A DNA stretch of 64,000 nucleotides from an uncultured bacterium (lineage in GTDB: Bacteria > Patescibacteriota > Minisyncoccia > UBA6257 > 2-01-FULL-56-20). This document shows, one piece after another, positions 1-64,000 of this stretch (its first letter is position 1; every line of letters begins with the position of its first letter). Location of the stretch: contig CAWJQC010000008.1 of NCBI GenBank assembly GCA_963844965.1, positions 92,185-156,184 on the forward strand, in the 5' to 3' direction. Both the position numbers and the translations under genes were made by a program. The notes under the pieces are model-generated. The model made no database searches. It was not told the origin of the DNA and saw only the letters and a list, made by a program, of their open reading frames with translations.

Positions 1-1488
1 TTTCCTTATGAGCCGCAGTTCCGTTTCGCCGCGGAGCTCGCGCAGGTCAACTTCGCCAATCTCTCCGGCTTTCTTTTTAATGCTCATAAGGCGCGCGTAA
101 GTATATTGGAGATATGGCGCGCTGTCGCCCGTCAAGTCCAGCATTTTTTTCCAGTCAAAAACGATATCCGTCATGCGGTTTTCTTTGAGGTCGTTGTACT
201 TCAGGGCGCCAACGCCGACCACTTCCGCGATCTTCCGTTTTTCCTCATCGGACGGGCCCTCGGCGGCTTTTTCATAACGCTTGAGGGATTTCTCGTCCAC
301 AACGTCGCGCGCAAGCGTAATCGCTTTCTCCAAGACGTCCGCAAGTAAAATCGTTTTGCCCTCGCGCGTCGCCAATTTTTTGCCAGCTTCGCCGAGAACC
401 AAGCCGTATTTAACGTGCATTAACTCGGCCCCGTCCAACCCCACGATCTTCGCTATCGCGAAAAGCTGTTCAAAGTGCAGCGACTGTTCGTTTCCTACGA
501 CATACAAAATCTTGGCCGGCTTGTATTTCGTCAGGCGGTAATTAAGGTTAGCGATGTCGCGCGTGAGATATAGGCTTGCCCCGTCCGACTTCCGCACCAG
601 CGCCGTCGGCAGGTGAAAACTTTCCAGATTGACGATTAAGGCGCCCGCACTTTCCTGCGCGATGCCCCGCTCCTCCAGATTCTCAAGGAGCGGCTTCAAA
701 TCCTTCTCAAAAAAGCTCTCGCCGATCCACTCGTCAAATTCAATTCCAAGGACTTTATACGTCTTCTTGAGCTCCTTTATGGATTCTTCCCGGAACAGTT
801 CCCACAATTTCCTGTTTTCATTGTCGCCCTCCTCAAGTTTCTTGAATTCTTCCTGCCCGCGTTTTTCCAGATCCAAATTATTTCCCAGTTCTTCGTGAAA
901 ACGGACATAAAGTTTTTGCAATTCCTCAATCGGCCTTGTTCCCATCGCTCTCGCATCGCCCCACAATTTATAGGCGGCGATGATCTTGCCGAACTGCGTG
1001 CCCCAATCGCCCAGGTAGTTCCAGCGGACAACTTTGTAGCCCAAAAATTCAAAAATATTAGCGAGAGCGTCGCCGATGATCGTCGTCCTCAAATGCCCCA
1101 CGTGCATTAGCTTCGCGATATTCGGCTGCGAATATTCCGCGATAACCGTTTTCCATCCACCAATGGAACTTCTGCCGAACCTCTCAGCGTTCTCGTGGAT
1201 GCTTCCGAGCTCGTCCTGAAGCGCCTCGTTGCTTATCCAAAAATTCACGAACCCCGGCGGTGCCGTATCTGTTCTCTCAAAAAATCCCCGCGGTGCGCCG
1301 TTCCAAACGTTAATGGCGATTTCCCTAGCCAAATCAATTGCATTCCTGCCGTTTTTTTTCGCGAGCCGCAGAGCCAAATTAGTGGAATAGTGGCCAAATT
1401 CTTCCCTCTCCGGGACAAAAACGTCAATAACCTCGGCGTCGGTGCCGGCAACCGCTCCTTTTATAATTTCCACGATTTTTTCCTTCAT
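1..1488 (-). CDS. argS: arginine--tRNA ligase, 3' end (C-terminus) beyond window start
   Basis: Minus-strand translation from the ATG (plus cat 1486-1488) gives an Arg-tRNA-synthetase N-domain. It is followed by ...IAEYSQPNIAKLMHVGHLRTTIIGDAL, the class-I HIGH motif context typical of ArgRS. The ORF is open to position 1. Confidence 0.85.
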   Translation of the reverse strand, partial: MKEKIVEIIKGAVAGTDAEVIDVFVPEREEFGHYSTNLALRLAKKNGRNAIDLAREIAINVWNGAPRGFFERTDTAPPGFVNFWISNEALQDELGSIHENAERFGRSSIGGWKTVIAEYSQPNIAKLMHVGHLRTTIIGDALANIFEFLGYKVVRWNYLGDWGTQFGKIIAAYKLWGDARAMGTRPIEELQKLYVRFHEELGNNLDLEKRGQEEFKKLEEGDNENRKLWELFREESIKELKKTYKVLGIEFDEWIGESFFEKDLKPLLENLEERGIAQESAGALIVNLESFHLPTALVRKSDGASLYLTRDIANLNYRLTKYKPAKILYVVGNEQSLHFEQLFAIAKIVGLDGAELMHVKYGLVLGEAGKKLATREGKTILLADVLEKAITLARDVVDEKSLKRYEKAAEGPSDEEKRKIAEVVGVGALKYNDLKENRMTDIVFDWKKMLDLTGDSAPYLQYTYARLMSIKKKAGEIGEVDLRELRGETELRLIRK

Positions 1489-1599
1489 TTCCGGTCAATC
1501 CAACTCATTACAATACTTATTCTAACCGACAACCGCCAAAAAAAACACCACCGACAGGACGGCCTAGAACAGCGCCGTCCCTGCCACGGCACGGACAAA

Positions 1600-2397
1600 C
1601 TATATTTTCACGGCGACCAATGCCCTTTCCCTAAAAAATTCGTCGTTATTTTTATTAGCTTTCTGCAGCAGCGTCATAGCGGCATAAATTTTTTTCTTAT
1701 CAAACGAGAAAAGTGCCTTCCGGAATCCGAGGTCGGACAAATACATCTCAAACCCGTCGGTCGCGAGCAGATAGACGGCATTTTTTCTCAAGTTCGCTTT
1801 TCCATAGCGAACGTAAATTTCGGCCGCCCTCTCGCCCGTGACGACGCCATATCCCTTTTTCTCTCCCCGCGCTCCGACCGCGTTTCTGAAAACCGTGCGC
1901 AAAAGGAAGGTTCTATCCATCTCGGAGTAGCGGGACAAGTCAAATCCGTGGTGGTGAGTGTGGTCGCGATTCCAAAATAATAACCTTCCATCGGGGCCGA
2001 TCGCAGCGACGCCGGCATCGCAGATATTTCCATATTCAACCCGACGACTGCAAATCCGAAGGAAAGCCGCCGTCGCGGCGTAGTAGCAACTCGCGTTTTG
2101 GAAAACGGAATATTTATCACGATTTTTATTGAAAATAAACACGCTGCGGTTTGCCTTTCTGAACGCGTTTTTTAACATTCCGCGCCTAGCGTTGCGGACA
2201 AACACGTCACAAAATTTCTGCGCGAGTTTTCCCGCCGGCGACGGACGGGGATATTTCTTCTTGTATTCGATTCCCTTGTATAGGTGAACTCCGTCCGCCA
2301 CAGCAAAAATTTTATTCTTGGCGTCAACTACCCAAGCGTCTTCTTTCGGAAGGCGTGGTCGATGAGTATGCGGAAAATAAAGTTGAATAATTTTCAT
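1600..2397 (-). CDS. PP2C/SpoIIE-like Ser/Thr phosphatase domain protein (putative)
   Basis: 265-aa ORF with FAVADGVH...LLATDGF motifs reminiscent of PPM-family phosphatases. ATGA overlap with the downstream gene. Confidence 0.4.
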   Translation of the reverse strand: MKIIQLYFPHTHRPRLPKEDAWVVDAKNKIFAVADGVHLYKGIEYKKKYPRPSPAGKLAQKFCDVFVRNARRGMLKNAFRKANRSVFIFNKNRDKYSVFQNASCYYAATAAFLRICSRRVEYGNICDAGVAAIGPDGRLLFWNRDHTHHHGFDLSRYSEMDRTFLLRTVFRNAVGARGEKKGYGVVTGERAAEIYVRYGKANLRKNAVYLLATDGFEMYLSDLGFRKALFSFDKKKIYAAMTLLQKANKNNDEFFRERALVAVKI

Positions 2398-3029
2398 TTG
2401 CGCCGTTTATAAAGATAATGTCCCAAAGCCCAGGCTCTCGTGCCAGGAGGCTTAATTTTGGTAATACGTTTCCCATCTTTAAACATTTCTTTCTGGACTA
2501 TAAATTTTTTACGCAACGCCTCTTTCCATGCGCGTGTTGGCCCTTTTCCCCAGTTGAACCAGGGAGTAAGGTCATCAATCACAATCAGAGAATCTTTGTC
2601 GCAAAGCAGCCTGAAATTAGTGATGTCGGATTTGGCCACTACGTAATCATGTCCGCCGTCTATAAAAACTAAGTCGAAATGAGCATGAGGGTGCTTCTTT
2701 TTAAACTGGGATATGGTTTTTTTAGAGTCCCCATAAATTAACGTGTGTCGTCCGGGAAACTTTCTGTCAACAAATGCCTTGGCGGTTTTTGTATATGGAT
2801 GATCTCCGGTATCGAATGAGATTACCTTGGCGTTGGGTTTTGCCCCTAGGAAGGCATAACTAGAGAAACCAGCATTGAATCCAGTTTCTCCGATAAAGCG
2901 CACATTGTATCGCCGCACCAATCCTATAAGGTAATTGAGTTCTTGTGGGGAGGTAGACCCCTCTGTTACTACATACCCTTTTTTCTTTAAATAGCCAACG
3001 ATTTTTTTGATCTCTTTTTTGATAGACAT
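2394..3029 (-). CDS. class I SAM-dependent O-methyltransferase (family 3-like)
   Basis: 211 aa; IGETGFNAGFSS glycine-rich SAM loop and FIDGGH motif. Confidence 0.55.
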   Translation of the reverse strand: MSIKKEIKKIVGYLKKKGYVVTEGSTSPQELNYLIGLVRRYNVRFIGETGFNAGFSSYAFLGAKPNAKVISFDTGDHPYTKTAKAFVDRKFPGRHTLIYGDSKKTISQFKKKHPHAHFDLVFIDGGHDYVVAKSDITNFRLLCDKDSLIVIDDLTPWFNWGKGPTRAWKEALRKKFIVQKEMFKDGKRITKIKPPGTRAWALGHYLYKRRK

Positions 3030-3032
3030 GTT

Positions 3033-3926
3033 TCAGTCATGAGAAATCTTATCGGGATTTTGTTGGCCACCGTTGTTTAACTTATAGAAATTTTCAAATA
3101 CTTTGGCGACCAGAATCGGGCCGGTGCCGCCCGGAGTGGGAGTGTAAAACGACAATGACGATAATAATGACGAAGACACATCCAGATCGCCGACCAATTT
3201 GCCTTTTTCCGCGTCGGTCTGCGTCAAGTCCGCGTTTGTCTGCGACGGCGCGGGCGCCGTATCATAGCCGAAATCAATCACGCCCGCGCCGGATTTGAGC
3301 ATTTCCGGTTTTATAAGGCCGGCTTTTCCGACCCCCGTTATTACAAGGTCCGCGTTTTTGAGCAAAGAAAAATCGCTGCCACGATGCAAAAGATGAAGTC
3401 CCTTAACTTTTCTCATTAGCCATGTTGAGATCGGTTTCCCCACAAGCGGGCCGAGGCCGACAATGGCAACGGTGGCAGTTGAAAGTTGAAGGTTGAAAGT
3501 TGAAAGGATTTTTTCAACGACGCCGACAGCCGGCGGCACGACAGGATTCCGGTCAGCGTAGAAGGCACCTAGGGCACGCTCGCCCAAAATGTCAACGTCC
3601 TTCTCGCGCGGAATGACATTCAAGATGTACTGGGCATTCACGTGTTCCGGCAAAGGCAGCTGCACGATCACTCCGCCGCAGGTTTTGTGTTCGGAAATTT
3701 TCTGGACCTCATCGCGCAATTCGTCGTTTTTGATATCGGGCGGAAATTTATACAAACGGAAATCAACGCCGAGCTCTTTAGCCGCTTTTTCCTTTTGTTT
3801 TATGAAACTTGCGGAGCTCAGATCGTCGCCGACCAAAAATACTGCCAAGAATTTTTTTGGCGCTGTCTGGGACTTCAATTTTGTCAAAATCTCCGAAGCG
3901 ATTTTTTTACCATCAATCACAATCAT
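3033..3926 (-). CDS. folD: bifunctional methylenetetrahydrofolate dehydrogenase/cyclohydrolase
   Basis: MIVIDGKKIASEI...VQLPLPEH...VGKPIS signature regions. The ATG at plus 3924-3926 was chosen over the longer track ORF. Confidence 0.85.
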   Translation of the reverse strand: MIVIDGKKIASEILTKLKSQTAPKKFLAVFLVGDDLSSASFIKQKEKAAKELGVDFRLYKFPPDIKNDELRDEVQKISEHKTCGGVIVQLPLPEHVNAQYILNVIPREKDVDILGERALGAFYADRNPVVPPAVGVVEKILSTFNLQLSTATVAIVGLGPLVGKPISTWLMRKVKGLHLLHRGSDFSLLKNADLVITGVGKAGLIKPEMLKSGAGVIDFGYDTAPAPSQTNADLTQTDAEKGKLVGDLDVSSSLLSSLSFYTPTPGGTGPILVAKVFENFYKLNNGGQQNPDKISHD

Positions 3927-4105
3927 CAATTTATTATAACAATAAATAATAGAGGCCGGATCAAGAATCCGGCCCTGGCACCGTGTGGGCTTGTTTGGCC
4001 AGACACAACACAACTCTATCCAAAAGCATCTTAGCTTTCGGTTCTTTCCCCTTCTTTGACTGGAAATCCGTTGAGTAAAGATTGAGAAAATTGCCAGGCC
4101 AGCCG

Positions 4106-4479
4106 TCAATGCAAAGTCGCGCTACTATCCATTTTCCCGGAAGATCTTTCGTCCATAACAACGGCCTGCTCGCGTTCTTCGCCGAATTCCTCTTCCACCT
4201 CAACATCTCCCTCCTCTGTTTCCTCGGGCCCCGCAAAAAATAAATCTGTTTCGTAGTTAGTGAACTTGTGCAAAATACCGTTGAGGGACCATTACGAATA
4301 TAGGCGCTGAAAAGCTCCCGGCCGTCGGCGCGCCTGAACTTATTTGAAAGAGAAAGGCACAGATCTTTGAACCCGGAAATGAAACGCTGCAGTTCCGGCG
4401 ATGGATTCGTAAAATCGGCCGGAATAATGTCTGGGACCTCTATTATTACTTTCAAAACGACCTCCGCTTGATGGAACAA
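4106..4479 (-). CDS. hypothetical protein with apparent -1/+1 frameshift near 4275-4290 (acidic C-terminal tail in the alternate frame)
   Basis: The N-part MFHQAEVVLKVIIEVPD...SAYIRN continues in a second frame as ...LNGILHKFTNYETDLFFAGPEETEEGDVEVEEEFGEEREQAVVMDERSSGK...*. The track ORF tail looks non-coding. Confidence 0.3.
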
Positions 4480-4536
4480 GATTCTGGAAACAAGAATACA
4501 AAATTTACCGGATTATTTCAAGTTGGTTTCTAAGGA

Positions 4537-5776
4537 TCAATGTTTTAATGGGAATTTCCTGCAGAGTTTTTTCACCGCGCCGTTCACATTCCTGTTTTGC
4601 GCCAAAACTTCGTCTATCAGCCGCGCGACCTCCTTCATCTCTTTTTCTTTCATGCCGCGTGTCGTGAGAGACGGCGTGCCGATTCTTATTCCCGACGGGT
4701 CAAAGGGCGGCCTGGTGTCGTAAGGCACCGTATTTCTGTTCACAATAATGCTATTCCGCTCCAGACGATCCTGCGCTTCGCGGCCGGAAATTCCGAAATT
4801 CGTGAGGTCAATAAGCATCAGGTGATTTTCCGTACCGCCAGAGACAAGATTGAAACCACGATGGACGAGTTCACGGGCAAGAGTGCCGGCGTTTTTAACT
4901 ATCTGCCTACCGTACTTTTTGAAGGACGGCTGCATAGCTTCGTAGAGGCACGCAGCGATGGCGGCGGTTTGGTTGTCGTGCGGTCCGCCCTGAAGCGCCG
5001 GGAACACCGCCCTGTCAATTTCCTTGCCGATGTCAATTTTCTTCTTAAGGGCAAGCGGCGATACTCTGATTGGCGAAAATCAGCGCGCCGCGCGGTCCGC
5101 GCAGGGTCTTGTGCGTAGTCGTGGTCACGACATCGGCGTAAGGAAACGGCGAGGGATGCGCACCAGCGGCGACGAGACCGGCAATGTGAGCCACGTCCAC
5201 GAGAAGATAAGCGCCAACCTCGCGGGCTATCTTCCCGAATTTTTTGAAATCAAACTTTCTTGTATAAGCGGTCGCGCCGGCAACGATAATCTGCGGACGC
5301 TCTTTGCGCGCCATTTTTCTCACTACTTCGTAATCAATGAAGCCGTTGCGGTCAACGGAATACTGCGCGGACTTGTAAAATCGCGCGGAAAAATTCACCT
5401 TCCAGCCGTGCGTCAAGTGACCGCCGAAGGGAAGCGACATTCCCATGATTTTTTCTCCCGGCCGGAGCAGGGCGTAATAGACAGCCATATTCGCCGGCGA
5501 ACCGGAATACGGCTGAACGTTCACATGCCAATTTTTACCAAGATGGAAAACTTTCCTTGCCCTCTCCTGCGCCAATAACTCAATCTCATCAATCACCGAA
5601 TTGCCCGCGTAGTATCTCTTACCCGGGTAACCCTCGGAATATTTGTTGGTTAGCGCGGACCCCAGTGCCCCGAGCACTCCGGCCGAAACGATATTCTCCG
5701 AGGGAATCAAGTCCAGAGTGTCGTTCTGACGCCGCGTTTCTTTTTTGATTAAATTTTCCACAATCTTGTCGCGCAT
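4537..5776 (-). CDS. glyA: serine hydroxymethyltransferase, split by a single frameshift near 5045-5075
   Basis: The 5045..5776 ORF matches the SHMT N-terminal two-thirds (…[18 protein letters not shown]). In the adjacent frame the sequence continues …[29 protein letters not shown]… into ORF 4537..5007 (…[16 protein letters not shown]…). Confidence 0.85.
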
Positions 5777-5853
5777 TCGTTAATTTTACACTTTTGCGCG
5801 CAGGAAAACAAAACAGCGCACGCGGTGGCGTGCGCCAATTCTCAAATATCCCC

Positions 5854-6219
5854 CTATTCATCACATGCGACAAGGCCCACGAAGAAAAGAAATGTAATCA
5901 TTATGGAATAAGCGGCTATTCCGATGAGAATGGAATAAAGAAGTGACAGCGGCGGCGCGGCGGAGGATATTTTAGAAAAAGCCATGCCGCTTGCGATCGC
6001 CGGCGCGAGCATCGTCGTGGCCAAGAGTCCAAGAACTGCCGATGTCTCAATGTCTTCCATCAGCAATCCACCAAAGGTGAATGCCCCATGAATCATTTTA
6101 TACATAAATCTGGCTCCACGGATATTTAGCAGGTCCACGGCGAATACCAGGACGAAGGGAGCAATGACGCAAAGAGGAATTACCCACCTTAGCGCAACAA
6201 AAAAATTAAGCCAGAACAT
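5854..6219 (-). CDS. hypothetical membrane protein
   Basis: 121 aa, several hydrophobic helices. Confidence 0.4.
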   Translation of the reverse strand: MFWLNFFVALRWVIPLCVIAPFVLVFAVDLLNIRGARFMYKMIHGAFTFGGLLMEDIETSAVLGLLATTMLAPAIASGMAFSKISSAAPPLSLLYSILIGIAAYSIMITFLFFVGLVACDE

Positions 6220-6372
6220 AGCAATGCCTCCACTTAGCTAATAATCAAGCTAAAAACTAAGTAGTATGATAATCGCCTTGCGTAAAAATGTCAAGTACGC
6301 CACGAAAGCCAACTGATACCGCGACATAATTGTGATGCGGCATTGGTTTGATGACGGTTCGGACAGCTTCGC

Positions 6373-6900
6373 CTAGGCGATATTCACTTCGCCCTCGTTC
6401 ACGCGCTCCGGTATCTCCTCGGAAAACGTCCGGAACAATTCACCGCGCCATTCTGGCTTCTCTTTATATTCCACAACTTCCACTCCGGCCGCCCGTAACA
6501 TATCCAACGTTTTGGAATTGCGGTAAATCTTCCCAACGACCATCCGCTTCACGCCGCAAGCGATGGCATACTTGGCGCAATGGATGCATGGAGCATATTT
6601 GCTGTACATGACGGAGCCGACGGTATCTATATTGCCCTGGATCGCCGCCTGCAGAAGCACGTTATGCTCGCCGTGTATGGTGCGGACACAGTGGCCTTCT
6701 TCCATGAGATGACCGACGTCGTTGCAGTGCGGCAAACCGGGCGGAGCACCGTTGTAACCGGTGGCTATAATCCGGTTGTTTTTGATAAGTATCGCACCCG
6801 AATAAAGGCGATCGCAGGTGCCGCGCGTGGCCACCAGCTTCGCGATGGCCATAAAATAATCATCCCAGGACGGCCGATAATGTTTTCTTTCTTCCGGCAT
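6373..6900 (-). CDS. dCMP deaminase (ComEB/deoxycytidylate deaminase family)
   Basis: HGEHN zinc-binding motif plus PCIHCAK (PCxxC) motif of the CMP/dCMP deaminase fold. Confidence 0.8.
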   Translation of the reverse strand: MPEERKHYRPSWDDYFMAIAKLVATRGTCDRLYSGAILIKNNRIIATGYNGAPPGLPHCNDVGHLMEEGHCVRTIHGEHNVLLQAAIQGNIDTVGSVMYSKYAPCIHCAKYAIACGVKRMVVGKIYRNSKTLDMLRAAGVEVVEYKEKPEWRGELFRTFSEEIPERVNEGEVNIA

Positions 6901-7047
6901 GGTTTTTTTTGTAGTGGATTTTAATTATTTTACTTTGTCAGATCCTGAACCGCAATGCCAACCCCGCCTGCGCTGCTTTTAACGGAACGGAATCCGGTCG
7001 CTCAACGAAAGCATTGGCCTATCCTACGATTCTACAATCTTTCGCGG

Positions 7048-7084
7048 GAAAACAAAACCCGCTTCTCAAATTTGAGAAACGGGG
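7048..7084 (-). terminator. Rho-independent terminator (perfect 16-bp palindrome TTCTCAAATTTGAGAA in a GC-clamped stem, then U-run on the minus strand)
   Basis: CCCGcTTCTCAAATTTGAGAAaCGGGG followed on the minus strand by TTTTGTTTTCC, downstream of the 7101..7349 ORF. Confidence 0.6.
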
Positions 7085-7100
7085 TCGGAGGTGGCCGGTT

Positions 7101-7349
7101 TTAGCCGATAATACCCGCGCCGAAGATCGGCGCCTTGGGATTGCCCAGCCAGACCGCAAGCATGAAGACAGTGAGTAGGATGGCAATAAGCAGAAGCAGC
7201 AAGCTTGTGGTAGCGGAGCCTGTGGTAGTGGGTTCCGACTTCAAAATCGGCATCGGTGGTATACGAAAAGACAAGAAGGCAAAAATGAGGGAAGCCAACA
7301 CTATGATCGCGATGCGCACCAAGATTGACGGGCAAAACAAATCCTCCAT
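7101..7349 (-). CDS. small hydrophobic protein (hypothetical)
   Basis: 82 aa, two predicted TM segments. Preferred over the overlapping plus-strand ORF because a terminator follows it. Confidence 0.3.
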   Translation of the reverse strand: MEDLFCPSILVRIAIIVLASLIFAFLSFRIPPMPILKSEPTTTGSATTSLLLLLIAILLTVFMLAVWLGNPKAPIFGAGIIG

Positions 7350-7416
7350 CGGTCACCTCGCCTACAGAATTCAACCACGGAACTAGTTTGACTATAAAGC
7401 GGTAAGTTGCGTCGTG

Positions 7417-8346
7417 TCAAATGCAACCGCCGAAAGTGAAGGCATACGCCCGCAGTCCACGGTCTTTCGCGAAAATTATGAGCTCGCCGCGCGGGGGAGC
7501 CGCCAACGGTCCGCCACCGAAGTCCTTCGCGTTCGCGAGATTGTACATTTTAGTTTCACTTACCTCCAATTCCTTCAAAAGTTTTCCGTCAAGCTCCACG
7601 CGGACCTTTGCAGCGCGCTCGCCATCCGCTCCCATCACGAGATTAATTTCCATCGCTTCAAAATTGAGCGACAGATAATCAACGAATTCTTCGGTTTTCC
7701 TTTCGTACTCAATATATTCCGGATAAACTTTCCAATCACCGGAGAAATTCCAGGTTTTTCCGGCGCGGCCGCGCATCGTACCGAGATAGGTTTCCGGCGT
7801 GGTTGGATAACAAACCCCGCCTTCGCCCTCCGTGGCCTTGACAACGGAGGGCAACTTCTCCCCCGGGTTAATTTCCGAAAGCGCCTTTCGGATTGCCTCT
7901 TCGGTCTCCGCATAAGCTCCCTCTCCGGCATGCTCGTATACTGCTTGGCCATCTTTATTTATCAAAAATTTATGCGGCCAGGAGTTATTGGAATATAAAC
8001 TCCAAATTTGATAGTCGCTATCCATCACGACAGGATATTCAATTCCGAATTCCTTTATGGCCCTCGCGACGTTTTCAACATTCTTCTCAAATTCAAATTC
8101 TGGAGTATGCACGCCAACGATCACGAGACCGAATTTTGCGTATTTATCGTGCCAGCTTCTTATGTGCGGCAGGGTACGGATGCAGTTCACGCAGGAATAG
8201 GTCCAAAAATCCACAAGCACGACATGCTTGCCGCGCAAATCTTTCATACTAAGGCGCTGTTCGCCGCCCAATCCCCCGCCGCTGGGCAAAAGGCCGGCGG
8301 GTAAGTTGAACCAGCGCAAATTTGGAGGAAACTCCGGTGAATGCAT
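7417..8346 (-). CDS. thioredoxin-fold (redoxin/AhpC-TSA-like) protein with C-terminal extension
   Basis: VVLVDFWTYSCVNC CxxC active-site context, 309 aa. Confidence 0.65.
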   Translation of the reverse strand: MHSPEFPPNLRWFNLPAGLLPSGGGLGGEQRLSMKDLRGKHVVLVDFWTYSCVNCIRTLPHIRSWHDKYAKFGLVIVGVHTPEFEFEKNVENVARAIKEFGIEYPVVMDSDYQIWSLYSNNSWPHKFLINKDGQAVYEHAGEGAYAETEEAIRKALSEINPGEKLPSVVKATEGEGGVCYPTTPETYLGTMRGRAGKTWNFSGDWKVYPEYIEYERKTEEFVDYLSLNFEAMEINLVMGADGERAAKVRVELDGKLLKELEVSETKMYNLANAKDFGGGPLAAPPRGELIIFAKDRGLRAYAFTFGGCI

Positions 8347-8370
8347 TGTTTAAATATTAATTTGAACCGC

Positions 8371-8411
8371 GAAAAAAAACAAACACCCCTGCGCGCTACG
8401 CGTCAGGGGTG
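8371..8411 (-). terminator. Rho-independent terminator overlapping the stop codon
   Basis: CACCCCTGcgcgctacgcgtCAGGGGTG stem followed by TTTGTTTTTTTT on the minus strand. Confidence 0.65.
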
Positions 8412-8912
8412 AAACTTCCTGATGATTCTCACCGAAAAGTCGGCCGCAAAAAATTCCTTGTCCCTCGGGCACTTTTTCCCATATGCCTCGGGGTTGGTTT
8501 GATAATCCACGATGTGGCCGACTTCATGGAACAAATCGCCCACCGTCGCGTCCTCCTGAAGGATAATCTCATTAGTGTCGGGCCAGCAGAACGATGTGCT
8601 TGATTCTTCAATGCCAACGCGGTAGCAGAGATACAGGTACGGCCGTAAAAATGTCTTTCGCATGTCCTTCGGCAGAATATAAACGCGCGGGACATCCAGG
8701 TTGCCAAGGCCGGCGCGCGTCAAACCACCGTGAGCGATAAATTCCTTCGTGCTGTCGCGACGCAAGAGAAAACCCGGATTGGAAATAATGCTGAAGCCGA
8801 CAGTGACGTAAAAAAAGGCAAAGATTATGCACGCGTAGACCGGACCGCGAAACAAATCGGGCAGCGGCTTGGCCAAAAAATCAAACCAGAGCCAGCGCAG
8901 GGATTTTTTCAT
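8403..8912 (-). CDS. membrane-anchored putative Zn-metallopeptidase (HExxH)
   Basis: 169 aa, N-terminal TM segment, HEVGH motif. Confidence 0.5.
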   Translation of the reverse strand: MKKSLRWLWFDFLAKPLPDLFRGPVYACIIFAFFYVTVGFSIISNPGFLLRRDSTKEFIAHGGLTRAGLGNLDVPRVYILPKDMRKTFLRPYLYLCYRVGIEESSTSFCWPDTNEIILQEDATVGDLFHEVGHIVDYQTNPEAYGKKCPRDKEFFAADFSVRIIRKFHP

Positions 8913-9087
8913 GAACCACCTCGGTTTATATGTCCTCAGGATCCTATTCTTAGATTACCACTATTTGAAACAAAATCTACCGCACGGCTCCATGGTCCGT
9001 GCCTGTATATCACATGGCAGATACTGCGCAAAAATCAAAAATCTTGTACAATACAGGTCAGCAACTATAAAAACAAGGAGGTGTTTC

Positions 9088-9417
9088 GTGGCGGAGGAAA
9101 AAAATAATAAGCAGAAACTCGCTGCTATCATCGCGTATGTAAGAAAACGGCGGAGGGAATCCAGAATAAAAATCGGCGTACCCCAGCCGCAAACCTCATG
9201 CTGGGGCGGTGGCATAGGAGAATTCGGCAATCTTGTTGAACTTAGTTTACCGTACAGACACGAAGAAGAATGGGATGAGCTCAAGGACCAGGAAACCCTT
9301 GACGGCGTACACCGGTATGTTTCCTATAAACCGCCAAAAAAACCAGAAAAAATGAAGGGAGCCGCAATTAGCGGCCCTTTTTATTTTTTTTGGAGGTGCC
9401 TCACCCGAGGACGTTAG
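9088..9417 (+). CDS. hypothetical small protein (GTG start; 3' end uncertain, ORF runs through a terminator hairpin)
   Basis: Sigma70-like promoter TTGTAC-16-TATAAA (9044-9071) and RBS AAGGAGG precede GTG 9088. The longer track ORF 8869.. was rejected. Confidence 0.35.
   Translation: MAEEKNNKQKLAAIIAYVRKRRRESRIKIGVPQPQTSCWGGGIGEFGNLVELSLPYRHEEEWDELKDQETLDGVHRYVSYKPPKKPEKMKGAAISGPFYFFWRCLTRGR
9361..9391 (+). terminator. Rho-independent terminator
   Basis: GCCGCaattaGCGGC then CCTTTTTATTTTTTTT. Confidence 0.6.
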
Positions 9418-9421
9418 AACC
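9395..9421 (+). repeat. E1 repeat copy a (GGTGCCTCACCCGAGGACGTTAGAACC), immediately 3' of a terminator
   Basis: One of four related ~27-nt copies at 9395, 10364, 11375 and 11685. Confidence 0.7.
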
Positions 9422-9456
9422 TGTTTTACAGAAATGGCCAGCAAATTGTGAGTCCG

Positions 9457-9480
9457 GCAGGTTCGAATCCTGTAGGGGTG
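9457..9480 (+). other. tRNA 3'-end-like fragment (T-arm GCAGG-TTCGAAT-CCTGT plus 3' acceptor strand), no matching 5' half
   Basis: Canonical T-loop TTCGAAT in a 5-bp stem followed by AGGGGTG. No complementary CACCCCT acceptor 5' strand was found upstream. Confidence 0.45.
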
Positions 9481-9497
9481 TCTGCTCCAGAACTGTG

Positions 9498-9533
9498 TTT
9501 GAGAGGAAAAACGATACGACGTATATATTCCGG
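9498..9533 (+). promoter_or_regulatory. E2 repeat copy a: conserved sigma70-like promoter (TTGAGA-17-TATATA)
   Basis: tttgagaggaaaaacgatacgacgtatatattccgg, near-identical to 10739-10775. Lies upstream of ORF 9657 with a ~120-nt structured leader. Confidence 0.55.
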
Positions 9534-9656
9534 GCCTAGGGCCAACCAACGAGTCGGCTGCCCGTCCTTGACGATTACCAGCTCCTTGTGCTTTCATCTA
9601 AATGGCTGGCGAGCCGCAAGCGAGCCAGACTACTTGACAAAGGAGGAAGTGGCCCA

Positions 9657-9950
9657 ATGAGAAACGGGAAACTTCTGCAAATTCCAGGTACTGAACTTTG
9701 GAACGGTTTGGAGGCTCTGCAGGTGGGGGGTGTCACGCCCAACCTGTGGCAGCGTCTCCGCTTAGATCTTTATTTTAGACGATATGCTGTCGAGATGATG
9801 GTCCAAGAGAACATACGCCACCCCGGCCTTTCCGAAGCGGTGGAAGGTTTCCATTACGACACCCCTCGCTCCAAACTCGCTAACGGACTTCGGGAAAGGG
9901 GTTTCTATGTTGTGAAAGGTGAGATACGTAGAGGCCCTCGAGCCACATAG
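9657..9950 (+). CDS. hypothetical protein (GC-rich cassette ORF 1)
   Basis: RBS AAGGAGG 8 nt upstream of ATG 9657; 97 aa. Confidence 0.45.
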   Translation: MRNGKLLQIPGTELWNGLEALQVGGVTPNLWQRLRLDLYFRRYAVEMMVQENIRHPGLSEAVEGFHYDTPRSKLANGLRERGFYVVKGEIRRGPRAT

Positions 9951-9969
9951 CACGTGGCCAGTACACGCA

Positions 9970-10287
9970 ATGGACATCGTTTTCTACCCAATACAGCCAT
10001 TCCGCGCTCTTAATCAGGAAGAGGCCAGAGCTGAGCTCGACGAACGCAAGGTCCGTCCTGCTTACACCGAGGAATTTCTGCGTTTTTGCATGACCAAGCT
10101 TGCATTGGATACCACCTGTAGCCGACAAATCGGCGGGGTGGTAGCTCTGAATGCCTACCGAGATGATTGCGGAGTTCGCGAATATCTTTGTCTGGATCGC
10201 CGCCTTGACGGCAATCCGGCATTGGGTTTCTGGCACCCCGAGCCGACTTTCCCTGGGACGTGGGCGTTTCTGGGAGTCAGGCCATAG
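9970..10287 (+). CDS. hypothetical protein (GC-rich cassette ORF 2; alternative GTG start 9919)
   Basis: 105-122 aa. A strong terminator follows directly. Confidence 0.4.
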   Translation: MDIVFYPIQPFRALNQEEARAELDERKVRPAYTEEFLRFCMTKLALDTTCSRQIGGVVALNAYRDDCGVREYLCLDRRLDGNPALGFWHPEPTFPGTWAFLGVRP

Positions 10288-10318
10288 GTTCAATCTTGCA
10301 GATCGAGCAACTGCTCGT

Positions 10319-10349
10319 CGCCACGACAAAAAAATCGTGGCGCTTTTTT
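10319..10349 (+). terminator. Rho-independent terminator
   Basis: GCCACGAcaaaaaaaTCGTGGC then GCTTTTTTA. Confidence 0.7.
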
Positions 10350-10363
10350 ACGAAAAACACCAG

Positions 10364-10390
10364 GGTGCCTCACTAAAGGACGTCAGAACC
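10364..10390 (+). repeat. E1 repeat copy b (GGTGCCTCACTAAAGGACGTCAGAACC)
   Basis: Follows a terminator, as in copy a. Confidence 0.7.
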
Positions 10391-10493
10391 AGAATAATCG
10401 GGGCGTTACTGAAAAATCGGTATATTTACATACCGGATTTAACTTTGCCAATAACTGCGAGGTAAAGGAATCTATCAGATTTGATAAGCTTCT

Positions 10494-10682
10494 TTACTTT
10501 CCGGCCTTGTCTAAAATCTTTGAACCTATGTTTATTGAACCGACCAAGACAACACCCGCCAGAATTGCATAAATAAGAGAAAATCCTATCGTATCAATCA
10601 AGTATAACGAGAACATAAAAGAAATGCAGACGATTATAATAGCCGGAATCCAAATCAACAAGTAGCCGAGGAGTTTTTTCAT
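10494..10682 (-). CDS. small two-TM membrane peptide (hypothetical)
   Basis: 62 aa, strongly hydrophobic. Confidence 0.35.
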   Translation of the reverse strand: MKKLLGYLLIWIPAIIIVCISFMFSLYLIDTIGFSLIYAILAGVVLVGSINIGSKILDKAGK

Positions 10683-10738
10683 AGATTTATTTTACCTTAT
10701 TTTACCCCACCCCACCACTCACCGTATCTCCAGGCATA

Positions 10739-10775
10739 TTTGAGCGGAAAAACGATATGACGATATATATTCCGG
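10739..10775 (+). promoter_or_regulatory. E2 repeat copy b: conserved promoter (TTGAGC-18-TATATA)
   Basis: tttgagcggaaaaacgatatgacgatatatattccgg. Lies upstream of ORF 10912. Confidence 0.55.
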
Positions 10776-10911
10776 ATGTAAAATCGCAAAATATTCCAGG
10801 CCATAGGCAGTATCGACAATTTTTCTCATCTGTTATATAAGGGATATAGGCCCGCCAGCAAGTATGCGGCGGATGAGGCAGTTTACATCATAAAACAAGG
10901 AGGCGAACGCA

Positions 10912-11316
10912 ATGCGACGATTTGGATTTCTGGCACTCTTTTTGGGAATGACCATTCTGGGGACGTCTGCGCTGGCGGGATCCGCCAAAGACGGCGAATA
11001 TGTTCTTGAAAAAAATCAAATACAACCCATGGGTGAAGATAAGAGCTGCGGTCCATATTTTATCCTGACCACATATGGCGGGCGTTCTGCGGAGAGGATT
11101 GTCTTTCATTTCGTTGACGATGATGGAAAGATTCAGGCCGACGCAATCAAGATTTCGATGGTTTCGGTCGTCGGCGACAAAGACAAAAAAGTCCCAACCG
11201 TTCAGTTCGAAAAAAACGAGGACGAGAGGACAATGATTTTGCGAATTAGCCCGGAGGACAGGCAAGAGGCAACCTGCCTTAAAGCCAAGAGCGACGATAC
11301 CAAAGGAGGCCGCTGA
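10912..11316 (+). CDS. secreted hypothetical protein (signal peptide)
   Basis: RBS AAGGAGG; N-terminal MRRFGFLALFLGMTILGTSALAGSA signal-peptide-like segment; 134 aa. Confidence 0.5.
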   Translation: MRRFGFLALFLGMTILGTSALAGSAKDGEYVLEKNQIQPMGEDKSCGPYFILTTYGGRSAERIVFHFVDDDGKIQADAIKISMVSVVGDKDKKVPTVQFEKNEDERTMILRISPEDRQEATCLKAKSDDTKGGR

Positions 11317-11340
11317 ATCTAAACGGCCCCTTTTTCTTTT
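11308..11340 (+). terminator. Rho-independent terminator overlapping the stop codon
   Basis: GGCCGctgaatctaaaCGGCC then CCTTTTTCTTTT. Confidence 0.6.
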
Positions 11341-11374
11341 CTCGACGCCCTAAAAATATCAACATTTTTCGCCG

Positions 11375-11401
11375 GGTGCCTCACTTGAGGATGTTATTGT
11401 T
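11375..11401 (+). repeat. E1 repeat copy c (GGTGCCTCACTTGAGGATGTTATTGTT)
   Basis: Follows a terminator. Confidence 0.6.
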
Positions 11402-11515
11402 TCGAAAAGAAAAAACCGCCTCGGAAAACCAAGACGGTCGATGCACGTTTCCAGTACATTGGCTTGAGTGAACGGACGGCGAGGGGTATAATGAAGTTAC
11501 TAAAGAAGAAATAGC

Positions 11516-11617
11516 ATGGCTCATCGCGGAGGCAAGAGAACGAAAAATAAGAGGAACCGAAAAGCACGGCGAAAGTTTAATAGTCGGGTTATTTTCCCGT
11601 CAGAAAGAAGGAGATGA
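11516..11617 (+). CDS. very basic 33-aa peptide (MAHRGGKRTKNKRNRKARRKF...), speculative
   Basis: Short ORF not in the track; no strong RBS. Confidence 0.15.
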   Translation: MAHRGGKRTKNKRNRKARRKFNSRVIFPSERRR

Positions 11618-11684
11618 TATCGTGGGCAGTCCGGTCGCGCCGACATGGTAGCCGTATCTGTCCCTCGATAATAAAAATACTTGG

Positions 11685-11711
11685 GGTGCCTTGTTGGATG
11701 TGTTTAGAACC
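11685..11711 (+). repeat. E1 repeat copy d (GGTGCCTTGTTGGATGTGTTTAGAACC; 3-nt deletion variant)
   Basis: Shares the GGTGCC…GTTTAGAACC ends. Confidence 0.5.
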
Positions 11712-11764
11712 GTGAATTGGAATGAATTACGGGAAGGTATGGCGAATTTAAGCTTTGTGGGCGG

Positions 11765-12181
11765 TTAATAAACCCAGATTCCAATAGCAAGCAGGATAAT
11801 CCGCACGAGCATAAAGGCAATTAAGTGGAGCATATAAAATATACCCTTTTCGAACATATCAATGCCCCAAATTTTGAAACAGATAAGAATGACGGCGGAG
11901 TGGACGATAAGGTAAGAGAAACTGCCAATTATCCGGTTGACAGATGGAGGAAGGCCGTTGGATTGGCGCATCCTTCCGAAAGTCATTGCGGTAAAAACGA
12001 CAGAAACCAACACGAGGAAGATACCGATTACGATCGTTGGGATGAGGGGTGAAATAAACGATTGCCACAATTGCACGAAAGGCGCATCAAGGGCGTTAAA
12101 TATCGGCTGGAGCATTTGGGTCGCCGAGGCGACAGCGCTGGAGGAATACACTGGGAAGATAACCGGCGGTGTAGATGTCAT
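11765..12181 (-). CDS. hypothetical integral membrane protein
   Basis: 138 aa, 4 hydrophobic segments. Confidence 0.45.
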   Translation of the reverse strand: MTSTPPVIFPVYSSSAVASATQMLQPIFNALDAPFVQLWQSFISPLIPTIVIGIFLVLVSVVFTAMTFGRMRQSNGLPPSVNRIIGSFSYLIVHSAVILICFKIWGIDMFEKGIFYMLHLIAFMLVRIILLAIGIWVY

Positions 12182-12246
12182 CCCAGCAACATACAGCAGT
12201 TATGGCGGGCTGGTCAATTGGTGGCCGCGGGTTATATAATATCTTT

Positions 12247-13482
12247 AATGAAAATCGAGAGCCAAAAACTCAACGTAACCGAGGCGTTTAAAAACTTCTA
12301 TTACATCGTCCCGCCGTATCAGCGGGAGTATGTTTGGAAGGAGAGAAACGTTGCCCAGTTATTTAACGATATTTACGACGAATATACCAACGATAAAAAC
12401 TCCGAATACTTTATCGGCAGTATCGTCGTAAATAAGCGTGAGGATGGCACATACGAAGTGATCGACGGCCAACAGCGATTAACCACTTTATTTATTAGTC
12501 TTTGTGCGCTTAAACGTGTGTTCAAAAATTCCCAAGATCATTTAAGCGTTATAGAAAATCTGCTCACTTCCCCGACGACGAACGATAAAGGCGAAATCAT
12601 CCGCAGCTCCCATCTTGAACTGCAATATGAAGGCACAGCAGACATTTTACGCGATATTTTGAATGACAAGGAATTAAGCAAAAAAACGTCTGGTTCGGCA
12701 GAACACATCAAAGAAGCCCTCGAAACCATCCTCGAATACCTGAACGCAAACTTCAAAACAGAAAATGACCGAACGCGGTTTTATGGATATTTTATGCACA
12801 AGGTAAATTTTGTGCAGATTGAAACGCCGAGCGTGAGCGACGCTTTGAAAATTTTTGAAACGATCAATGAGCGCGGCGTTGGCCTGAATCCGATGGATTT
12901 GCTCAAAAATTTGATATTTCAGCAATTGCCACGCGACGAGTTTCAAAAGGTTAATGTCGAATGGAAGAAAATAACGAGGACGTTGGAAAAGAATGGGCAG
13001 AAGCCACTCCGCTTTTTACGCTACTTCATAATGGCCAACTATCAGGTCAAGGATACTAAAGACGTCGAGGTTGTGCGTGAGGACGAGATTTACGACTGGG
13101 TGGTAAGACACGCCGAGGTTTGCGGCTATAGGAAAGATCCATTCGGGTTTGTGGGAAAAATCGCCACAGATGCCGAAGCCTACGTTTCATTTTTCAACGG
13201 TATGACGCTGGAGGGCAAGAATAGCGTCGAATTGGAAAACATCAGGAGCTTGGGCGGCGGTGCATTCAGCCAACATTTAGTTATGCTGCTTGCGGCCAAA
13301 GAGTTGCCCGAAGACCTTTTTCTTCATCTCGTTCGACAGGTGGAAAGCTTATCTTTTACTACTTCATTACGAAAACTCCCGCGAAAGCACTGGAAGCCCG
13401 TTTTTCCCGATGGGCGGATGATTTGCGTGATGTAGCGGGCGATGCAGATCAAAAAGCCGCCCTCAATAAATTCATAATGTAA
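12247..13482 (+). CDS. DUF262 (ParB-like nuclease / GmrSD-BrxU N-terminal domain) protein, frameshifted near 13345 and ending inside the IS3 terminal repeat
   Basis: N-terminal YYIVPPYQREYVWK…VIDGQQRLTTLF is the DUF262 signature (DGQQR). The alternate frame after ~13350 reads …LIFYYFITKTPAKALEARFSRWADDLRDVAGDADQKAALNKFIM*. No DUF1524/HNH-like C-terminal domain is present. Confidence 0.7.
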
Positions 13483-13534
13483 AGGATAGGTTTCTTTAGA
13501 CAGTGATTCGACGGCTTTTTGCCGTTTTTTTTCG

Positions 13535-14317
13535 TTAAGCCGCAATCTTCTCGGCAAACACGGACGGCGGCATCTTGAGGGCGGAGTGGATCCGCGTGTG
13601 GTTGTACTGCCACAAGGTGCTGTAGATCTCCGCCACGAGCTCGCCGAAGGTCCCGAACCGGTTGGGATCACCGAGGTCAATCTTGAACTTGTCATAGAAC
13701 GATTCCTGGTAGCCGTTTTCCCATGGGGCACCGGGCCGCGACCGCGAGATCGTGATGCCACAGTCCCCCAGTGTATCGGTGAACGCTCGTGCCTTGTACT
13801 CGCTGCCGTTGTCCGAATGGAAGATGACCGGATGCGGATGGTGGAAAAGCGCGTTGGCCAGGGTCTGTATCGTGAGGGGCGATCCTTTCCGCAACGCCAC
13901 ATGGACGCCCATCAATCGTCTCGTGAAAAGATCGAGTATCGTGGACACGTACACTTTCTTGCCGCGATACAGGAACTCCGTGAAATCGGTTGCCCAGACG
14001 TGGTTCGCGTACGAGGGCATGATGGCAAGTAAGAGGTTCGGAAAGGCCCGCGATGCCTTTGATTTCCGGTATTTCCTGCCTCGCCTCCGGTACGGCCTTA
14101 TGCCGAAGATTCGCATGACGCGCTGCGCTCGCGGACGGCTCACGCCCAGAGCTTGTCCCAAGCGCCGGGAACCGTATGCCGGATGGCGCTGCAATTCTTC
14201 TTCCATGCGGATCTTGAGCGCCCAATCTTTCTTGTCCTGCCGTGATACGTAGTAGAGCGATGCCCGCGAGACGCCCATGGCCCGCGCCATGGCGGACTTG
14301 TTCCGCTTTTCCGTCAA
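13535..14317 (-). CDS. IS3-family transposase OrfB (DDE integrase core, rve domain), expressed as OrfAB fusion by -1 frameshift
   Basis: HSDNGSEYKARAF…ITISRSRPGAPWENGYQESF (DDE/rve). The -1 frame from the CCAAAAAAAG heptamer gives KELTEKRNKSAMARA, which continues OrfB. Confidence 0.8.
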   Translation of the reverse strand: MTEKRNKSAMARAMGVSRASLYYVSRQDKKDWALKIRMEEELQRHPAYGSRRLGQALGVSRPRAQRVMRIFGIRPYRRRGRKYRKSKASRAFPNLLLAIMPSYANHVWATDFTEFLYRGKKVYVSTILDLFTRRLMGVHVALRKGSPLTIQTLANALFHHPHPVIFHSDNGSEYKARAFTDTLGDCGITISRSRPGAPWENGYQESFYDKFKIDLGDPNRFGTFGELVAEIYSTLWQYNHTRIHSALKMPPSVFAEKIAA

Positions 14318-14577
14318 TTCTTTTTTTGGGCCTGGGAGAGCTTCACGGTGAGCTCGCCCACCACTTCAAACAGCTCCCTGTTCTGCTTCTGGAGACGGCT
14401 GAACTCGCCCCAGGAAGGGACGCCCGATGCTCCTGCGCCTAGCCAATTGTAGATGGTGGACTCGTGCAAACCGTGGTCCTTCGCAGCCTGCGCTACGGGG
14501 ACTCCTTCTTCCTTCACCCGGCGGAGGATGTCCGCCTTCACTTCCTTCGCAATCCGATGCCCTTTTTTGTTGCTCAT
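14314..14577 (-). CDS. IS3-family transposase OrfA (HTH)
   Basis: 87 aa, helix-turn-helix. Ends KLSQAQKKN* at the A7G slippery run (plus 14320-14328). Confidence 0.8.
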   Translation of the reverse strand: MSNKKGHRIAKEVKADILRRVKEEGVPVAQAAKDHGLHESTIYNWLGAGASGVPSWGEFSRLQKQNRELFEVVGELTVKLSQAQKKN

Positions 14578-14719
14578 GACACAATGGTAGTTTGTTTCGA
14601 CCTTTGTGTCTAAATTATCCTATCCGGGTCAGTTGAACTCAAAACAGTTTGCCATCAATGCGGATTATTGTTATAAACAAGGCAGCATGACGCCACCCAA
14701 AGCGAAACAAGGAGAGGGA

Positions 14720-15427
14720 ATGAATTTGAAGCTCGGCTTTTCTACCGGCTGTTTACATAGGGCACAATTGCATATTCGTGAGAAGCTGGCCATCATTCAA
14801 AAAATGGGCTGTCGCGCCGTGGAGCTCGGATATGTCAGACTGAAGGATTTCAATTCCGGCGAGCTTGAAACGATAACGACCGAGAATCTCCACGATTTTG
14901 ATCATGTCAGCTTACACGCACCAAAGTTCGATTATGGCAACAACGATGGAACTATCGGGATATTCGAACGAATACGAAAACTGAACAGGGTAAGAAAATT
15001 GGACCTGGTTGTTTTTCACCCCGACACCATCGTCGATCTAGACGTTTTTACGAGAGCCGATTTCAATGTGGCTCTTGAGAACACGGACAACAGAAAAGAA
15101 TTTTGTCGGCGCCCAGAAGAGTTAGAACGATTACTTGCTGGCAACAACTTCGGATTTGTCCTCGATGTAAACCATGTATACAGCAATGATGCCTCGATGA
15201 GGATGGCTGCCGAGTTTTATAAAAAGCTTGGCGGTAGGATTTCCGAGGTTCATCTGAGTGGTTATCGTGGTTACCACGAGCCGCTTTTTGAAACGAAGCA
15301 AGTCGAAATTGTACAGTCAATAATAGATTTCGGCGTGCCGATAATCGTGGAGGGAGAACTGACCCCGGAAAATATCCAAAGTGAACAAGAATATATTCTG
15401 GGCATCATCGGCGGGCTTGAACAATAG
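14720..15427 (+). CDS. sugar phosphate isomerase/epimerase (xylose-isomerase-like TIM barrel)
   Basis: RBS AAGGAGAGGG then ATG 14720. MNLKLGFSTGCL…VELGY…VFHP…HLSGY is the pattern of the AP-endonuclease-2/TIM-barrel family. Confidence 0.55.
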   Translation: MNLKLGFSTGCLHRAQLHIREKLAIIQKMGCRAVELGYVRLKDFNSGELETITTENLHDFDHVSLHAPKFDYGNNDGTIGIFERIRKLNRVRKLDLVVFHPDTIVDLDVFTRADFNVALENTDNRKEFCRRPEELERLLAGNNFGFVLDVNHVYSNDASMRMAAEFYKKLGGRISEVHLSGYRGYHEPLFETKQVEIVQSIIDFGVPIIVEGELTPENIQSEQEYILGIIGGLEQ

Positions 15428-15580
15428 GTCCGCTTTTTGTTTTTCCCACTTCTGACAAATGAACTTTGTGTACGTCGTGTACGTCCTACGGGACCGGGGT
15501 AATTGCCCCGTTCAGCAGTCCTGGCAGTTTTTGCAAGTATTCCCCGAGTCCCAATAATGTCCACTATTTCCACCAAAAAT

Positions 15581-15614
15581 AAAACGTCCCATTATAACGG
15601 GACGTTTTATTTTT
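15581..15614. terminator. bidirectional Rho-independent terminator between convergent genes
   Basis: AAAACGTCCCattataaCGGGACGTTTTATTTTT. Confidence 0.7.
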
Positions 15615-16170
15615 GTACATTCTGCACTCTCTCCACGTTGGCGCGGCGCAAAAGTTCGTCGCGGATCTTTTCGGCAACATCCTTGTCCAGGGCCGGCAAA
15701 ATTCCTTCCGCTTCGCCGGTCTCTCCGGCTTCCTCGTGGCCGGCGGTCAAAATCGTAAGCCTACTCAAGCCGAACATCTGGTAAGACAAGTCGCGTTCGA
15801 TCGTCGCATCCTGAATCTGCCTATAAGGTACGGCGATTTCCTCCTTGTTGAATATTCCCCTCTTAATTTTCAAAGCGTTGTCGCCGAGGCAAAATTTATA
15901 ATTCACGTACACAAGCCAGCCGACGAACGCAGTCACAAGGAAGACCGCAACAAATAAAGCGAACCCGAAAAAACATATCACATACATGTTCAAAGTAAAC
16001 AAATTAAAAACATTCAGGGGCCCTGTTCCCTTTCCGACAAAAAACAACCCTAGAGAAACGAGCAAGACAATCATCGCGAGCCAGCTGCGGTCAAAAATAA
16101 AAAGCCAAAGCGTTTTGCTTCCCAAATTTTCATATTTTTCGGCGCTTGCGACCTCCGGTGTGTCGGGCAT
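15607..16170 (-). CDS. membrane protein with bacterial PH (YdbS/YdbT-like) domain (start at MPDT; track ORF extends to 16254)
   Basis: Two TM helices, then a PH-like domain pattern (…DLSYQMFGLSRLTILTAG). Confidence 0.45.
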   Translation of the reverse strand: MPDTPEVASAEKYENLGSKTLWLFIFDRSWLAMIVLLVSLGLFFVGKGTGPLNVFNLFTLNMYVICFFGFALFVAVFLVTAFVGWLVYVNYKFCLGDNALKIKRGIFNKEEIAVPYRQIQDATIERDLSYQMFGLSRLTILTAGHEEAGETGEAEGILPALDKDVAEKIRDELLRRANVERVQNVQK

Positions 16171-16240
16171 AAATTTATTATACCAAATACCAACTGAAAC
16201 CAGAAATAAAAACGCCCCGAGTCTGATCGGGGCGCAGGTA

Positions 16241-17278
16241 TCAGACAATAACATCTCTTAGCTCTTTGGCCGCGATTTCCGGCGGCACCGGATTGATGTA
16301 CATCTCGGTGTTAATCTCAAAACCGGCCAATTTGGTCATCCTCGGCTTGATCTCAAAATGCCAATGGAAATCATGCTCAATGGTGGATCCATTAGAACGC
16401 TCGTCATTATGGAACCAGGGAGCGGTGTGTAACACGATATTGAAATTGGCATCATTCGTAGCCGATCTGAGTTTCGTAAGTAATTGCACAAACGCCTCCG
16501 CGAGTTCTTCCACTCTCCCCCGAATCTGCATATATTGCTCGAAACAATGATGATGGAGGTCCCGCTTCGGCGCAAGCCATAATTCGTAGGGAAGCTCGCC
16601 GGCGAAATAACACCAGGCGACGAGAGATTTGTTTTCCCAAACAATTCTTTCCTGTGCCGCGTATTCGTCGTCAATAATCCGGCACAACAGGCAGCATCTT
16701 TTCTTGCTGTAATAGTGGCGGGAGTTGTCCAGCTTCTGCATGATGCTGGGTGGCACGATCGGCATGACGATCAATTGCGAATGCGGATGCTCCAACGAAG
16801 TGCCGGCTTCTTTGCCGTGATTCTTGAACAAGACCGGGTATTTAAACCTGTCGTCCACCGAAAACGCGAGCATGCGCAATTTCCACGCCGTGATCAGGAC
16901 CTTCCAGTCATTTGCCGTAAAATCCGCAGGGTGACGGTGGTCTTCGTAGGGATGGTCAACTATCACTTCATGCGCACCAACGCCGTTTTCTATCCAAAAT
17001 TCGCTGAAGCCGACTCTTCTCAATTCCGCGTAATACTCAAGCACATTGAACATATTTGGAGTCACTCTCACGTGCCAATCCGTGCCCTGCGTTTCGGAAA
17101 GATCGGCTTTCAGTGCCAAGATCGTTGAAGGCGTCTTGTGTTCGTTACCGCGGCAAAAAACGCATACATCTTTATCGCCCAAACCATGCGGCCTCCCCGC
17201 TCTCCTTTTATCCATGGCCACAACAACCCAGTTCCCGCTCATCGGGTCTGACCGAAACTTATGAGTAGGATCCAACAT
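16241..17278 (-). CDS. galT: galactose-1-phosphate uridylyltransferase (HIT-family GalT)
   Basis: FKNHGKEAGTSLEHPHSQL (HPHxQ active site). RBS AAGGAGGG before ATG 17278. Confidence 0.8.
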   Translation of the reverse strand: MLDPTHKFRSDPMSGNWVVVAMDKRRAGRPHGLGDKDVCVFCRGNEHKTPSTILALKADLSETQGTDWHVRVTPNMFNVLEYYAELRRVGFSEFWIENGVGAHEVIVDHPYEDHRHPADFTANDWKVLITAWKLRMLAFSVDDRFKYPVLFKNHGKEAGTSLEHPHSQLIVMPIVPPSIMQKLDNSRHYYSKKRCCLLCRIIDDEYAAQERIVWENKSLVAWCYFAGELPYELWLAPKRDLHHHCFEQYMQIRGRVEELAEAFVQLLTKLRSATNDANFNIVLHTAPWFHNDERSNGSTIEHDFHWHFEIKPRMTKLAGFEINTEMYINPVPPEIAAKELRDVIV

Positions 17279-17492
17279 TGTGGTTCCCTCCTTTGTAAAA
17301 AAGCTGATGCTCAACTGTTAGTTATTATAATTCCCATTCACCGCCGATGTCCACCGCCCTTCTCCGCAATTTTGACAAATTGCTGACCGTCGCGTAGTAT
17401 TAAGAAGATTGCGCAGTCAAAAGAGGGTTCAAAAGCCCCATTAAAAAGCCATAATCAAGCCCAGAATAAACAGCCAAATAATCGCGCAGGAA

Positions 17493-17955
17493 TTGCGCGT
17501 GATAGACGAAAGCGGGAAGAACCTCGGCGTATTGAAGCGGGAGGAGGCGCTTGCCTTGGTGAGGCCCGGGTCGGGAATCGATTTGATAGAAATCTCGCCG
17601 AACGCGAAGCCGCCGGTCGCGCGGCTCATGAGCTACGACAAATATCGTTACGAGGCGGAGAAGAAAGAAAAAGGAGCGCCTCGCGCAAAAAGGCGCCGGT
17701 ACAAAACAGGTGCAAATAAGCGCCCGCGCCGCCACGAATGATCTCCTGATAAAAATCCGCCAGCTGGAAAAATTCCTTGCCGAAGGCCACCAAGTTGAGG
17801 TGCATATGCGCCTCAGGGGGCGCGAAAAATATAATAAGGACTGGGCACGGAAGAAACTTAACGATTTTATGAAGATGATAACAACCGAATATAAGGTGGT
17901 AAGCGAACCGAAATTCGGCGGGAGAGGAATGATAATGCAAATAACCAAAAAATAA
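17493..17955 (+). CDS. infC: translation initiation factor IF-3, split by a frameshift in an A5 run near 17683
   Basis: N-part LGVLKREEALALVRPGSGIDLIEISPNAKPPVARLMSYDKYRYE and C-part (17710..17955) …LIKIRQLEKFLAEGHQVEVHMRLRGRE…KVVSEPKFGGRGMIM match the IF3 N- and C-domains. Non-ATG start (TTG/GTG), as is common for infC. Confidence 0.8.
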
Positions 17956-17957
17956 AC

Positions 17958-18082
17958 CATGAATCCCGTTAGAAGCCACGGTCGCGTTGCGGAAAACACC
18001 TATCGGGATAAAAATAAGGATTGCGAATTATAAATATAACCATCAGCAGGCGCCGACCGCGACCTGCTTCTAACGGGATGAA
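17958..18082 (+). mobile_element. MITE-like element copy 3 (TIR TCCCGTTAGAAG / CTTCTAACGGG; 5-bp direct repeat ATGAA) between infC stop and rpmI start
   Basis: ATGAA-TCCCGTTAGAAG…(92 nt)…CTTCTAACGGG-ATGAA. The right ATG is the rpmI start codon. Confidence 0.6.
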
Positions 18083-18245
18083 AAAAAGTGTTTCCAAAAG
18101 AATCAGAATCACGAGGAACGGCAAAATGATGCGGCGGCCGATGGCCACCGATCATTTTCGCACGCGCCACACGCAAAAAAATATAAGGCGTAAATCAAAA
18201 ACGCTCGGAGTTGACTATCCGAGGAAAAAAATCGTAAACTACTAA
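18078..18245 (+). CDS. rpmI: 50S ribosomal protein L35
   Basis: MKKSVSKRIRITRNGKMMRRPMATDHFRTRHTQKNIRRKSK… is basic and L35-like. Sits in the infC-rpmI-rplT order. Confidence 0.75.
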   Translation: MKKSVSKRIRITRNGKMMRRPMATDHFRTRHTQKNIRRKSKTLGVDYPRKKIVNY

Positions 18246-18248
18246 GCA

Positions 18249-18593
18249 ATGCCAAGGGTTAAGAGAGGAGTAAACGCGACAAAAAAACGGGAGCGGCTTC
18301 TCCGATACACGAAGGGTTTCCGCTGGGGAAGAAAATCAAAGGAGCGTGCGGCGAAAGAAGCTCTGCTTCACGCATGGACACACGCTTTCCGGGGGCGGAA
18401 AGAAAAAAAGCGGGATTACCGCGGGCTTTGGAATGTCCGCATCAACGCCGCTGCCCGCGCCGAAGGCACAAAATACAGCAAACTTATTGCCGATCTCAAA
18501 AAGAAAAACGTGAGGCTCGATCGGAAAATCCTGGCGGAACTCGCCGCTAACGAACCGGCAGTGTTCAAAAAAATTGTGGAATTCGCGAAATAA
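18249..18593 (+). CDS. rplT: 50S ribosomal protein L20
   Basis: MPRVKRGVNATKKRERLL…NVRINAAAR…VRLDRKILAELA is the L20 signature. Confidence 0.9.
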   Translation: MPRVKRGVNATKKRERLLRYTKGFRWGRKSKERAAKEALLHAWTHAFRGRKEKKRDYRGLWNVRINAAARAEGTKYSKLIADLKKKNVRLDRKILAELAANEPAVFKKIVEFAK

Positions 18594-18622
18594 AAGCTCC
18601 GGAATTGCGCCGGAGCTTTTTG
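18593..18622. terminator. bidirectional Rho-independent terminator
   Basis: AAAAGCTCCGGaattgcgCCGGAGCTTTTT. Confidence 0.7.
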
Positions 18623-18626
18623 ATTC

Positions 18627-18959
18627 TTAGTTGATCCATCGGTTCACGCTTCCACTGCGCGCTGTAAAGGACGCATCTTTGGAAATTTTCGGATTTGGAT
18701 GTTCAATAAGATAAATAACGGCAAATACAAGTATATAGGCAAAGGCCGCCACGAGGCCGAAGAGCCAGAAAAATAAACTTCCCGTTCCAAGTTGGCGGTC
18801 AAGTTTCATTCCCTCAACAAATGCGTTTGCCGTAACAAGCGAAGCGAGTAACACAAAAAGAAAAAAGGCAGAAACTGGACGTCCACGGCCGCGTGGACCC
18901 CGGAAAAAATTTCTCCATACCAGAAGCATCGCCCAGTAGTATTTCGGTACTATTCGCAT
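18627..18959 (-). CDS. hypothetical membrane protein
   Basis: 110 aa, 3 hydrophobic helices. Confidence 0.4.
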   Translation of the reverse strand: MRIVPKYYWAMLLVWRNFFRGPRGRGRPVSAFFLFVLLASLVTANAFVEGMKLDRQLGTGSLFFWLFGLVAAFAYILVFAVIYLIEHPNPKISKDASFTARSGSVNRWIN

Positions 18960-19020
18960 CGCAAGTCTCCTCTCAATATGCCGGAGGTAATGTTAACAAA
19001 CCAGACAGAAGAAATCAATG

Positions 19021-19527
19021 CTAACGAACAGCGCCGTGATGATGCCGCCGACTCCTTGCCAAAAGAAAGTCATGCGCCTGTTTTAAAATCCGCTTTACGC
19101 CTTGATACTTTTTCCCAACGGTCTTTACGGCGTCTTCGTAAGTGAACCAACCAAACCCGCTATGCTCGCGTGTCGATATTTTCACTTCCGCCTTGTGGGT
19201 TTCCGCAAGATAGAGAATAACTGTGTCGTGTATCTTTTCCTCGCCGCGCTGGAAATAAAATTTTTCGTACGCGCGGAATCCCTGCATCATCCGGAGTTCG
19301 GATTTCCTGATCCCCGTTTCCTCCTCAACTTCCCGCAGAGCAGCCTCCAAACTTGTTTCGCCGACCTCAAAATGCCCCTTGGGAAAATTCCAGTATGAAC
19401 CACGGCGGTATAAAAGTAAAAACTTTATGCCTTCGTGGGTACGCCTGTAAATCACAAAACCGGCGACAAACTGCCGCCGTGCTCGCACTTCATTGCGCCT
19501 AAGATATGTACGGAGATTTGTTGTCAT
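19021..19527 (-). CDS. NUDIX hydrolase
   Basis: Nudix box GHFEVGETSLEAALREVEEETGI. Confidence 0.8.
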   Translation of the reverse strand: MTTNLRTYLRRNEVRARRQFVAGFVIYRRTHEGIKFLLLYRRGSYWNFPKGHFEVGETSLEAALREVEEETGIRKSELRMMQGFRAYEKFYFQRGEEKIHDTVILYLAETHKAEVKISTREHSGFGWFTYEDAVKTVGKKYQGVKRILKQAHDFLLARSRRHHHGAVR

Positions 19528-19530
19528 TGG

Positions 19531-21264
19531 TTATTTAAGAAACTTTAACATCTTTTCAATTGGCCAGGAATTAATTATATCTTTTTTCCCAGCCCAGCCG
19601 CGGCGTGCCTGCGCGATGCCGTACTCCAAACATCCACAATGCGCCGGCGAATGGGCGTCGGAGTCAATCGCCAATTTAACACCAGCATCCACGCATTTTT
19701 TTATGTATTCGTCTTTGAGGTCAAGCCGGTCGGGAAAGGCGTCTATTTCCATTATCGTCCCGGTCTGCTTTGCGGTTTTTATAAGTTCATCCACGTCAAC
19801 TTCGTAAGGAGGGCGGCGGTTGATGATACGCCCCGTCGGATGGAAAATTATGTCCACATTCGGATTCCGCATCGCTTTCCTAATCCGCTCTGTCTGCTCC
19901 TCGCGCGGCAGATTGAAATATGAATGGACTGACGCGCCGACAACATCAAGCTTGGCCAAAATATCGTCAGGCAAGTCAAGCGAACCATCTTTCAAAATAT
20001 CGCATTCGCTGCCCTTTAAAATTTTAATTTTACCGCCGAACTTTTTATTGAGCCGGTCAATTTCGGTCATTTGTTTCAAAATTCCCTTTTCATCCAAACC
20101 ATGGGTCATCGCCAGACGTTTTGTGTGATCCGTGATAGCGATATATTCCAATCCGGCCTCGCTCGCGATCTTGGCCATTGTTTCTATGGAATCCGAGCCG
20201 TCTGTCCAGTCCGTCTGCACCTGTAAGTCGCCAAGCAAATCGTCATAGCCGATTAATTTCGGGAGTGTGTGGTTCTGCGCCAATTCTATCTCGCCCGTAT
20301 TTTCTCTCATCTCCGGCTCTATATAATCCATTCCCAGTGCTTTATATAATTCTTCCTCTGTTTTCCCAGCGATTTGCACTTCGCGCTTCGCGCCCTGCTT
20401 AAACAACCCATACTCGTTGAGTTTATATCCTTTTTTAATGGCAATCTGCCGCAGGGCAACATTATGGTCTTTGGAACCCGTAAAGTAGTTAAGGGCCGCG
20501 CCGTAGGAATCGCTCTCAACGACGCGCAGATCAACATTAATGCCGGATTTGAGTTTAATTGCCGATCTCGTTTCGCCGTGCGCATTAACTAGGGCAACTT
20601 CCGGCATTTTCACGAAGTAATTCATGACCGGTCCTGGGTTTTTGGAAATCGCTAGGATATCTGCATCGCCAATCGTCTCTTTCATCCGCCTTACCGAGCC
20701 GGCGACAACGACGCGCTCAATACCACCAAACTCCCGCAGGCGTTTTTCTATCATCCGTATCTCCGGCATGACAAAGCCTAAAACGAAACGCCCGCCGGAT
20801 TTTTTGGTGAACTCTATGCCTTGCAGAATTTTCTCCTCGCTTTTTTTGCCGAAGCCCTCAAGCTTGGCAATCTTTCCGGCCTTGGCCGCCTTTTCCAAAT
20901 CGGCGATATTCCTGATTCCCAATTTTTGATAAAGTTTTCTGACGGATTTCGGTCCCAGCCCTTCAATCGCCCCGAGCGAAGCAAGGTCAACTGGCGTTTT
21001 CTTTTTCAAATTTTCGTAGTCCTTTATCCGTCCGGTTGTGAGCAATTCTTCTATCCGTTCAGCTATTCCCCTGCCGACCCCGGGAATTCCTTCAAGCGCC
21101 TTCACGCCGCCCTTCCTGTATATTTCTTCCACTTCTTCTTCCAGACCAGCGATCACGCCCGCGACTTTCTCGTAAGCGCGTGGCTTGAACGGCACATCAT
21201 ACATCTCCAGATATTCGGCGATCTCCTTCAAAATTTCCGCGATTGATTGGTTAGAAATATTCAT
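19531..21264 (-). CDS. polX: DNA polymerase X family protein (Pol-beta-like core plus C-terminal PHP phosphoesterase domain)
   Basis: 577 aa. Helix-hairpin-helix motifs (GIPGVGRGIAERI, GLGPKSVRKL), a nucleotidyltransferase core (GSVRRMKETIGDADIL), then PHP-like histidine-rich segments. Confidence 0.75.
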   Translation of the reverse strand: MNISNQSIAEILKEIAEYLEMYDVPFKPRAYEKVAGVIAGLEEEVEEIYRKGGVKALEGIPGVGRGIAERIEELLTTGRIKDYENLKKKTPVDLASLGAIEGLGPKSVRKLYQKLGIRNIADLEKAAKAGKIAKLEGFGKKSEEKILQGIEFTKKSGGRFVLGFVMPEIRMIEKRLREFGGIERVVVAGSVRRMKETIGDADILAISKNPGPVMNYFVKMPEVALVNAHGETRSAIKLKSGINVDLRVVESDSYGAALNYFTGSKDHNVALRQIAIKKGYKLNEYGLFKQGAKREVQIAGKTEEELYKALGMDYIEPEMRENTGEIELAQNHTLPKLIGYDDLLGDLQVQTDWTDGSDSIETMAKIASEAGLEYIAITDHTKRLAMTHGLDEKGILKQMTEIDRLNKKFGGKIKILKGSECDILKDGSLDLPDDILAKLDVVGASVHSYFNLPREEQTERIRKAMRNPNVDIIFHPTGRIINRRPPYEVDVDELIKTAKQTGTIMEIDAFPDRLDLKDEYIKKCVDAGVKLAIDSDAHSPAHCGCLEYGIAQARRGWAGKKDIINSWPIEKMLKFLK

Positions 21265-21281
21265 CTATGGCGTGCAATTTT

Positions 21282-21923
21282 CTATGGCAAAGTAATTCGC
21301 GGAGGCGACGATTTTCTCTCCATCCTCGAACCATCCAATTTCGGAAAAAGCATGAGAAGAAGTGAGGATGCGATCAAATTTAGAATTGCCGCCACGGCAA
21401 AAGTCGTTCTAAAGCCATAAGCATCGGCAATTATCCCGCCAATCGCGCCGCCGACGGCAGTGGAAACGGTCAGACCGAAAACGCTGAATATGCTCCACTC
21501 AACACCCTCGGAAACCTTGTCAACGTGATGCGCGAAGATCGTATAGTAAGCAGCCATAAGACAAGCATCGCCGACCCCGCAGACGGCTTCCATTACGTAT
21601 AACTGCCAGGTAAACTTTATGAACATTAAGGTTAAGGGATAAACAACGCCTATCGCGCAGCCCAAAAGCATCACGCGGAAATCGTCTTTTTCCCCGGATT
21701 TTCTGTCTATTCTTCTCGCAATCGGTATCTGGAGAATTGATTTCACTATCGCGTAGATGGCGATCGCGAAACCAGCCGTTCTTAGGCTCGCCCCGACGAG
21801 CGTGCCCGTGATGAAAACCGCGAAAAGCGGCGCGAAAAGTCCGCCGCTCGCGTTCAGGATAAACAGGAAAAAAAGCAGGAGTTCAATTACCCTATTTATG
21901 GAAATGTTCAGTTTTATTCTCAT
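21282..21923 (-). CDS. MFS-type transporter-like membrane protein (6 TM; possibly a half-size or truncated MFS)
   Basis: Hydrophobic 6-helix pattern. Start ATG (plus cat 21921-21923) lies inside the MITE-like repeat; the track N-terminal extension RPISNGM comes from that repeat. Confidence 0.45.
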   Translation of the reverse strand: MRIKLNISINRVIELLLFFLFILNASGGLFAPLFAVFITGTLVGASLRTAGFAIAIYAIVKSILQIPIARRIDRKSGEKDDFRVMLLGCAIGVVYPLTLMFIKFTWQLYVMEAVCGVGDACLMAAYYTIFAHHVDKVSEGVEWSIFSVFGLTVSTAVGGAIGGIIADAYGFRTTFAVAAILNLIASSLLLMLFPKLDGSRMERKSSPPRITLP

Positions 21924-22054
21924 CCCGTTAGAAATAGGGCGCAACGCCGCCGCTCGTCCTCTTTATTATTTAATATTCGGCCATTTTGTTGATGTAATAT
22001 CCGCAAAGCGTCCGCGCCTGCCTGCCGGCAGGCAGGATTTCTAACGGGACCCAT
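21919..22054 (-). mobile_element. MITE-like element copy 1 (TIR TCCCGTTAGAAAT; flanks ATGGG/ATGAG) between the clpB-like stop and the MFS start
   Basis: On the minus strand: ATGGG-TCCCGTTAGAAAT…ATTTCTAACGGG-ATGAG. Contains the 20-bp palindrome at 22017-22036. Confidence 0.6.
22017..22036. repeat. perfect 20-bp palindrome CCTGCCTGCCGGCAGGCAGG (copy 1 of 3)
   Basis: Identical at 31099-31118 and 38023-38042. Confidence 0.9.
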
Positions 22055-24629
22055 TACTGTTTTACTATCTGATCTCCCAGTTCCACAAAACCGACCTCGT
22101 CGCCCTGCGTCGTGAGTTTTATATGGCTCCCGTGCTCAACTTTTTTCTCCAAAATTTTCTGCGCGAGCGGCGCGCGCAATTTTTCTTCTATCACGCGCCG
22201 CAGAGGTCTCGCGCCGAACGCGGGATCATATCCGATCCGCGCGAAAAGTTTTATAACCGCCGGATCAATTTCCATCTTTATCCCCTGCTCGCTCACCAAC
22301 TCTGCGACATCCTTAAGATTCAGCGCGACTATTTTTTCCAAATCCGCCGGCTCTAAATTTTTGAACACGACAATCCGCGAGAACCTGTTCAAAAGTTCTG
22401 GTTTGAAAATGTCGGTCAGTTTTCTCTTCAGATAGTCGGCGATCTGCGCCACCGATTGACCCTGGCTCAGGGCGTCATTGATGATATCCGAATGGGCATT
22501 AGAGGTGGCGATTATAATCGTGTTCTCAAAATCAACCGTGCGGCCGAGATTATCCGTGAGCCGGCCATCGTCAAACACCTGCAAAAATAAATTCAAGATA
22601 TCAGGGAAGGCCTTCTCAAATTCATCCAAAAGGATCAAACTATACGGCTTTTGCAGAATCGCGTCCGTCAAAGCTCCGCTTACCTGGCCATCGGGCGTTC
22701 CGATAAACCTGAAAAAACTCTGCTTATCCTGATATTCCGTCATGTCAAACCTCACCATTTCCTTATCCGAACCGAATTGGACCTTCGCCAAGATTTTGGC
22801 GAGTTCGGTTTTGCCGACGCCGGTCGGACCGACGAAAAGAAAACTGGCGATCGGTCCGCCTGGCCGCGCGAGCCCGCTCCTGTACTCGCGCAGGGCATCC
22901 GCCACGACCCCCACCGCCTCCTCCTGGTCGATCATCCGTTCGTGTATTGTCTCCTCCAACTTGAGAAGTTTTTGCGCCTCGGCTTCGGTTGCCTCGTGCA
23001 GCGGAATATTTACCTTTGCTTCGGCCACGCTTACCACCCTGTCCGGCCCCACGTACTTTTCCCCGCGCCTTTGGGCGTCAACCAAAGCGCTCTTCAATAT
23101 CTCCTCGGCGCTTGAAGGCAGAAATTTACTGCGCAAATATTTTTTTGCGAGCACAACCGCCTTCTTTATCGCGCCGAAACTTATGGTTACCCTGAACTGA
23201 CGCTCGAGTATCAGACTCTCGTAGGTTAAAATTTTTTCCGCGTCGGCGACGCTCACTTCGCTCACCCTGATTATTTCAAACGCGCCAGCAAAATCGCTAC
23301 GCGGCTCTATGAACTGCTTGAAGTCGCGCGGAAAAGTGAGCCGATCACCGGAAAGGCATTGTTTGTTATTATCGGCATCAAGGCATCAGCGGCGGAAATG
23401 TACGCGGCGCCGGAGGTGCGCACCAAGTTGTGTATGTTCGGGATGTAAATGATGATGTTCCCGGCGATGGTGATTTCTTCAATTATGTCTTTGAGCCGCG
23501 CGGTCAGTACTTCGGGCGGCGCGCCCGCCACAAGACTTTCAAGCTCAAGCGACACCAACCGCTTGTCAAACAACGCCGGCGGAACTTCGTCCTTAACAAG
23601 TTCCGCGGCGAGGTGAGAAATTATGGTTTCCTTGCCGATGCCGGCCTCCCCGACCAAAATAGCGTTGGGATTTATCGGCCGCGCCAACACTTCCACCAGC
23701 CGTTCAAACTCCTCTTTGTGACCGATCAAAAAACCGGTCTGATTCTGGCGGGCAAGATCGGTAAAGTCGGTTGAATATTTATCAAGGGTAGGCGTCGGCC
23801 GCGACGTCCACGCCCTATTCATTATGCGGTGTCGTATTTTCGGAGCACCAAACACAAAAAAGCCGCCGAGCGTCACTGGAATGCGGCGACTCATACTATG
23901 ACCCAGGGAACTGAAGATCATAGCGCGCTCAAGGTCGCCTACCTCGATCCCAAAAATGTTGAAAAGTCGGCTCATGGCTTCGTTTTTGACGAGAGGCATC
24001 GCCGAAAACAGGTCACTTGATTCTATGAAGTTGTGGCTCGCGCCCATGGCCTGTTCCAAGGCCAAAAGCACGAGCGTTTCCGCGTTCGCCAATCTATCTT
24101 CTTTGGAAATCGCGGACCACTCCCCGCTTTTTGAACTCTCGCCGAGAAACGCTTCTGTTTTCTGTTTGAATTCCTCTGGTTTTACATCAAGACGCTTTAA
24201 CCCCTCTTCTATGTCGGACAAATTTAGAAGCTGATGCGCCGTTTCCAGAAAGAAATTCTGCTTGGTGATCATGCTCCGGTCAAATGCCCTCTCCAGGGCG
24301 GCGAACGCCTTCGGCCGCAGATAACTCGCCATATTAACTCTGCCTCTTTTCGGCAACTCTATAAGCGGCTTGTCGCCCTCGTTCAGGTGGAGAAAGCGGT
24401 CAAACAGGAACAAAGCGAGAAATATTCCCGCATAGCGCAGTCCCCAGACCCCGGAGAGAAGAAACGAAGCCGCCGTAGCCGCAGTCACGAGGTACATCAC
24501 ATAACTTAGAACTCTTACGAATAATCTGCCCGGAAACGTCATCAAGAGTCGCGGGTCCTTATAACAGAAAACCGGACCCTCTCCAGCGACGCCCGCTGAC
24601 GCTGTTCCTTTACTATTTTCTTCGCTCAT
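22054..24629 (-). CDS. ClpB/ClpC-like two-domain AAA+ ATPase with N-terminal membrane anchor; split by a frameshift near 23265-23310
   Basis: ORF 23307..24629 has 2 N-terminal TM helices and a first AAA+ domain D1 (ILVGEAGIGKET…IIIYIPNIHNLV; Walker A/B look degenerate). ORF 22054..23265 is a second AAA+ domain D2 with intact GPTGVGKTELAK Walker A, LILLDEFEKA Walker B and the sensor-2 motif GARPLRR. Confidence 0.7.
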
Positions 24630-24988
24630 GGAGAATAGGAATGGAAATTAGTAGCGGCGAGAATAATAATAACCGGCGGAATCAAAACCCAAACAAGGTA
24701 AATAACAAGGAACACCAATCCCAAGAATAAATAGAGAACGCCGCCGATAAGTATCCTCCCTAAACGAAAGATCACGCCGAGAACTCTCCCGACTATCGTG
24801 TAATCCTTGTATAACGGCTGGAAGAAATATTTTATGGTAAGGCGAATCGCCAAAGACTTGTCCACCTCCTCCAAGATGGAAACAAACTTATGCGCCAAAA
24901 GACGCGAGCCGTCCACGTACCAGTGATGGAAAAAATCCAAAATCCTGTAAATGGCGCGATTGATTAAATAAACCAAGGCGAAGTTCAT
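24626..24988 (-). CDS. small membrane protein (hypothetical), translationally coupled upstream of the Clp-like ATPase
   Basis: 120 aa, two TM helices; ATGA overlap. Confidence 0.35.
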   Translation of the reverse strand: MNFALVYLINRAIYRILDFFHHWYVDGSRLLAHKFVSILEEVDKSLAIRLTIKYFFQPLYKDYTIVGRVLGVIFRLGRILIGGVLYLFLGLVFLVIYLVWVLIPPVIIILAATNFHSYSP

Positions 24989-25119
24989 TTATTTAAATTA
25001 TACCCGTTTGAGCCCAAGAGAACAAAAGATGCGCACGAAGGACGAAAATAAAAAAACCCGCGCATTGGTGCAAGCAATGGCGAGTATTCATATGAACACC
25101 GACTATCTCCACGGACCAA

Positions 25120-25521
25120 TCACTGTCTTTTCAGTTTGTGTTTTTCGCAACGCTTCACGAAAAGACTTGTCGCGCAAATCGCGCCATCGGGTAGCCGTAC
25201 CAAAAATGGGAGAGATTCGGTAAAATAGAATAATCCTGTGTAATCTATCCACGAACCAAGCAAGCCGAATAGCATGTACTCAGGATCAAGCCCTTTCGTT
25301 TTGTAGAAAGCCAGAAGCTCTTCAAACGTAAACTGCGTCCAACGACCCTTTTCCTGGAAGAAACGGACCAGTGCCACGGCGGCTTCTTCCACCTCGCACT
25401 TTCCGAACGTCTCTGAAAGTCCGTCGGAGAGATCAATATCGCTTGGCCTGGTTTTTTGGCTTGGTTTGTCGGCGGATTCACTGATCACACTAAAACTAAC
25501 CCCCTCTGCTGTTTTAAACAT
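25120..25521 (-). CDS. hypothetical protein
   Basis: 133 aa ORF, no recognisable motif. Confidence 0.3.
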   Translation of the reverse strand: MFKTAEGVSFSVISESADKPSQKTRPSDIDLSDGLSETFGKCEVEEAAVALVRFFQEKGRWTQFTFEELLAFYKTKGLDPEYMLFGLLGSWIDYTGLFYFTESLPFLVRLPDGAICATSLFVKRCEKHKLKRQ

Positions 25522-25596
25522 AACACCTCCTTCACACTACAAGCTAAGCGCAGATTAGCATATCGGCAATTTATCTGTCAAATTCGTCGCCGGGTT

Positions 25597-26238
25597 TTAA
25601 AACAACTTCGGCTGCGGCGGTTTCTTCGGCTTAGTTTCTTTCGCGGCGACGGCACCCGGCATTATGACGGTGAGCGGTGATTCTGTAAGAAATTTTCCCG
25701 AAACGATGTCCGGAAGCTTTTTGAAATCATCGCGGAGCTGATTCAAAACTTCGGTGGAGCGCAAGGCTGCTGCCGTGTGAAAAAGAGGAATGACCAGCCG
25801 ACCGTCAACTTTAAAAACCTTCCCGTGATCTCTTGAAATTTTGGCTTCGGGCAAAAAATAATTCATGGCGAACCGCCCCACGGCCGCAATGATTTTCGGG
25901 TTGATTATTTCAACCTGCTTTGTCAGATATGGCTTATATGCCTCAATTTCGTCCGGGCTAGGGTCGCGGTTCTCCGGCGGGCGGCGCTTGACAATGTTCG
26001 TGATATATACATTCCCACGCTTCCAGCCGATTGCTCTGATAAACTCGTCCAAAAGTTGCCCGGCGCGACCGACAAACGGCCGCTTGAGGCGGTCTTCGTG
26101 AAACCCCGGTGCCTCGCCAATGAACATAACTTCGCAATCGGGATTGCCTTCGCCGAAGACCAAATTCGTCTGAAGTGGCAGGGACTTGTCGGCGGCGATT
26201 TCGGCTTCAAGTTTTTTGAGTTCGTCGTCTTTGCTCAT
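25597..26238 (-). CDS. uracil-DNA glycosylase, family 4
   Basis: MFIGEAPGFHEDRLKRPFVGRAGQLL (GEAPG motif). Start at MSKDD (plus cat 26236-26238), downstream of a terminator. Confidence 0.75.
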   Translation of the reverse strand: MSKDDELKKLEAEIAADKSLPLQTNLVFGEGNPDCEVMFIGEAPGFHEDRLKRPFVGRAGQLLDEFIRAIGWKRGNVYITNIVKRRPPENRDPSPDEIEAYKPYLTKQVEIINPKIIAAVGRFAMNYFLPEAKISRDHGKVFKVDGRLVIPLFHTAAALRSTEVLNQLRDDFKKLPDIVSGKFLTESPLTVIMPGAVAAKETKPKKPPQPKLF

Positions 26239-26333
26239 ATCAGAAATTATACACGAGTTCATTTTTTGTAGTAATACCGGAAAATTATCGTGACACTGAA
26301 ACGAAAGATGGCAACGTAAATCTTCCCAACGTA

Positions 26334-26369
26334 AAAAGCCGGTCGCCTGAGGCGACCGGCTTTTTATTT
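26334..26369. terminator. bidirectional Rho-independent terminator
   Basis: AAAAGCCGGTCGCCtgaGGCGACCGGCTTTTTATTT. Confidence 0.75.
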
Positions 26370-26389
26370 GCTGTCGCGACAGCAAATCG

Positions 26390-26671
26390 TTAGAGTATCG
26401 CTTCCTTCGCGGCTTTGGCAACGCGGAATTTCACAACCGTCTTCGCCTTGATCTGGATCTGCTCGCCGGTTGCCGGATTTCGTCCCATTCGGGCCGCGCG
26501 GTGCTTCTTCACCAGTTTTCCAAATCCAGGAAGAGAAAACTCGCCCGCGGATTTAACCTGGCCGTAAGCAATCTCAGCAAGAGTGTCCAAAAACATTCCC
26601 GCCTGCTTTTTTGACACCTCGGCTTTCTCGGCAAGCTTCCCCAAAAGCTCCGACTTCGTCATTTTCGCCAT
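26390..26671 (-). CDS. hup: DNA-binding protein HU
   Basis: 93 aa. …GFGKLVKKHRAARMGRNPATGEQIQIKAKTVVKFRVAKAAKEA is the HU/IHF arm signature. Confidence 0.85.
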   Translation of the reverse strand: MAKMTKSELLGKLAEKAEVSKKQAGMFLDTLAEIAYGQVKSAGEFSLPGFGKLVKKHRAARMGRNPATGEQIQIKAKTVVKFRVAKAAKEAIL

Positions 26672-26797
26672 GAGTTTGGTTTTGAATTAAATTTATGCCG
26701 ACCTTGTGTATATGTATATTATATAACAAATCAGGGCTTGCACACAAAGCGGCTTATATGCTAAAACACAATCAGTAAAAATTGGCAGGAGAATAAG

Positions 26798-28003
26798 GTG
26801 AAAATCGAAATTGCCTTCAAGGATTTCAAACTGCAATCCCTGAACGCGCTCCCGGTGGGAAAACGCATCCAGCGGATATCTTTGGGGATCAAAAAGGGCA
26901 TGGATTACCCCCGCGGTAAGGTTGGCAAATTCATCTTATCGCAATTCGGCACCATACACCTCGTAAGTCCGCTTCTTCCGGAAAGCATAGTCACGACAAA
27001 TTACGCGCTTTGCAATGAGGCGAGAGAACTGCTCGGCGAAATGTATGAATCCTGTGGCAAAGAAGCGCCGAAGGTGGCCTGCGGGAGTAGGGTAATTCCC
27101 GGTTCAAGCTTCGAAAAATCACGGCGTTTGGAAAGAAATGGTGTCGTTATCCCATTTTCCGGCGGGAAAGACGGCGCGCATCATTACCTGAAATCCATGA
27201 AATCCGGTCTTACCCCGCGCCTTGTCCATATTCGCAACATGAACCTCGCGTCCACTTCTGAAGAATTCGCGTGGGCGGGAAAACTTTCAAGTTTTCTTGA
27301 GGAAGATCTGGACATAATTCATCTGCACAACGGCGTACCCAAGAACGGCTTTGACACCATGAGATTCCGCGACATGTTCCTCGTCGCTCTGATGATCCCA
27401 TATAACCTCAAATACGGCGCCGAAAAAACGATCATAGAGGGCTTTGCCGACGAACTTGAGGGCAACATGGAGCTTTTCAGCGGCAAAGAAAGTGAAATGA
27501 AAAAATTTAACGAGCTGCTCAACGATTTGGGATTCCCGATAAAAATTTCGTGGTACAACATGCCGGAATGGCGAGTTTTGAAATGGCTGATCCTGAACCA
27601 TCCCGATGTTCTCGCGAATACTAACAGCTGTTTCGCGTATCCACTCTTGAAACTCCAGCAGAAGGATAGGGTAAAAGAACTTTTTCCCGGCTTCCCTTTC
27701 TTTGAAAGCCAATGCGGAATGTGCTTCAAGTGTTTCATAGTGAACCTCGCGCGAATCGCTTTTGACGACGTAGATTGTCCGGCAGAAATTTTGAGAAGAT
27801 ATGTAATTACCGCCGATGCGTGGCTTGCGAAGAAAATCAAGAATTTGGGCGCGTATTACAATGACCCGAGTTTTTCCCGCCTGCTCGCGCTAACCAAACA
27901 AAAGATACAGACAGTTCAGCCGCCGACCAAGGGTCCGGCGGTTTTAGTTTTCGGCCGCGCGCCAGAAATCCTCTTATTGCGCCCCGGCGGTATTCCGTGT
28001 TAA
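26798..28003 (+). CDS. PP-loop (adenine-nucleotide alpha-hydrolase superfamily) ATPase with C-terminal Cys cluster (QueC/TtcA-like), GTG start
   Basis: PFSGGKDGAHH PP-loop (SGGxD) motif; C-terminal CGMCFKC. Confidence 0.45.
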   Translation: MKIEIAFKDFKLQSLNALPVGKRIQRISLGIKKGMDYPRGKVGKFILSQFGTIHLVSPLLPESIVTTNYALCNEARELLGEMYESCGKEAPKVACGSRVIPGSSFEKSRRLERNGVVIPFSGGKDGAHHYLKSMKSGLTPRLVHIRNMNLASTSEEFAWAGKLSSFLEEDLDIIHLHNGVPKNGFDTMRFRDMFLVALMIPYNLKYGAEKTIIEGFADELEGNMELFSGKESEMKKFNELLNDLGFPIKISWYNMPEWRVLKWLILNHPDVLANTNSCFAYPLLKLQQKDRVKELFPGFPFFESQCGMCFKCFIVNLARIAFDDVDCPAEILRRYVITADAWLAKKIKNLGAYYNDPSFSRLLALTKQKIQTVQPPTKGPAVLVFGRAPEILLLRPGGIPC

Positions 28004-28117
28004 AAATTAAGCAGCAAAATTAAAGTCGCTGGAGCGGATAATGAGCAAGAAACACCGGAAAAATAAGCGGTTATTAGGACTATCTACTGTTCAGGAAGGA
28101 AACCGCGGGAGCGTGCC

Positions 28118-28411
28118 ATGCGATGGCTGATTACACTTAAAACCGAAGATGGCCTTATCGTACCCTGCCGGCTCATGAATGCGTTCCGCTGCAAGGGATT
28201 GAAAATCGTGACCTTGGCCATGGCGGCCCGGCCGTGTGGCTATTCCATGATGGCGGTCGTGGAGCCACCGGAAGGCGCTGACGCCGACTACATCTTTAAC
28301 TTCCTGCGCCGCATGGGGGGCGTTCAGAGTGTTGTTATCAACAAAAAACCACCATCAGCAGAAAAAGAGGAGTACGAAATTGTTTTTTTCGCGCCGCCTG
28401 CGCCAAAGTAG
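28118..28411 (+). CDS. hypothetical protein
   Basis: 97 aa ORF. Confidence 0.3.
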   Translation: MRWLITLKTEDGLIVPCRLMNAFRCKGLKIVTLAMAARPCGYSMMAVVEPPEGADADYIFNFLRRMGGVQSVVINKKPPSAEKEEYEIVFFAPPAPK

Positions 28412-28444
28412 GCGGCTTTTTGTTTTGTCGCACAAACACGCAAA

Positions 28445-28519
28445 AAATTAAATTGGTGCCCCCGCGAGGAATTGAACCTCGACCACCTCCTTCGGAGGGA
28501 GATATTCTATCCGTTAAAC
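28445..28519 (-). tRNA. tRNA-Arg (anticodon CCG), CCA encoded
   Basis: Minus strand: GCCCCCG acceptor, anticodon stem TCTCC/GGAGG with loop CTCCGAA (anticodon CCG), T-arm CGAGG-TTCAATT-CCTCG, CGGGGGC-A-CCA. Confidence 0.85.
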
Positions 28520-28538
28520 TACGGGGGCTGGCTTTGAG

Positions 28539-28609
28539 CTTACTTTACCCCCACACCCAACAGCAAGCAAGTTTTCTGCTTACAGTTACTTGCTGTCAGG
28601 TGTGGGGGC
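28539..28609. repeat. long imperfect hairpin (about 25-bp stem) between the transporter gene stop and tRNA-Arg
   Basis: CCCCCACACCcAACAGCAAGcAAGT…ACTTGCTGTcaGGTGTGGGGG. Confidence 0.6.
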
Positions 28610-29729
28610 TTACAATAAAATAGTAGACCCCGTAAATTGCAGCAAGTATGAACACAAGCGAAATCACGTTCAAGAGAATTCGTTTCACGCCGCCGATCTG
28701 GAGAACTTTTTTCCCGACCAAAATTATCAAGAGATACTGCAAGCTCAAGAACACGCCGCCGGTGAGGCCAATCACGTTAGCGAAATTATTCAAACCAAGG
28801 TAAACCAGAGCTAGCGGCAAAAGAAGCGTAATTCCAAGGCCTAATCCTCGCGACAGGCGCAGGTCGTTAACGAGCGAGTGCTTGATCTCCAAACTTATGG
28901 GTAAATGCGAGGTCCAGATCGCGAAGATGCCCATAACGGCGAGCAGGGCAATTTTGTAGCCCGGCCAGCCGATGAGCCCAGACAAAGTATCCGATGTGAT
29001 CATGGACGATGAACCGAAAATTCCCACGACAAACATAAGATACAGCACCGCGACGATCGCAGTTCCCGCGGCCAGCGCCAAATACGGCTGAGCCGCCGGC
29101 GCAAGGTCGGATTTCAATCTCCTCTCCGTGTCAAACACCGGCTCAACCGCGGTCCAGCCGGCCAATGCGAAAAGGATCGCGCCGAAAGGAAAAAAAATAT
29201 TCCTGAAATTGACGGCGTGAGCGGCAGACAACGCCCCGACCGGATTTGAAGAAAAAAAGATGAAAAATATTATGGCTGCGGTTAAAATTATTCCTAAAAT
29301 TTCCAAGTTAAGACCGCGGCGTTCCTTAAGTAGGAGCGGCAACGCTGTCACAAACCAAAAGATGGGTAAAGCCAGTGCCACAGGCACAAAAGGAAACAAT
29401 AATCTGACGAACTGACCTCCCAAAATCAAATAAGCGACAAGCGCCAAGATCAAGCCTCCCAATATCACGAACAATCCAACGCCAAAACCCAATCTGCCAA
29501 GGTATCCGCGCGAGAGGCCGAGCAATCTGTTCCTCTCTTTAACTTTTTCCAAGACGCGGAAATACAAAGCGTGAGCGGACACGACAATCGCCGAAAAAAT
29601 CAGCAAATAAAAAAGGCCGGTAAACCATCCGGCCGCGAGAAACACGTAAGGCAGTGCGAAAACTCCCGCTCCGATAGTCGCCGCGGCCGCAAGCCCGGCT
29701 TCTTTCACGAAACTTTTTAGCGGACCCAT
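28596..29729 (-). CDS. amino-acid permease-like polytopic membrane transporter
   Basis: 377 aa, about 11 TM helices. N-terminal KSFVKEAGLAAAATIGAGVFALP resembles aromatic/APC-type permeases. Confidence 0.5.
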   Translation of the reverse strand: MGPLKSFVKEAGLAAAATIGAGVFALPYVFLAAGWFTGLFYLLIFSAIVVSAHALYFRVLEKVKERNRLLGLSRGYLGRLGFGVGLFVILGGLILALVAYLILGGQFVRLLFPFVPVALALPIFWFVTALPLLLKERRGLNLEILGIILTAAIIFFIFFSSNPVGALSAAHAVNFRNIFFPFGAILFALAGWTAVEPVFDTERRLKSDLAPAAQPYLALAAGTAIVAVLYLMFVVGIFGSSSMITSDTLSGLIGWPGYKIALLAVMGIFAIWTSHLPISLEIKHSLVNDLRLSRGLGLGITLLLPLALVYLGLNNFANVIGLTGGVFLSLQYLLIILVGKKVLQIGGVKRILLNVISLVFILAAIYGVYYFIVSPHT

Positions 29730-29769
29730 TGAGGATTTACCGATTACTAATTGCCAATTTCCAAACTAG

Positions 29770-30033
29770 TTATTCCGCCCCAAAAACCTGGTCTCCTTCC
29801 CGGACCTTGCCCTCAACTTTAATGCCGACTTCCTGGCCCTTTTTTGCTGACTCTATCGGTTTGTGGTCGTACTGCATTGATTTTATATCTTCCGTAAAAT
29901 CGGTTGTCGCGCCCTTATAGTGGAGTTTTGCGCCAACGTCAACCTTCTTATTGAATTTAACGATGGCAACCTCCAAATTGCCGAAGTAGTGGGTCACCTC
30001 CCCGATCGGTTTTGGTTCCGAAGATTTTGGCAT
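29770..30033 (-). CDS. hypothetical small protein
   Basis: 87 aa. Confidence 0.3.
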   Translation of the reverse strand: MPKSSEPKPIGEVTHYFGNLEVAIVKFNKKVDVGAKLHYKGATTDFTEDIKSMQYDHKPIESAKKGQEVGIKVEGKVREGDQVFGAE

Positions 30034-30128
30034 TGTATTATTGTTAATCGCTCAGCGCCAAGCACGTATCACACAATTCGCAGTTCGCACTTTGCGCTTA
30101 GCCAATAAATTTTCGACCTTTGCTCAAT

Positions 30129-30722
30129 TTATTTCTCCTTCTCCTCTTCTTCTATCAAGGTCACGACCTTGTCCAGAAGCTCCTCTGGATCACCCGAATA
30201 AACCACCTTGCCGCCGCCTTTGCGCGACTTCTCAATTATTTCCTTAATCATATCGCATACGCCACCCGTGCCGGTCAAAACCCCCTGTGGCTTCTGATCC
30301 TCAAAGCCGATGGTGAATTCGTTCAAGGTCCCCATGCGCCCGCAAATCGTGATAATCGCGTCCGCGGAACGCGTGAGAAGTAAATTGCGCCCGGAGTATT
30401 CAAAGCCGGTATAAACTATAAGATCGTGATAGTCGGTGGGCAAATGGTAAGAATTCACGTGAGCAAGTTTTGACGCCGCCGGAGAAAGTCCTATCACTAT
30501 CCCTCCGGCTTCCTTCGCGCCCTTCGCTGCCCAGTAAGGGATGCCTGTCGTCGCGCCGGTGACCAAAATCATATTGCGCTCGGCGATTAATTTGCCGAGC
30601 CTCTCGGCCTTCTCCACGGCGTCTTGCGAGCAAATATCGGTTTCGGCCGCTCCCGAAATGCAAATTTTATACTTAAGATGCTGTGTCCCCAATTTGGAAT
30701 GATTTGCCTTCATCTTTGGCAT
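30129..30722 (-). CDS. LOG/TIGR00725-family Rossmann-fold nucleotide-binding protein
   Basis: ISGAAETD…GGIVIGLSP…GRMGTLNEF resembles LOG (lysine decarboxylase-like) family proteins. Confidence 0.55.
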   Translation of the reverse strand: MPKMKANHSKLGTQHLKYKICISGAAETDICSQDAVEKAERLGKLIAERNMILVTGATTGIPYWAAKGAKEAGGIVIGLSPAASKLAHVNSYHLPTDYHDLIVYTGFEYSGRNLLLTRSADAIITICGRMGTLNEFTIGFEDQKPQGVLTGTGGVCDMIKEIIEKSRKGGGKVVYSGDPEELLDKVVTLIEEEEKEK

Positions 30723-30854
30723 GGTCTAAGTATAACAAATATAAAAAATAATTCGAGCGTTGAACACTCTATAACTTTCCAATTTCTGTCCGGCGCGACG
30801 CGAAGCTGGCCTTTTTCGTAGATGCGTCTTATGTGGTGCTCGCAAGATTTAAAA

Positions 30855-31134
30855 TGAACTACCGCCGCTTAAGAGCGGTGGTATTAGAACTGCCACGCCT
30901 CGCACGCAACCAGATTTTACATCACTTAGCATGCGGTAGTTCACCCCGCCCCCACTTTTACTTATGACACTTGCGATTCTTTTTCCGTGTTGATGGCACA
31001 AACCTATACATTTTTCTCCTGACGTTTTAAGTAAAAGTGAGGCGGGGTTTATGTTTTCCATTCCGCAATCCTGCCCCGCTCTACTGGCGGGGGGGTATTC
31101 CTGCCTGCCGGCAGGCAGGCTTGCGGGGAAAACA
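30855..31134. repeat. hairpin-dense noncoding block: three consecutive long imperfect stem-loops plus the 20-bp palindrome (candidate structured RNA or degenerate MITEs)
   Basis: Inverted-repeat pairs: 30855-30864 with 30932-30941; 30943-30960 with 31030-31046; 31050-31067 with 31120-31134. Inner hairpins at 30859-30880 and 31072-31092. Palindrome at 31099-31118. The 30849..31142 track ORF is probably spurious. Confidence 0.5.
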
Positions 31135-31143
31135 TAAAACAAA

Positions 31144-32525
31144 TTAAGTCAGTTCAACTTCTTCTCCTGCCTTCGGCACTTCGGCGAGAACCGCGAAGTC
31201 GTCCTTGATTTTAGTGGCCAAGGCCTCGCTTGCGCCTTCCTCGCCCTGCACGACGAAAACTTTTTTAAGCGTTCTGCGCATTGGTTCAAGCCATTTCAAA
31301 AGCAACGGCTGGTCGGCGTGCGCGGAATAACCGCCGATTACCACCTTCCTGCAACGAACGGGGACTTCTTCCCCGAAAATTTTTACAGAGGTGGCGCCGT
31401 CAAGAATCTGCCTGCCGAGCGAGCCCGCCGCCTGATATCCGACAAAGAGAATCGTATTTTTCTCCCCGGGAAGGTAGCGCAATTCGTGATGCAGGATCCT
31501 TCCACTGTGCGACATGCCGGAACCGGCGACAACGACTTTCGGCGGCGGCACGTCGTTGATTTCTTTGGATTGCTCCGTGGTAAGCGTGAGCCGCAAGCCG
31601 GGGAAATTCAGGATGTCATCGCCGGAATGCGCCAATTTTTCCGTTTCGGGATTGAAATAATTCTCGTATTTTTTATAAATCGCCGTAAGTTTTATGGCTA
31701 GCGGGCTGTCAATGAAAACCGGTACTCGCGGCACTCTTTTTTCCGTAAACAACTGGTGCAGGTGGTATAGAAGCTCCTGCGTGCGTTCCATCGCGAACGT
31801 CGGTATGAGCAGCACGCCCTTCCGCCTCACGGTGTCTTCAATCGCGTCCTCAAGCATTTCCCTGCGCTTGTCTATCCCCTCGTGAACCCTGTCACCGTAC
31901 GTGGACTCAATCAGACAATAGTCGGCAGAATTTATCTTTTCCGTCGGTTGAATTATCGGCGCGGGATAATTTCCGAGGTCACCGGAGAAAACAACCGTTT
32001 TCCCCTCGGCGATAACTTTTATTATGGCTGAACCCAGTATGTGTCCCGCGTCAAAAAGCTCAACCCGCCAGCCCGAGGCCGGTCCGCCTCCGGAGGAGAA
32101 ATTGCCGATACTCAACCGGCGTGTGGTAATCAAGTTTCCGCCACAATTTCATCAGTTCAAATATATCCTGCGTAGTGTAGAGCAACGGTTTTTTCTCCCG
32201 TTCCGCTTCCTGGGCCAATATGTGCTCCGAATCTAAAAGCAAAAGTTCTGCGAAGTCTTTTTGTCGCGGGCGTGGAATAAACCGTTCCGCGGAAACCATC
32301 TTTCCAAAGTTTGGGTAAAAGACCTATGTGGTCAATGTGCGAATGGGTTATGAAAACCGCCTCTACGTTCTTGGGATCGTAAGGAAACGGTTCAAAATTT
32401 CTGCGCTCGGCATAATGGCCTCCCTGGTGAAGTCCGCAATCAATCATAATCTTTTTCCCACCCGACTCAAGAATATAGTTGGCGCCGGTAACCTCGCCGA
32501 CGCCACCATAGAAAGTTAAACGCAT
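31144..32525 (-). CDS. rnj: ribonuclease J-like (metallo-beta-lactamase / beta-CASP / RMMBL) protein, split by two frameshifts (about 32290 in an A5 run, and about 32110)
   Basis: HxHxDH motif (ITHSHIDHIGLLPKL) in frame A; KDFAELLLLDSEHI… in frame B; beta-CASP/RMMBL body (…VVAGSGMSHSGRILHH…GGYSAHAD…) in frame C. Confidence 0.75.
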
Positions 32526-32587
32526 TCTTAAATTGTAAATCTCCTTAATGATAAAAACAAAGCGCGTTGACGCAAATTTGTGTGAAG

Positions 32588-33898
32588 TTATCGATGCCCG
32601 CTCTTGAGTGTCTCCTCAACGACAAGTCGTTCGTTCCAGGGAATTTTTTCGCCTTTTTCTATATGAATCCAGTCCTCGCTTCCCTTGCCGGTCAGCACAA
32701 CAACGTCGCCGTTTCTGGCCACAGAAACCGCTTTCTTAATCGCCTCGCGCCGGTCGGTAAGTTCCCTTGTCGCATATCGCTTGTCACTTGTCACTCCGGA
32801 TTTTATCTCCGATAAAATCTGGCTAGGATTTTCGTCGTATGGGTCTTCGTTCGTCAGAATAATTTCATTGCAATATTCGGCGGCGATTTTTCCCATTTCC
32901 GGCCGCTTCCACCTGTCTCTGCCGCCACCCGCCGCCCCGAGAACACATATCAACTTGGACCTTGGAACTTTCAAAAAAGAATAAACTTTTTTTAATGAAT
33001 CCGGCGTATGGGCGTAATCTATAACAACCGAGAACGGGGTTCTTTGCACAAATTCCATCCTCCCCGGAACACCGCGGAAGGATCGTATCGCCTCTCTCGT
33101 CGCGTCTTCGCCGACCCCGATATCTCGCGCTACCGCAACGGCGGCGGCAATATTTTCTTTATTGAAATCTTCCAGCGGAAATTCACTGCGTGAATTGTCG
33201 GCGGCAACCCGAAGCGGACCTCGCCGCGGCAATAGCCGAGAAACATTCCCGTCATTCACCGAATACGCGGCTGGTCTGAATTTCTTGAGCGCATCAAAAA
33301 AGAAACCGGCGCTCTTATCCTCCGCATTGATGAAAATCTTTCCGCCCTTCTCGCCCACATAGCGCAAGAAATCAAGCTTGGCCTCACGATATTTTTCAAA
33401 AGAACCGTGCGCTTCAATGTGCTCCGGAGCGAGATTTGTCAAAATCCCCATATTCCAATTCACGAACAGATGGCGCGACAAAATCACGCCCTGCGAAGTG
33501 GCCTCAATCAACGCATACTGGCAATCGGCGCGGACTGCTTTACGCAAGAAGCGTTGAATGTAGGCGCGGCCTGGCATACTGTTTCCCGTTGGGTTCTTCT
33601 CGGAGCGATCGCCGATTTTCACGCGAAGCGACGAAAGCAGGGCAGTTTTTTTGCCCGCCGCCTCTAGAATTGCGTTCAAAAGTTCAAGAGTCGTCGTCTT
33701 GCCCTTCGTGCCCGTTACGCCGACCACAAAAATATTCCTGCTTGGAAAACCGCAAAAAACTGCGCCGAAAAAAGCCCAAAGGAAATGGTAAAGCCAAGCC
33801 GCGCCCGACAAATTATAGAAAAACCCGACCAGGGGAAAATTTTTTATTTTCTCCATCATAAATAATGACCGGCCAATAAGATTGCTAAACTTTACCAC
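32588..33898 (-). CDS. Mur ligase family protein (MurE/MurT-like)
   Basis: VVGVTGTKGKTTT P-loop and IDYAHTPDS motifs of Mur ligases. Confidence 0.65.
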   Translation of the reverse strand: MVKFSNLIGRSLFMMEKIKNFPLVGFFYNLSGAAWLYHFLWAFFGAVFCGFPSRNIFVVGVTGTKGKTTTLELLNAILEAAGKKTALLSSLRVKIGDRSEKNPTGNSMPGRAYIQRFLRKAVRADCQYALIEATSQGVILSRHLFVNWNMGILTNLAPEHIEAHGSFEKYREAKLDFLRYVGEKGGKIFINAEDKSAGFFFDALKKFRPAAYSVNDGNVSRLLPRRGPLRVAADNSRSEFPLEDFNKENIAAAVAVARDIGVGEDATREAIRSFRGVPGRMEFVQRTPFSVVIDYAHTPDSLKKVYSFLKVPRSKLICVLGAAGGGRDRWKRPEMGKIAAEYCNEIILTNEDPYDENPSQILSEIKSGVTSDKRYATRELTDRREAIKKAVSVARNGDVVVLTGKGSEDWIHIEKGEKIPWNERLVVEETLKSGHR

Positions 33899-34466
33899 TC
33901 AGAATCTTAAGCGCAGCCTTCAACCGTTCTTCCAAATTAACAATTTTCTCGTCAACTTTTCCGAGCGCTGCCTTGGCCTGTTCGCGGCGGTAGCCCAAGC
34001 CGACGAGCGTCTCAACGAGGTCAGCGTCAACCTCCATTTTGCCCACGGCAATCTCGGATTTTTCTGATTGTACTTTGCTCTTCAATTCCAGAATAATCCG
34101 CTCGGCCGTTTTCCTGCCGATCCCCGACGCGCGCGTGAGCAAATCCGGTCGCCCCTCTTTGATGGCTGCCGCCAAATTTTTCAGCTCGGCAACTTCCATT
34201 ATAGACAACGCCGACTTCGGCCCCACGCCGGAAACGGAAATCAATAGCTCAAAAAAGTTCAATTCGGCTTCCGTCAGAAATCCGTAGAGTTCCAGTCCGT
34301 CCTCGCGCATATGCAAATGACAGAAAAATTTAACGGCCAAGCCAATGGGTGGTAAAGCACCCAGCGTGCGACCGCTTACAAAAACCTTGAGCCCCAATCC
34401 AGCCGCGTCCACAACCGCGAAGTGTTCGCTCTTTGACATCAGTTTGCCCGAGACGCTGTAGAGCAT
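33885..34466 (-). CDS. ruvA: Holliday junction branch migration protein RuvA
   Basis: …LYGFLTEAELNFFELLISVSGVGPKSALSIM… are RuvA HhH motifs. Confidence 0.85.
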   Translation of the reverse strand: MLYSVSGKLMSKSEHFAVVDAAGLGLKVFVSGRTLGALPPIGLAVKFFCHLHMREDGLELYGFLTEAELNFFELLISVSGVGPKSALSIMEVAELKNLAAAIKEGRPDLLTRASGIGRKTAERIILELKSKVQSEKSEIAVGKMEVDADLVETLVGLGYRREQAKAALGKVDEKIVNLEERLKAALKILSGKV

Positions 34467-34622
34467 ACCCAGTAGAGGAATTTCGAATTATAACTTTCGG
34501 CTTTCTCGACTAAGCCGTTGACTTGTTCCCGTTGCGCTGATGGTGAAATTGTCCATAAAATAGGTGTTCGGCAGTAGGCGTTCGAAATTCTCCTACTGGG
34601 CATAATTCAATTATACGGCTAC

Positions 34623-34650
34623 TTGCACTTTTTTTCATATGCCATATACT
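34623..34650 (+). promoter_or_regulatory. sigma70-like promoter for rpsT (TTGCAC-16-TATACT)
   Basis: Located 10-38 nt upstream of the rpsT ATG. Confidence 0.45.
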
Positions 34651-34660
34651 GAAACCTAAC

Positions 34661-34936
34661 ATGCCCATCACCCAGTCCGCAAAAAAAGCCATGCGCCAGA
34701 CGAGAAGGCGGTACGCAAGGAACCTCATCAAAAAAGAGGCCTATAAAAAAGCGGTAAAAAATTTCAGGAAACTGGTCGTAGAAAAGAAAGTGGAGGAAGC
34801 AAAAAAAATACTGCCTGCGGTTTATAAAGCACTGGACAAAGCAGCTAAAACAAACGTTATCGCGAAGAATAAAGCTTCGCGGCTCAAGTCGCGGCTTTCT
34901 CATCTGATAGCCAAATCAACCAAGACCTCCTCGTAA
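34661..34936 (+). CDS. rpsT: 30S ribosomal protein S20
   Basis: MPITQSAKKAMRQTRRRYARN…NKASRLKSRL. Confidence 0.9.
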   Translation: MPITQSAKKAMRQTRRRYARNLIKKEAYKKAVKNFRKLVVEKKVEEAKKILPAVYKALDKAAKTNVIAKNKASRLKSRLSHLIAKSTKTSS

Positions 34937-35721
34937 TCCAATTTCCCGGATTTTACCTTAAGATCATATTCCGCCATCTGCGGAACTCTCTCGCGCCAGC
35001 CGGAAGCCAAAATATTAAATATCTTGGGCGGCGGGTCGCCAATCGCAAAAAGTTTTTCAAGCGCTGCGATACGGGTTTTCAAATCCTGGCTTTTCAGTCC
35101 GCCGAATAACGCCCAGTAGTCGGGCGCTATTTCCAAATCCAAGTCGGCCAAGTCCTTCTTGTCAATAATGCCGCTTTTTAAGTTTCTGATTTTTTCAAGC
35201 TCGGTCACGAGTCCCCAGGTGTTATTCTGATAAACCGCGGCAAGGAATTTAAACGCGAAATCCGAAAATTCCAACCCAAGTTTTTTCGCCCGTCCCCTCG
35301 CGAATATTTCCCATTCATAGCCGGTCAAAAATTCAAATTTCTCCGCTGTCGCGGTCGGCTTTTCAATCAAAAAATCCAGGGCCTTGTTGGGCTTCCCTTT
35401 TTCCGAGCACAGAACAATTGTATCTTTTTTTGCGACAATTTCGTGGAGCACATCCTTTATTTTTTCCTCGTCCGCCTCATAAAGATTTTCCAAAATTGCC
35501 AGTTTCTTGCTCTCTCCTCCGGAGGCGGATCCGCCTACGGCGGAAAAAAGTGGCTGCGCGCGAGCGAACCCCCTGAATTCCTCAAGTGTATCTTTTCCCT
35601 CCTCGGCAAAATCAAATGTCCGCACGCTCAGGGCGGAGTATTTTTTCTCAAACTCCTTTATATACCATCTCTTTTTTTCTTCCCGGCGATAATCGTCCGG
35701 GCCGTAGAGGAAAATTATCAT
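34900..35721 (-). CDS. holA: DNA polymerase III delta subunit
   Basis: MIIFLYGPDDY… N-terminus and overall HolA-like length. Confidence 0.65.
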   Translation of the reverse strand: MIIFLYGPDDYRREEKKRWYIKEFEKKYSALSVRTFDFAEEGKDTLEEFRGFARAQPLFSAVGGSASGGESKKLAILENLYEADEEKIKDVLHEIVAKKDTIVLCSEKGKPNKALDFLIEKPTATAEKFEFLTGYEWEIFARGRAKKLGLEFSDFAFKFLAAVYQNNTWGLVTELEKIRNLKSGIIDKKDLADLDLEIAPDYWALFGGLKSQDLKTRIAALEKLFAIGDPPPKIFNILASGWRERVPQMAEYDLKVKSGKLDYEEVLVDLAIR

Positions 35722-37364
35722 TTTTTGATTGCCACTTTGATAAATTCTTTAAATAATGGATGCGGGCTAAGAGGGCGTGATTTCAATTCTGGATGAAATT
35801 GCGTTCCGACAAAGAATGGGTGCTTATCGTGCGGCAACTCGGCAATTTCCATTAGACGCTTATCCGGGGAAATGCCGGAGAAAATAAGGCCGCGTTTCTC
35901 AAGGCGCGAAATATAGGCGGGATTCACCTCGTAGCGATGGCGATGTCGCTCGGAAATATGCGTCATGCCGTAGGCGCCGCACGCTATGCTGTTCGCTTTT
36001 AAGATGGCCGGATACGCCCCGAGCCGCATCGTGCCGCCGTAGTTTTTTACCGCCAACTTCTCTTTCTGCTCGGGCATTATGTCAATCACAGGATACGGTG
36101 TTCTGGGATTGATTTCCGTCGTGTCGGCGTTCTTTAATTTCAAAACATTCCGCGCGAATTCAACAACCGCAAGCTGCATGCCGTAACAAAGACCGAAATA
36201 GGGAATTTTATGTTCGCGGCAGTATTCTATCGCTTTTAATTTACCCCTGACGCCGCGGCTACCGAAGCCGCCGGGAACTATTATGCCGTCATAATCGCCG
36301 AGTTTTTTAAGCTCGCGCGCGCTCCGCTCAAATTTCTCGGCATCAAGCCACGTTATTTCCGGCCTCACGCCCCAGAAAGCAGAAGCGTGCTTTATGGATT
36401 CAATCACGGAAATATAGGAGTCAGTAAGGACAAAGTTGCCGCTGCCGAAGTATTTGCCGACAATGCCAATCTTCGCCACTTTTCGCGAATTCTTAACAGC
36501 ACTGGAAAAACGGCGCCAATCTTTTAAATCCCTGCGCCTCGATTTAATTCCAAGTTTTTTTGTAATCCTGTTCCCTAAATTGTCCTTCTCAAAATTTATC
36601 GGCACATCATAAATACTTTCCACGTCTGGTGCAGAAATAACATTTCCTTTATCAATGCTACACATAAATTCTATTTTCTCTTTTCGTTTCCCGTCCAGCG
36701 GAACCGCCGCGCGTCCCAAGATAAAATCCGGATGAATGCCGACCGAATTCAAATTTCTCACGGCGTGTTGCGTTGGTTTCGTTTTCAATTCGGTGCCGCC
36801 GGCGCCCAATGCCGGCAAGAAACTTACCAGGATCAGAACAACATCCTGCGGCTGGCGCAGCTTAAGCATCCTCACCGCCTCAAGAAAAAGAATGTTCTCG
36901 TATTCCCCGACCGTTCCGCCGATTTCCGTAATGGCGATGTCCGCCTTTTCCTTGACCCGCGCCTTTTCAATTCTGCCTATCACCTCGAGCGGAATTCTCG
37001 GGACCACCTCCACCTGCCTGCCTCCATATTCCAAATTTCGTTCTTTTTGTATCACCGAAAGATAGATGCTTCCGGTCGTCATGTAGTTCGCGCCGGTGAG
37101 GTCGCGGTTCAGAAATCTTTCGTAGTTGCCCATATCCTGGTCGCACTCCGTGCCGTCGTCCAGAACAAAAACTTCGCCATGCTCCGTGGGATTCATTGTG
37201 CCGGCATCAACGTTCACGTACGGGTCAATTTTTATCGCCGTTACTTCAAAACCATAGGACTGCAAAATTTTCCCGATGGACGCCGAAGCCACGCCCTTGC
37301 CGACGCCCGACATCACGCCGCCGACAACGAAAATGTATTTTGGATTTACTTTTCTTTCTGGCAT
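35718..37364 (-). CDS. pyrG: CTP synthase
   Basis: KYIFVVGGVMSGVGKG…GLCYGMQ…GTQFHPE are CTP synthase / glutamine amidotransferase signatures. Confidence 0.9.
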   Translation of the reverse strand: MPERKVNPKYIFVVGGVMSGVGKGVASASIGKILQSYGFEVTAIKIDPYVNVDAGTMNPTEHGEVFVLDDGTECDQDMGNYERFLNRDLTGANYMTTGSIYLSVIQKERNLEYGGRQVEVVPRIPLEVIGRIEKARVKEKADIAITEIGGTVGEYENILFLEAVRMLKLRQPQDVVLILVSFLPALGAGGTELKTKPTQHAVRNLNSVGIHPDFILGRAAVPLDGKRKEKIEFMCSIDKGNVISAPDVESIYDVPINFEKDNLGNRITKKLGIKSRRRDLKDWRRFSSAVKNSRKVAKIGIVGKYFGSGNFVLTDSYISVIESIKHASAFWGVRPEITWLDAEKFERSARELKKLGDYDGIIVPGGFGSRGVRGKLKAIEYCREHKIPYFGLCYGMQLAVVEFARNVLKLKNADTTEINPRTPYPVIDIMPEQKEKLAVKNYGGTMRLGAYPAILKANSIACGAYGMTHISERHRHRYEVNPAYISRLEKRGLIFSGISPDKRLMEIAELPHDKHPFFVGTQFHPELKSRPLSPHPLFKEFIKVAIKK

Positions 37365-38155
37365 TTAGGACAAAAATAAGATGACCTTCCGCCAATTTTT
37401 ATTTTCTTTATTTTAGCACAGCACCGAAAACATTTCTCACCCTCGCGATCATAGACCTTACGGGAATCCTGGTAATAACCCGAACTGCCGTCGGTCCGGC
37501 GGTAATCACGCAGCGTAAAACCGCCCTTTTTGATGGCTTCGCGGAGAATTTCCTTGATTGAACGCACCAAACGCACGATTTCCCGACTCTTTAGCGCGCC
37601 ACTCCGTCGCATTGGGTGGATTTTGGCTGTCCATAGGCTCTCATCCGCGTAAATATTGCCCAATCCGGCGACGAGCCGCTGGTCAAGTAGTGCCGATTTT
37701 ATCAGCTTTTTCCTGCCATACAGCAATTCACCCAGCTTTTTAGCATTAAAATCCTTTGAAAGCGGCTCTACTCCCGGTTGCGGAAGCGATTGCGCATCGG
37801 TTTGCCACTCAATCGTGCCGAAACGCCGGGCGTCAACGAACCGCAAAACCGAACCGTCGGAAAAATAAAATCTCGCCCGTTCGTGCGGCATCCTTTCCGG
37901 GCCTAGCCGCATTTGCCCGGTCATGCGGAGGTGGATAATGCAACGTAAACCATTCTCAAAGCTAAGGATTATAAATTTCCCGCGGCGGCGCACAGAAACG
38001 ATTTCCAGCGGCAAAACAAAGCCCTGCCTGCCGGCAGGCAGGCGCGGCTTCCCGATTTTCTTCACGTCAAAAACCGCAAACTTAATCAATTTTTTGCCGA
38101 CCAAGATGTGCGAGAGCTCGCGCGTTATGGTCTCAACTTCCGGAAGTTCGGGCAT
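37346..38155 (-). CDS. mutM: formamidopyrimidine-DNA glycosylase (Fpg/MutM); carries the 20-bp palindrome in-frame (…KPRLPAGRQGF…)
   Basis: MPELPEVE N-terminus (Pro2 active site) and a C-terminal zinc finger (CFRCCAKI…CPKC). Confidence 0.85.
   Translation of the reverse strand: MPELPEVETITRELSHILVGKKLIKFAVFDVKKIGKPRLPAGRQGFVLPLEIVSVRRRGKFIILSFENGLRCIIHLRMTGQMRLGPERMPHERARFYFSDGSVLRFVDARRFGTIEWQTDAQSLPQPGVEPLSKDFNAKKLGELLYGRKKLIKSALLDQRLVAGLGNIYADESLWTAKIHPMRRSGALKSREIVRLVRSIKEILREAIKKGGFTLRDYRRTDGSSGYYQDSRKVYDREGEKCFRCCAKIKKIKIGGRSSYFCPKCQKEK
38023..38042. repeat. perfect 20-bp palindrome CCTGCCTGCCGGCAGGCAGG (copy 3, inside the fpg coding region)
   Basis: Identical to 22017-22036 and 31099-31118. 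Confidence 0.9.
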
Positions 38156-38199
38156 GATAAGAAATTTAAAATGTAAAAATCAAAATGTAAAATGAATGA

Positions 38200-38245
38200 G
38201 CCCTGCACCACTTTTGTGTACGCAAAAGTGGTGCAGGGCGATTCT
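38200..38245. terminator. bidirectional Rho-independent terminator
   Basis: GCCCTGCACCACTTTTgtgtacgcAAAAGTGGTGCAGGGC then GATTCTTT. Confidence 0.7.
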
Positions 38246-38275
38246 TTAATAATTTTATACCTTACGCTTTCAACT

Positions 38276-39622
38276 TTACGCTTTTATCACTCCTCCACCG
38301 CAACTTCGTGCGCCGGGATCAAAGCCTGGGTCGGTCGGCAGGGTAAAATGCAAAACGGTGCCGCGTCCGAGCTCAGAATCGGCCCAGATCTTGCCGCCGT
38401 GCGCCTGAATGATGTTTTTTGCGATGTAAAGTCCCAAGCCGGAACCCTCGGTTTTGGTCTTGAGAGCATTGTCCGCGCGGAAAAACTTTTTGAAAAGCTT
38501 GTCCATGTCTTGCGGCGCTATGCCAATACCGGTGTCCCTTACGCTTATCTCCACGAAGGGCTCATCTATGACTTTGTCTATTTTAACCGTAACCTCGCCT
38601 CCTTCAACGTTATAGCGAACGGCGTTCTCTAAGATATTATTGACGGCCAGCAACAATTTTTGCGAATCTATCATGAGCTTCGGAAGCGGCGCTTTCGGTT
38701 TTTCAAAATAAATCTTTATGCCCGCGCGCCGCGCGACGGGGATAGCCTGCAGAAGAATTCCGTTCACGAAATCAACCGCATCGGCTTCTTCAAAATTGTA
38801 ACCGAAGCGCCCTTCTTCGATTTTCGCGATATTAAGTAGGTCCTCTACTATTTTTAGAAGTTCCTTCCCCGCTGCGAGCGAATTGCCGACAACGTTTTTT
38901 GACTCCCCGCTCAGGGTCTTGTCGCTGGCTAAAACCTCTAAACCCCAGTTTAATTCCGTAACTGGCGTCCGGAGCTGATGCGAAGCAACTGTCAAGAATT
39001 CATTCTTTGAACGGATGAGTGACAGCTCCCGCGTGCGATCGTGAATGATCTTCATAAAACCCAAAAGCTTTCCGTTCTCGTCGTTAACCGGCAAGGTTGA
39101 CACACGAAGGTCCAAAACCGGCTCGGCAAAAGAAAGATCGGCAACTTGAGGATACTGGCCGGCCACGGAACGGCTTGTGATTTCGGGGGCAAGAGACGGA
39201 AAAATGACCTGCGTAAGCAATTTTAGAGGCGGCTTTTCAGTGTCTTGAGGGGTAAACTCGTGATTCACGACAGTTTTGGAATCCAGCTTGAAAAGCCGCT
39301 CCGCCACGGGGTTAAAAAATAATATTTTAAAATCGTTATCGTAAACGACCAAAGCGTCCTCCAGGCCGGACAGAACACTTTTGAACTGATTCCGTTCTAC
39401 TTTATTTTTCCTTTCAATATCAGCCACGCGGTAAACCAACGCGAACGTGAGCGCCGCCGTGATAACAATCAGACCGCCCTGGAGAATGATGAACCCGAGA
39501 GACAAACTGTAGCCGGCGGCAAAAACGAACGCGAGGAGTATTAAAATCGGCCAAACGCCGCGAAGCTCTGGCCAAGAAATGACCTCTCTTATTTTTTTGA
39601 AGCTGAAAATTTCTCCGCTCAC
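38276..39622 (-). CDS. PAS-domain sensor histidine kinase (2 TM)
   Basis: HisKA H-box (…ASHQLRTPVTEL…) and HATPase_c motifs (…RDTGIGI…GGLGLGLYIA…). Confidence 0.85.
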   Translation of the reverse strand: MSGEIFSFKKIREVISWPELRGVWPILILLAFVFAAGYSLSLGFIILQGGLIVITAALTFALVYRVADIERKNKVERNQFKSVLSGLEDALVVYDNDFKILFFNPVAERLFKLDSKTVVNHEFTPQDTEKPPLKLLTQVIFPSLAPEITSRSVAGQYPQVADLSFAEPVLDLRVSTLPVNDENGKLLGFMKIIHDRTRELSLIRSKNEFLTVASHQLRTPVTELNWGLEVLASDKTLSGESKNVVGNSLAAGKELLKIVEDLLNIAKIEEGRFGYNFEEADAVDFVNGILLQAIPVARRAGIKIYFEKPKAPLPKLMIDSQKLLLAVNNILENAVRYNVEGGEVTVKIDKVIDEPFVEISVRDTGIGIAPQDMDKLFKKFFRADNALKTKTEGSGLGLYIAKNIIQAHGGKIWADSELGRGTVLHFTLPTDPGFDPGARSCGGGVIKA

Positions 39623-39629
39623 TTTAGTA

Positions 39630-42151
39630 TCATAATTTTTCCATATTCCCCCAGTCCTTCCCGCAGGAAACGTTCACCACAAGCGGCACTTTCAGGGTGT
39701 ATATTTTTTCCATTGTGCCTCCAATCAGCTCTGCAGTTTCTCTTATCTTATCATCGCGGACCTCGAACAGCAATTCATCGTGAATAGAGAGAATCAATCG
39801 CGCGCCAGCGCCCCAAATCCCGGCCTCTTCCAAAACCTTACGCGATCTAATCATTGACATTTTTATAATATCGGCGCCAAATCCTTGGATTGGAAAATTT
39901 ATCGCCGCCCGCTCCGCTTCGGAGACCAAGCGCGGCGAATCCGTGGCTGCACCGAAGAGATAGCGCCTCCGGCCGGTCGGCGTCCGCGCGAAACCGGAAG
40001 TTCTAACTTCACTTTTTATTTTCTCCTGCCAAACTTTTATCTGCGAAAATGCCTTAAAATACGCAGTGATGAATTCGCGTGCTTTTTCTGTTGTGAGGCC
40101 GCTCGTCCTTGCGAAAGACGGCGCCCCCATGCCATAGATCAGCCCGAAATTAAGTGTCTTCGCGAGACGCCGCTCAGCTGGACCGACCTTTTCAAGCGGA
40201 ATTCCAAAGACGCGCGAAGCGGTGACTTTATGGATATCCAGTCCCCTCTCAAAAGCTTTTATCATCTGCGAATCACCGGTAAGCGAGGCGAGGATGCGAA
40301 GTTCAATTTGGGAATAGTCAAAAGCGAGAAACGAAGAATCCCTTCGGCGCCTCAAAGGCCGCCCGCAGTTCCTTGGTCCAGATCGATTCCTGGGGAATGT
40401 TCTGCAAATTCGGCGTCTGCGAACTCAATCTGCCAGTAGCCGTTCCCGTCTGCACGAATTCCGTGTGAAGCCGTTTACCGGCTGAGAGTTCCAAAAGCGG
40501 GCGCGCGTATGTGGATAAAATCTTGAAATTCTCGCGATAATCCAAGAATCAAACCGACTATCTCGTGCGCCCCGCGCAATTCTTCCAAATTAGCCGCGCG
40601 CGTTGTGCGCATCCCGGTCTTCGTCCTCCGGACGCCATCACCGAGCCCCAGCTTGTCAAAGATAATCTCGCCGACTTTCTTGGGCGAATTGATGTTAAAT
40701 TCTTCTCCGGCAGCCGCGTAAATTTCTTTCGCGAGGCCGTCTAATTTTTTCGTGATTTTTTCTTCAAGCGTCGTGAGTTTCTCCAGCGAAATCAAAATGC
40801 CGTGGCTTTCCATTTCCGCCAAAATTCGCAGAAGCGGCATTTCAATTTCCTCAAAGACTTTAGCAAGGCCATACTCATTGATTTTTCTCGCGGCAAAATC
40901 ATACGCGTACTTCAAGTCGGCAATGTCACCTCTCCACTCTTTGTTAAAAAATTTCTTGAATACCGCCGGCGGCGCGTATTGCTTGAAATCCGGGTCAATC
41001 ATCCAGAAAGCGACGCCTAGGTCAAAGTACGGCGCGCTTAAATCTTTGCCTTGCCTCCATAGATTTTTGAGCGTTTTTTTCAGATCAAAACCGACTTTGG
41101 GTTTTGAAGAAAGATAAGCCGCAGAATATGCCTCGCCGTCTCTTATAAAAATAACTTCTTGTTTTTCGGCATTTTGCGCGACGGCTGAGCCGACTTCCGG
41201 CATGGGAAAAATCCGGCCCTGCTCGCCCCGTTTGCGGCGGACCATTGGGGCTGGCGTTTCCTTTCCCGGCTCGGGGACGTGCACCTCCATTCCACCCTCC
41301 AATCTCTTGAGTAGTGTCTCAAAACCGAGTTTTCGGAAATATGTTTTTATCGGGGAATAATTTTCTTCAATTTTCAGTTCATCAATGTTTTTTACCTCAA
41401 GCGGCACCCCCCGGTTGAGAATCACGAGGCTTCTCGCCAGTTCCGCTTCCTTCCTAAATTGACCCAATTTTTTCTCCAGCTTCGAATCGGCTGCCAAATT
41501 TTTATACGCGTTTTCAAGCGTCCCGAAGCGCTGAAGTAGTTCGGCGGCGGTCTTCGGACCGATCCCAGGAACGCCTTTTATGTTGTCGGATGTGTCGCCA
41601 ACGAGCGCTTTGTAATCAATAAGTTGCGGCGGCCGAAGGCCATAGCGTTCGCGCACGGCCTCTTCATCGTAGAGCATCGTCTCGCTCACGCCTTTTTTGA
41701 AGGTCCTCACCAAAATTTTTCCGTTCTCCACGAGCTGGAGAGTGTCCAGGTCACCGGTAAGTATTATAACTTTAATATCTTTTTCCTTGCTGAATTTCAC
41801 GGCGAGCGTCGCGATCAAATCGTCGGCTTCGTAGCCGGGAATTTCAAAAGTTTTTATGCCGAAGACGGAAAAAGATACGTGAGCATCGGCAAGCTGCGGC
41901 ACGAGATTGTCCGGCGTCGCCGGCCGCTGTGCTTTATACTCGGCATATTCTTTCTCGCGGAATGTCTGCTCCGGCCTGTCAAAAAGCGCCGCGACGTAGT
42001 CCGGTTTATCCTCGCGCCAAAGCTTAAGCAAGATGCTCGCTAAGCCGTAAATCGCATTTATCGGCCTACCGTCCAGGGTCGTGAGCGGCGGCAAAGCATG
42101 AAAGGAACGATGAATTATGGAGTTAGCGTCTATTAAAAGAAGGGTTTCCAC
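39630..42151 (-). CDS. polA: DNA polymerase I, split into three ORFs by two frameshifts (about 40475-40545 and about 40318-40355)
   Basis: 40475..42151 is the 5'-3' exonuclease domain (…GYEADDLIATLA…) plus the N-terminal part of the polymerase. 40318..40545 and 39630..40355 carry motif A (DYSQIELR), motif B (RRLAKTLNFGLIYG) and motif C (ILSIHDELLFEV). Confidence 0.85.
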
Positions 42152-42183
42152 TTCTTAATCATAAATGCGATACATGAATAAAA

Positions 42184-42215
42184 CAAAAAACCCGAGCGCG
42201 ACCTGCTCGGGGGTT
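42184..42215. terminator. bidirectional Rho-independent terminator
   Basis: AAAAAACCCGAGCgcgacctGCTCGGGGGTTT. Confidence 0.7.
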
Positions 42216-42227
42216 TACTGACAATAT

Positions 42228-42569
42228 TCACCTGGAAAACGATCCACCGCATCCGTGATTCTTGCTAACGTTGGGATTTATAAAAACAAACCCCTCGCAA
42301 TCGCCACCAGCCACATAGTCAATTCGCGCGTTATCCACATAACGTGCGCTGTCGGGGTCAACTCGGATTTCAACGCCGAAATACTCGCGTTGAAAATCTG
42401 TCGGGCGCGCTGGTTTTTTATCGTAAAGTATGCTGTAACCAAACTCCGCGCAACCGCTGTCCCGAGCAACAATTCTCATAACAGCGCCGGCCATGCCTTC
42501 TTTTTCCGCGATTCTTTTGAATTCAGCCGCAGCTCTTTCTGTCAGCTCAATTTGCATACGTTCCTCCAT
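42228..42569 (-). CDS. HesB/IscA-family iron-sulfur cluster insertion protein
   Basis: C-terminal …FINPNVSKNHGCGGSF (CGCG-like) motif. Confidence 0.75.
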   Translation of the reverse strand: MEERMQIELTERAAAEFKRIAEKEGMAGAVMRIVARDSGCAEFGYSILYDKKPARPTDFQREYFGVEIRVDPDSARYVDNARIDYVAGGDCEGFVFINPNVSKNHGCGGSFSR

Positions 42570-42635
42570 AAAATAAAACGGCTGGCATCATCGTAGCACG
42601 GCTAGCCAAAACGACAAGTCCGCCGGGGAAAAATT

Positions 42636-43097
42636 CTAAAATCTGATTGTTCTCTCGTTCTCTTTTGCACCGTGCGAGAAATAAATCCAAGTGGAGTTCT
42701 CGGGTAAAATCCTTTTAATATTGTCGGCCCATTCTATAAGAACTATGTTTTTGGAATCGGCAAAAATCTCTTTCAGCCCGAGCGCTGGAAGTTCGCACGG
42801 CTTTTTGATGCGGTAAGCATCAACGTGATGTAAATTTTCAATTTTCAATTTACAATTTTCAATTTTGAAACGGCGCATAATGATAAACGTTGGACTCGTT
42901 GTTTTTTTGCGAATTCCGAGACCGCGCAGAAAACCCTGAATAAAGGTGGTCTTCCCGCTGCCTAGGTCGCCTGCAAGCGCAAAAACAAGCGCACCACGCA
43001 GTTTGGAAATTGAAAATTGAAAATTGAAAATTCTCTTGGCAAGTTCACTGCCAAGGTTCTTCGTCTCTCGCGAAGAAAAGCTTTGATAGGTTTTCAT
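42636..43097 (-). CDS. tsaE: tRNA threonylcarbamoyladenosine biosynthesis protein TsaE (contains two in-frame inverted heptamer-repeat insertions)
   Basis: GDLGSGKTTF P-loop and …SPTF… motif. Confidence 0.75.
   Translation of the reverse strand: MKTYQSFSSRETKNLGSELAKRIFNFQFSISKLRGALVFALAGDLGSGKTTFIQGFLRGLGIRKKTTSPTFIIMRRFKIENCKLKIENLHHVDAYRIKKPCELPALGLKEIFADSKNIVLIEWADNIKRILPENSTWIYFSHGAKENERTIRF
42833..42867. repeat. heptamer array (AATTTTC)x5 inside tsaE
   Basis: aattttcaattttcaatttacaattttcaatttt; inverted relative to the 43006-43033 array. Confidence 0.8.
43006..43033. repeat. heptamer array (GAAAATT)x4 inside tsaE, the inverted partner of 42833-42867
   Basis: gaaattgaaaattgaaaattgaaaattc. 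Confidence 0.8.
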
Positions 43098-43623
43098 TTC
43101 TCTTTAATAAAAACATAATTATGGCGGTCAAGACAACTGCCGCGCCGAGCATCGTGCTCCAAAATTCAACCGTGCCAAGATTTTTGTTAAGCGAAGTGCC
43201 GACAGGATACGTATTGTGAAGTATGCTTGTGTTTAACAAAATCTTGTTCGCCGCGCCGGGCGTCGGATCGCTCCAGGCAAATTGCTGCGCCAAACTCTCG
43301 GGATTATAGCCAATCCTTGAAAAACTTTTTCCCTCAGGCGCGCTGCCCAAAAATCCCGATTCATCAACAAGTTTGCCAGTTGCATCATAAAGAAAAAGTT
43401 TTTCGTCAGTGTTTTTCAGAACCAGTTTTGTGTCGGTGCGCTTCAGAACCAGATACTCACCGGCGCCGATTGCGCCTTTTAAGTTGTATTTGCTGGTGCC
43501 TGTGGTTTTTATAGTCCAGCCGCCCAAACTCGCGGGCACATTGCCGTTATTGAACAATTCCACCCATTCGCCCGTCGCATCGTTCCCGACCGGATTTGGA
43601 AGCCATTCGTTGATGAAAATCAT
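43045..43623 (-). CDS. lamin-tail-domain (LTD) protein with C-terminal TM anchor
   Basis: MIFINEWLPNPVGNDATGEWVELFN is the LTD signature. Confidence 0.6.
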   Translation of the reverse strand: MIFINEWLPNPVGNDATGEWVELFNNGNVPASLGGWTIKTTGTSKYNLKGAIGAGEYLVLKRTDTKLVLKNTDEKLFLYDATGKLVDESGFLGSAPEGKSFSRIGYNPESLAQQFAWSDPTPGAANKILLNTSILHNTYPVGTSLNKNLGTVEFWSTMLGAAVVLTAIIMFLLKRNENLSKLFFARDEEPWQ

Positions 43624-43757
43624 ACCTCATACATTATTTGTAACACACGCGAATTGCAAGTCTCCCACGTAAACAAAAAACTAGAACAAATTTAAGATCT
43701 CGCAGAAGAAAAGTTTGACAAAAATTAAAATAACGACCGCCTGACCACAAGCGGCCG

Positions 43758-44258
43758 TTATCTAATCCAAAGTTCTCCACGCCTCACCACCTTATTAACA
43801 AGGAAAATGGCCTCTGTGCGATTACTGCGGACGTCCAGCCAGCGCTTTGCGAACTCCTCGCAAAGCGCCTCTTCAACCTTGCGCGGAGGAACCCATCTTC
43901 TTTCTGGCGGCTTTACAAGAATATCATAACCAAAAGTGTGGCAAAGTTCGTGACCGACGGTTTTGGCTATATAGTCAACGTCAAGCGGGGCATCAATGTC
44001 AAGCGGGGTAACAAGATCGAATTCTATCCAAAAACCTCCGTCTCTCCTTGGGCAAAGATGGCCTCCGCCACGAAAGTGCCCGGCTCTGCATCGTAAGTCG
44101 AGAAAATACAGACATCGTATATCCCGCTCTTTTAGTTGATCAACAACTGGCGCTGCGGGAAGAAAACCAAGAAACTTTTCTATCAACCGCGCATTCTCGG
44201 TATTGTCGGTGATATCCCCGGGATACCAAAACTGACGTCTCCGTTCATCAGACATCAA
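43758..44258 (-). CDS. putative HExxH metallopeptidase-like protein (hypothetical)
   Basis: HELCH motif; 166 aa. Confidence 0.35.
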   Translation of the reverse strand: MMSDERRRQFWYPGDITDNTENARLIEKFLGFLPAAPVVDQLKERDIRCLYFLDLRCRAGHFRGGGHLCPRRDGGFWIEFDLVTPLDIDAPLDVDYIAKTVGHELCHTFGYDILVKPPERRWVPPRKVEEALCEEFAKRWLDVRSNRTEAIFLVNKVVRRGELWIR

Positions 44259-44319
44259 CCAACCTCCTACAATCTGCTAGACAGAATGTAGCACAAGAAG
44301 TTGTGTAGACGCAAGACAA

Positions 44320-45315
44320 TTACAGTAAATCACCTCTCCTAACTATTCCCAAATGGTCGTACGCCGCCGGCAGAGCAATTCTGCCGGCCGACGAGCGCTG
44401 TAAAAAACCCAACGTCATCAAATATGGCTCGTAAATATCCTCAATTACGCCCTTTTCCTCGCTCAAAGCCGCGGAAAGCGTGTTTATTCCGACAGGTCCA
44501 CCGTTAAACTTCTTTATTATTGTCTCTAATAAACGCCTGTCCTGCGGTTCAAGCCCAAGGTCGTCAATTTCCAGCATTTCCAGGGTCTTTTTGGCCACTC
44601 CGGCGTCAACTATTTTCTTACCGTTCACCTCCGCGTAGTCGCGGGCGCGCTTCAAAAGCCGGTTTGCCACGCGCGGCGTGCCTCGCGAGGCCTTTGCCAA
44701 AATTTCCACCGAGGCGGGCTCAATCGAAACACCCAGAAGTTTCGCCGAGCGCGCAAGAATCTTCTTGATATCATCCTGCACATAATAATTCAAACGGAAC
44801 GTGGCGCCGAAACGGGAGCGTAGCGGTTGCGAGAGCAGGTTTTCCCTTGTCGTCGCGGCGATAAGCGTGAACGCCGGCAGGTCCAAACTCAAAGTCCGCG
44901 CTGAAGGACCTTTGCCGACGACAAGATGAAGCTTCCGCGACTCCATCGCCGGGTAAAGCACCTCCTCAATCAATGGATTAACTCTATGTGCCTCGTCTAT
45001 GAAAAGAATCTCGCCCGGTTCAAGATTCGTAAGTATCGCCGCGAGGTCACCAGCTTTCTCGAGCGCGGGCCCCGAGGTCGTCCGCACGCCACAGCCAAGT
45101 TCTTTTCCGACCAAATAGGCGAGCGTGGTCTTCCCGAGTCCCGCGGGACCGGAAAAAAGAAAATGATCCGCAGATTCTTTCCTTTTTTTCGCGGCGTCAA
45201 TGATAACACGAAGGTTGTTTTTTATTTTCTCCTGGCCAACGTACTCGTCCCACTTCGTGGGACGGAGGGCCTGATCAATACTCATATCCTCCTTTGTTTT
45301 GGCGTCAATTTTCAT
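44320..45315 (-). CDS. ruvB: Holliday junction DNA helicase RuvB
   Basis: LFSGPAGLGKTTLA Walker A, …ILFIDEAHRVN…, RuvB C-terminal winged helix. Confidence 0.9.
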   Translation of the reverse strand: MKIDAKTKEDMSIDQALRPTKWDEYVGQEKIKNNLRVIIDAAKKRKESADHFLFSGPAGLGKTTLAYLVGKELGCGVRTTSGPALEKAGDLAAILTNLEPGEILFIDEAHRVNPLIEEVLYPAMESRKLHLVVGKGPSARTLSLDLPAFTLIAATTRENLLSQPLRSRFGATFRLNYYVQDDIKKILARSAKLLGVSIEPASVEILAKASRGTPRVANRLLKRARDYAEVNGKKIVDAGVAKKTLEMLEIDDLGLEPQDRRLLETIIKKFNGGPVGINTLSAALSEEKGVIEDIYEPYLMTLGFLQRSSAGRIALPAAYDHLGIVRRGDLL

Positions 45316-45361
45316 GAAAATCTATAAAATTAGCCGCTTTCTTCTAAGGTATTGACAACAG

Positions 45362-45390
45362 ATAATTTTTATGCTAACATATGGCAGAAT
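45362..45390 (+). promoter_or_regulatory. near-consensus sigma70 promoter (TTGACA-17-TAACAT) with no downstream ORF
   Basis: attgacaacagataatttttatgctaacat. Confidence 0.5.
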
Positions 45391-45396
45391 GCTGGT

Positions 45397-45590
45397 TTTA
45401 CAAGGTTTTTAAGCTCCTTCAAATCTGGGGGCGGGAACGATCCTTAGCTACTCCAGGAAGGCGTGGTTTCGGCGACGCCTCTCCTCGGGATAATTCTAAC
45501 CTCTTTTGATTTTATTAAAAGAGAATCTTGTTCCGACTCCGGTCGGAGCATGCCCCCAGGTTTGAGGGAGTTTTGTTTTCAAAATTAAAT
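45397..45590 (+). ncRNA. candidate structured ncRNA: closing helix CTGGGGGC/GCCCCCAGG around three internal hairpins, then U-rich tail
   Basis: 45435-45442 pairs with 45562-45570. Internal hairpins GGCGTgg…ACGCC, CTCTTTTgattttattAAAAGAG and CCGACtccGGTCGG. Followed by TTTTGTTTTC. No ORF. Confidence 0.4.
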
Positions 45591-45670
45591 ATTAAAAACA
45601 AAAATTAAAGATATTATGATTTTTGATTTAATTCCTCGACCTTTGTATACTTATTTTTAATATTTGATTT

Positions 45671-47363
45671 TTAATCTGTCTGCTGTTTCCACTCTATCCT
45701 GCCGGTAACCGACTCCACTTCGTCAAAACTCGTTAAACCCTGAAGGACCTTCAGAATTCCGTCGGCTTGCATGCTCACCATTTCCTGGGAGTCCGCGAAT
45801 TTTTTCAGGGCCACCTCCGATGCCTCTTTCAGTATCACTTCTTCCAAGGCAATGCCTCCCTCCAAAAATTCGTACACTCCCACGCGGCCGCGGTAGCCGA
45901 GGCCGCTGCATTTCGCGCAACCGACTGGTTCGTAAACATTTATTTTCTCATATGCGGCCTGGTTCACCCGTTTCGGTAAATTATCCAAAAATTTTTGTAT
46001 CTTGGCTCGGAAGCCACCGTCCAACGCTTTCGCCTTCTTGCATTCGGCACAAAGGCGCCGCACGAGACGCTGGGCGATAATCAAATTGAGCGCCGGCCCG
46101 ATACTCACGGCTTTCACGCCCAAATTTATCAGGCGTGGGACGGCACCGACGGCATCATTCGTGTGAAGCGTTGAGAGGACCAGGTGGCCGGTAAGCGAGG
46201 CTTGAAGCGCAATATCCGCAGTATCCAAATCCCTGATCTCACCTACGAGAATTATGTCCGGGTCCTGACGCACGACCGCCCGCAACCCCTTCGCGAACGT
46301 ATAGCCGGCCTCGGAATCAACCTGCGTCTGTTCTATGCCCGGAATCCTGTACTCTATTGGATCTTCAAGGGTTATTATTTTTATTTCGGGGCTGTTAACC
46401 CTCTTCAAAAACGCGTAAAGGGTGGTGGTTTTCCCGGAGCCGGTGGGACCAGTGTTTAAAATAAGGCCGTTGGGCTTTTCTATTTGGCGATTTACAATAA
46501 CGAGGATCGTCTTCCCTTATGCCCAGCCCGCCGAGGTCAATCGCGATAACATCCGGGTCCAGGATCCGCAGGACAATGGTCTCGCCGAATTCCGCCGGTA
46601 TAACCGAGGCGCGAATTTCTATTTCCTTTTGCCCGAAACCTATCGTGAACCGACCGTCCTGTGACTCGCCTTTTATATTTATCTTCATTCCGGAGAGAAG
46701 CTTGAGGCGCGAAACCAAGGACTCGTAATTCTTAAGCGGCAACTCCTCGAAAATATCGTGCAACAAGCCGTCAACTCTGTAGCGCATGCGCGCGTTTTTC
46801 TCCCCGGCCTCAAAATGTATGTCGGACGCCTTAAGACCCATGGCGCCGGCCAGGACAACCTCGATAAGAGTGACCGGGGTCGTCTTTGTAAAATCCAATT
46901 TTCCTATTTCGCTTTTTACCGCGGAGAAATTAACGAGTATCGCGGAGAGTTCTTCAAGCCGCTTTTTTTCGATTTTCACCTTGCCGGTAATCTCTTCCGC
47001 CTCCGGTTTGACAAATTTATAAAAGCGCCAGGCGTCGCCGAGTCCCGAAAGTGACGTGACGAACGTTTTTACCTCGTATTTTTTATTTTCCAGGTCTTTG
47101 ATAATTTTTTGCACCGCGGGCGCGCGGGGATCGGCGGCGGCTAAAGCCACTCTCCTGACCTTGACCTCAATCGTTGCGACCCTCGCGCCGCGCGCCACAT
47201 CTTCCAGAACAAGTTTTAACGCGTCCGTGGAAACGGGGGTCTTGGATAAATCCACATAAGGAAACCCTGCGTCACTAGCCAAACGTTGCGCCGCCCGCTC
47301 CTCGCCTTCGCGGTGGAGAACGGTAAGTTTACTTTGCAGAACGGATGGCTTTTGAGGATCCAT
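45671..47363 (-). CDS. GspE/PilB-family secretion ATPase (type II/IV pilus assembly), split by one frameshift near 46500
   Basis: N-terminal GspII_E_N-like domain (…DAGFPYVDL…). The alternate frame supplies NTGPTGSGKTTTLYAFLKRVNSPE (Walker A). The C-part has the tetracysteine motif CAECKK…CAKC. Start ATG (plus cat 47361-47363) is inside MITE-like copy 2. Confidence 0.8.
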
Positions 47364-47483
47364 CCCGTTAGAAATAGGACGCGGATAAAGCCACCGCGCC
47401 ATTTTTAATTTTTTGTAGTGCTCTGACCATTTACAATGATTCTTCTATTTTGCAACGCATCCGCAATTTCTAACGGGATCCAT
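47359..47483 (-). mobile_element. MITE-like element copy 2 (TIR ATCCCGTTAGAAAT; perfect 5-bp direct repeat TCCAT/ATGGA) at the gspE/pilB start codon
   Basis: On the minus strand: ATGGA-TCCCGTTAGAAAT…ATTTCTAACGGG-ATGGA. Confidence 0.65.
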
Positions 47484-47556
47484 TTATCCTGATGTTAGCC
47501 CGCGAATGCTTTATTTACAAGGATTTTTGGGACATTCCTGTGTATATCTTTCGTGC

Positions 47557-47585
47557 TTGACAATACGCTTGTTTGGATATATAAT
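47557..47585 (+). promoter_or_regulatory. sigma70-like promoter (TTGACA-17-TATAAT)
   Basis: Upstream of the 47654 operon. Confidence 0.5.
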
Positions 47586-47653
47586 TAAAGTAGTTTAGTT
47601 GGCAGTAATACCAGCCGAGTTCATTGGCCGGAAATCACAAGGAGGATAGGACC

Positions 47654-48439
47654 ATGAAGAAACGATTGATTCTGTCGCAACTGATTGTATTTCTATTCGT
47701 CGTTTTCGTATCCATCTCAATGGCCACGCAAGGACAGCATTCCACACCCGCGCCACGAAGCAGCCCCCCTGGCGGTGGCCAAAAAGTTGTTGCGCCACCC
47801 ACGCAACGCGGCGGCCCACAACGAACCACTCCGGCACAACTACAACGTCCCACCCAAAATCGAACCTATCGCATTCCCGCGCAGGGACCTTTGCCACAGG
47901 CGCGCGGTGGCCCCGGTGTTTACAACCGATCATATTATCCGCAAATGCCCAGTCCGCGCCAGAACAACCGGCGACGGTTTAGTGGAGAATATCGCGGCGG
48001 TGAAAGCCGCTTCGGCGGCTACGGCGGGCGCTACTTCGGTGGCGGACGCAACCGCGGTTATTACGGCGGTTTGAGGGGCTACGGCGGGAGAAGCCACGGC
48101 TGGGGGTATGGGTACCACAGTTGGAGCTATATCTGGTTTTTACTCTTCGGTTTTGAATATGGACCACCCCCTTGGTATTGGGATCCGTTCTATTGGGATT
48201 CGTCGTACTATGGCGCCTACTGGGGACCGTGGTTCGGAAGGTGGGGGATCACCTATTGCCCGTATCCGTACTATCCATACTATCCATACGATGCGGCCAT
48301 TGGCTACTGCGGTCGCACCGGTGTGAAGTTTGACACCGGCGAGATCACGGACAGCACCGACAAAAAAATCATCCGCGAGAGCGAAGTATACGTGGACGGC
48401 CCTACGCCGGCATTGTTAAGGACTTTGACGGCCGGCTGA
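47654..48439 (+). CDS. secreted Gly/Tyr/Trp/Arg-rich low-complexity protein
   Basis: RBS AAGGAGG; N-terminal MKKRLILSQLIVFLFVVFVSISMA signal-peptide-like segment; GGYGGRYFGGGRNRGYYGGLRGYGG…PWYWDPFYWDSSYYGAYWGPWFGRWG. Confidence 0.55.
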   Translation: MKKRLILSQLIVFLFVVFVSISMATQGQHSTPAPRSSPPGGGQKVVAPPTQRGGPQRTTPAQLQRPTQNRTYRIPAQGPLPQARGGPGVYNRSYYPQMPSPRQNNRRRFSGEYRGGESRFGGYGGRYFGGGRNRGYYGGLRGYGGRSHGWGYGYHSWSYIWFLLFGFEYGPPPWYWDPFYWDSSYYGAYWGPWFGRWGITYCPYPYYPYYPYDAAIGYCGRTGVKFDTGEITDSTDKKIIRESEVYVDGPTPALLRTLTAG

Positions 48440-48474
48440 GGGGTGGGCTTCGTTTAGGCGCTGGAAATCATAAT

Positions 48475-48840
48475 GTGGAGGTGCGGTTGCCAAACAACCA
48501 AACCTTCACAAAGGAAGTGGATGTGCGGCAGTGTCAGGTTACGATTATACACATCCCACAACCTCCGCACCCCGCCACTTCCGGCTCGGCCACCCAACCC
48601 CAAAAGACAGAACCTCGGCAGGAAGGGAAAGTGAGCAAGCAACAAGACGAGAAGCTTGCCACCCCGACCCCGCCGATCACTGCCCCCGGCAATCCCGCCG
48701 GGCAGTCAACCGAGGATGAATTGGGGCAGCTACAGGAAGCGCGCAAAACGACAGCTGACGAGAATGCGCGCATCTTGAAGGAGTTGGACGAAGAAATCCA
48801 GAAGTTGCAGCAGAAAGCAAAAGAAGGAAACAAGCAATAA
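48475..48840 (+). CDS. hypothetical Pro/Thr-rich protein with C-terminal coiled-coil (GTG start)
   Basis: 121 aa; co-transcribed with 47654. Confidence 0.35.
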   Translation: MEVRLPNNQTFTKEVDVRQCQVTIIHIPQPPHPATSGSATQPQKTEPRQEGKVSKQQDEKLATPTPPITAPGNPAGQSTEDELGQLQEARKTTADENARILKELDEEIQKLQQKAKEGNKQ

Positions 48841-48866
48841 TTGTAGGTCCCGCTCGCAGGAGACCG

Positions 48867-48905
48867 GCCCAACCACCACAACTACCACAGGTTGGGCTTT
48901 TTTTA
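48867..48905 (+). terminator. Rho-independent terminator
   Basis: GCCCAACCaccacaactaccacaGGTTGGGCTTTTTTTAT. Confidence 0.7.
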
Positions 48906-49056
48906 TCCAAACGGCGTATTATAATCTAATTGATTTTGGCTTTTAAAAATTTTTCCACTTTCAATATGTCCGGCCATTCGCATTGGGCGGGCCGTCTACG
49001 GCGAGCCTCGCCCGGGAGTAGAACGTAAAATTGGGGTAAATTATTAAATTATAAAC

Positions 49057-49605
49057 ATGTCAGGCCATAGTCATTGGGCGGGAATAAAACATAAAAAAGG
49101 AGAGACCGACCAGAAGCGCGGAAAGGTTTTTTCCAAACTTCTCGCGGCTATTTCCGCCGCCGCGAAGTCCGAGCCGAACCCGGAATTCAACCCGCGCCTC
49201 CGGACAGCCGTGGAAAAAGCTAAGGAGGCGCACGTACCCGCGGAAAACATAGAACGAGCTATCAAACGCGCCACCGAGACAGGCGCGAATCTTGAGGAAC
49301 TTATTTTTGAGGCCTATGGGCCAGGCGGCACGGCAATCCTTGTTGAGGCGATTAGCGACAACAAAAACCGCACCGTGCAGGAGATCAAAAAAATACTGAA
49401 CGAACTCGATGGCAAGTGGGCAGAATCGGGAAGCGTGCGCTGGGCATTTTCCGCCGAAGGTGGATCCGCCTCAGGCGGAGAACGCGTCTGGCGCGCTAAA
49501 TTTCCTCAGGAACTCAACGAGGAGGACAAGAAAAAACTCCAAGAACTTATCGCCGCGCTTGAAGAACAGGACGACACGCAAAAAGTATACACCAATGCGG
49601 CATAA
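49057..49605 (+). CDS. YebC/PmpR-family probable transcriptional regulator (short form)
   Basis: MSGHSHWAGIKHKKGETDQKRGKVFSKL…NPRLRTAVEKAK…; 182 aa. Confidence 0.75.
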   Translation: MSGHSHWAGIKHKKGETDQKRGKVFSKLLAAISAAAKSEPNPEFNPRLRTAVEKAKEAHVPAENIERAIKRATETGANLEELIFEAYGPGGTAILVEAISDNKNRTVQEIKKILNELDGKWAESGSVRWAFSAEGGSASGGERVWRAKFPQELNEEDKKKLQELIAALEEQDDTQKVYTNAA

Positions 49606-49631
49606 CCGCGTCGTAATTTTCAATTTTTAAA

Positions 49632-50123
49632 ATGACCATTCTCGGCATTGATCCCGGCACGTCACGGATCGGCTATGGAATAATAAAAAAGCTTGCCGCG
49701 AACAAACTTGAACTCTTGGACGCCGGCCTTCTCGCTGTCGCCACAAAAGGTGCTGCCGCTCGCGGAAAGTATGACCACCTCAAAAACGCGAGGGGCGCGC
49801 TTGAGGAACTCATAAGAAAATTCAAGCCCGAAATTCTGGCAATAGAAAAAATCTACTTCATGAAGAACCAAAAAACGGGCATTTCTGTCGCCGAGATGCG
49901 CGGTGTCCTGATCGCGACAGCTACGGAAAACAACTTAGAGATTGACGAATATAGCCCGAACGAGATCAAAACCTGCGTGACCGGCTATGGCTTCGCGGAC
50001 AAAAAGGCGGTCCTAAAAATGGTGAGGTTGATACTCAACAAGCCAGACTTGAGCGTGATAGATGATGCAAGCGACGCAATCGCGGCAGCCATAGCGTCGG
50101 CAGGCGGCATCCACACGCGCTGA
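49632..50123 (+). CDS. ruvC: crossover junction endodeoxyribonuclease RuvC
   Basis: MTILGIDPGTSRIGYGII…; the catalytic Asp context typical of RuvC. Confidence 0.85.
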   Translation: MTILGIDPGTSRIGYGIIKKLAANKLELLDAGLLAVATKGAAARGKYDHLKNARGALEELIRKFKPEILAIEKIYFMKNQKTGISVAEMRGVLIATATENNLEIDEYSPNEIKTCVTGYGFADKKAVLKMVRLILNKPDLSVIDDASDAIAAAIASAGGIHTR

Positions 50124-50394
50124 TCCTTCGCTAGAATAGCGCACTAACCGGCAAAAAGTTATCCACACCCGCGGCAGGGTTGACCCCCACACCACAAGGT
50201 GGATAATTGTTTTTAAAAGCTGGGGTTTTATTGTACAAAAACCAATAATCCCGCTACCAAAAGTGGATTTTCAGAAATGAGATATCAATCCATATTTGGT
50301 CTGGGGGGGTTGACACGAGCCTGCTTTAGAATATACTCCTGAAAATCACCACAAAACCCAACTTGGAAATTAAAAAGGTCGAGAATTTTTCAAT

Positions 50395-50562
50395 ATGGCG
50401 GTTCGCGAAACACAAAAAATAAACCATTTTGAAACAATGTTCCGCGCATTAAGCGACGAGGAGCCGGAAGACGGCGGAGTACCGGAAGGGGGCGACGATC
50501 TCGACTCGGATCAACCAGAAAATTTAGAAGAGGGAGAAAAGGAGGAGGGAACGGACATATAG
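50395..50562 (+). CDS. small acidic protein (55 aa), speculative
   Basis: MAVRETQKINHFETMFRALSDEEPEDGGVPEGGDDLDSDQPENLEEGEKEEGTDI. A TTGACA-16-TATACT promoter lies at about 50309-50336. Confidence 0.2.
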   Translation: MAVRETQKINHFETMFRALSDEEPEDGGVPEGGDDLDSDQPENLEEGEKEEGTDI

Positions 50563-50826
50563 CGGTTCGTCCGACCCTTGGCCCAAATCAGTTAAAACAG
50601 ACCCATCTTCCTACGCAGCTCCAGTTGCGCAAGAAATCTACGAACGGCGCCGACCCATTGCAAAACGACATGCTTTGGTAAGCGGCCGTTTTTGATTGTT
50701 TGACACGGACACACGGGGACGATTTGCAATCCAAAAAATTGTGGTAGAAAATTAGTTCAACGACGAACCCAGCTGTCGTGGGCAGTCTCGTTTCAAATTA
50801 ACCGGAGGACGCACTAACGATTATCA

Positions 50827-53251
50827 ATGGCGATTGTCAAAAAAATAATTTTGATTATATTCATAATCGGCGCCGTAGGCACGGCAACCTCTGTTTTGGC
50901 ATATTTTTATTTTGCTAGAGATCTTCCTACTATGGAGCAGATAAAAGACAGGCAAATAAGTCAATCTACAAAAATCTACGATAAGACGGGAACGGTGCTT
51001 TTGTACCAAATAAGCGGCTCGGAGGACAGGACCATCGTCCCATTCGAAAGCATCCCGCAGAATTTGAAGGACGCAACCATTGCTATTGAGGATAAAAATT
51101 TTTACAACGAACCCGGATTCTCGTGGAGCGGCTATCTGCGAGCCTTTATCACGAACCTCGTTCACGGGCAAATACTACAAGGCGGTTCAACAATTACCCA
51201 ACAGTTGGCAAGGAACACCTTCCTCACGACGGACCAAACCGTTACCAGAAAAATCAAAGAGCTCATACTGGCCATAAGAACTGAACCGCTACTATACCAA
51301 AGACCAGATACTTGCGCTCTACCTCAACGATATCCCGTACGGCCCTACCGCCTACGGAGTGGAGGAGGCCAGCCAAGAATATTTCAACAAATCCGCGCGG
51401 GATTTGAACCTCGCCGAAAGCGCCACGCTTGCCGCGATTCCCAAAGCCCCAACTTACTATTACCCCTGGGGAAATCACGTGAGCGACCTCATAAGCCGCG
51501 AGAAACTGGTCCTGGAAAAAATGCTTGAACTCGGGAAAATCACACAGAAGGAATACGACGGAGCGGTGAAATATAAAATCGTTTTCGCGCCGCAGGGGAA
51601 AGAAATAAAAGCCCCGCATTTCGTGATGGCTGTTCAGGATTACCTTGCGCAAAAATATGGTGAGGATATGGTGCGTGAGGGTGGCCTTCGCGTCGTGACT
51701 ACTCTTGACTGGAATCTTCAGCAGATCGCAGAAAAAGCGGTCGCCGACGGTGCCGCGCAGAACGAATCCCTCTACCAAGGAAAAAACGCGGCGCTCGTCG
51801 CCGAAGACGCGAAGACCGGCCAGATACTCGCCCTGGTCGGTTCGCGCGACTATTTTGACACGAAAAACGACGGTAATTTTGATGTCGCAACACAAGGATT
51901 ACGCCAGCCGGGTTCTTCCCTAAAACCATTCGTTTACCTCACGGCGTTCGAAAAAGGGTACACTCCCGACACCGTTGTCTTTGACGTGCCGACCGAATTC
52001 GCGGCTAACAATCCCGTCTGCCCGCCGAATCCCGATTACAAAAACGACAATCCGCAATGCTTCCATCCAGAAAATTTTGACGGCCAATTCCGCGGACCGG
52101 TGACCCTAAGGCAAGCCCTTGCTCAATCTATAAACGTCCCCTCGGTAAAAGTTCTTTACCTTGCCAGCTTGAACGATTCGGTGAAGAACGCCTACAACTT
52201 CAGCCTGACGACGCTCACCAACCCGAACCTCTACGGTTTGTCGCTGGTTTTAGGAGGAGGAGCTGTTAAATTAATTGACCTGGTCGGAGCCTATTCGGCT
52301 CTTGCCCAGGACGGCATCAAGCATGCACAGTCGATGATACTGGAGGTTAGTGACGCCACAGGGAACACGTTGGAGTCTTATCAGGACGAGAACACCAAAG
52401 TCTCCGATCCACAACCAATAAGATTGGTCAACAACATCCTCTCCGACGCGGAAGCGCGCAGTGGGCTTTTTCAAAACAGTTTAGACCTCACCGTCTTTCC
52501 GGATCACGATGTGGCGCTCAAAACTGGGACATCCAACGACTACCGTGACGCCTGGGCCATCGGCTATACTCCCTCGCTCGTTGTCGGCGTCTGGGCCGGA
52601 AACAACGACAACTCTCCGATGCAGCGTCATGGTTCAAGTATTCTGGCCGCCGTCCCGATATGGCACGCTTTCATGGCCGAAGCCATAAAGAATCTGCCGC
52701 TTGAAACATTCAATCGTCCCGACCCAACTAACCCGCAAAAGCCGATCTTAGCCGGAAATTACCTGTACAACAAACAGATTCATACAATCCTTTATTATGT
52801 TGACAAGACGGACCCCGAAGGCCCGCCCCCGACAAATCCATTCAACGATTCCCAGTTCGTGAACTGGGAATACGGAGTTCTCGCGTGGGCCAAAGATAAT
52901 CTTCCCGACTTTTCTAGCTATAACCAGTCAATAACCACAACAAACCAGGCGACAAGCACGTCCGTAAATATCCCGCCAAAGATTGAAATAAAAAACCCTG
53001 TGGTCGGTAGTTTTATAAGCGGCCCGATAAATATCAACGCCGCAATCACGGCTTCCGCTCCGATTGCTAAAATAAGGGTCTATTTCAACAACCAACTCGT
53101 CGACGATTCAGGTCTTAGTGGTAGTTTAAACTACAATTTTAACTGGTCGTTCACGCCCCGAGACACACAACCGCAAAATTTGATCCAAGTGGAAGTAGTA
53201 GACCAAAACAACATTTCAACGCGCGAGGGAGTAATTGTATATGGCCAGTAG
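50827..53251 (+). CDS. class A penicillin-binding protein (transglycosylase + transpeptidase), split by a frameshift near 51290-51320
   Basis: GT51 motifs EDKNFY and GGSTITQQLA in ORF 50827... The transpeptidase body (…SLKPFVY…KTGT…) is in 51359..53251, and its frame continues upstream as TKDQILALYLNDIPYG. Confidence 0.85.
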
Positions 53252-53266
53252 CCGATTCTAAATTCG

Positions 53267-54380
53267 TCAACTGTTCGCTATGGGTTTCAGAATATAAAGA
53301 TACGAATTATCGTTGGGTGATTTTATAAGAGCTGGTTCGCTGTCGCTTGTGATCCCCAAAAATACTTCTTCCGCTTTCAGGATTTTAATAACGTCGGCCA
53401 AATATCTCCAGTTAAAAATAGTTTTATTTGGTTTTCCTTGAATTTTCGCCGGCAACAGATATTTATTCTCACCAATAACCTGGTCAGACGATTCAACCTC
53501 TAGGACTTTTTTATTTTCCTGGATATTAAGGGTTGTCTCGCTGCTCCTTGTCCCAAAAATGCCGGCTAACTTCAGAGCTTCGGTAAATTCCTGTTTATTG
53601 ATTATGATTTCCGCGCCGAACTTTCTGGGTATTATCGCATTATAATCGGGGAAGTTTCCTTCGATCAGGCGCGAAAGGAATTCTAATTGCTCGGTTTTAA
53701 ATAATATTTGATTACTATCGTGGTAAATCCTGACGATATTCATTATTATTCAGGATTCTTATAAGTTCTTGAGTTGTTTTTAAAGGAATAAGAACTCTGA
53801 AATTTTCCTTGGAATTAGCGGTAAATTCTGAAGAGTTTATTGTCTTCTCAGCTAATCTAAAGCTGTCGGTTGCGGCTAATTTAATATTATTCACCGAAAA
53901 TTCAAACAAAACACTATTTAACTCCGGTCTCAAATCGGAGAATTGAGAGGCGACAAGTACTTGATTAAGTGCTTCTCTGAATATTTCTGTTTTTATTTCT
54001 ATATATTCTTCGTTATTTTTTATCTTCGGAGTTATAGGAAAATCATCAGCCGCAAGACCGTGGACCGAAGCGTTATAATTATCGGTTTTTATTTCCAATT
54101 TATTTCCCCTTTTTTCTATATTTAATCTTTCGCTTTGAATATTATTTATCAGATTATAAATCACACTTATCGGCACGGTGAACTTTCCGTTTTCAATAAT
54201 TTTGCCTGATATATTACAACTTATTGCAATTTCTAAATTAGTAGTTGTTAGTCTTATTTTATTATTCTCAACCTCAAAGAGAACGTTTTTTAATATCGGC
54301 AAATTCAGATTGTCTCCGGCTCCTCGTTCGGTCACCGCAAGGCCGTCCTTTAGGTTTGTTTTAATAACTATAAATTTCAT
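53267..54380 (-). CDS. dnaN: DNA polymerase III beta sliding clamp, split by a frameshift near 53715-53745
   Basis: N-terminal MKFIVIKTNLKDGLAVTERGAG… is typical of DnaN. The C-part is in ORF 53267..53743. Confidence 0.8.
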
Positions 54381-54501
54381 TTATTTATATTAATACTTAT
54401 TGTTGTAGTTATTTTTATTATTATACTGTTAGTTGTGTGAATAAGTAAATAAACTTTAATTTACAGTTTCAATTTTTAATTTCTTTTTTGTTCATATCTT
54501 G

Positions 54502-55863
54502 TTATGAACTTTTATAAATCATCTCTTTTATCATTAAGATCTTCTGATTTAAATTTGAATTCCTGTTGACTTCCTGATTTATTTTTTCGTAGGAATGTAT
54601 GGCTGTTGTGTGGTCTCTGCCCATTTTATCCCCAATATACGGATACGACAACTCCAAGATATCCCGAAGAAGATACATTGCTATCTGTCTCGGCTCTACT
54701 ATTTCCTTCTTTCTATTATGACTTACGAGACTTTCTATTGAGATATTAAAGAATTCGGCTACCGATTTTAAAACCTGGCCATCGTTTACGTGCTTAGCAA
54801 GCGTCTGTATTGATTTTTCTATTATTTCTCCGGCTATCTTTTCCGTCACTTCAACCTGCTTTCTTTCTTTGTAGAATAATATTTTCTTTAAAACTCCTTC
54901 TAATTCTCTTATGTTTTTCTTGACTTTTTTGGCTATTAGATCAATAACCGCGTCGCTTAGTTCACTATTTGCCTCTTGAAGTTTACTTTTTATAATAGCG
55001 ACGCGCATTTCATATTCCGGATATATGATATCCGCCACCAAACCTCCTTCAAATCTGGACCTCAGCCGCTCTTGAAGTGTTGGTATGGATTGCGGCGGCC
55101 TATCTGAAGATATAATAATTTGTTTGTTCATCTCGTATAAAGCATTGAAAGTATGAAAAAATTCTTCTTCGGTTTTTTCTTTTCCTCCGATGAATTGGAT
55201 GTCATCAATAATTAGAACGTCAACATCTCTGTATTTTTTCTTAATATCTTCCATCCGTTTGTTCCTTATAGCCCAAACAATATCGCTCGTAAACCTTTCC
55301 GACGGTACGTATCGCGGCTTTATTTTGTTTTGGAAGTTCGCGCGCACTTCGTTCCCTATCGCCTGGATAAGATGGGTTTTACCAAGACCAACGCCTCCAT
55401 ATACGAAGAACGGGTTGTATTTCGTTCCGATTTCTTTGGCGACGGCCGAAGCAGCCGCGAACGCCAATTCGTTTGATGGGCCGACAATGAACGAGTCTAG
55501 GGTGTAGCGCGGATTCAGATTGGTTTCCGGATCTACTTTGAAATCCAGATCAATAGCGTTTTCAGCGCCCGCCTGATTTAACATCGCCACCTTCTTGTTA
55601 GAGGTATCGGGTTCGCGGCTATCAACCATAAATTCAAGTTTTTTGGCAGAGTTGTCGAAGTTTCTCAGAATTCCGAGGATGTTTTTTTGATATTTATTCT
55701 CAACCCACTCTTTCGCAAAGTTATTCGGTAGGGAGACATAGAAAACCCCATCTCTTTTATCTACCAGGCGGCTGTTTTTGAGCCAGGTGGCGAAATTGGC
55801 CCTCGATAATTGGACTTCTATCTCTCCTAAGGTTGTCTGCCAGAGCTGGTTCAGGTCGTCCAT
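54502..55863 (-). CDS. dnaA: chromosomal replication initiator protein DnaA
   Basis: Start MDDLNQLWQTTL; GVGLGKTHLIQAIGNE Walker A; a C-terminal DNA-binding domain. Confidence 0.9.
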   Translation of the reverse strand: MDDLNQLWQTTLGEIEVQLSRANFATWLKNSRLVDKRDGVFYVSLPNNFAKEWVENKYQKNILGILRNFDNSAKKLEFMVDSREPDTSNKKVAMLNQAGAENAIDLDFKVDPETNLNPRYTLDSFIVGPSNELAFAAASAVAKEIGTKYNPFFVYGGVGLGKTHLIQAIGNEVRANFQNKIKPRYVPSERFTSDIVWAIRNKRMEDIKKKYRDVDVLIIDDIQFIGGKEKTEEEFFHTFNALYEMNKQIIISSDRPPQSIPTLQERLRSRFEGGLVADIIYPEYEMRVAIIKSKLQEANSELSDAVIDLIAKKVKKNIRELEGVLKKILFYKERKQVEVTEKIAGEIIEKSIQTLAKHVNDGQVLKSVAEFFNISIESLVSHNRKKEIVEPRQIAMYLLRDILELSYPYIGDKMGRDHTTAIHSYEKINQEVNRNSNLNQKILMIKEMIYKSS

Positions 55864-56051
55864 GAAAATTTTGTTAATTCGTTTAGAAAGTTTATACCAC
55901 CAAACCCACAACAAAACAATATCAGTCTAATTCTATTTTTAATTCCGTTGTAATTGAAGAGCTTGGATATCACAATTTGGGGATTAACTGTTAATAACTT
56001 TTTTAATATATATACTACCACGGTTAATGACAATTCAAAAATAGTATGTTA
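55864..56051. promoter_or_regulatory. putative oriC / dnaA-rpmH divergent control region (AT-rich, DnaA-box-like 9-mers)
   Basis: ATATCACAA and TTATCCTAA(rc)-like boxes. Conserved rpmH-rnpA-yidC-jag / dnaA-dnaN synteny. Confidence 0.4.
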
Positions 56052-56186
56052 GGATAACGGAATGTCGGTTACATACCAGCCCAAAAAGAGAAAACGGCGC
56101 CGAACGCATGGTTTCAGGACGAGACAAAGGACCAGCGGCGGACGGAACGTTTTGAGCCGCCGGAGACAAAAAGGCAGGCGCAGACT
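56052..56186 (+). CDS. rpmH: 50S ribosomal protein L34
   Basis: [44 protein letters not shown]; not in the ORF track (44 aa). Confidence 0.85.
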
Positions 56187-56306
56187 GATAGTTTGACGCC
56201 GCTGGCCGTCGTCTGCCCGGGCACCGATCGGATTGTCGTCAGGTATGTTTAGCGGCAGTTCGATGGGGTTCGGTAAGGATTTTGGCGGCTGGTGGTGATT
56301 TGCGCG

Positions 56307-56648
56307 ATGCTCGCGAAGAAATTTCGTTTGCCGCTTGCAAAAAAAACCACAGGATTTAGGCGATTGTATTCCTCGCCGTATTTTTTGATAAAATTAAGTG
56401 AAAACAGCGAGGGATATAATAGATTCGGAATCATAGTTCCGGCAAGCGCAGTCAGGAAATCTGCACGGAGACATTTCTGGAAGCGTCAGATAACAGAATG
56501 TTTCAGGCGCTGGCCGAATTTTAAAAAAGATTTTTTAGTGATAGTTTCTCCGAAAATAGAAAGCGCTGACAAAAAAATTATAAAATTGGAACTTGAAAGG
56601 GCGGAGAAGGCACTTAGCAATCAAATTAATCAGTCATTAAATTATTAA
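56307..56648 (+). CDS. rnpA: ribonuclease P protein component
   Basis: …FGIIVPASAVRKSARRHFWKRQITECFR… is the RnpA RNR-motif region (alternative GTG start 56292). Confidence 0.8.
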   Translation: MLAKKFRLPLAKKTTGFRRLYSSPYFLIKLSENSEGYNRFGIIVPASAVRKSARRHFWKRQITECFRRWPNFKKDFLVIVSPKIESADKKIIKLELERAEKALSNQINQSLNY

Positions 56649-56718
56649 ATCATCGGGCGCGAGTTGTTCGCACACAATAATTCAAACAGCTTATTACTCA
56701 TTAACCGATAAAAGTTAA

Positions 56719-57450
56719 ATGCTTTCCCTTTACAATACAATATTATATCGGCCCCTCTTGAACATCCTTATTTTTTTCTACAACACGATCGCGTTCAAGG
56801 ATTTGGGATTATCCATAATATTTTTGACGGTTCTCATTCGTCTGATACTTTTCCCGATCTTTCACAAAAGCGCGCGGCATCAAACCGTAATGCAGCGGTT
56901 GCAGCCGGAACTCAAGAAAATCCAAGAGCTGCACAAGGGCAATCGCGAGAAACAGACCGAAGCGATGATGAATCTCTATAAACAATATAACGTGAACCCA
57001 TTTTCCGGTTTTTTGTTGCTCTTGGTCCAGATACCGATTCTCATAGCTCTTTATCAGATAATTTTAAAAAGTTTGAGGCCGGGTTTTTCGTCCGGACTTT
57101 ATAGTTTTGTGAGCGCGCCGGTCTCCATCAATTCTAATTTTTTGGGCTTGATAAATTTGGCCGGGAGGAGTATTGTTGTAGTGGCGTTGGCGGCTTTAGC
57201 CCAGTATTTTCAAGGAAAATTGAGCCTCCCGCAGAACACCGGGAACGCGGCGTCGGATCCCGCACAAAGAATAAGCCGCCAGATGGTTTTTGTGGCGCCA
57301 GTTGTGACCCTTATAATTTTCTACAACCTGCCGGCCGCCATCGGGCTTTATTGGCTGGTCGCCTCTTTGTTCTCGGTTTTTCAGCAGCTTGTAGTCAATC
57401 GCCAAAAAGAAAATGGAAAATTTGGAAACGTTGGTAAAAAAAATAATTGA
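56719..57450 (+). CDS. yidC: YidC/Oxa1-family membrane protein insertase (short form)
   Basis: 243 aa, 5 TM; conserved position after rnpA. Confidence 0.8.
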   Translation: MLSLYNTILYRPLLNILIFFYNTIAFKDLGLSIIFLTVLIRLILFPIFHKSARHQTVMQRLQPELKKIQELHKGNREKQTEAMMNLYKQYNVNPFSGFLLLLVQIPILIALYQIILKSLRPGFSSGLYSFVSAPVSINSNFLGLINLAGRSIVVVALAALAQYFQGKLSLPQNTGNAASDPAQRISRQMVFVAPVVTLIIFYNLPAAIGLYWLVASLFSVFQQLVVNRQKENGKFGNVGKKNN

Positions 57451-57859
57451 ACTAATGGGCTTTTCCGATTTTAAGGTTGACCTAAAATCCGATCAGAGGC
57501 GCGGTTCGGTTTTTATATACGACAGCCCGACTTTGGTGAAGGAGAATTTGCCGGTGCTGGTGGAGAGCGTGAACCACATTCTGCAAATGGTTACGAAAAA
57601 AAGGTCCGAGCCGCCGGTTTTTTTTGATATCAATGGTTATCGGCAGGAGCGCGAAAATCTGATAGCGGAATTGGCGCGCGCCGCGGCGAAGAAGGTTTTG
57701 CAGACCAAGACGCGCGTTTCTCTTCCGGCGATGAATTCATATGAAAGGCGGATCGTCCACATGGAATTAGCCATCCATCCCGAAGTTACCACCGAAAGTT
57801 TCGGAGCGGGGAAGGAGCGGTATGTGATAGTCAAGCCCGTGGAGGAGAAGGTTGGTTAG
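57413..57859 (+). CDS. jag: Jag/KhpB RNA-binding protein (KH + R3H domains)
   Basis: R3H motif …YERRIVHMEL…; position after yidC. Confidence 0.75.
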   Translation: MENLETLVKKIIELMGFSDFKVDLKSDQRRGSVFIYDSPTLVKENLPVLVESVNHILQMVTKKRSEPPVFFDINGYRQERENLIAELARAAAKKVLQTKTRVSLPAMNSYERRIVHMELAIHPEVTTESFGAGKERYVIVKPVEEKVG

Positions 57860-57887
57860 CCCCCGACGCTGTTCGCCGGTTCCCAAC

Positions 57888-57925
57888 AAAACAGCTTTTC
57901 GCGCGAAAAGCTGTTTTATGTTATT
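57888..57925. terminator. bidirectional Rho-independent terminator
   Basis: AAAACAGCTTTTCgcgcGAAAAGCTGTTTTATGTTATTT. Confidence 0.75.
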
Positions 57926-57943
57926 TGCGTCAGAGCCGGAGAC

Positions 57944-59194
57944 CTATTTCAGCGATATCCAGTATAATTTCTGGTCGTAACGATTAATGAACAAAAGATA
58001 ACCGTTGAATATTTTTAAATCCGTCGCGTCTAGATTCTGCGAGACATCGGCGAATACTTGCGTTATGTTCCCATCGTTGAGATTGATTTTATAGAAATCG
58101 TCTACGGTGAAAAGCTTGTTTTTATAATAATCGTCTGGTAATGTACTCGCGCGAAACTCATCAGCATCTCTCGGCAGAGCGCAGTACATAAACGGTGTTT
58201 GTGCTACGTTCGTGGTCGAGCTCGTTATTTTTGTCGTTGTCGCTTGTCCTCCAACCACCTGGAAAGTGCATTTCGATGGCAGGGTGAGAACAGTGAAATC
58301 GTTAAGCATTTTTCCGGAAGTATCCAGGAAGCTCAGTTTTCCTCCGTGCTCGCTTATGTCGGCAGTAAAGATTACGCCGAGATTCGCCGCTCCGCTCCAG
58401 GCCGAGTCCAGTCCGGGTTCATCGCTCACGATAGCCGCCATCGTTTTCTTCTTTACGTCAAGTGCCCATATCGATCCCGCGTAGTACGCGCTTGGCTTAT
58501 CCGATATGATTATTTCTCCAGGAGCTATCCAGTTAAGTTTTACGTCCTCAATGTGTAATTTAATCAGGTCGTTCGCCTTTGCTTTTGGGTTGGACACGTC
58601 AAAAGTCGTGATAGCGCTGACGCCGCCGCTCTCGTTGAAGATGTAGGCGATTTGGTAGCTTGACGGTGACCACACTACCGATTTCGCGCCGGCGGAAAGC
58701 GGCTGCCAAAATTTACCGGCGACATCAAAAATACTTTCCTGCGGGGTAGAGGCGTTTCCGAACGCGGTGATGATTTTATTTCCGTCGTAAGAAAAGTCGG
58801 CGCTGATAAGGTTTGCTATGGCGGACGAATTCAAAACCGACTGACTCCCGTTCATGACTTTGACGACTTGGCCGTCCGGCTGGACGATGACGGCGTTATT
58901 CTGGTTGTCTATGAAATAGTTAAGTACCTGGTTTTGGGCGACGAGGCCGAATTTCTGCCGCTGGACATTCGCGCCGGTCGCGCCGACGCCGGCATTTGTT
59001 CCGACTCCGGATGGAGACGGCGTTTGGGCGCCGGACGGATTTGACTGTGTCTGCGTCTGAGGAAGTCCGGCATTTTGGGCCTCATTGGTTGTTTCCGGTG
59101 TAGCAACCTCCGAACGGTAACGCAGGAAATAGAAAACTCCCACGACAACCAATACTGTGACGATTATTCCTAAAATATAATATGAACGTTTCAT
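57944..59194 (-). CDS. membrane-anchored beta-rich surface protein (hypothetical; T4SS-locus associated)
   Basis: N-terminal TM helix, Ser/Thr/Gln-rich linker, ~300-aa beta-strand-rich domain. Confidence 0.4.
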   Translation of the reverse strand: MKRSYYILGIIVTVLVVVGVFYFLRYRSEVATPETTNEAQNAGLPQTQTQSNPSGAQTPSPSGVGTNAGVGATGANVQRQKFGLVAQNQVLNYFIDNQNNAVIVQPDGQVVKVMNGSQSVLNSSAIANLISADFSYDGNKIITAFGNASTPQESIFDVAGKFWQPLSAGAKSVVWSPSSYQIAYIFNESGGVSAITTFDVSNPKAKANDLIKLHIEDVKLNWIAPGEIIISDKPSAYYAGSIWALDVKKKTMAAIVSDEPGLDSAWSGAANLGVIFTADISEHGGKLSFLDTSGKMLNDFTVLTLPSKCTFQVVGGQATTTKITSSTTNVAQTPFMYCALPRDADEFRASTLPDDYYKNKLFTVDDFYKINLNDGNITQVFADVSQNLDATDLKIFNGYLLFINRYDQKLYWISLK

Positions 59195-59206
59195 GGATTT
59201 ATATTT

Positions 59207-59935
59207 TTATTGGCAATTTGTAGTTGTAAAGTTATTGCATGGTCCAGCACAAGATAATCCTGGACAATCTTTTCCAGATACACACATAGGAGTTCCCGAT
59301 CCCGGGTCGCAACTGGACGACAAAACAGTGCCGCTTCCACTGGAATTAGTGCAGCTTGGTTGGTTGTAATTTGAACATGGTCCAGCACAAGATAATCCTG
59401 GACAATCTTTTCCAGATACACACATAGGAGTTCCCGATCCCGGGTCGCAACTGGATGATTGGGCGTTACTGCTTTGCTGGCATGTGCCGCTGATGCATGA
59501 TTGCCCCGAAGGGCAGCTACCAGTTGGGTTAGTGCTACTGCAACCGCTCGTCGTCGCCGTCGTCGACACCGAAACACCGGAAAGCAGAAAATTCCAACTC
59601 GTCAGATTAGGATTGATGATATTTAAAATCGTATAAGCGCCGACAAGAAGCAGGAGTCCGATTAAGGCGCCCTTCACCCACTCTTTTCCTTCTGTTTGGC
59701 CAGTGGGGTTTCCGGCTGCCAGCGTGTACTTTATTCCGCCGTAGACGATAGCCCCGAACGCCAGAATGCCGGCAAGCATCATGGCAAATTTATAAAGATA
59801 GTCAACAAAGTTCCCCAAGCCGGAGCTGCCAGAAGGTTGCCCTGGCAGATTTGTGTAGATAGTGACCGCGAGAGCGGCAAGGTTGGGGCAAAACAAGAGC
59901 AGACCGCTTAGATAATATAAAAGCTTCTTGGACAT
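59207..59935 (-). CDS. VirB2/TrbC-like pilin candidate with C-terminal Cys-rich tandem repeat
   Basis: Signal peptide plus two hydrophobic helices (pilin-like topology). Then SSCDPGSGTPMCVSGKDCPGLSCAGPC is repeated twice; this is an exact 80-bp DNA direct repeat at 59238-59317 and 59376-59455. Confidence 0.45.
   Translation of the reverse strand: MSKKLLYYLSGLLLFCPNLAALAVTIYTNLPGQPSGSSGLGNFVDYLYKFAMMLAGILAFGAIVYGGIKYTLAAGNPTGQTEGKEWVKGALIGLLLLVGAYTILNIINPNLTSWNFLLSGVSVSTTATTSGCSSTNPTGSCPSGQSCISGTCQQSSNAQSSSCDPGSGTPMCVSGKDCPGLSCAGPCSNYNQPSCTNSSGSGTVLSSSCDPGSGTPMCVSGKDCPGLSCAGPCNNFTTTNCQ
59238..59317. repeat. 80-bp perfect direct repeat, copy 1 (period 138 bp, in-frame)
   Basis: Identical to 59376-59455. 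Confidence 0.9.
59376..59455. repeat. 80-bp perfect direct repeat, copy 2
   Basis: Identical to 59238-59317. Confidence 0.9.
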
Positions 59936-60627
59936 TATTTGACTAAGGTTAGGGTTTTCATATCGGAAGCCGCCTCCGTGGAATTCTTCGTGTTCGTTAT
60001 CGTGAGCCCTATGTTTACGGCGGAACCGGCTGGCGCGTCGGTGTTCAACGTTACCGTGAGGTCTGCCGGATTTTCCTTATTGGATGCCGTTTCGCCATTG
60101 ACCGACCAAGTGAAATCAAGGGTGGACGGATTAAGCGCGGTGAAGAAGTATGGCGTGCCTATGACGTGAATTGCGTTGGTTAGAAATTTTTCGCCAGGGT
60201 ATGGCGCTTCCACGACCGCTTCGGGGTAGACGATAGGCAGCTGTATAGCCCTGGACGATTCGCCTATTTGGACTCTTATCTCCGGCGGCGTCACAATGAC
60301 GGGGTCCATGAATAAACTTGCCCCCTGCACTCCGGTGCCGCCGCTAAACAACTCGTCGTTCACATACCAGTATATGTCTTGTTTGGACAAGTCAGCAGGA
60401 ACGCCATTTTCAAGAACATCTACGGAGAAGTTAATGATAGAGTTCATGGTCGGGAGAGCTTTGCCAACGTATCGGGGCGGCGTGTATGTTGCAGCCCTCC
60501 ACGTAAGCAAGATCTGCTGATCCGCGGTTTGGGCTTGGCTTTTGTGTGCAAGGAATATCGCGAAAAAAGCAGCGAATAACAATCCGGCAGCTGATAACCT
60601 GATAACAGATTTGGGGTGCTTTACCAT
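59935..60627 (-). CDS. secreted hypothetical protein (signal peptide)
   Basis: 230 aa; N-terminal MVKHPKSVIRLSAAGLLFAAFFAIFLAHKSQA. Confidence 0.45.
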   Translation of the reverse strand: MVKHPKSVIRLSAAGLLFAAFFAIFLAHKSQAQTADQQILLTWRAATYTPPRYVGKALPTMNSIINFSVDVLENGVPADLSKQDIYWYVNDELFSGGTGVQGASLFMDPVIVTPPEIRVQIGESSRAIQLPIVYPEAVVEAPYPGEKFLTNAIHVIGTPYFFTALNPSTLDFTWSVNGETASNKENPADLTVTLNTDAPAGSAVNIGLTITNTKNSTEAASDMKTLTLVK

Positions 60628-60636
60628 TATTGTTTA

Positions 60637-61596
60637 TTATAACATTTCTTTGTTTTCCCCTCCCTCGGTCTTTTTCTTTTGCTCTTTGTCGCGCTTGTGC
60701 GCTTCCTCTATATCTTTCTTCAGTTTTAACCCCCCTAGCCACTCTCCGGCTTCTTTTTTCACTTGCTGGCGATGTTTTTCTTCCCACGTGAGGTGCGGCA
60801 CTTCTTCCTCGCCTTCTTTTGTCGGTTTTTCTTCCTCTGGTGGGACCTCTCCCTTCAAACCTAACTCTTGTGGAAGTTTTTCTAGTGGTGTCGGTTCTTC
60901 CCCTATCGCTTCTTTTTCTTCCGGCGTGGTTGCGGCCCTCTCCGGAGCCCCTCCTTCCTCTTTCGGCGCGCCTTCTTCCGGCGCGGCTCCTGCTTCTTCG
61001 GCCGGCAAGCCGACCTCTTCCGGCGCGACCCCGACTTTTTGAGCTTGCTCCTCGGCCGATGGCCCGACTTCGGTCGGAGCGCCTTCAATCGCGGGCACTT
61101 CTTCCACTCCGACAGCTCCGGGCGCGCCGGCCGCCGCACCGGCTTTCATTTCGCCTTCGGCCGCCCCCACGCCAGCTTTTGCTTCGCCCTCGACCGCCTT
61201 GGCGCCGCCCGCCGCTCCTCCTACTCCGCCTGCGCCGGTAGCCACGGCTGCTACCGATACGACAGCCTGCAGCTTGGGATGATTTTCTGTATACACGACA
61301 ATAATGAACGTAGCCGTTCTAATTGGAAGATCTCCTATCCATGGGATTAGTTTTATCAGGTTGCCTATCAGTAAATAATTGCCCTTAACCCCCTTGAGGT
61401 ACATATAAATTTGAGTTGCCGGAAATGCGACAATGCTCGTGACATCGCTCGTGGGAAAAGCGAAAAGCAAGCCAAGGATATCTATCGTGTCAACGAGGGC
61501 GATAAACGAACCGACAAGCAGCGCCTCCGGCAGGGGGAATTTAGATTGATGCTCCTGTTCAGACTGGGGTGTTTGTGTTTGAGTTTCTTCGTCCAT
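60637..61596 (-). CDS. membrane protein with N-terminal TM helices and a long Ala/Gly/Glu/Pro-rich low-complexity tail (possible VirB3/VirB6-like T4SS component)
   Basis: 319 aa; hydrophobic N-terminal third, then AGE-rich repeats. Confidence 0.4.
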   Translation of the reverse strand: MDEETQTQTPQSEQEHQSKFPLPEALLVGSFIALVDTIDILGLLFAFPTSDVTSIVAFPATQIYMYLKGVKGNYLLIGNLIKLIPWIGDLPIRTATFIIVVYTENHPKLQAVVSVAAVATGAGGVGGAAGGAKAVEGEAKAGVGAAEGEMKAGAAAGAPGAVGVEEVPAIEGAPTEVGPSAEEQAQKVGVAPEEVGLPAEEAGAAPEEGAPKEEGGAPERAATTPEEKEAIGEEPTPLEKLPQELGLKGEVPPEEEKPTKEGEEEVPHLTWEEKHRQQVKKEAGEWLGGLKLKKDIEEAHKRDKEQKKKTEGGENKEML

Positions 61597-61642
61597 CTTG
61601 ATTCATATAAAACAAACAGTATAGAATGTTTTATTTTGATTT

Positions 61643-63379
61643 TTACACCAGCCCTTTCTCTTCCTCCAATAATTGTTCCGGATTTGTCGTGATGATCTGG
61701 TCTTCGTAATAGGAAGCGACCGTTTGGATCGCCACATGCCGCTTGCCGGCGAAGAAAAGTCCTGTGCCGACATCCGCTCCCAAGAGCAGATTTTTTTCCG
61801 CTTCAGTGAGCCCGAACGCTTTGCCCACTATATCTATTGTCGCCGGCGCCTGTTTAAGAAGAAGCTGGAGCGAGGAATTTGTGATGATCGGCCGGCCGTA
61901 TGGCGAGCGCAGGAAGTCCTCAACGTCTTGTGTGATCGTGGAAACGCCGAGGTAATATTTCCTGGCGCGCTTCACGAGGCCGAAGAGAAATGTCGCGCTG
62001 TCCTGGTTTTTCATCATCCACCATGCCTCGTCTATTATAAGAAGCCGTTTCTTGAGTTCCGCCCGGATCATGTTCCAGATGAAATTCAATATCACGTACA
62101 TCGCTATTGGCCGTAGTTCGTCCTCAAGATCGCGGATAGAGAAAACAATCAGACGGTTCGTGATATCAATGTTCGTTGGCTGGTTGAGAAAGCCGGCAAA
62201 GCTGCCTTTAGTGAATTTGTAAAGTCGGTCGGCCATTTCCCGTCCGCCCTCCAAGTCGCGCAGTACCGTTTCCAGATCCTCAAGAACAGGAGGTTCCGCG
62301 CGGGAGAAATCCTGCCCGGCCACGATTTCGCGCGAGGCATATGTTTCCGTGATCGCGCGGTCCAGGAGCGCGTCTTCTTCGGCCGAGATGTTTCCGAGCA
62401 TGAGTTTTAGGAGTCCCGCCACGTTTACGATGTGCGATTTGAGAACGTCGGATGGCGATTCGTCTTTGGGTATCAGGGGTATATCAAAGGGGTTTATGTG
62501 CTCGTGTGAGGATAGTGAGATATTGAATACGCTGCCTCCGAAGGTGTTGGCAAGCCGCCTGTATTCGTTTTCCGGGTCAATTATTATGGCCGTTTCCACG
62601 CCGGCCATGAGCGAGCGGATTACCTCAAGTTTCGTCGCGTACGACTTTCCGGAGCCGGATTTCGCGAAGACTACCTGGTTGGCGTTTTCCAGCGAGAATC
62701 TGTCGAAAATAACCAGACTGTTGTTGTGGAGATTCACGCCGTACATGATTCCCTGGTTTGACGAGAGGTCTTCGGAAACGAACGGGAAGAACGATGAAAT
62801 CGGTCCAGAGTTCATCGGAGTTCTGACGCCTATTTTGTCGTCATTGAGCGGCAATACGGAGAAGAGCCCTTCTAGTTGTTCAAAAAGCGCCGGCTTCATG
62901 TAAATCAACTTGGCCTCCATCAGTGAAACGATCTTGGCTTCAAGATGCGAAATTTCTTCAAGCGTGTCTCCGTAGATGGTGAGGTAGACGCCGGTACTGA
63001 ATAATTTTTCCGTGGACTGCTGGAGAGTGTCGCGCAGCGTTTCCACGTCCTGGAGCGCCGTTTCCAGGAGTGGATCGCGGACGAGCCCCTTCTCCTGCTG
63101 GTCCATTATCTGCGATTCTATTTGCGCCGCCTTTTTTCTGAGGTTCTTTAGTGCGGTGCCGGTGTCCACGGGATTTACGAAAATGGAAATGTCAAAAAGG
63201 TTTGGCAGGTCAATCAGCGGCTCGAACCAGCCGGTTGAGAGGTACCTTGGATAAGAGAACACGAAGAATGTCTTCGCGAATTTGCCACCGATTTTCAAGT
63301 GGCTCTGCTCCACCTCCACGCCGGACGGCGCGATTATTTTTGTGATATCACCTAATTTATTGTCGTTATCTTCGGGCAT
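61643..63379 (-). CDS. VirB4/TrbE/CagE-family type IV secretion ATPase
   Basis: Walker A VVFAKSGSGKSYAT and Walker B LLIIDEAWWMM. Length and motif spacing fit the VirB4 C-terminal ATPase domain. Confidence 0.8.
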   Translation of the reverse strand: MPEDNDNKLGDITKIIAPSGVEVEQSHLKIGGKFAKTFFVFSYPRYLSTGWFEPLIDLPNLFDISIFVNPVDTGTALKNLRKKAAQIESQIMDQQEKGLVRDPLLETALQDVETLRDTLQQSTEKLFSTGVYLTIYGDTLEEISHLEAKIVSLMEAKLIYMKPALFEQLEGLFSVLPLNDDKIGVRTPMNSGPISSFFPFVSEDLSSNQGIMYGVNLHNNSLVIFDRFSLENANQVVFAKSGSGKSYATKLEVIRSLMAGVETAIIIDPENEYRRLANTFGGSVFNISLSSHEHINPFDIPLIPKDESPSDVLKSHIVNVAGLLKLMLGNISAEEDALLDRAITETYASREIVAGQDFSRAEPPVLEDLETVLRDLEGGREMADRLYKFTKGSFAGFLNQPTNIDITNRLIVFSIRDLEDELRPIAMYVILNFIWNMIRAELKKRLLIIDEAWWMMKNQDSATFLFGLVKRARKYYLGVSTITQDVEDFLRSPYGRPIITNSSLQLLLKQAPATIDIVGKAFGLTEAEKNLLLGADVGTGLFFAGKRHVAIQTVASYYEDQIITTNPEQLLEEEKGLV

Positions 63380-63441
63380 TGTTATGTTGAGTTTTGTCGT
63401 CGGCGCCCTGTGGCTTTGACCGTGGTGCGACTTTTATGTTT

Positions 63442-64000
63442 TCAATTTTGTTGGGGTATATTTATGTTCTCTCGTTCTATGGACTCCGGATTGTAAAAAT
63501 TATAGAAAAGTTCAACAAGCTGTTCGCCGTTTAGAACGGCCGCCTCTAGTCCCATCGAAAGGATCCCTTCCACAACCTGGTTTACGCGTTGTTTCAGCTG
63601 GGACACGTTTTCGTTGAAGTGCGCTTCCGCTTCTTTTTCGGCTTTTTCCTTGGCCTCCTTGTTCTTTTTCAAAAACGGGAGGTACTTGCTGAATGTGCTC
63701 GTGGAGCCTACCGAGGGAATGGATATCGGGAAAAACGGCACCACAGTGAGGAAGGTTTTCTCCATGATCGGGTTTTTTGCAACGAATCCACGGACAAATT
63801 CGCGGTATTCTTCCGCCTGATTGCGGAGCAGAGACGTTTCCTCCCGCTCCTGGTACACCTTGAGACCGTCAAGATATTTTTCTATATTTATTTTCCGTGA
63901 GTGGATTATGATCTGCAGCGAGAAATCTATGCCGTTCAGGAAATTTTGGTAGGCCTGCGTTATGAGATTTTGTTCCGCCTCCGATTTTAAGGAGAAATTC
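63442..64000 (-). CDS. hypothetical protein, 5' end beyond window (T4SS-locus associated)
   Basis: The frame stays open from 63858 up to 64000 on the minus strand; the track GTG 'start' is internal. Confidence 0.4.
   Translation of the reverse strand, partial: NFSLKSEAEQNLITQAYQNFLNGIDFSLQIIIHSRKINIEKYLDGLKVYQEREETSLLRNQAEEYREFVRGFVAKNPIMEKTFLTVVPFFPISIPSVGSTSTFSKYLPFLKKNKEAKEKAEKEAEAHFNENVSQLKQRVNQVVEGILSMGLEAAVLNGEQLVELFYNFYNPESIERENINIPQQN

Follow-up and report, generated by a model that had tools for sequence, protein, structure and literature searches.

Inserts at three start codons of a Patescibacteria genome are very likely MITEs derived from a GIY-YIG nuclease-encoding element

In the 64-kb window, which is the whole stretch of DNA that was analyzed, three inserts of ~115 bp with palindromic ends each have ATGRR on either side, and the downstream ATGRR supplies the start codon of the adjacent gene, which is rpmI, an MFS gene or gspE/pilB. 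All three had been listed in an earlier note, and they proved to be real inserts with coordinates that were correct to within one base. Copy 3 (17959-18082) precedes rpmI on the plus strand. Its upstream target copy, ATGAA (17959..17963), is the original start codon plus 2 nt, and a single ATGAA stands at the orthologous empty site of L124, L125, L126 and L129. This is followed by the 5' terminal inverted repeat TCCCGTTAGAAGC (17964..17976), an interior (17977..18065) and the 3' terminal inverted repeat GCTTCTAACGGGA (18066..18078), the last A of which is the A of the rpmI ATG. The interior is bounded by a subterminal stem (CACGGTC, 17977-17983; GACCGCG, 18055-18061) with a 3' bulge, ACCT (18062-18065), and contains a CGGGA (18004-18008) that is able to pair with the 5' terminus. 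Within the 3' terminus, a TAA (18071-18073) lies 4 nt ahead of the host ATG. The downstream ATGAA (18078..18082) is the start of rpmI (18078-18245), whose N-terminus, MKKSVSK, is also found in the empty-site relatives. The upstream ATG opens a 24-codon ORF (MNPVRSHGRV..., 17959..18033) that stops at a TAA 44 nt short of rpmI, and no ATG-initiated ORF of this copy reaches the TAA at -7.

The other two copies lie on the minus strand and are described in gene sense. Copy 1 (21919-22054) begins with ATGGG (22050..22054), which overlaps the TAA stop of a clpB-like gene (TAATGGG), and its 5' and 3' terminal inverted repeats are TCCCGTTAGAAAT (22037..22049) and ATTTCTAACGGGA (21923..21935). The latter ends in the A (21923) of the MFS ATG, and the downstream target copy ATGAG (21919..21923) is the start of the MFS gene (21282-21923), for which orthologous sites are empty in L120 and L126-L129. 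A 44-codon ORF (21920..22054) runs from the upstream ATG across the entire element and terminates at a TGA overlapping the host start (ATGA). Copy 2 (47359-47483) has the 5' and 3' terminal inverted repeats TCCCGTTAGAAAT (47466..47478) and ATTTCTAACGGGA (47363..47375) between an upstream ATGGA (47479..47483) and a downstream ATGGA (47359..47363), the start of the gspE/pilB N-terminal ORF (46395-47363). It contains two short ORFs in series: the first, of 12 codons, extends from the upstream ATG to a TAG (MDPVRNCGCVAK, 47445..47483), and the second, of 20 codons (MVRALQKIKNGAVALSASYF, 47368..47430), starts 14 nt past that stop and ends at the TAA of the 3' terminus, 4 nt ahead of the gspE ATG. 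A fourth start-codon element, with termini of a second, unrelated family and the target repeat TATG, is present at 34468-34600; it had been missed in the earlier note.

The 11-mer TCCCGTTAGAA occurs exactly six times in the 64 kb, solely as three inward-facing pairs, whereas ~0.03 exact matches to an 11-mer would be expected by chance with both strands counted (our own arithmetic). When up to two mismatches were allowed, its count in the 64 kb was at background (20 observed versus 18.9 expected). The termini are exact 13-14-bp inverted repeats of the form TCCCGTTAGAA.../...TTCTAACGGGA, close to the 12-14 bp first proposed, and a repeat search returned arms of 14, 14 and 13 nt with 100% complementarity and spacers of 89, 90 and 101 nt. 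A long terminal stem was predicted in all three copies (z = -3.4 to -4.5 versus shuffles), and the proposal that this stem might sequester the start codon in the mRNA is compatible with the predicted folds. The gene-sense flanks are ATGAA/ATGAA in copy 3, ATGGA/ATGGA in copy 2 and ATGGG/ATGAG, with one mismatch, in copy 1. The interiors, which had been considered related, were barely alignable, and the GCGTTGCGGAAAA block ascribed to them is loosely common only to copies 2 and 3. Conservation past the termini is confined to the subterminal stem and the final codons of a remnant ORF.

At least 119 species genomes carry identical termini, nearly all of them from the ultra-small Patescibacteria; the hosts include all Patescibacteria classes, three Omnitrophota bins and two Planctomycetes bins. 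The search pattern fixed 11 nt at each end, so the sample covers copies with intact ends. The 125 elements from the genome stretches listed and the three in the window make up a sample of 128, for which the flanking bases were outside the search pattern. The elements target start codons: an ATG adjoins 121 of the 128 copies, and 111 of the adjoining downstream ATGs begin an ORF of 60 codons or more. They also duplicate the target: 76 of 116 copies lie between perfect 5-nt repeats, ATGNN, in which NN co-varies (AA, GA, AG, CG, CA, TA, AT, GG). ATGAA is the commonest repeat; in some copies the repeat length ranges between 4 and 6 nt, and others have no repeat, with ACTTG (L038, L081, L085, L091, L268) or ATTGG (L253) as the left flank. 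Hence the main claims drawn from the three window copies, namely a non-autonomous inverted-repeat element, specificity for start codons and a 5-bp duplication that begins with ATG and whose 3' copy is a start codon, hold on this sample.

The downstream genes represent 125 different Pfam families (e.g., SSB, TopA, PGK, ClpP, L29 and SecG). By crude gene calls, predicted starts make up ~5% of the ATGRR sites in the same DNA, or 21% when intragenic sites are left out. A target logo showed A/T richness upstream and no other signal beyond ATGRR. Orientation relative to the host gene is strongly biased (65:5, p = 2e-14). Among 85 target sites, 39 are coupled to an upstream stop, 20 are leaderless and none depends on a Shine-Dalgarno sequence only, versus 73 of 852 other predicted starts. 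The interiors fall into 110 clusters among 117 copies, so counts across the copies are largely independent. Past the searched 11 nt the arms co-vary, the first pair being GC in 50, AU in 49 and CG in 5 copies (unpaired in 5 of 111) and the second UA in 63, CG in 35 and AU in 7 (unpaired in 3 of 111). No asymmetry of G.U versus A.C was found in the arms, and the stem is therefore not assignable to RNA over DNA. The elements had no match in Rfam, and we found no published description of such elements.

Comparison with relatives whose PolX is 77-98% identical revealed that the elements are mobile, with empty sites present at the same start codons. At the ClpB|MFS start, the window, L122 and L124 carry elements of three different subfamilies, each with a repeat that matches the local second codon, and the site is empty in five genomes. 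Likewise, the IF3|L35 start is filled in the window and L127 and empty in L124, L125, L126 and L129, and the PolX|NUDIX start is filled in L120 and L127 (orthologous insertions, 3 substitutions in 115 nt) and empty elsewhere. Where the site is empty, the rpmI and MFS orthologues begin at the same ATG. Further copies, empty sites in relatives and duplicated flanks, checks that had been named in the earlier note, thus favored its reading. Within one MAG, near-identical copies at different genes carry different repeats, ATGAA (L061) and ATGCG (L071).

The short copies have a full-length parent of ~280 bp, which consists of two 13-bp inverted termini, flanked by the same ATGRR repeat, and a sole gene for a GIY-YIG nuclease of 84-92 residues. 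This is the only gene ever found between the termini; none was detected in the window (best E = 0.15). In L253 the layout is TCCCGTTAGAAAT ... GIY-YIG ORF ... GCTTCCTATTTCTAA CGGG|ATGAA(ruvX), with termini identical to those of window copies 1 and 2. The second ORF of copy 2 ends in ASYF*, which matches the nuclease C-terminus, GASYF*. In L250, L255 and L259, TCCCGTTAGAGAT...ATCTCTAACGGG is enclosed by two copies of ATGAA or ATGGA, a -10 box precedes the upstream ATG by 6-8 nt, and the host gene begins 4 nt past the nuclease stop. The nuclease ORF, which in some cases begins at the duplicated host ATG, enters via the 5' terminus; in all full-length cases seen it stops at the TAA within the 3' terminus, 4 nt ahead of the host ATG. 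An M[NDSG]PVRD N-terminus is present in 14 of the best 120 nuclease homologues, which indicates that their reading frames start at the duplicated ATG and pass through the terminus. The protein is a GIY-YIG catalytic domain and nothing else: PF01541 is assigned (precomputed) to all homologues of the first family, the nucleases of the second family match Pfam GIY-YIG with E = 3e-17, and the most similar proteins of solved structure are stand-alone UPF0213 GIY-YIG proteins.

The frame of the upstream ATG gives M-x-P-V-R through the 5' terminus, and the 3' terminus supplies a TAA four bases ahead of the regenerated ATG, to which ATGA starts add an overlapping TGA. Open frames are in excess in the short copies: ATG ORFs of at least 12 codons end at TAA(-7) in 58 of 117 copies, as compared to 13.6 +/- 3.4 in shuffled interiors, and at TAA(-7) or TGA(+1) in 69, as compared to 22.9 +/- 4.1. 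An ORF from the upstream ATG spans the entire element in 31 of 85 copies (9.6 +/- 2.9 expected). One of these 31 is fused in frame to the host gene, and an internal stop is present in 18 of 19 in-frame cases; the spacing d is biased (d mod 3 = 1, 2 and 0 in 53, 36 and 28 copies; p = 0.015). The peptides show no similarity to the nuclease past its last residues, and thus the open frames are not recognizable relics. Since most short copies have an open frame that ends at the TAA or the overlapping ATGA, a ribosome relay from the element ORF to the host gene is suggested, and we lean slightly toward it. A minority of copies have an internal CGGGR able to pair with the 5' terminus. This feature was spotted in the data that were also used to test it, and a single AT-rich subfamily may account for it. 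A relay ORF and CGGGR are both absent from 28 of 117 short copies (24%). These copies, the incomplete frame of window copy 3, and a lack of enrichment for -10 boxes or Shine-Dalgarno sequences at the internal ATGs of relay ORFs speak against the relay.

It is rather unlikely that the inserts are MITEs with merely incidental ORFs, the host gene being initiated directly at the downstream ATG after the stem is cleaved (e.g., by RNase III) or after transcription from an element-internal promoter, either of which would leave a near-leaderless 5' end. The 24% of copies just mentioned and the incomplete relay of window copy 3 fit such a reading, the 20-bp interrupted stem could plausibly be a substrate for a double-strand RNase, and a few interiors have an extended -10 box 6 nt ahead of an internal ATG (L005, L044, L097). 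However, internal -10 boxes show no enrichment over background (7/40 versus 12.7%), and reading of the sequence shows no -10-like hexamer in the 3' terminus that is suitably spaced from the ATG. Incidental frames would also leave the 3- to 4-fold excess of ORFs ending at TAA(-7) or ATGA, the avoidance of in-frame fusions, the 65:5 orientation and the constant position of the full-length stop unexplained.

Whether the nuclease itself is the transposase seems to us evenly balanced, with a host enzyme or another transposase as the alternative mover. GIY-YIG enzymes have been known as homing endonucleases and not as transposases, and we know of no precedent for an 84-residue catalytic domain without a DNA-binding domain acting as a transposase. 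The elements might instead spread by homing, in which the nuclease cuts ATGRR-type sites and repair copies the donor element via ATGRR microhomology, so that the apparent duplication is not the product of a staggered cut. A weak match of the nuclease to the group I intron endonuclease family, the predominance of ATGAA and the variable repeat length are in line with homing. We consider it improbable, because closely related copies in one MAG differ in their repeats, the three subfamilies at the ClpB|MFS start each carry the local second-codon bases, the DNA-binding domains of I-TevI-type enzymes are missing from the 84-aa protein, and perfect inverted termini with co-varying arms would not be needed. 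More doubtful still is a site-specific (tyrosine-type) recombinase acting on a circular form, whose ends would join as TTCTAACGGG-ATGRR-TCCCGTTAGAA with ATGRR as the crossover region. Tandem copies with one common ATGAA (L010, L090) would suit it, and the joined ends resemble loxP and dif core sites, in which two inverted binding arms surround a short spacer; but the arms do not resemble empty target sites, the elements have no linked recombinase gene, and the only gene found inside the termini encodes the nuclease.

A vertically inherited, immobile cis-regulatory leader, which the conserved, co-varying stem and the fixed position relative to the start codon might suggest, is hardly tenable, as it is already contradicted by the empty sites and the nuclease-encoding parent, as well as by different subfamilies at one site, co-varying flanking repeats, the 125 unrelated downstream families and the lack of an Rfam match. 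Equally remote is ribosome bypass from the upstream to the identical downstream AUG over the base of the hairpin, modeled on ribosome hopping in T4 gene 60, or splicing of the insert from the mRNA: identical take-off and landing sequences do flank a stable hairpin, but neither process predicts selection for open frames, for stops adjacent to the host ATG or against in-frame fusions, the interiors are unconserved, and Rfam shows no ribozyme or intron signature.

The window inserts are thus very likely start-codon-targeting MITEs derived from the GIY-YIG element, and the elements, the nuclease and the relay together probably provide the best explanation of the data. The short copies would be internally deleted, non-autonomous members of a very small DNA element family, whose long and short forms insert at start codons and duplicate ATGRR (or TGRR, should the terminal A be part of the element); because of this duplication the host gene keeps an intact ATG directly 3' of the element. 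In the full-length form, the nuclease would be translated from the host gene's own initiation signals, the hosts being mostly genes that appear leaderless or translationally coupled rather than Shine-Dalgarno led, and the ribosome would terminate beside the host ATG and reinitiate there. In short copies, one element-long ORF or two short ORFs in series may perform this relay, and in a minority the internal CGGGR could pair with the 5' terminus and so keep the host ATG outside the terminal stem. The GIY-YIG protein may move the elements, perhaps by recognizing a hairpin or cruciform of the arms. The family spans the entire Patescibacteria (CPR) radiation.

The earlier note described three loci in the window at which a short insert with inverted ends sits on a start codon, and direct reading bears this out. 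Read in the direction of the downstream gene, all three loci run from ATGRR through TCCCGTTAGAARY, an interior and RYTTCTAACGGG to a second ATGRR. The sequence TCCCGTTAGAA occurs exactly six times in the window, always in inward-facing pairs 98-127 bp across, and its count with one or two mismatches is at background. The arms of the three copies, 14, 14 and 13 nt long, are perfectly complementary, and a long terminal stem is the predicted fold of all three. In copy 3 the upstream and downstream repeats are both ATGAA and the second ATG opens rpmI (18078-18245, + strand); in copy 1 they are ATGGG and ATGAG, the latter opening the MFS gene (21282-21923, - strand); and in copy 2 both are ATGGA, the second ATG opening the N-terminal ORF of gspE/pilB (46395-47363, - strand). 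The loci read as described; the interiors of the three copies, which the note called related, are barely alignable. In copy 1, an ORF of 44 codons ends on ATGA. Copy 2 has two ORFs in series, of 12 and 20 codons and separated by 14 nt, the second of which stops at TAA(-7), the stop inside the 3' terminus. In copy 3, where there is also an internal CGGGA, a 24-codon ORF terminates 44 nt before rpmI. Gene-caller N-termini at these sites read MRPISNGM... and MARWLYPRPISNGM.... Rfam 15, run over the whole window at the gathering threshold, matched a tRNA and no element family, and in E-value mode no match over copy 3 was better than E = 6.5.

Several other features of the window were recorded. The infC (17493-17955), clpB-like (22054-24629) and gspE/pilB (45671-47363) genes are each split into two overlapping or adjacent ORFs, the infC shift lying in an A-rich run near 17700-17741; relatives have single ORFs for the split genes (ClpB-like 823-857 aa, IF3 132-190 aa), and the splits are either assembly indels or pseudogenes. 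A perfect 21+21-nt palindrome lies at 15574-15615 (CAAAAATAAAACGTCCCATTA/TAACGGGACGTTTTATTTTTG); its centre, TCCCATTATAACGGGA, looks like a pair of element termini joined together, and the palindrome may be a remnant or else a terminator acting in both directions. The heptamer AATTTTC/GAAAATT occurs in two inverted arrays of 3-5 units each, ~120 nt apart, at 42833-42875 and 42997-43032.

A wider search was performed on one genome per species, using two 11-mers 75-105 nt apart and leaving the flanks outside the search pattern. It returned at least 119 stretches with 125 elements beyond the window, in hosts from every Patescibacteria class (Saccharimonadia, many Paceibacteria lineages, Microgenomatia, ABY1, Kazan); the carriers outside Patescibacteria among the matches listed were three Omnitrophota bins and two Planctomycetes bins. 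Viral contigs contained no copies, and hence gave no sign of a phage vehicle. Among the matches listed, window included, the 128 copies measure 98-127 bp from outer end to outer end, and an ATG directly follows one terminus in 121 of them; an ATG lies exactly 5 nt ahead of the 5' terminus in 85 of the 118 oriented copies listed. The flanking pentamers behave as a target duplication would, with a perfect 5-nt repeat in 76 of 116 copies among the matches listed, and their variable bases co-vary on the two sides (AA, GA, AG, CG, CA, TA, AT and GG). In the target as reconstructed, ATG is succeeded by two purines, R at 92% and R at 98%, and the sequence upstream is notable only for being rich in A/T. 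The last base of the 3' terminus is an A, so a 4-bp duplication (TGRR) to which the element contributes this A would fit equally well; both readings accommodate the few copies that have GTG or CTG on the left. The left flank ACTTG, without a repeat, is recurrent among the copies. A circular or joined-end form of the element would read TTCTAACGGG-ATGRR-TCCCGTTAGAA at its junction.

To compare filled and empty sites, we used eight contigs with PolX 77-98% identical, reached via homologues of the neighbouring PolX gene. Empty sites in relatives, which the note had suggested looking for, were found at three start codons scored in up to eight related genomes, and a single target copy is present there. 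The ClpB-MFS start is filled in the window and in L122 and L124 (L numbers denote other genome or metagenome stretches) by three different subfamilies, whose repeats (ATGGG/ATGAG, ATGAG and ATGAA, respectively) track each genome's own second codon; it is empty in L120 and L126-L129, e.g. TAAAAAATGAGAATA. The IF3-L35 start is filled in the window and L127, and empty in L124, L126 and L129. At the PolX-NUDIX start, an orthologous copy with 3 substitutions in 115 nt is common to L120 and L127, and the window and the others are empty. In addition, L061 contains two near-identical copies with a relative in L071, from the same MAG, at different genes and with different repeats (ATGAA in L061, ATGCG in L071). 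These filled and empty states, together with the L061 and L071 copies, indicate that the element is mobile and that some start codons are repeatedly targeted.

Other inserts were also seen. At the IF3-L35 junction of L120 (~12960-13120, - strand), a close relative of L127, the start codon used by copy 3 has a different insert of ~100 nt, with repeated CCCGAAT units and imperfect inverted ends GCGATCC/GGGTCGC. In L127 (6865-7050) and L128 (5056-5250), the PolX gene carries, close to its 3' end, a GC-rich insert of ~190 nt with one copy of the PolX C-terminal coding sequence (..AWPLEKML(R/K)FLK) on each side; it looks like another element restoring an interrupted gene end. The left flanks of L010, L090, L096, L062 and L081 contain tandem or nested copies, the second element often having a variant terminus (TTCTCTAACGGG, ATAACGGG); it ends exactly at the ATGAA ahead of the first, so that one repeat is common to two elements. 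Relatives of ~70 nt occur in L029 (1795-1864) and L007 (7173-7239), and a minimal 29-nt hairpin in L104 (4277-4305) consists of the two termini alone; one of the ~70-nt elements has the repeat ATTGA.

The start-codon specificity claimed for the window held in the larger sample: among the matches listed, the downstream ATG opens an ORF of at least 60 codons in 111 copies. The genes that they open belong to 125 Pfam families, with no family preferred, and include those for SSB, topoisomerase I, PGK, ClpP, L29 and SecG. A background census of all ATGRR sites in the same ~1 Mb, with crude gene calls, placed 5% at predicted start codons, 75% within genes and 20% between genes. With intragenic sites removed, random ATGRR insertion would fall at starts about one fifth of the time, compared with more than 90% observed. 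An upstream co-directional ORF stops no more than 25 nt from the element site in 39 of 85 cases (216 of 852 other predicted starts), a TANNNT box 5-8 nt upstream, as for leaderless mRNA, is present in 20 (163 of 852), and 26 belong to other classes (400 of 852); none of the element sites has a Shine-Dalgarno sequence only, compared with 73 of the 852 others. In the window genome, a Shine-Dalgarno sequence precedes only ~15% of genes. The idea that ATGRR is chosen as the complement of the initiator-tRNA anticodon loop was rejected, as position +5 is mostly A, not G.

A fourth element in the window, with an unrelated terminus family, lies at 34468-34600 (locus 34464-34604), at the start codon of the gene at 33885-34466 (- strand). 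Its termini are CCCAGTAGGAGAATTTCGAA and TTCGAAATTCCTCTACTGGG, TATG stands on both flanks, and a TATAAT box lies 6 nt ahead of the upstream ATG. A metagenome scan for this terminus gave at least 120 loci. Among the matches listed, 114 of 159 arms are flanked by TATG or CATA, 61 of 66 gene-side ATGs open ORFs of at least 60 codons, and sizes range from 81 to ~430 bp, with clusters at 81-84, 120-150 and ~300-340 bp. The ~300-bp copies encode a protein of 93-105 residues that is a GIY-YIG catalytic domain (Pfam PF01541, E = 3e-17), which starts at the duplicated host ATG and reads through the terminus (MPSRRISNWHYVYVL...). A third family was observed in L085 (2967-, 5407-5537, -7888), with termini TCCCGCACCTTTAGAGGAC and GTCCTCTAAAAGTGCGGGA, the outer TCCCG/CGGGA and the ATGAG repeat as in the window's family (family 1), and an internal 23-codon ORF, which stops at a TAA located in the 3' terminus 9 nt ahead of the host ATG.

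The window has no GIY-YIG ORF. A search with a profile of the second-family nucleases led to the parent of family 1: in L064, it found a GIY-YIG ORF between termini one or two bases off those of the window, with its stop inside the 3' terminus. The best 120 homologues of this nuclease are 83-92 residues long, 80-100% identical and from many CPR metagenomes, and all have a precomputed PF01541 match. In fourteen of them the N-terminus is M[NDSG]PVRD..., the translation of the duplicated ATG and of TCCCGTTAGAGAT after it; the C-termini of the homologues are GASYL (107) or GASYF (9) followed by the stop, corresponding to CTCTAA or TTCTAA in the terminus. Ahead of a racemase gene in L250, the arrangement is TGTTAATATTTAGAG and ATGAA, then TCCCGTTAGAGAT, the nuclease gene, TATCTCTAA and CGGG, then ATGAA; in L255 and L259, ATGGA stands on both sides of the full-length element. 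These three have the ATGRR repeat of the window copies, a one-base terminus variant and an enclosed GIY-YIG ORF, and L253, ahead of ruvX, has termini exactly as in window copies 1 and 2 (TCCCGTTAGAAAT / ATTTCTAACGGGA). Targets of full-length elements include racemase, ruvX and virD4-like genes, and the host gene begins 4-5 nt downstream of the nuclease stop in every full-length case seen.

The ~280-bp parent encodes only the GIY-YIG nuclease. In ~1.9 Mb of loci, GIY-YIG was the only gene type enclosed by termini, with no DDE or other classical transposase, and no pair of termini was more than 440 bp apart, as a classical IS would have. A search for termini or ATGNN-TCCCG...CGGG-ATGNN pairs 160-4000 bp apart likewise gave none, and found other short families instead. 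The proteins, at 83-92 aa, consist of the catalytic domain only and have no DNA-binding domain. Their closest solved relatives are the stand-alone UPF0213 proteins 1zg2 and 1ywl (E = 7e-8), and the GIY-YIG, Arg/His and Glu motifs are present; the I-TevI catalytic domain and SLX1 come next, as weak matches only. GIY-YIG ORFs were also seen inserted in tRNA genes, in L001 (~4385-4705) and L114 (~5172-5483), where ~23 nt of the tRNA 5' part is duplicated on both sides of the nuclease gene, so that an intact tRNA gene follows.

In the arms of the short copies, positions 12 and 13, which lie beyond the 11 nt fixed by the search, co-vary and are unpaired in only 5 and 3 of 111 copies, respectively. 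The pairs are GC (50), AU (49) and CG (5) at position 12, and UA (63), CG (35) and AU (7) at position 13. A second 7-bp stem, CGCGRWC/GWYCGCG, is present in ~40% of copies, with compensatory changes, and the 4-nt bulge beside it on the 3' side is ATCT, ACCT or TCCT. No asymmetry between G.U and A.C, as a sign of an RNA or a DNA stem, was seen in the unbiased subset. Co-variation of the arms suggests that a folded form is recognised; this would agree with the structure specificity of the GIY-YIG enzyme SLX1, to which similarity is weak. Interiors are otherwise unrelated, falling into 110 clusters among 117 copies, and hold only ORFs of 6-44 codons without similarity to the nuclease profile, in agreement with the note's view of a non-autonomous element. 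Copies with an asymmetric subterminal signature are oriented 65 to 5 with respect to the gene.

The reading frames of the elements have a fixed layout, starting at the host ATG and stopping beside the regenerated ATG, with a strong excess of open frames in the short copies. The upstream-ATG frame passes through the 5' terminus as M-x-P-V-R, and by sequence every copy has a TAA 4 nt ahead of the host ATG, to which ATGA starts add an overlapping TGA. The frame ending at TAA(-7) is open for at least 20 codons in 68 of 118 copies, as compared to 16 and 26 of 118 for the other two frames. ATG ORFs of at least 12 codons end at TAA(-7) in 58 of 117 copies (13.6 +/- 3.4 with shuffled interiors), and ATG ORFs end there or at the overlapping TGA in 69 of 117 (22.9 +/- 4.1); the stop at TAA(-7) or ATGA is actually used by an ORF in 69-73 of 117 copies and in all full-length elements seen. 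An ORF from the upstream ATG crosses the whole element in 31 of 85 copies, versus 9.6 +/- 2.9 with shuffled interiors, the shuffle being the only null for this test; controls with frame offsets 1 and 2 do not count, since TAG/TGA occurs in those frames within the 5' terminus itself. These 31 ORFs end at TAA(-7) in 21 cases, at ATGA in 9 and in an in-frame fusion in 1, and an internal stop is present in 18 of the 19 copies whose two ATGs share a frame. When the 117 copies were classified, 30 had a through-ORF, 43 an internal ATG ORF ending at the terminus, 16 only an internal CGGGR able to pair with the 5' terminus, and 28 none of these. CGGGR occurs at five times the shuffle frequency and is anti-correlated with relay ORFs, the short ORFs ending at TAA(-7) or at the ATGA overlap (p = 4e-4, noticed and tested on the same data). 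Descriptively, 14 of 22 gaps between the stop of the first ORF and the next ATG lie within -10 to +20 nt. Neither promoters nor Shine-Dalgarno sequences are enriched ahead of relay ORFs, and a hand count of mismatch positions in imperfect repeats, from a sample too small for the purpose, gave no signal of selection on the upstream ATG.

These observations suggest a relay in which ribosomes, either loaded at a 5' end or having just terminated on the upstream gene, would start at the old ATG, translate across the element and begin again at the host ATG by reinitiation. Such a relay, which we infer from sequence, would explain the tolerated insertion on essential genes, the avoided in-frame fusions and the orientation bias even without an own gene. 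Two other accounts were rejected. The open frames might be relics of the nuclease gene, and the last codons of many short copies, e.g. window copy 2 (..SASYF and the stop), do match the nuclease C-terminus, but the rest of the peptides do not, and there is no similarity beyond the last ~5 codons. A promoter in the 3' terminus, serving a leaderless host mRNA, was rejected on reading the sequence, which has no -10-like hexamer at -12 to -7.

The family is mobile and non-autonomous, inserts at start codons and duplicates ATGRR. At the sequence level, the window copies have every feature of MITEs such as Correia/NEMIS of Neisseria, ERIC/IRU, RUP and MITEAba12: ~100-150 bp, terminal inverted repeats, short target repeats, no transposase gene, many copies at unrelated loci, derivation from a longer element with the same ends, and a long hairpin fold when co-transcribed with a neighbouring gene. 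However, they differ from described MITEs in target, parent enzyme and translational layout. They insert at the very start codon, and an ATG is restored by the duplication; the gene of their parent is for a GIY-YIG nuclease, not a DDE transposase; the termini are framed, open from the ATG and with a stop 4 nt ahead of the host ATG; and the family, whose interiors are very divergent, extends across an entire super-phylum. Free-standing GIY-YIG homing genes (T4 seg; I-TevI of the td intron) resemble the parent as selfish genes whose sole product is a GIY-YIG nuclease, with weak similarity to the I-TevI domain, and which lie between or in front of genes without destroying them. In contrast to these, the parent encodes no linker or DNA-binding domain, has perfect inverted repeats and a duplicated target, is found at numerous unrelated genes instead of a single cognate site, and has given rise to deletion derivatives that remain mobile. 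The lack of a DNA-binding domain, the many targets, the inverted termini and the target duplication argue that it is not a classical homing endonuclease gene. Integron attC sites were rejected on reading the sequence, since the GTT/AAC cores come in the opposite order to that in attC and the genes concerned are core genes.

Partial likenesses exist elsewhere. The UPF0213/COG2827 proteins (B. halodurans BH0048, 1zg2; E. faecalis EF2693, 1ywl) are stand-alone GIY-YIG proteins of the same size as the parent nuclease, encoded by ordinary single-copy genes of unknown role, and we know of no report of inverted termini or start-codon placement for them. Rickettsia palindromic elements are also palindromic mobile inserts compatible with host-gene translation, but they lie within coding regions, in frame, and are translated as a portion of the protein, whereas the window's family sits on the start codon and in-frame fusion is avoided. 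Termination-reinitiation coupling (ATGA/TAATG gene pairs; RNA-phage coupled genes) has an upstream stop within 4 nt of, or overlapping, the next start, and a start in a stem that the upstream ribosome would open; here the arrangement is borne by a mobile element and installed at each insertion, and its function is putative. Like safe-haven transposons (Tn7 at attTn7 downstream of glmS; R2 in rDNA), the family chooses targets that spare the host, but its haven is any start codon, not one locus, and the site would also be used for its own expression. We found no description of start-codon elements in the literature. The nearest report is of GIY-YIG ORFs in non-intron insertions of CPR rRNA genes, which its authors place outside homing (Tsurumaki et al. 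2024, PMC11270868); these resemble the parent in host and nuclease, but lie in rRNA genes, and no inverted termini, target duplication or start-codon targeting is described for them. GIY-YIG genes are also among those transferred from Patescibacteria (PMC12455944).

We infer that the nuclease moves the elements, and the parent may represent a new class of transposon. The autonomous unit would be ~280 bp, and its 'transposase' a bare 84-residue GIY-YIG domain recognising the element as a hairpin or cruciform. Being built for insertion on a start codon, the element would do without its own promoter and ribosome-binding site; the host gene's initiation signal would be borrowed and the ribosome handed back by termination-reinitiation. 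The strategy would have been taken up by at least two unrelated terminus families, duplicating ATGRR and TATG, respectively, in bacteria dependent on leaderless and coupled translation. Taken jointly, as a new prokaryotic DNA transposon class with a bare GIY-YIG transposase, borrowed initiation, a reinitiation hand-back and two terminus families, this reading is tentative, and we place it somewhat below an even chance. Should the nuclease prove to mobilise the elements, we would know of no smaller autonomous DNA transposon and of no earlier bacterial one based on a GIY-YIG domain.

The findings bear on genome annotation, as gene callers extend or misplace starts at element sites and L35 is missed in some relatives, and the compact cassette of hairpin, short ORF and stop-restart is a candidate translational coupler. 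They also offer a handle on CPR translation, since the sites are of leaderless or coupled type and very rarely led by a Shine-Dalgarno sequence. Finally, they point to a different kind of harmlessness, in which genes are not avoided and an element on the start codon of essential genes (SSB, TopA, L35, L29, SecG) appears to thread translation through itself.

Follow-up and report, generated by a model that had tools for sequence, protein, structure and literature searches.

A 20-bp palindrome of invariant sequence, inserted in bacterial and viral DNA across phyla and linked to GIY-YIG nuclease/tRNA cassettes

The perfect 20-bp palindrome CCTGCCTGCCGGCAGGCAGG (hereafter P) is an insertion whose sequence is invariant across bacterial phyla and viral contigs, and it is tightly linked to a GIY-YIG nuclease gene and a tRNA gene, with which it forms a cassette of defined architecture. 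In our favored explanation, to which we assign a probability of about 0.6, P is the sequence-invariant insertion module of a selfish, cross-phylum system that includes this GIY-YIG/tRNA cassette.

The window, i.e., the whole 64-kb stretch of DNA analyzed here, contains three exact copies of P. The relevant features are listed below.

17962..18080, plus strand: E1, a third, more divergent element of the E2/E3 kind, without P
21921..22051, plus strand: E2, host of P copy 1; about 130 nt, with 14-nt terminal inverted repeats ATCCCGTTAGAAAT / ATTTCTAACGGGA
22017..22036, no strand: P copy 1, exact match; solo copy at the inner edge of the 3′ terminal repeat of E2
31049..31138, plus strand: structured element hosting P copy 2; outer stem TTTATGTTTTCC...GGAAAACATAAA around the hairpin CCCCGC...GCGGGG and P
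31100..31119, no strand: P copy 2, exact match; solo copy in a structured intergenic block
37346..38155, minus strand: fpg/mutM, 269 aa; homologues carry PF01149, PF06831, and PF06827
38023..38042, no strand: P copy 3, exact match; inside the minus-strand fpg ORF
47361..47480, plus strand: E3, sister element without P; the empty-site counterpart for copy 1

The preliminary description of this DNA had reported three identical 20-mers, and exact matches were indeed found at three sites, although the second lies at 31100–31119 and not, as given there, at 31099–31118. No copies with 1–3 mismatches occurred in the window. The number of copies was also described as far above chance, and this was borne out: none of 100 dinucleotide-preserving shuffles of the window contained a match, and the k-mer expectation was far exceeded. 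A search with hmmsearch detected no GIY-YIG gene in the 64-kb window, and its three P copies are therefore solo insertions, located in a MITE-like element, in a structured intergenic element, and in fpg (+21 nt). For this genome, the link to the nuclease is an extrapolation from other loci. In the window assembly, polA and a beta-CASP gene are interrupted by single-base frameshifts.

Copies 1 and 2 lie in repeats or structured DNA, as the preliminary description had proposed. The element around copy 1, called MITE-like in that description, is the ~130-nt element E2 with its 14-nt terminal inverted repeats. When E2 was compared with E3, copy 1 accounted for exactly 20 extra nucleotides, and after removal of P the junction aligned without a gap. 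The intergenic block around copy 2, which had been called hairpin-dense, is strongly structured: region 30930–31145 has a minimum free energy of −49.2 kcal/mol (z = −6.66), and in the predicted fold P directly abuts the 3′ strand of the enclosing stem. At the gathering score, Rfam identified no family at the P sites, and its sole match in the window was a tRNA-Arg.

Copy 3 covers base 3 of codon R38 through base 1 of codon G45 of fpg, where the ORF translation reads ...KPR-LPAGRQG-FV..., in agreement with the earlier reading PRLPAGRQG. The closest Fpg homologue is 69% identical, and LPAGRQG is a 7-residue (21-nt) in-frame insertion that was missing from all 24 of the 24 closest homologues. The preliminary description had left open whether P was inserted or had replaced other sequence, and had considered that orthologues might carry the same residues without the palindrome; the orthologues lack the residues altogether, i.e., P was inserted. 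Deleting exactly 20 nt breaks the reading frame, and because the unit of P is 20 nt, the in-frame copy requires one extra base. In the AlphaFold model, residues 29–49 form a lower-confidence coil between the strands at residues 22–28 and 50–58, so that the insertion sits in a predicted loop. The earlier assignment to a variable loop is correct as to the loop, but the segment is not merely variable, being an insertion without a counterpart in 24 homologues. Furthermore, fpg is a repair gene, as had been stated, but it is not known as an essential one.

The same precision was found elsewhere. P occurs in frame inside real protein domains of FtsK, GatB, and RfbB (dTDP-glucose dehydratase); the coding copies are read as LPAGRQ in every case, and the net gains of the genes are 21, 42, or 45 nt. 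The related phages L125 and L127 differ by an in-frame gain of 42 nt, in which P lies within a P-like hairpin. In 15 cassettes, the partial tRNA copy matches the intact one except for the addition of exactly P. Pairs of filled and empty sites showed no target duplication, and no half-sites of P bracketing a cargo were seen. P is a precise insertion of a 20-nt unit. A strict bulk test gave a negative result for insertion precisely at stem-loop junctions, whereas a post hoc, fold-based junction test showed a moderate enrichment at loop-side junctions (19.5% vs. 11.4%, p = 0.003).

About ten phyla contained identical P, with at least 120 genome loci in total. The groups concerned are CPR, Bacteroidota (including isolates), Omnitrophota, Planctomycetota, Verrucomicrobia, Elusimicrobia, Bdellovibrionales, Desulfobacterota, Nitrospirota, and Chloroflexi. 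P was also present in 35 viral-contig stretches, with a maximum of six copies in one 29.5-kb contig, and is thus specific neither to this genome nor to CPR. Two composition-matched control palindromes gave 0 matches each in viral contigs. When the stem was held fixed, the loop was CCGG in 42 of 56 cases and most of the other loops were single-base derivatives, i.e., the conserved property of P is its sequence and not its structure alone. The flanks of 128 P copies contained no conserved tetranucleotide and no conserved flanking sequence. The filled and empty site pairs, the invariance across phyla and viruses, and the absence of the control palindromes support the suggestion in the preliminary description that P is a short palindromic mobile element.

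Such wide occurrence could in principle reflect a sequencing, library, or assembly artefact, and the frameshifts in polA and the beta-CASP gene indicate that the window assembly is not error-free. However, P was recovered by many laboratories, platforms, and assemblers: judging from the record names, the sources comprise SPAdes and MEGAHIT short-read contigs, Canu “tig” contigs, complete chromosomes, and isolates. Moreover, reading frames are preserved only if P is counted as part of the gene, and related phages carry a point-mutated P at the same site (L136 vs. L165/L166). We consider the chance of an artefact negligible.

A second alternative is that P is a protein-binding site or an intrinsic terminator, arising independently in each genome or selected there. 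In its favor, the palindrome is perfect and centers on GCCGGC, and copy 1 is 18 nt past the stop codon of a minus-strand ClpB-like ORF (22054–23265) and copy 2 is 25 nt past that of a minus-strand beta-CASP ORF (31144–32133); some copies elsewhere (L040, L072) have A-tract/T-tract flanks resembling bidirectional terminators. However, the terminator scan flagged only the intragenic copy, owing to a chance T-rich tail, and not copies 1 and 2. The proportion of intergenic copies located within 50 nt after gene ends was 19% vs. 13%, an enrichment that was not significant (p = 0.14), and in the cassettes the downstream tRNA must be transcribed through P. The absence of matches to the control palindromes also argues against this alternative, and it is not credible that more than 150 lineages arrived at one and the same 20-mer independently. 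We therefore regard this explanation as very unlikely.

The preliminary description had suggested a search for a cognate nuclease gene, including the GIY-YIG type. Such a gene is absent from the window, but a GIY-YIG family is tightly linked to P elsewhere. In many loci, an ORF of about 80 residues (UPF0213/SLX1-like) starts 10–78 nt from P; examples are loci L037 (WWE3, MEWB01000001), L060, L106, L118, and L152. In a reverse test, protein similarity was the sole criterion for retrieving 77 non-redundant GIY-YIG loci, and P or a variant with ≤ 3 edits stood beside 62 of the 77 genes (81%), a figure that covers the subfamily closest to the query, which was built from P-adjacent genes. Exact P was located upstream in 40 loci and a variant with ≤ 3 edits upstream in 15, and in 7 loci P or a variant was located downstream. 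The basal nuclease clades were without P or had other hairpins. The hairpin types at issue in the cassettes are P, GCCCGCC..GGCGGGC, and CCCGCCCG..CGGGCGGG.

In the cassettes, the nuclease gene lies immediately upstream, or sometimes downstream, of an intact tRNA gene, and its stop codon is 0–15 nt from, or overlaps, the intact tRNA. On the other side of the nuclease gene is a partial copy of the adjoining tRNA gene, with P inside it, most often at the 3′ end of the D-loop. P also sits in a partial tRNA-Arg of the isolate Agriterribacter humi YJ03. P divides this direct tRNA repeat of 25–50 nt into arms of ≤ ~24 and 5–16 nt. On the ORF strand, the 5′ neighbor of P was A in 39 of 39 cassettes. 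The solo copies did not obey this rule: the preceding base was A in 55% of them (47% expected), and none of the three window copies conformed. The partial tRNA copies are near-identical to the adjacent tRNA, and when P and the partial copy flanking it were compared for decay, both were nearly intact. The nuclease clades follow tRNA identity, and P is common to different clades. An origin of the duplicated tRNA segment at the RNA level was also considered and was not supported: the duplication starts at tRNA position +1 in only 14 of 29 cases; most of the others start up to 11 nt upstream of +1, two tandem-unit cases aside.

The linked nucleases have 78–88 residues and a single domain that matches PF01541 only (E = 1e-14 to 1e-17). 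No separate DNA-binding domain, of the sort that gives I-TevI and Seg proteins a long asymmetric target, was found in them. Against solved structures, the nuclease profile scored best with UPF0213 (1ZG2, 8.6e-14; 1YWL, 1.1e-12), followed by the structure-specific nuclease SLX1 (3e-6), all far better than I-TevI. On these profile scores, the linked proteins belong to the prokaryotic Slx1-like/UPF0213 family of minimal GIY-YIG proteins. According to a survey published in 2006, the Slx1-like proteins of prokaryotes consist of a minimal, stand-alone GIY-YIG domain and have no known role, and the GIY-YIG domain is able to invade new loci; the survey mentions neither a tRNA linkage nor a palindrome (PMC1564403). 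In the literature searched, we found no description of an association among palindrome, GIY-YIG gene, and tRNA, and no relevant context for P or its 12–18-nt substrings.

These arrangements would also fit a third alternative, in which P is only a functional cis-element of the GIY-YIG/tRNA cassette and the solo copies were spread by a nuclease-independent host process such as template switching, gene conversion, or fragment capture at breaks. P could act as a 5′ RNA hairpin that stabilizes the nuclease mRNA, or as a heterology that guards against deletion by keeping the direct tRNA repeats short. In line with the former role, the ORF starts 10–78 nt after P, which places P in the presumed 5′ leader; the ORF and the tRNA are probably co-transcribed, given how closely the ORF stop approaches the intact tRNA, and the promoter would be upstream of the partial copy. 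In addition, with the commonest variant of P (C13 to T), a G-U pair is still formed on the ORF strand in most cassettes. The splitting of the direct repeat into short arms accords with the latter role. However, the loop sequence is conserved besides the stem, which an RNA hairpin would not need, and exact insertions of P occur at sites unrelated to one another in both genomes and phages. At least ~90% of the P copies among the matches listed in the genome scan have no nuclease gene or tRNA fragment beside them, and no known host process makes the same 20-mer in ten phyla. We consider this alternative unlikely.

According to our favored explanation, the system would exist in two forms. The protein-coding form would be the small cassette, composed of the GIY-YIG gene, the tRNA gene, and the partial tRNA copy with P. 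The solo form, which is far commoner among the matches listed, would enter DNA as an exact 20-nt unit without target-site duplication, and its targets would be intergenic DNA, other repeats, and genes. In genes, one or a few extra bases would restore the frame, and P would then be translated as LPAGRQ in loops. The GIY-YIG nuclease may recognize or cut at P or at hairpin junctions and thereby mobilize P, and the invariance of P may reflect its fit to the nuclease together with transfer by phages. To our knowledge, GIY-YIG nucleases have no strand-transfer activity; therefore, a ligase or repair step must be assumed.

A more far-reaching version is that P is the smallest autonomous-dependent mobile DNA yet seen, a phage-borne 20-nt “hairpin transposon” moved by an SLX1-like mini GIY-YIG nuclease. 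P would be excised and then inserted where single-stranded or transcribed DNA forms hairpins or junctions, and a nick, the ligation of a blunt hairpin, and replication would together yield an exact gain of 20 nt. The nuclease gene would ride as a cassette of ~330 nt that rebuilds the invaded tRNA gene, and P and the cassette would spread between phyla on phages. This version is tentative, and we regard it as possible but rather doubtful; if true, it would represent transposition chemistry without known precedent.

Among known systems, REP/BIME sequences with RAYT (TnpA-REP) genes are similar in several respects. A REP is an imperfect palindrome of 20–40 nt with GTAG or CGTC at one end, and the RAYT gene is typically flanked by REPs. 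REPs, like P, are short, GC-rich, mostly intergenic, and non-autonomous, and are sometimes clustered with other hairpins; in both systems, the repeat flanks a nuclease gene that is a candidate for acting on it in trans. P might accordingly be a REP-like repeat moved by a RAYT or IS200/IS605-type Y1 transposase, or a minimal MITE of a conventional IS. It is short, GC-rich, and palindromic, is multi-copy in some genomes (three in 64 kb; six in the 29.5-kb viral contig), clusters with other hairpins as in BIMEs (L011, L016), and, like IS200/IS605 elements, shows no target duplication. IS200/IS605 elements also share with P the involvement of DNA hairpins and a strand-specific rule (in P cassettes, the preceding A). 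However, REPs are imperfect, tagged, and lineage-specific and are linked to an HUH Y1 enzyme, whereas P is perfect, has no GTAG/CGTC tag or conserved flank, is identical across phyla, and is linked to a GIY-YIG gene. Unlike IS200/IS605 elements, P showed neither a Y1 transposase nor left and right ends, nor was a fixed target tetranucleotide seen. A Pfam scan of the window ORFs detected no Y1/RAYT transposase, and no recurrent transposase-like family occurred near P in an all-against-all comparison of ORFs ≥ 100 aa from 155 loci. The GIY-YIG gene was the only recurrent neighbor among the loci listed. MITEs derive from an autonomous IS and have terminal inverted repeats around an internal segment, with a flanking target-site duplication; P has neither an internal segment nor such a duplication. 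We judge an origin of this kind highly improbable.

Other systems resemble P in part. Rickettsia palindromic elements are selfish sequences of about 100–150 bp that occur in frame in genes of Rickettsia only. They are likewise palindromes translated as extra surface segments, but they are longer and restricted to one genus, whereas P has 20 bp and occurs in many phyla. In the mitochondria of sponges, yeasts, and other fungi, GC clusters and hairpin elements are found alongside free-standing ORFs for homing-type endonucleases. They are similar to P as small GC-rich hairpin modules in AT-richer genomes, in intergenic and occasionally genic positions; however, they are organellar, variable in sequence, often accompanied by short target duplications, and have no known mobilizing enzyme, whereas P has an invariant sequence, occurs in bacteria and phages, and is physically tied to a single nuclease family. 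The sponge hairpin elements are the subject of a separate report (PMC2800124).

For the cassette, a parallel concerns the nuclease gene. T-even phages carry free-standing GIY-YIG homing endonuclease genes, e.g., SegB in the tRNA gene cluster of T4. In both cases a small selfish GIY-YIG gene lies beside tRNA genes and the functional copy is uninterrupted. However, Seg and I-TevI have a DNA-binding domain and belong to the UvrC/I-TevI branch, whereas the P-linked proteins are bare Slx1-like domains of ~80 residues and, unlike Seg and I-TevI, are accompanied by a partial tRNA duplication and a palindrome.

If the link between P and the nuclease is causal, the uncharacterized and widespread bacterial Slx1-like (UPF0213) proteins would gain a role as selfish-element nucleases, and a very small mobile module that crosses phylum boundaries would be defined. 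Our favored explanation would also account for the odd “LPAGRQ” insertions of 7–15 residues in Fpg, FtsK, GatB, and RfbB, and for the truncated “pseudo-tRNA” fragments beside tRNA genes in CPR, Bacteroidota, and other genomes, and its mechanism could be tested directly with one 80-residue protein and a 20-mer. For annotation, P and the cassette could serve as markers of pseudo-tRNA fragments, spurious short ORFs, and in-frame inserts, and also of recent horizontal exchange linking phages with widely different hosts.

Several other leads were followed. The all-against-all BLAST of neighboring proteins returned as recurrent only phage structural genes among related phages. The target hairpin of diversity-generating retroelements (DGRs), which directly follows the VR and has an RT and Avd nearby, was also considered: in L038 a P variant abuts the end of the VR and a perfect P lies 150 nt further on, and in L010 an RT and an Avd-like gene are present, with no TR/VR pair evident in a repeat search. 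L038 is suggestive; however, the RT of a third locus (L125) is of the group II intron type, and most loci had no such RT in ORF clustering. Genes of the Avd/four-helix-bundle (“23S IVS protein”) type numbered 8 in 7 distinct loci, which by our own estimate is not clearly above chance. A second palindrome, TCCGCCAGCTGGCGGA, showed no nuclease link; it occurred together with P in 7 loci, and in viral contigs it represented mostly ordinary high-GC coding sequence.

The 20-bp perfect palindrome CCTGCCTGCCGGCAGGCAGG (P) was found exactly three times in the window, and no copies with 1–3 mismatches were detected there; in 100 dinucleotide-preserving shuffles, it occurred 0 times. All three copies announced in the preliminary description are present, with the second displaced by one base, to 31100-31119. 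P is stop-free in every frame, and both strands give the identical readings PACRQAG, LPAGRQ or CLPAGR. The copies and three elements with terminal inverted repeats (E1–E3) are located as follows.

Copies of P and related elements in the window
22017-22036: P copy 1, 18 nt past the stop of a ClpB-like ORF, within E2
31100-31119: P copy 2, intergenic, 25 nt past the stop of a beta-CASP ORF
38023-38042: P copy 3, within fpg (37346-38155, minus strand)
17962-18080: E1, related element without P
21921-22051: E2, ~130 nt, with inverted repeats ATCCCGTTAGAAAT / ATTTCTAACGGGA at its ends, containing P
47361-47480: E3, related element without P

Our comparisons demonstrate that P is an inserted, sequence-invariant unit. 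Copy 1 lies at the inner edge of the 3' terminal repeat of E2, and because the 3' part of E2 minus P aligns with E3 without gaps across the junction (GCAAAGCGTCCGCG joined to ATTTCTAACGGGAC versus GCAACGCATCCGCA joined to ATTTCTAACGGGAT), it represents an exact gain of 20 nt. For copy 3, an alignment of Fpg with its 24 closest homologues (54–71% identity) showed seven extra residues in the window protein alone (KPR-LPAGRQG-FVLP versus RPRLxLP). The comparison with fpg orthologues proposed in the preliminary description therefore identifies the P residues as an insertion missing from all 24 homologues; the reading frame is lost if exactly 20 nt are deleted, which makes the net insertion 21 nt. 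The extra residues fall in a predicted loop, since residues 29–49 were modeled by AlphaFold (mean pLDDT 84.9) as lower-confidence coil between strands 22–28 and 50–58. In a phage contig (L125), a gene read as being of the tail-assembly-chaperone type had 42 additional in-frame nucleotides relative to its relative L127, consisting of P nested in an older P-like hairpin, and in RfbB (dTDP-glucose dehydratase) a 15-residue insert corresponded to P nested in a decayed copy of P. Wherever P lay within P (L018, L042, L182 and L225), the host copy was always split into 11 and 9 nt. In the nuclease cassettes described below, 15 parsed cases had a partial tRNA copy that differed from the intact one by the addition of exactly P, and most other inserts were 19–20 nt. 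No target duplication or deletion was seen in the filled/empty comparisons. Exact-unit insertion at E2/E3, Fpg, L125/L127, RfbB and the cassettes thus bears out the earlier suggestion of a short palindromic mobile element. Membership of P in the REP/RAYT or MITE classes was rejected, because the P loci compared showed no conserved tag, no target duplication and no recurrent transposase-like neighbor.

Coding copies were not confined to Fpg. In low-GC genomes, P occurred within long ORFs that are real genes; domain matches spanned the insert in FtsK (PF01580), GatB (PF02934) and RfbB (PF16363), and a sortilin-like protein and a PMT-family protein were further carriers. All 10 of the 10 credible coding cases, Fpg and the phage gene included, used the LPAGRQ frame; the calculated chance of nine further cases matching the frame of the first is about 5e-5, and selection against the two Cys-containing frames is a possible cause.

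Several other structures were observed around the window copies. E1–E3 (~120–130 nt) have common 14-nt terminal inverted repeats (ATCCCGTTAGAAAT / ATTTCTAACGGGAT) and divergent interiors, and they are either MITE-like elements of one family or some kind of structured RNA. Beside copy 1, Pfam found only the C-terminal half of the ClpB-like gene (22054-24629 region; AAA_lid_9, AAA_2 and ClpB_D2-small), the adjoining 440-aa ORF (23307-24629) had no Pfam match, and an MFS ORF (21282-21944) was about half length. The intergenic block around copy 2 (30930-31145) contained two long hairpins (DNA fold −49.2 kcal/mol, z = −6.7), with the copy 2 hairpin folded immediately against the 3' strand of the enclosing stem, and matched no Rfam family at the gathering score. 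The MBL/beta-CASP gene (31144-32525) was disrupted by a 1-nt frameshift near 32110, and frameshifts, one of them at an additional T within a T-run near 40325, divided polA (39630-42151) into two ORFs; these splits reflect either pseudogenes or assembly errors of the homopolymer type. Inside ORFs at 35513-35547, 49447-49481 and 32071-32099 lay a second GC-rich hairpin motif, TCCGCC-loop-GGCGGA, which formed a double hairpin around GGATCC and apparently added ~10 residues (SSGGGPASGW) in the beta-CASP gene. The related perfect palindrome TCCGCCAGCTGGCGGA was found in seven P loci, and in viral contigs it was mostly ordinary high-GC coding sequence. The window also contained an 83-nt direct repeat (59238-59320 and 59376-59458; 99% identity, spacing 138 nt) in a minus-strand ORF region, AATTTTCAATTTT-type inverted repeats 120–147 nt apart (42833-43032), perfect palindromes of 30 nt (57888-57917) and 22 nt (26366-26387), and a strong 40-nt hairpin (38200-38239) in the gap that separates fpg from its neighbor, immediately upstream of fpg.

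At least 120 P loci were found when genomes, one per species, were scanned. Among the matches listed, P occurred in Patescibacteria/CPR of many classes and Saccharibacteria; in Bacteroidota, including cultured isolates (Winogradskyella, Flagellimonas, Longitalea, Flavivirga, Aquiflexum, Aestuariivivens and Agriterribacter); in Omnitrophota, Planctomycetota, Verrucomicrobia and Elusimicrobia; and in Bdellovibrionales, Desulfobacterota, Thermodesulfovibrionales, Chloroflexi and unclassified “Gammaproteobacteria.” The flanks in these listed matches were unrelated to one another, and their record names indicated many assemblers and projects. An assembly artefact was ruled out by frame preservation and by occurrence across many projects and platforms. 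In IMG/VR, P was present in 35 stretches, and several contigs had more than one copy, up to six in a single contig of 29.5 kb. Two composition-matched control palindromes (arms swapped, or one symmetric base change) gave zero matches each. When the 8-bp stem was fixed and the loop left free, the loop was CCGG in 42 of 56 cases, so that the entire sequence of P is conserved, beyond a foldable stem; nine of the 14 other loops were single-base derivatives, some at the same site in related phages. Around P there was a cloud of 1–3-edit variants and unit-number variants. Convergence on a terminator or operator was rejected, given the zero counts of the matched controls, no significant enrichment after gene ends, and the fact that copies 1 and 2 are not terminator-like.

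Some loci had distinctive settings. The viral contig IMGVR_UViG_3300025106_000007 (L154, 3915-4142) had at least 10 tandem copies of a 21-nt P-like unit, CCATGCCTACCGGCAGGCAGG, reaching the contig end, and five more P-like variants over the preceding 2.4 kb, several in ORFs. In an Uhrbacteria MAG (L038, 3160-3800), a P variant, CCTGCCTGCCGGTAGGCAGG, lay directly against the variable repeat end of a DGR, where its C-to-T change provides the stop codon of the target gene, and a perfect P followed 150 nt later, ahead of the template repeat. In many Bacteroidota, Planctomycetota and phage loci (e.g., L082, L101, L121, L129 and L142), P was embedded in short tandem 7–9-nt repeats extending on both sides (AATTACG, TCTAAAA, GGTGAGA and TCTCGTCTCTCGCT); some repeats resembled 7–8-nt flanking direct repeats (L045, TTCGTCA; L123, CACAGAGA; L139, TTGCGGA).

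A search for recurrent small ORFs in P loci revealed an ~80-residue GIY-YIG nuclease ORF starting 13–32 nt from P in L037 (WWE3), L060 (Thermodesulfobacteriota, in frame in hsdS), L106, L118 (Chitinophagales) and L152 (viral), and a P variant occupied the same place in L077. In the reverse test, an alignment of seven P-linked nucleases was the query, and metagenome-contig relatives were fetched by protein similarity alone, giving 77 non-redundant loci. Exact P lay ≤ 130 nt upstream of the ORF in 40 of these, a variant of ≤ 3 edits lay upstream in 15, P or a variant lay just downstream in three and four, respectively, and neither was present in 15; the resulting association of 81% (62/77) refers to the subfamily nearest to the P-adjacent query genes. 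These results demonstrate that P is physically coupled to a GIY-YIG nuclease family. No description of this association was found in open-access full texts, and no nuclease gene lies within the 64-kb window. Among the genome-scan matches listed, inspected by eye and with a simple motif screen, four copies adjoined an intact nuclease ORF (L037, L060, L106 and L118); a few other listed copies lay within tRNA fragments (L015, L030 and L085) or next to an ORF truncated at a contig edge (L099), and roughly 90% or more of the listed copies were solo.

Pfam identified only the GIY-YIG catalytic domain in the P-linked nuclease, and NCBIfam and PHROGs assigned no specific family. The best solved structures in a profile search were the UPF0213 proteins 1ZG2 and 1YWL, then the structure-specific nuclease SLX1, with I-TevI marginal. 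A 2006 superfamily survey (PMC1564403) described prokaryotic Slx1-like proteins as minimal stand-alone domains, reported a unique case in which GIY-YIG had inserted into HsdR, along with the capacity of the domain to invade new loci, and asked whether further members are molecular parasites; it mentions neither a tRNA linkage nor a palindrome.

The cassette had a constant order: a leader and the 5' part of a tRNA (part A), P, the next 5–16 tRNA nucleotides (part B), a short spacer and the ORF, followed 0–15 nt past the stop codon, or overlapping by ~10 nt, by the same leader and the intact tRNA (A-B-C). The cassette thus regenerates a complete tRNA gene, with a pseudo-copy containing P left behind. 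The isotypes were Leu, Arg, Lys, Phe, Asn, Gly, Val, Ser, Met and Gln. Across 39 cassettes, P was sited at the 3' end of the D-loop (28), earlier in the D-loop (6), at the anticodon stem/loop border (4) or before the D-stem (1), and the preceding base on the ORF strand was adenine in 39/39. The duplicated segment began at tRNA +1 in 14 of 29 cases and mostly ≤ 11 nt upstream in the rest; two apparent long extensions were tandem units, which have a period of ~300–330 nt. Mirror-image cassettes also occurred, with the intact tRNA first and a partial 3' copy with P behind the ORF. Nuclease clades tracked tRNA identity, and P was common to nearly all of them; basal clades had no P or another hairpin at the same D-loop site (e.g., CCCGCCCGAACGTACCGTTCGGTACGGGCGGG). 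In L176 and L184, longer perfect palindromes were present in which the flank of P is an inverted D-loop copy.

The nuclease is probably the enzyme that acts at P, at hairpin junctions, or both, because the site beside its gene is near-saturated, P is rare elsewhere, and the rule of an adenine before P is strand-specific; near-saturation of one site beside the gene would be the expected product of a cis-acting enzyme. The ORF and tRNA would be co-transcribed from a promoter upstream of the pseudo-copy, as there is no promoter room between them, in which case P would not be an efficient terminator. Cells would not survive insertion of P into the tRNA copy that functions, which would explain its absence there. 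The exact 20-nt gain without duplication would fit a blunt hairpin or duplex being ligated into a nick or break and then replicated, and the cross-phylum invariance would follow from the requirement that P fit the enzyme, combined with horizontal spread; viral contigs contained both cassettes and solo copies. Alternatively, cuts after the conserved adenine in both tRNA copies could free a unit running from P to that adenine, or a circle of ~330 nt could integrate in the Campbell manner. All of these models are incomplete, as the flank statistics of solo copies differ and the net sizes of 21, 42 and 45 nt in genes are not covered. That P is a cis-element of the cassette and nothing more is unlikely, since this would account for neither the loop conservation nor the solo insertions.

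Four loci show other arrangements of tRNA genes or GIY-YIG ORFs. In a Patescibacteria MAG (L015, 4000-4230), P, ~35 nt and a complete tRNA-Met gene stood between the 5' part of a tRNA gene and its 3' part. In L039 (1090-1290), a P-carrying insert of ~170 nt was flanked by an intact tRNA-Val on one side and by a 19-nt duplicate of the 3' end of that tRNA on the other. A different GIY-YIG gene in L010 (3000-3450) was interrupted by an ~190-nt element with GGGGACTGTTTTC / GAAAACAGTCCC ends. In a Saccharibacteria MAG (L093, 4650-5250), an ORF of the P-linked family was bounded by the stem GAGCCCTAC...GTAGGGCTTC, and the conserved flanking rRNA sequence suggests that it occupies a helix-25-type intervening sequence of a 23S rRNA gene.

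What the first reader, a model, noticed from the sequence alone, without database searches (positions are those of the whole stretch)
22054..24629. Membrane-anchored ClpB/ClpC-like AAA+ protein with degenerate first ATPase domain
The N-terminus has two TM helices ahead of Clp-N-like repeats. In D1, Walker A reads GEAGIGKET (Lys followed by Glu, not Ser/Thr), and Walker B is IYIPNIH instead of hhhhDE. D2 has intact Walker A/B and the sensor-2 GARPLRR. A membrane-tethered Hsp100 with an inactive D1 is atypical, and a small TM protein is translationally coupled upstream (24626..24988).
Basis: partly seen in the sequence, partly recalled or inferred. Interest (0 to 1): 0.5.

Follow-up and report, generated by a model that had tools for sequence, protein, structure and literature searches.

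The report
Membrane-anchored Clp-like ATPase with partner
A two-gene unit conserved across the tiny-celled Patescibacteria encodes a membrane-tethered relative of the ClpB/ClpC protein-unfolding motors that has lost one of its two engines and its usual substrate-gripping loops, and it always sits next to, or is fused to, a small membrane protein, so it probably works differently from any characterised Clp ATPase.

Summary
Two minus-strand ORFs (23307..24629 and 22054..23265) are one gene broken by a single missing base at 23336/23337. Rejoined, it gives an 858-aa protein that is colinear with about 840-aa single-ORF homologues. At least four other housekeeping genes in the window are split the same way, so the frameshift is most likely an assembly error.

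The protein has a transmembrane hairpin, a divergent Clp_N-like domain, D1 and D2. It has no M-domain and no ClpP-docking tripeptide.

- **D1:** it lacks the Walker-A Thr (GKE), both Walker-B acids (P-N/D), both arginine fingers and the pore-loop Tyr. It is nevertheless almost as conserved as D2.
- **D2:** all catalytic motifs are invariant. Its pore loop is 4 residues shorter, variable and never aromatic (0 of 115).
- **Partner:** the upstream 120-aa membrane protein overlaps the start codon (ATGA). It lies immediately upstream in nearly every related locus and is fused to the N-terminus in a sister clade (108 of 109), where D1 keeps its catalytic motifs.

My reading is a Patescibacteria-specific, ClpP- and Hsp70-independent membrane machine driven by D2 alone, with D1 as a structural ring. 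It probably acts through its partner rather than by classical threading. I found no publication describing it. It is a new variant of the Hsp100 family.

The parts
24626..24988 (-). Gene for the 120-aa membrane partner. AlphaFold predicts two long helices (3-46 and 65-117). The C-terminal part of helix 2 is transmembrane, and the invariant tip loop reads FFQPLYKDYT.
   Evidence: ORF. No Pfam, NCBIfam or PADLOC hit. 134 homologues, all labelled hypothetical. 440 clusters at 50% identity. AlphaFold pLDDT 88.6. Adjacent to the ATPase in nearly every locus and fused to it in a sister clade.
24997..25002 (-). Perfect TATAAT -10 box, with 8 nt between it and the partner's ATG (24988). This would give a leaderless or near-leaderless transcript start for the two-gene unit.
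   Evidence: Read directly from the sequence. The consensus scan did not score it because the -35 is weak. Functional role is inferred only.
25056..25075 (-). Terminator-like hairpin followed by a T-run. It would separate the upstream 133-aa ORF from the partner/ATPase unit.
   Evidence: The number of such sites in the region is not above shuffled expectation, so this is weak evidence.
23337..24629 (-). 5' part of the ATPase gene (residues 1-431): N-terminal tail, TM hairpin, N-domain, linker, and D1 up to ...PVIGS.
24390..24536 (-). TM hairpin (residues 32-80). The positively charged flanks (R35, R39, then D77-R78-H81) fit an N-in/C-in topology.
   Evidence: Hydropathy. AlphaFold helices 32-58 and 62-80. 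N-terminal hydrophobic segment in 114 of 115 members. Column counts.
23889..24344 (-). All-alpha N-domain (residues 96-247), a divergent Clp_N-like double repeat.
   Evidence: The TIGR02639 (ClpA) alignment starts at residue 111. Pfam Clp_N is sub-threshold. About 35 of the 50 listed PDB profile hits are Clp N-domains, but all at E 0.2-1. AlphaFold secondary structure.
23625..23651 (-). D1 Walker A, GEAGIGKET. The Lys is kept; the Mg-binding Thr/Ser is replaced by Glu.
23502..23528 (-). D1 pore-loop-1 equivalent, AGAPPEVLT, in place of AGAKYRGEF. There is no aromatic residue.
   Evidence: Alignment to ClpB 1qvr and ClpC 6em8. 0 of 115 members have an aromatic here.
23430..23456 (-). D1 Walker B equivalent, IIIYIPNIH, in place of hhhhDE. 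Asp is replaced by Pro and Glu by Asn (Asp in most relatives).
23336..23337 (-). Frameshift site. One base is missing between TCA (Ser431) and ACT (Thr432).
   Evidence: Other genes in the window are split in the same way.
22054..23337 (-). 3' part of the ATPase gene in the -1 frame (residues 432-858 plus the stop): rest of D1, D1 lid, D2 and D2-small.
23263..23298 (-). D1 arginine-finger region, SDFAGAFEIIRV, in place of DAALERRFQPV. R-R is replaced by G-A.
22807..22830 (-). D2 Walker A, GPTGVGKT (invariant).
22672..22701 (-). D2 pore-loop equivalent, GTPDGQVSGA, in place of GAPPGYVGYEEGG. It is 4 residues shorter, variable, and has no aromatic residue.
22615..22638 (-). D2 Walker B, LILLDEFE (D-E invariant).
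22396..22500 (-). Region where ClpA, ClpC and ClpX carry the ClpP-docking [LIV]-G-[FL] loop. Here it reads ...ALSQGQSV... (K-G-E in most relatives).
   Evidence: 0 of 115 family members and 0 of 79 locus proteins have the tripeptide.
22195..22215 (-). D2 sensor-2, GARPLRR. The D2 arginine finger R749 lies at 22384..22386.

Best explanation
**Shown.** The two ORFs are one gene for an 858-aa class-I Clp/Hsp100 derivative. Its layout is cytoplasmic tail, TM hairpin, divergent Clp_N-like domain, D1, D2. It forms a translationally coupled two-gene unit with a 120-aa membrane protein. The unit is conserved in Patescibacteria and is a single fused polypeptide in a sister clade.

**Inferred from the motifs.**
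- D2 is the only ATP-hydrolysing ring.
- D1 cannot hydrolyse ATP, because the Walker-A Thr, both Walker-B acids and both arginine fingers are gone. It is kept under strong purifying selection as a structural or assembly ring, in the way the inactive rings of NSF (D2) and PEX1/PEX6 (D1) are kept.
- The hexamer is held on the cytoplasmic face of the membrane with its N-domain/D1 face towards the bilayer, next to the TM helices and cytoplasmic helical stalk of the partner.
- It cannot dock ClpP (no hydrophobic-Gly-hydrophobic loop).
- It cannot be coupled to DnaK in the ClpB manner (no M-domain).

**Most likely mechanism (inference).** The canonical aromatic pore loop is missing from both rings across the whole superfamily. 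In D2 that loop is short and variable while the ATP site is invariant. ATP turnover in D2 therefore most likely drives a conformational or pulling action exerted on or through the membrane partner, or on clients the partner presents. This would resemble the Torsin/LAP1 or Bcs1 logic more than processive ClpB/ClpA-type threading.

**The frameshift** in this window is most likely an assembly indel, not gene decay.
For: **Family and architecture**
- Pfam finds AAA_2, ClpB_D2-small and AAA_lid_9, with no significant AAA hit over D1.
- NCBIfam ClpB, ClpA, ClpK, ClpG and ClpV models all score far below their cut-offs, for example ClpB 488 bits against 1232.
- HMMER alignments to ClpB 1qvr and ClpC 6em8 show each motif substitution, the 4-residue pore-loop deletion, the missing M-domain and the missing 7-residue ClpP-loop insert.
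- Foldseek top hits are ClpC, ClpB and ClpA.

**Conservation**
- 854 homologues, about 840 aa each, as single ORFs.
- At least 517 GTDB species genomes carry a relative; the 80 loci listed are labelled almost entirely as Patescibacteria lineages.
- D1 motif counts are and D2 motif counts.
- Majority-residue conservation is 0.81 for the D1 large subdomain and 0.87 for D2. No member has an aromatic residue in either pore loop (0 of 115).
- No ClpP tripeptide in 115 family members or 79 locus proteins, and the D1-lid to D2 spacing was a constant 98 residues in all 88 of 115 members where both anchor motifs were found.

**Partner**
- The partner lies immediately upstream on the same strand in 69 of 79 loci by a strict +/-150-nt window, and it also abuts the ATPase ORF in most of the rest.
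- It is fused in L080, L081 and P0354 and in 108 of 109 full-length members of the WWE3/Daviesbacteria clade.
- In that clade D1 keeps K-[ST] (96 of 109) and DE/EE (107 of 109), while the pore loops are still non-aromatic.

**Frameshift as artefact**
- polA, dnaN, a PBP1 gene and a T2SSE ATPase gene in the same window are also split.
- Both halves of this gene are equally similar to P0001 (0.80 and 0.83).
- An independent Logan contig of the same strain carries a different 1-nt indel.
Against: - No experiment exists on any member. Hexamer formation, nucleotide binding by D1 and the topology are all inferred.
- A conserved Tyr/Phe (Y410; 103 Y and 12 F of 115) sits in the D1 loop after Walker B. 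This is the secondary pore-loop region of ClpB, so it could still grip a polypeptide, and threading is not excluded.
- The D2 loop keeps a beta-branched or hydrophobic residue (T, V or I) at the position after the lost Tyr.
- I could not test whether these genomes lack ClpP, ClpX, ClpB or DnaK.
- Close relatives share a wider housekeeping synteny (HU, UDG, PolX, NUDIX), so adjacency alone is weak evidence there. The fusions and the universality of the partner carry the argument.
- I could not check the frameshift against reads.
Confidence: 0.5

Rival explanations
1. It is still a true threading unfoldase. On this view it is a ClpP-independent extractor or disaggregase for membrane proteins, functionally like the AAA module of FtsH or like Msp1/ATAD1. 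It would pull clients out of the bilayer through its axial channel using non-canonical contacts (D1 secondary-loop Tyr410, D2 loop T/V/I), with the partner acting as an adaptor or anchor.
For: - The Hsp100 fold is complete and the D2 motor is intact.
- N-terminal membrane anchoring places the substrate-entry face (N-domain/D1) against the membrane, as in FtsH. This is inferred.
- A conserved aromatic residue lies in the D1 loop after Walker B.
- The N-domain is retained.
Against: - The pore-loop-1 aromatic residue is absent in D1 and D2 in 115 of 115 close members. It is almost always absent in the fused clade too (2 of 109 and 7 of 109, not at the canonical position).
- The D2 loop is 4 residues shorter, and the position that replaces Tyr is variable (T, Q, A, S or K). 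That is not the pattern expected for a substrate-gripping element.
- In ClpB, ClpA and ClpX, mutating this Tyr abolishes translocation (established knowledge, not tested here).
Confidence: 0.27
2. The frameshift is genuine. In this organism the gene is either a recent pseudogene or is expressed as two polypeptides: a TM-N-D1' fragment, plus a D1''-D2 fragment starting at GTG 23265.
For: The assembled sequence does carry the frame change. ORF B has an in-frame GTG. One homologue locus (L047) is also interrupted.
Against: - Four other genes, including the essential dnaN and polA, are split in the same 64 kb. That points to an indel-prone assembly.
- There is no other lesion, and the two halves are equally conserved.
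- The break falls inside the D1 core sheet, where two separate fragments would not fold.
- A second assembly of the same strain has a different indel.
Confidence: 0.08
3. It is an ordinary ClpC/ClpA-type ATP-binding subunit of the Clp protease, as JGI and NCBI pipelines name it.
For: Source annotations read 'ATP-dependent Clp protease ATP-binding subunit ClpC/ClpA'. The protein is colinear with ClpA, with no M-domain.
Against: - There is no ClpP-docking tripeptide.
- Scores are far below the ClpA (431 vs 993) and ClpB (488 vs 1232) equivalog cut-offs.
- D1 is catalytically dead, there are no pore-loop tyrosines, and the protein is membrane-anchored.
Confidence: 0.03

Closest known systems
ClpA (class-I Clp/Hsp100, E. 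coli)
   Same: N-domain, D1, D2 and D2-small in the same order with no M-domain. One continuous HMM alignment covers residues 111-840 against TIGR02639 positions 8-733 and residues 281-839 against PDB 1ksf.
   Different: This protein has no IGL-type ClpP loop, no pore-loop tyrosines, a dead D1, an N-terminal TM hairpin and an obligate membrane partner. Its score is less than half the equivalog cut-off.
ClpB/Hsp104 disaggregase
   Same: Best overall sequence scores (1qvr, 392 bits; TIGR03346, 488 bits). The D2 catalytic residues are identical. Like ClpB, it has no ClpP loop.
   Different: The coiled-coil M-domain that couples ClpB to DnaK is missing, about 106 residues in 1qvr. Both pore-loop Tyr residues are absent, D1 is non-catalytic, and the protein is membrane-anchored.
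ClpC/MecB and ClpC1
   Same: Top structural matches (Foldseek). The N-domain profile retrieves ClpC and ClpC1 N-domains, though weakly.
   Different: It lacks the half-size M-domain, the VGF/AGF ClpP loop (the 7-residue insert is absent), an active D1 and the pore tyrosines.
Torsin ATPases with their membrane activators LAP1/LULL1
   Same: Torsins are AAA+ modules related to Hsp100 D2, are membrane-associated, lack aromatic pore-loop residues and depend on a transmembrane partner (general knowledge; review PMC5425593, found).
   Different: Torsins are single-ring, sit in the ER lumen and are eukaryotic. They lack their own arginine finger, which the partner supplies. Here D2 keeps its arginine finger (R749, invariant) and there is a second, inactive ring. 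No homology between the partner and LAP1 was detected. The resemblance is functional only.
Two-ring AAA+ proteins with one non-catalytic ring (NSF D2, PEX1/PEX6 D1)
   Same: One ring is retained and conserved for assembly, while the other does the work (established knowledge).
   Different: These belong to a different AAA+ clade, and their active rings keep aromatic pore loops and thread substrates.
Membrane-anchored AAA+ machines (FtsH, Msp1/ATAD1, Bcs1)
   Same: An N-terminal TM anchor places the ring at the cytoplasmic (or matrix) membrane face. Bcs1 works without classical threading.
   Different: These are single-ring classical-clade AAA proteins and are not Hsp100 members. FtsH carries a protease domain, and FtsH and Msp1 keep aromatic pore loops.

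Membership tests
Clp/Hsp100 class I (two-ring) superfamily | Tandem AAA+ modules, with the second of the AAA_2 type followed by the ClpB_D2-small domain, and a D1 lid of the AAA_lid_9 type. | tested here: met
   PF07724 at 3.7e-49, PF10431 at 1.5e-22 and PF17871 at 1.4e-6. PDB ClpB, ClpC and ClpA hits at E about 1e-88 to 1e-116. Foldseek top hits are ClpC, ClpB and ClpA.
Clp/Hsp100 class I superfamily | N-terminal Clp_N double-repeat domain. | tested here: inconclusive
   Pfam Clp_N is only sub-threshold (17.2 bits at best). The profile search against PDB lists mostly Clp N-domains, but at E 0.2-1. The ClpA model aligns from residue 111. AlphaFold predicts an all-alpha domain.
ClpB/Hsp104 | Long coiled-coil M-domain inserted in the D1 small subdomain (the Hsp70 coupling element). 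| tested here: not met
   ClpB residues about 416-522 have no counterpart. The spacing from the D1 lid to the D2 Walker A was a constant 98 residues in all 88 of 115 members where both anchor motifs were found.
ClpB/Hsp104 | Conserved pore-loop tyrosines in D1 (KYRG) and D2 (GYVG). | tested here: not met
   AGAPPEVL and GQVSG occupy these positions. No aromatic residue in 115 of 115 members.
ClpB/Hsp104 | Score above the NCBIfam equivalog cut-off (TIGR03346, 1232 bits). | tested here: not met
   488 bits.
ClpA / ClpC (ClpP-partnering unfoldases) | ClpP-docking hydrophobic-Gly-hydrophobic loop (IGL, VGF or AGF) in D2. | tested here: not met
   The 7-residue insert of S. aureus ClpC is absent. 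The tripeptide is absent in all 115 family members and all 79 locus proteins; the equivalent triplet is K-G-E or Q-G-Q.
ClpA / ClpC | Catalytically competent D1: Walker A GK[ST], Walker B hhhhDE and arginine fingers. | tested here: not met
   GKE, IPN(D) and G-A at these positions.
ClpA / ClpC | Presence of ClpP in the same genome. | not testable with these tools
   Whole genomes could not be retrieved. A motif scan found no ClpP-like gene in the 64-kb window.
ClpV / TssH (type VI secretion) | Score above TIGR03345 (885 bits) and a type VI secretion gene neighbourhood. | tested here: not met
   390 bits. The neighbours are HU, UDG, MFS, PolX and NUDIX.
Anti-phage defence ATPases (PADLOC: Dodola DolB, PDC-M37B) | Full-length match to the system's ATPase model, and presence of the cognate partner genes. 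| tested here: not met
   Only the AAA_2 core (about residues 540-720) matches. The partner and the neighbours give no hit.
Proposed new family: Patescibacteria membrane Hsp100 with partner | Partner protein or domain with the FFxPL[YF]xDY...GRxLGxxFRxxR motif, encoded immediately upstream or fused at the N-terminus. | tested here: met
   Window ORF 24626..24988, with a 4-nt overlap. Alignment A2. Adjacency. Fusions.

The most novel reading that the evidence does not exclude
The unit is a previously unrecognised, Patescibacteria-wide membrane motor. In this reading an Hsp100 ring has been repurposed from polypeptide threading to cyclic mechanical action on its own integral-membrane partner. 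Up to 24 TM helices per hexamer could form a gated assembly. Its job might be to move host-derived molecules, lipids or folded proteins across, or to remodel, the membrane of these episymbionts. That would make it a bacterial counterpart of the Torsin/LAP1 or Bcs1 principle, with D1 reduced to a nucleotide-free scaffold in Paceibacteria.
Probability: 0.15. Interest if true: 0.85.

Novelty: new variant of a known kind. Interest (0 to 1): 0.62.

Why it matters
Patescibacteria (the CPR) make up a large share of bacterial diversity and have tiny genomes. Even so, hundreds of species keep this roughly 2.9-kb two-gene unit, so it probably does something important. Public pipelines label it ClpC or ClpA, which implies a ClpP-dependent protease subunit that the sequence cannot be.

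For AAA+ mechanism, it offers a natural Hsp100 in which three things happen together:
- one ring is catalytically dead but conserved;
- the canonical substrate-gripping tyrosines are missing from both rings;
- the motor is hard-wired to a membrane partner, as separate genes in one clade and fused in another, with D1 still carrying its catalytic motifs in the fused clade.

That gives a ready-made evolutionary series for asking what an Hsp100 ring can do without threading. It also gives a candidate for an unknown membrane process in episymbiotic bacteria.

Tried and rejected
**Attempts that gave no answer**
- I tried to resolve the frameshift with an independent assembly. The Logan contig L001 (99.7% identical) ends at window 23538, about 200 nt short of the site, and carries its own 1-nt indel at 23727.
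- An exact 22-mer scan of JGI metagenome contigs found nothing.
- The look-up of encoding contigs for the partner returned only the same short contig.
- The small partner has no Pfam, NCBIfam or PADLOC hit. A fold search of its model against afdb50 was not available, and I did not search PDB with a bare helical hairpin because matches would be meaningless.
- Promoter and terminator consensus scans were no better than shuffles.
- Seven literature searches and one paper read found no description of this family. One query was rejected for syntax.
- I could not retrieve whole genomes, so the presence or absence of ClpP, ClpX, ClpB and DnaK is untested.

**Readings rejected**
- Programmed -1 frameshifting. 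A tRNA-Phe slip on CU_UUU_C would give ...GSLFPRDF..., but the homologues are uninterrupted, the family never has Leu at that position, and four other genes in the window are broken too.
- A defence-system reading. PADLOC matches are limited to the generic AAA_2 core.
- P0352, a 1540-aa hit to the partner profile, is a low-complexity repeat artefact.
Full report
**1. What is in the sequence**

On the minus strand, ORF A (23307..24629, 440 aa) is followed by ORF B (22054..23265, 403 aa) in another frame. ORF B's frame stays open upstream to about 23345. It reads ...TFPRDFKQFIEPRSDFAGAFEIIRV..., which continues the D1 domain that ORF A breaks off at ...NNAFPVIGS.

Reading TCA (Ser431, 23339-23337) and then ACT (23337-23335) amounts to restoring one missing base. 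This gives an 858-aa protein. The junction, FPVIGS|TFPRDF, matches the nearest homologues without gain or loss of residues (P0003: FPVVGSTYPRNY).

**2. Is the frameshift real?**

I could not check it against reads.
- A Logan contig of the same strain (L001, 99.7% identical) stops about 200 nt before the site and carries a different 1-nt indel at window 23727.
- A scan of JGI metagenomes for the flanking 22-mer found nothing.

The window itself is informative. At least four other genes are split between adjacent frames:
- a T2SSE/PilB-type ATPase (46395-47402 and 45671-46408);
- a class-A PBP (50827-51528 and 51359-53251);
- polA (40475-42151 and 39630-40355);
- dnaN (53715-54380 and 53267-53743).

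Two of these are essential genes. The two halves of the ATPase are also equally similar to P0001 (0.80 and 0.83) and carry no other lesion. I conclude that the frameshift is most probably an assembly indel. I treat the gene as intact, with a residual chance of about 8% that the break is real.

**3. Family and architecture**

Pfam recognises AAA_2 (593-752), ClpB_D2-small (759-838) and the D1 lid AAA_lid_9 (460-525). It finds nothing significant over the D1 core or the N-terminus.

NCBIfam models all match far below their cut-offs:

| Model | Score (bits) | Cut-off (bits) |
|---|---|---|
| ClpB | 488 | 1232 |
| ClpA | 431 | 993 |
| ClpK | 414 | 1900 |
| ClpG | 398 | 1900 |
| ClpV | 390 | 885 |

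The ClpA model aligns in one piece (residues 111-840). ClpB and ClpC align in two pieces that skip their M-domains.

Residue-level alignments to T. thermophilus ClpB (1qvr) and S. aureus ClpC (6em8) give the following motif comparison:

| Element | ClpB/ClpC | This protein |
|---|---|---|
| D1 Walker A | GEPGVGKTAI | GEAGIGKETI |
| D1 pore loop | AGAKYRGEFEERLK | AGAPPE-VLTARLK |
| D1 Walker B | ILFIDELH | IIYIPNIH |
| D1 arginine fingers | ALERRFQ | FAGAFE |
| D2 pore loop | GAPPGYVGYEEGGQLTE | GTPDGQV----SGALTD |
| ClpC insert with ClpP-docking AGF | present (7 residues) | absent |
| M-domain | about 106 residues (ClpB), about 50 (ClpC) | absent |

An AlphaFold model of the 81%-identical P0001 (mean pLDDT 78, pTM 0.73) shows these elements:
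- two long helices, 32-58 and 62-80 (pLDDT about 90), which coincide with the hydrophobic stretch;
- an all-helical domain at 96-244;
- a disordered linker at 249-274;
- the two AAA+ modules.

Foldseek places the model with ClpC, ClpB and ClpA.

The N-domain is Clp_N-like but very divergent. Pfam Clp_N is sub-threshold. A profile of the domain retrieves mostly Clp N-domains from PDB, but only at E 0.2-1.

**4. These are family traits, not decay**

A search with the N-terminal 526 residues found 854 relatives. The best 120 are almost all 815-866 aa single ORFs, and sources name them ClpC, ClpA or 'Clp protease ATP-binding subunit' from Patescibacteria, Paceibacteria, Liptonbacteria or Minisyncoccia.

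In an alignment of the window protein with 114 full-length relatives:
- **D1:** Walker A reads G-E-A-G-I-G-K-E (K-E in 111 of 115). Walker B reads I-L-Y-I-P-D-I-H (Pro 105; Asp 95, Asn 12). The pore loop reads A-G-A-P-P-E-E-L. The arginine-finger positions read G-A.
- **D2:** Walker A, Walker B, sensor-1 Asn, arginine finger and sensor-2 are invariant or nearly so. The residue that replaces the pore Tyr is T, Q, A, S or K.
- **Pore loops:** no sequence has an aromatic residue in either pore-loop-1.
- **ClpP loop:** none has a hydrophobic-Gly-hydrophobic tripeptide in the ClpP-loop region.
- **Selection:** the D1 large subdomain is almost as conserved as D2 (majority-residue fraction 0.81 against 0.87), so D1 is under purifying selection despite having no catalytic residues.
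- **Membrane anchor:** an N-terminal hydrophobic segment is present in 114 of 115. A conserved juxtamembrane motif (D-P-R-L-x-M-T-x-x-G-R-x-x-V-R) precedes it.

A scan of one genome per GTDB species found at least 517 genomes with a relative. The 80 loci listed are labelled almost entirely as Patescibacteria lineages, and two odd labels look like mis-binned contigs. One is the complete 562-kb genome AP024682.1.

**5. The partner**

The 120-aa ORF 24626..24988 ends in TGA, which overlaps the ATPase ATG (ccATGAgc). It has no Pfam, NCBIfam or PADLOC match. Its 134 close relatives are all labelled 'hypothetical'. A profile search of 1.84 billion representatives finds 440 clusters, nearly all 100-125 aa long.

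AlphaFold (pLDDT 88.6) predicts two long helices, 3-46 and 65-117. They are joined by the most conserved segment, FFQPLYKDYT..GR.LG..FR..R. The C-terminal half of helix 2 is strongly hydrophobic.

In 79 related loci that have upstream DNA, a homologue lies on the same strand ending within +/-150 nt of the ATPase match in 69. In most of the others it abuts the start of the ATPase ORF. No other neighbour is universal: a half-size MFS gene, PolX, NUDIX, L20/IF3 and UDG each recur in only about 30-50 of 83 loci.

In L080, L081 and P0354 the partner is the N-terminal domain of the ATPase itself. It is followed by a single further TM helix and then the N-domain. A search with P0354 shows this is a whole clade (WWE3, Daviesbacteria, Microgenomates): 108 of 109 full-length members carry the partner domain at residues about 10-110.

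In that clade D1 keeps K-[ST] (96 of 109) and DE or EE (107 of 109). Even so, the pore loops are still non-aromatic: 2 of 109 in D1 and 7 of 109 in D2, none at the canonical position. The fusion is Rosetta-stone evidence that the partner and the ATPase work as one unit.

The fusion also constrains topology. The partner's last TM helix must exit the cytoplasm, and the next TM helix must return. This places the partner's helical stalk and its conserved loop on the cytoplasmic side, next to the ATPase.

**6. How it most likely works**

*Shown:* the architecture, the motif states, the conservation, and the adjacency and fusion of the partner.

*Follows from established AAA+ knowledge:*
- A ring without a Walker-B glutamate, without the Mg-binding Thr and without arginine fingers does not hydrolyse ATP.
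- A protein without the [LIV]-G-[FL] loop does not dock ClpP.
- A protein without the M-domain is not regulated by DnaK as ClpB is.
- Pore-loop tyrosines are required for translocation in ClpB, ClpA and ClpX.

*Inference:* the protein forms a ring on the cytoplasmic membrane face with its N-domain/D1 side towards the bilayer. D1 is a structural ring, as in NSF-D2 or PEX1/6-D1, and D2 is the motor. The D2 pore loop is short and variable while the ATP site is invariant. I therefore favour, at about 50%, a non-classical action on or through the membrane partner over processive threading, in the way Torsin/LAP1 or Bcs1 work.

The main rival, at about 27%, is that it still threads membrane-protein clients using other contacts. 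One candidate is the conserved Tyr/Phe at position 410, in the D1 loop after Walker B.

**7. Comparison with the known, and novelty**

It is a member of the class-I Clp/Hsp100 superfamily. It fails the defining tests for ClpB (M-domain, tyrosines, score), ClpA/ClpC (ClpP loop, active D1, score) and ClpV (score, context). PADLOC matches to DolB and PDC-M37B cover only the generic AAA_2 core.

Seven full-text searches and a check of the CPR protein-family paper (PMC6744442) found no description of a membrane-anchored Hsp100 or of this partner in Patescibacteria. Absence from that library is not proof of absence.

I rate it a new variant of a known kind. It is a distinct, mis-annotated Hsp100 subfamily with a new architecture and an obligate membrane subunit.

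**8. Limits**
- No experiment supports any functional statement.
- Oligomeric state, D1 nucleotide binding, membrane topology and the interaction itself are predictions.
- The presence of ClpP, ClpB or DnaK in these genomes could not be tested.
- The promoter and terminator assignment for the two-gene unit (TATAAT 24997-25002; hairpin 25056-25075) is read from the sequence only.

Noticed in passing
window 45671-47402 (-), 50827-53251 (+), 39630-42151 (-), 53267-54380 (-): Four more genes are split between adjacent reading frames: a T2SSE/PilB-like ATPase, a class-A penicillin-binding protein, polA and dnaN. With the Clp-like gene, that makes about one frame break per 13 kb, which is typical of uncorrected indel errors in the assembly.
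   Followed up: partly
window 53267-56700: dnaA (54502-55914, -) lies next to dnaN, and the lowest-GC stretch of the window (GC 0.365 at 54-56 kb) is here. This is probably the chromosomal replication origin region.
   Followed up: no
window 12062-14317: A GmrSD-type restriction endonuclease gene (12062-13435, +) sits beside an rve-family integrase (13535-14317, -). Overlapping ORFs in other frames suggest a small mobile or defence islet, possibly also affected by frameshifts.
   Followed up: no
window 61643-63379 (-): A 578-aa TraG/VirB4/HerA-like P-loop ATPase (PF19044, PF12846). Its neighbouring ORFs (57944-61596) have no Pfam match. This may be a conjugation- or secretion-like cluster.
   Followed up: no
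window 21282-21944 (-): A half-size (220 aa) MFS_1 protein is encoded 110 nt downstream of the ATPase. The same gene holds this position in 33-35 of 83 related loci, so it may belong to the same transcription unit in part of the clade.
   Followed up: partly
window 24997-25002 and 25056-25075 (-): A perfect TATAAT lies with 8 nt between it and the partner's ATG, which suggests a leaderless start. It is preceded by a hairpin plus T-run after the upstream 133-aa ORF (25120-25521). That ORF has no family match.
   Followed up: partly
window 26798-28003 (+): A 401-aa ORF with no Pfam hit at E<=1e-5 contains an SGGKDG motif reminiscent of PP-loop ATP pyrophosphatases.
   Followed up: no
L047 (4510-7086); L058; L081: The homologue in L047 is also interrupted by a frame change. 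L058 is labelled 'Nanoarchaeota' and L081 'Gammaproteobacteria', yet both carry the typical Patescibacteria partner-plus-ATPase arrangement, so these contigs are probably mis-binned.
   Followed up: no
P0354 and P0391-P0509 (WWE3, Daviesbacteria/Microgenomates): In the fused clade, 11 of 109 proteins have Asn after the D1 Walker-A lysine (GKN), and 38 of 109 have E-E instead of D-E in Walker B. D1 therefore appears to drift in several lineages, not only in Paceibacteria.
   Followed up: partly
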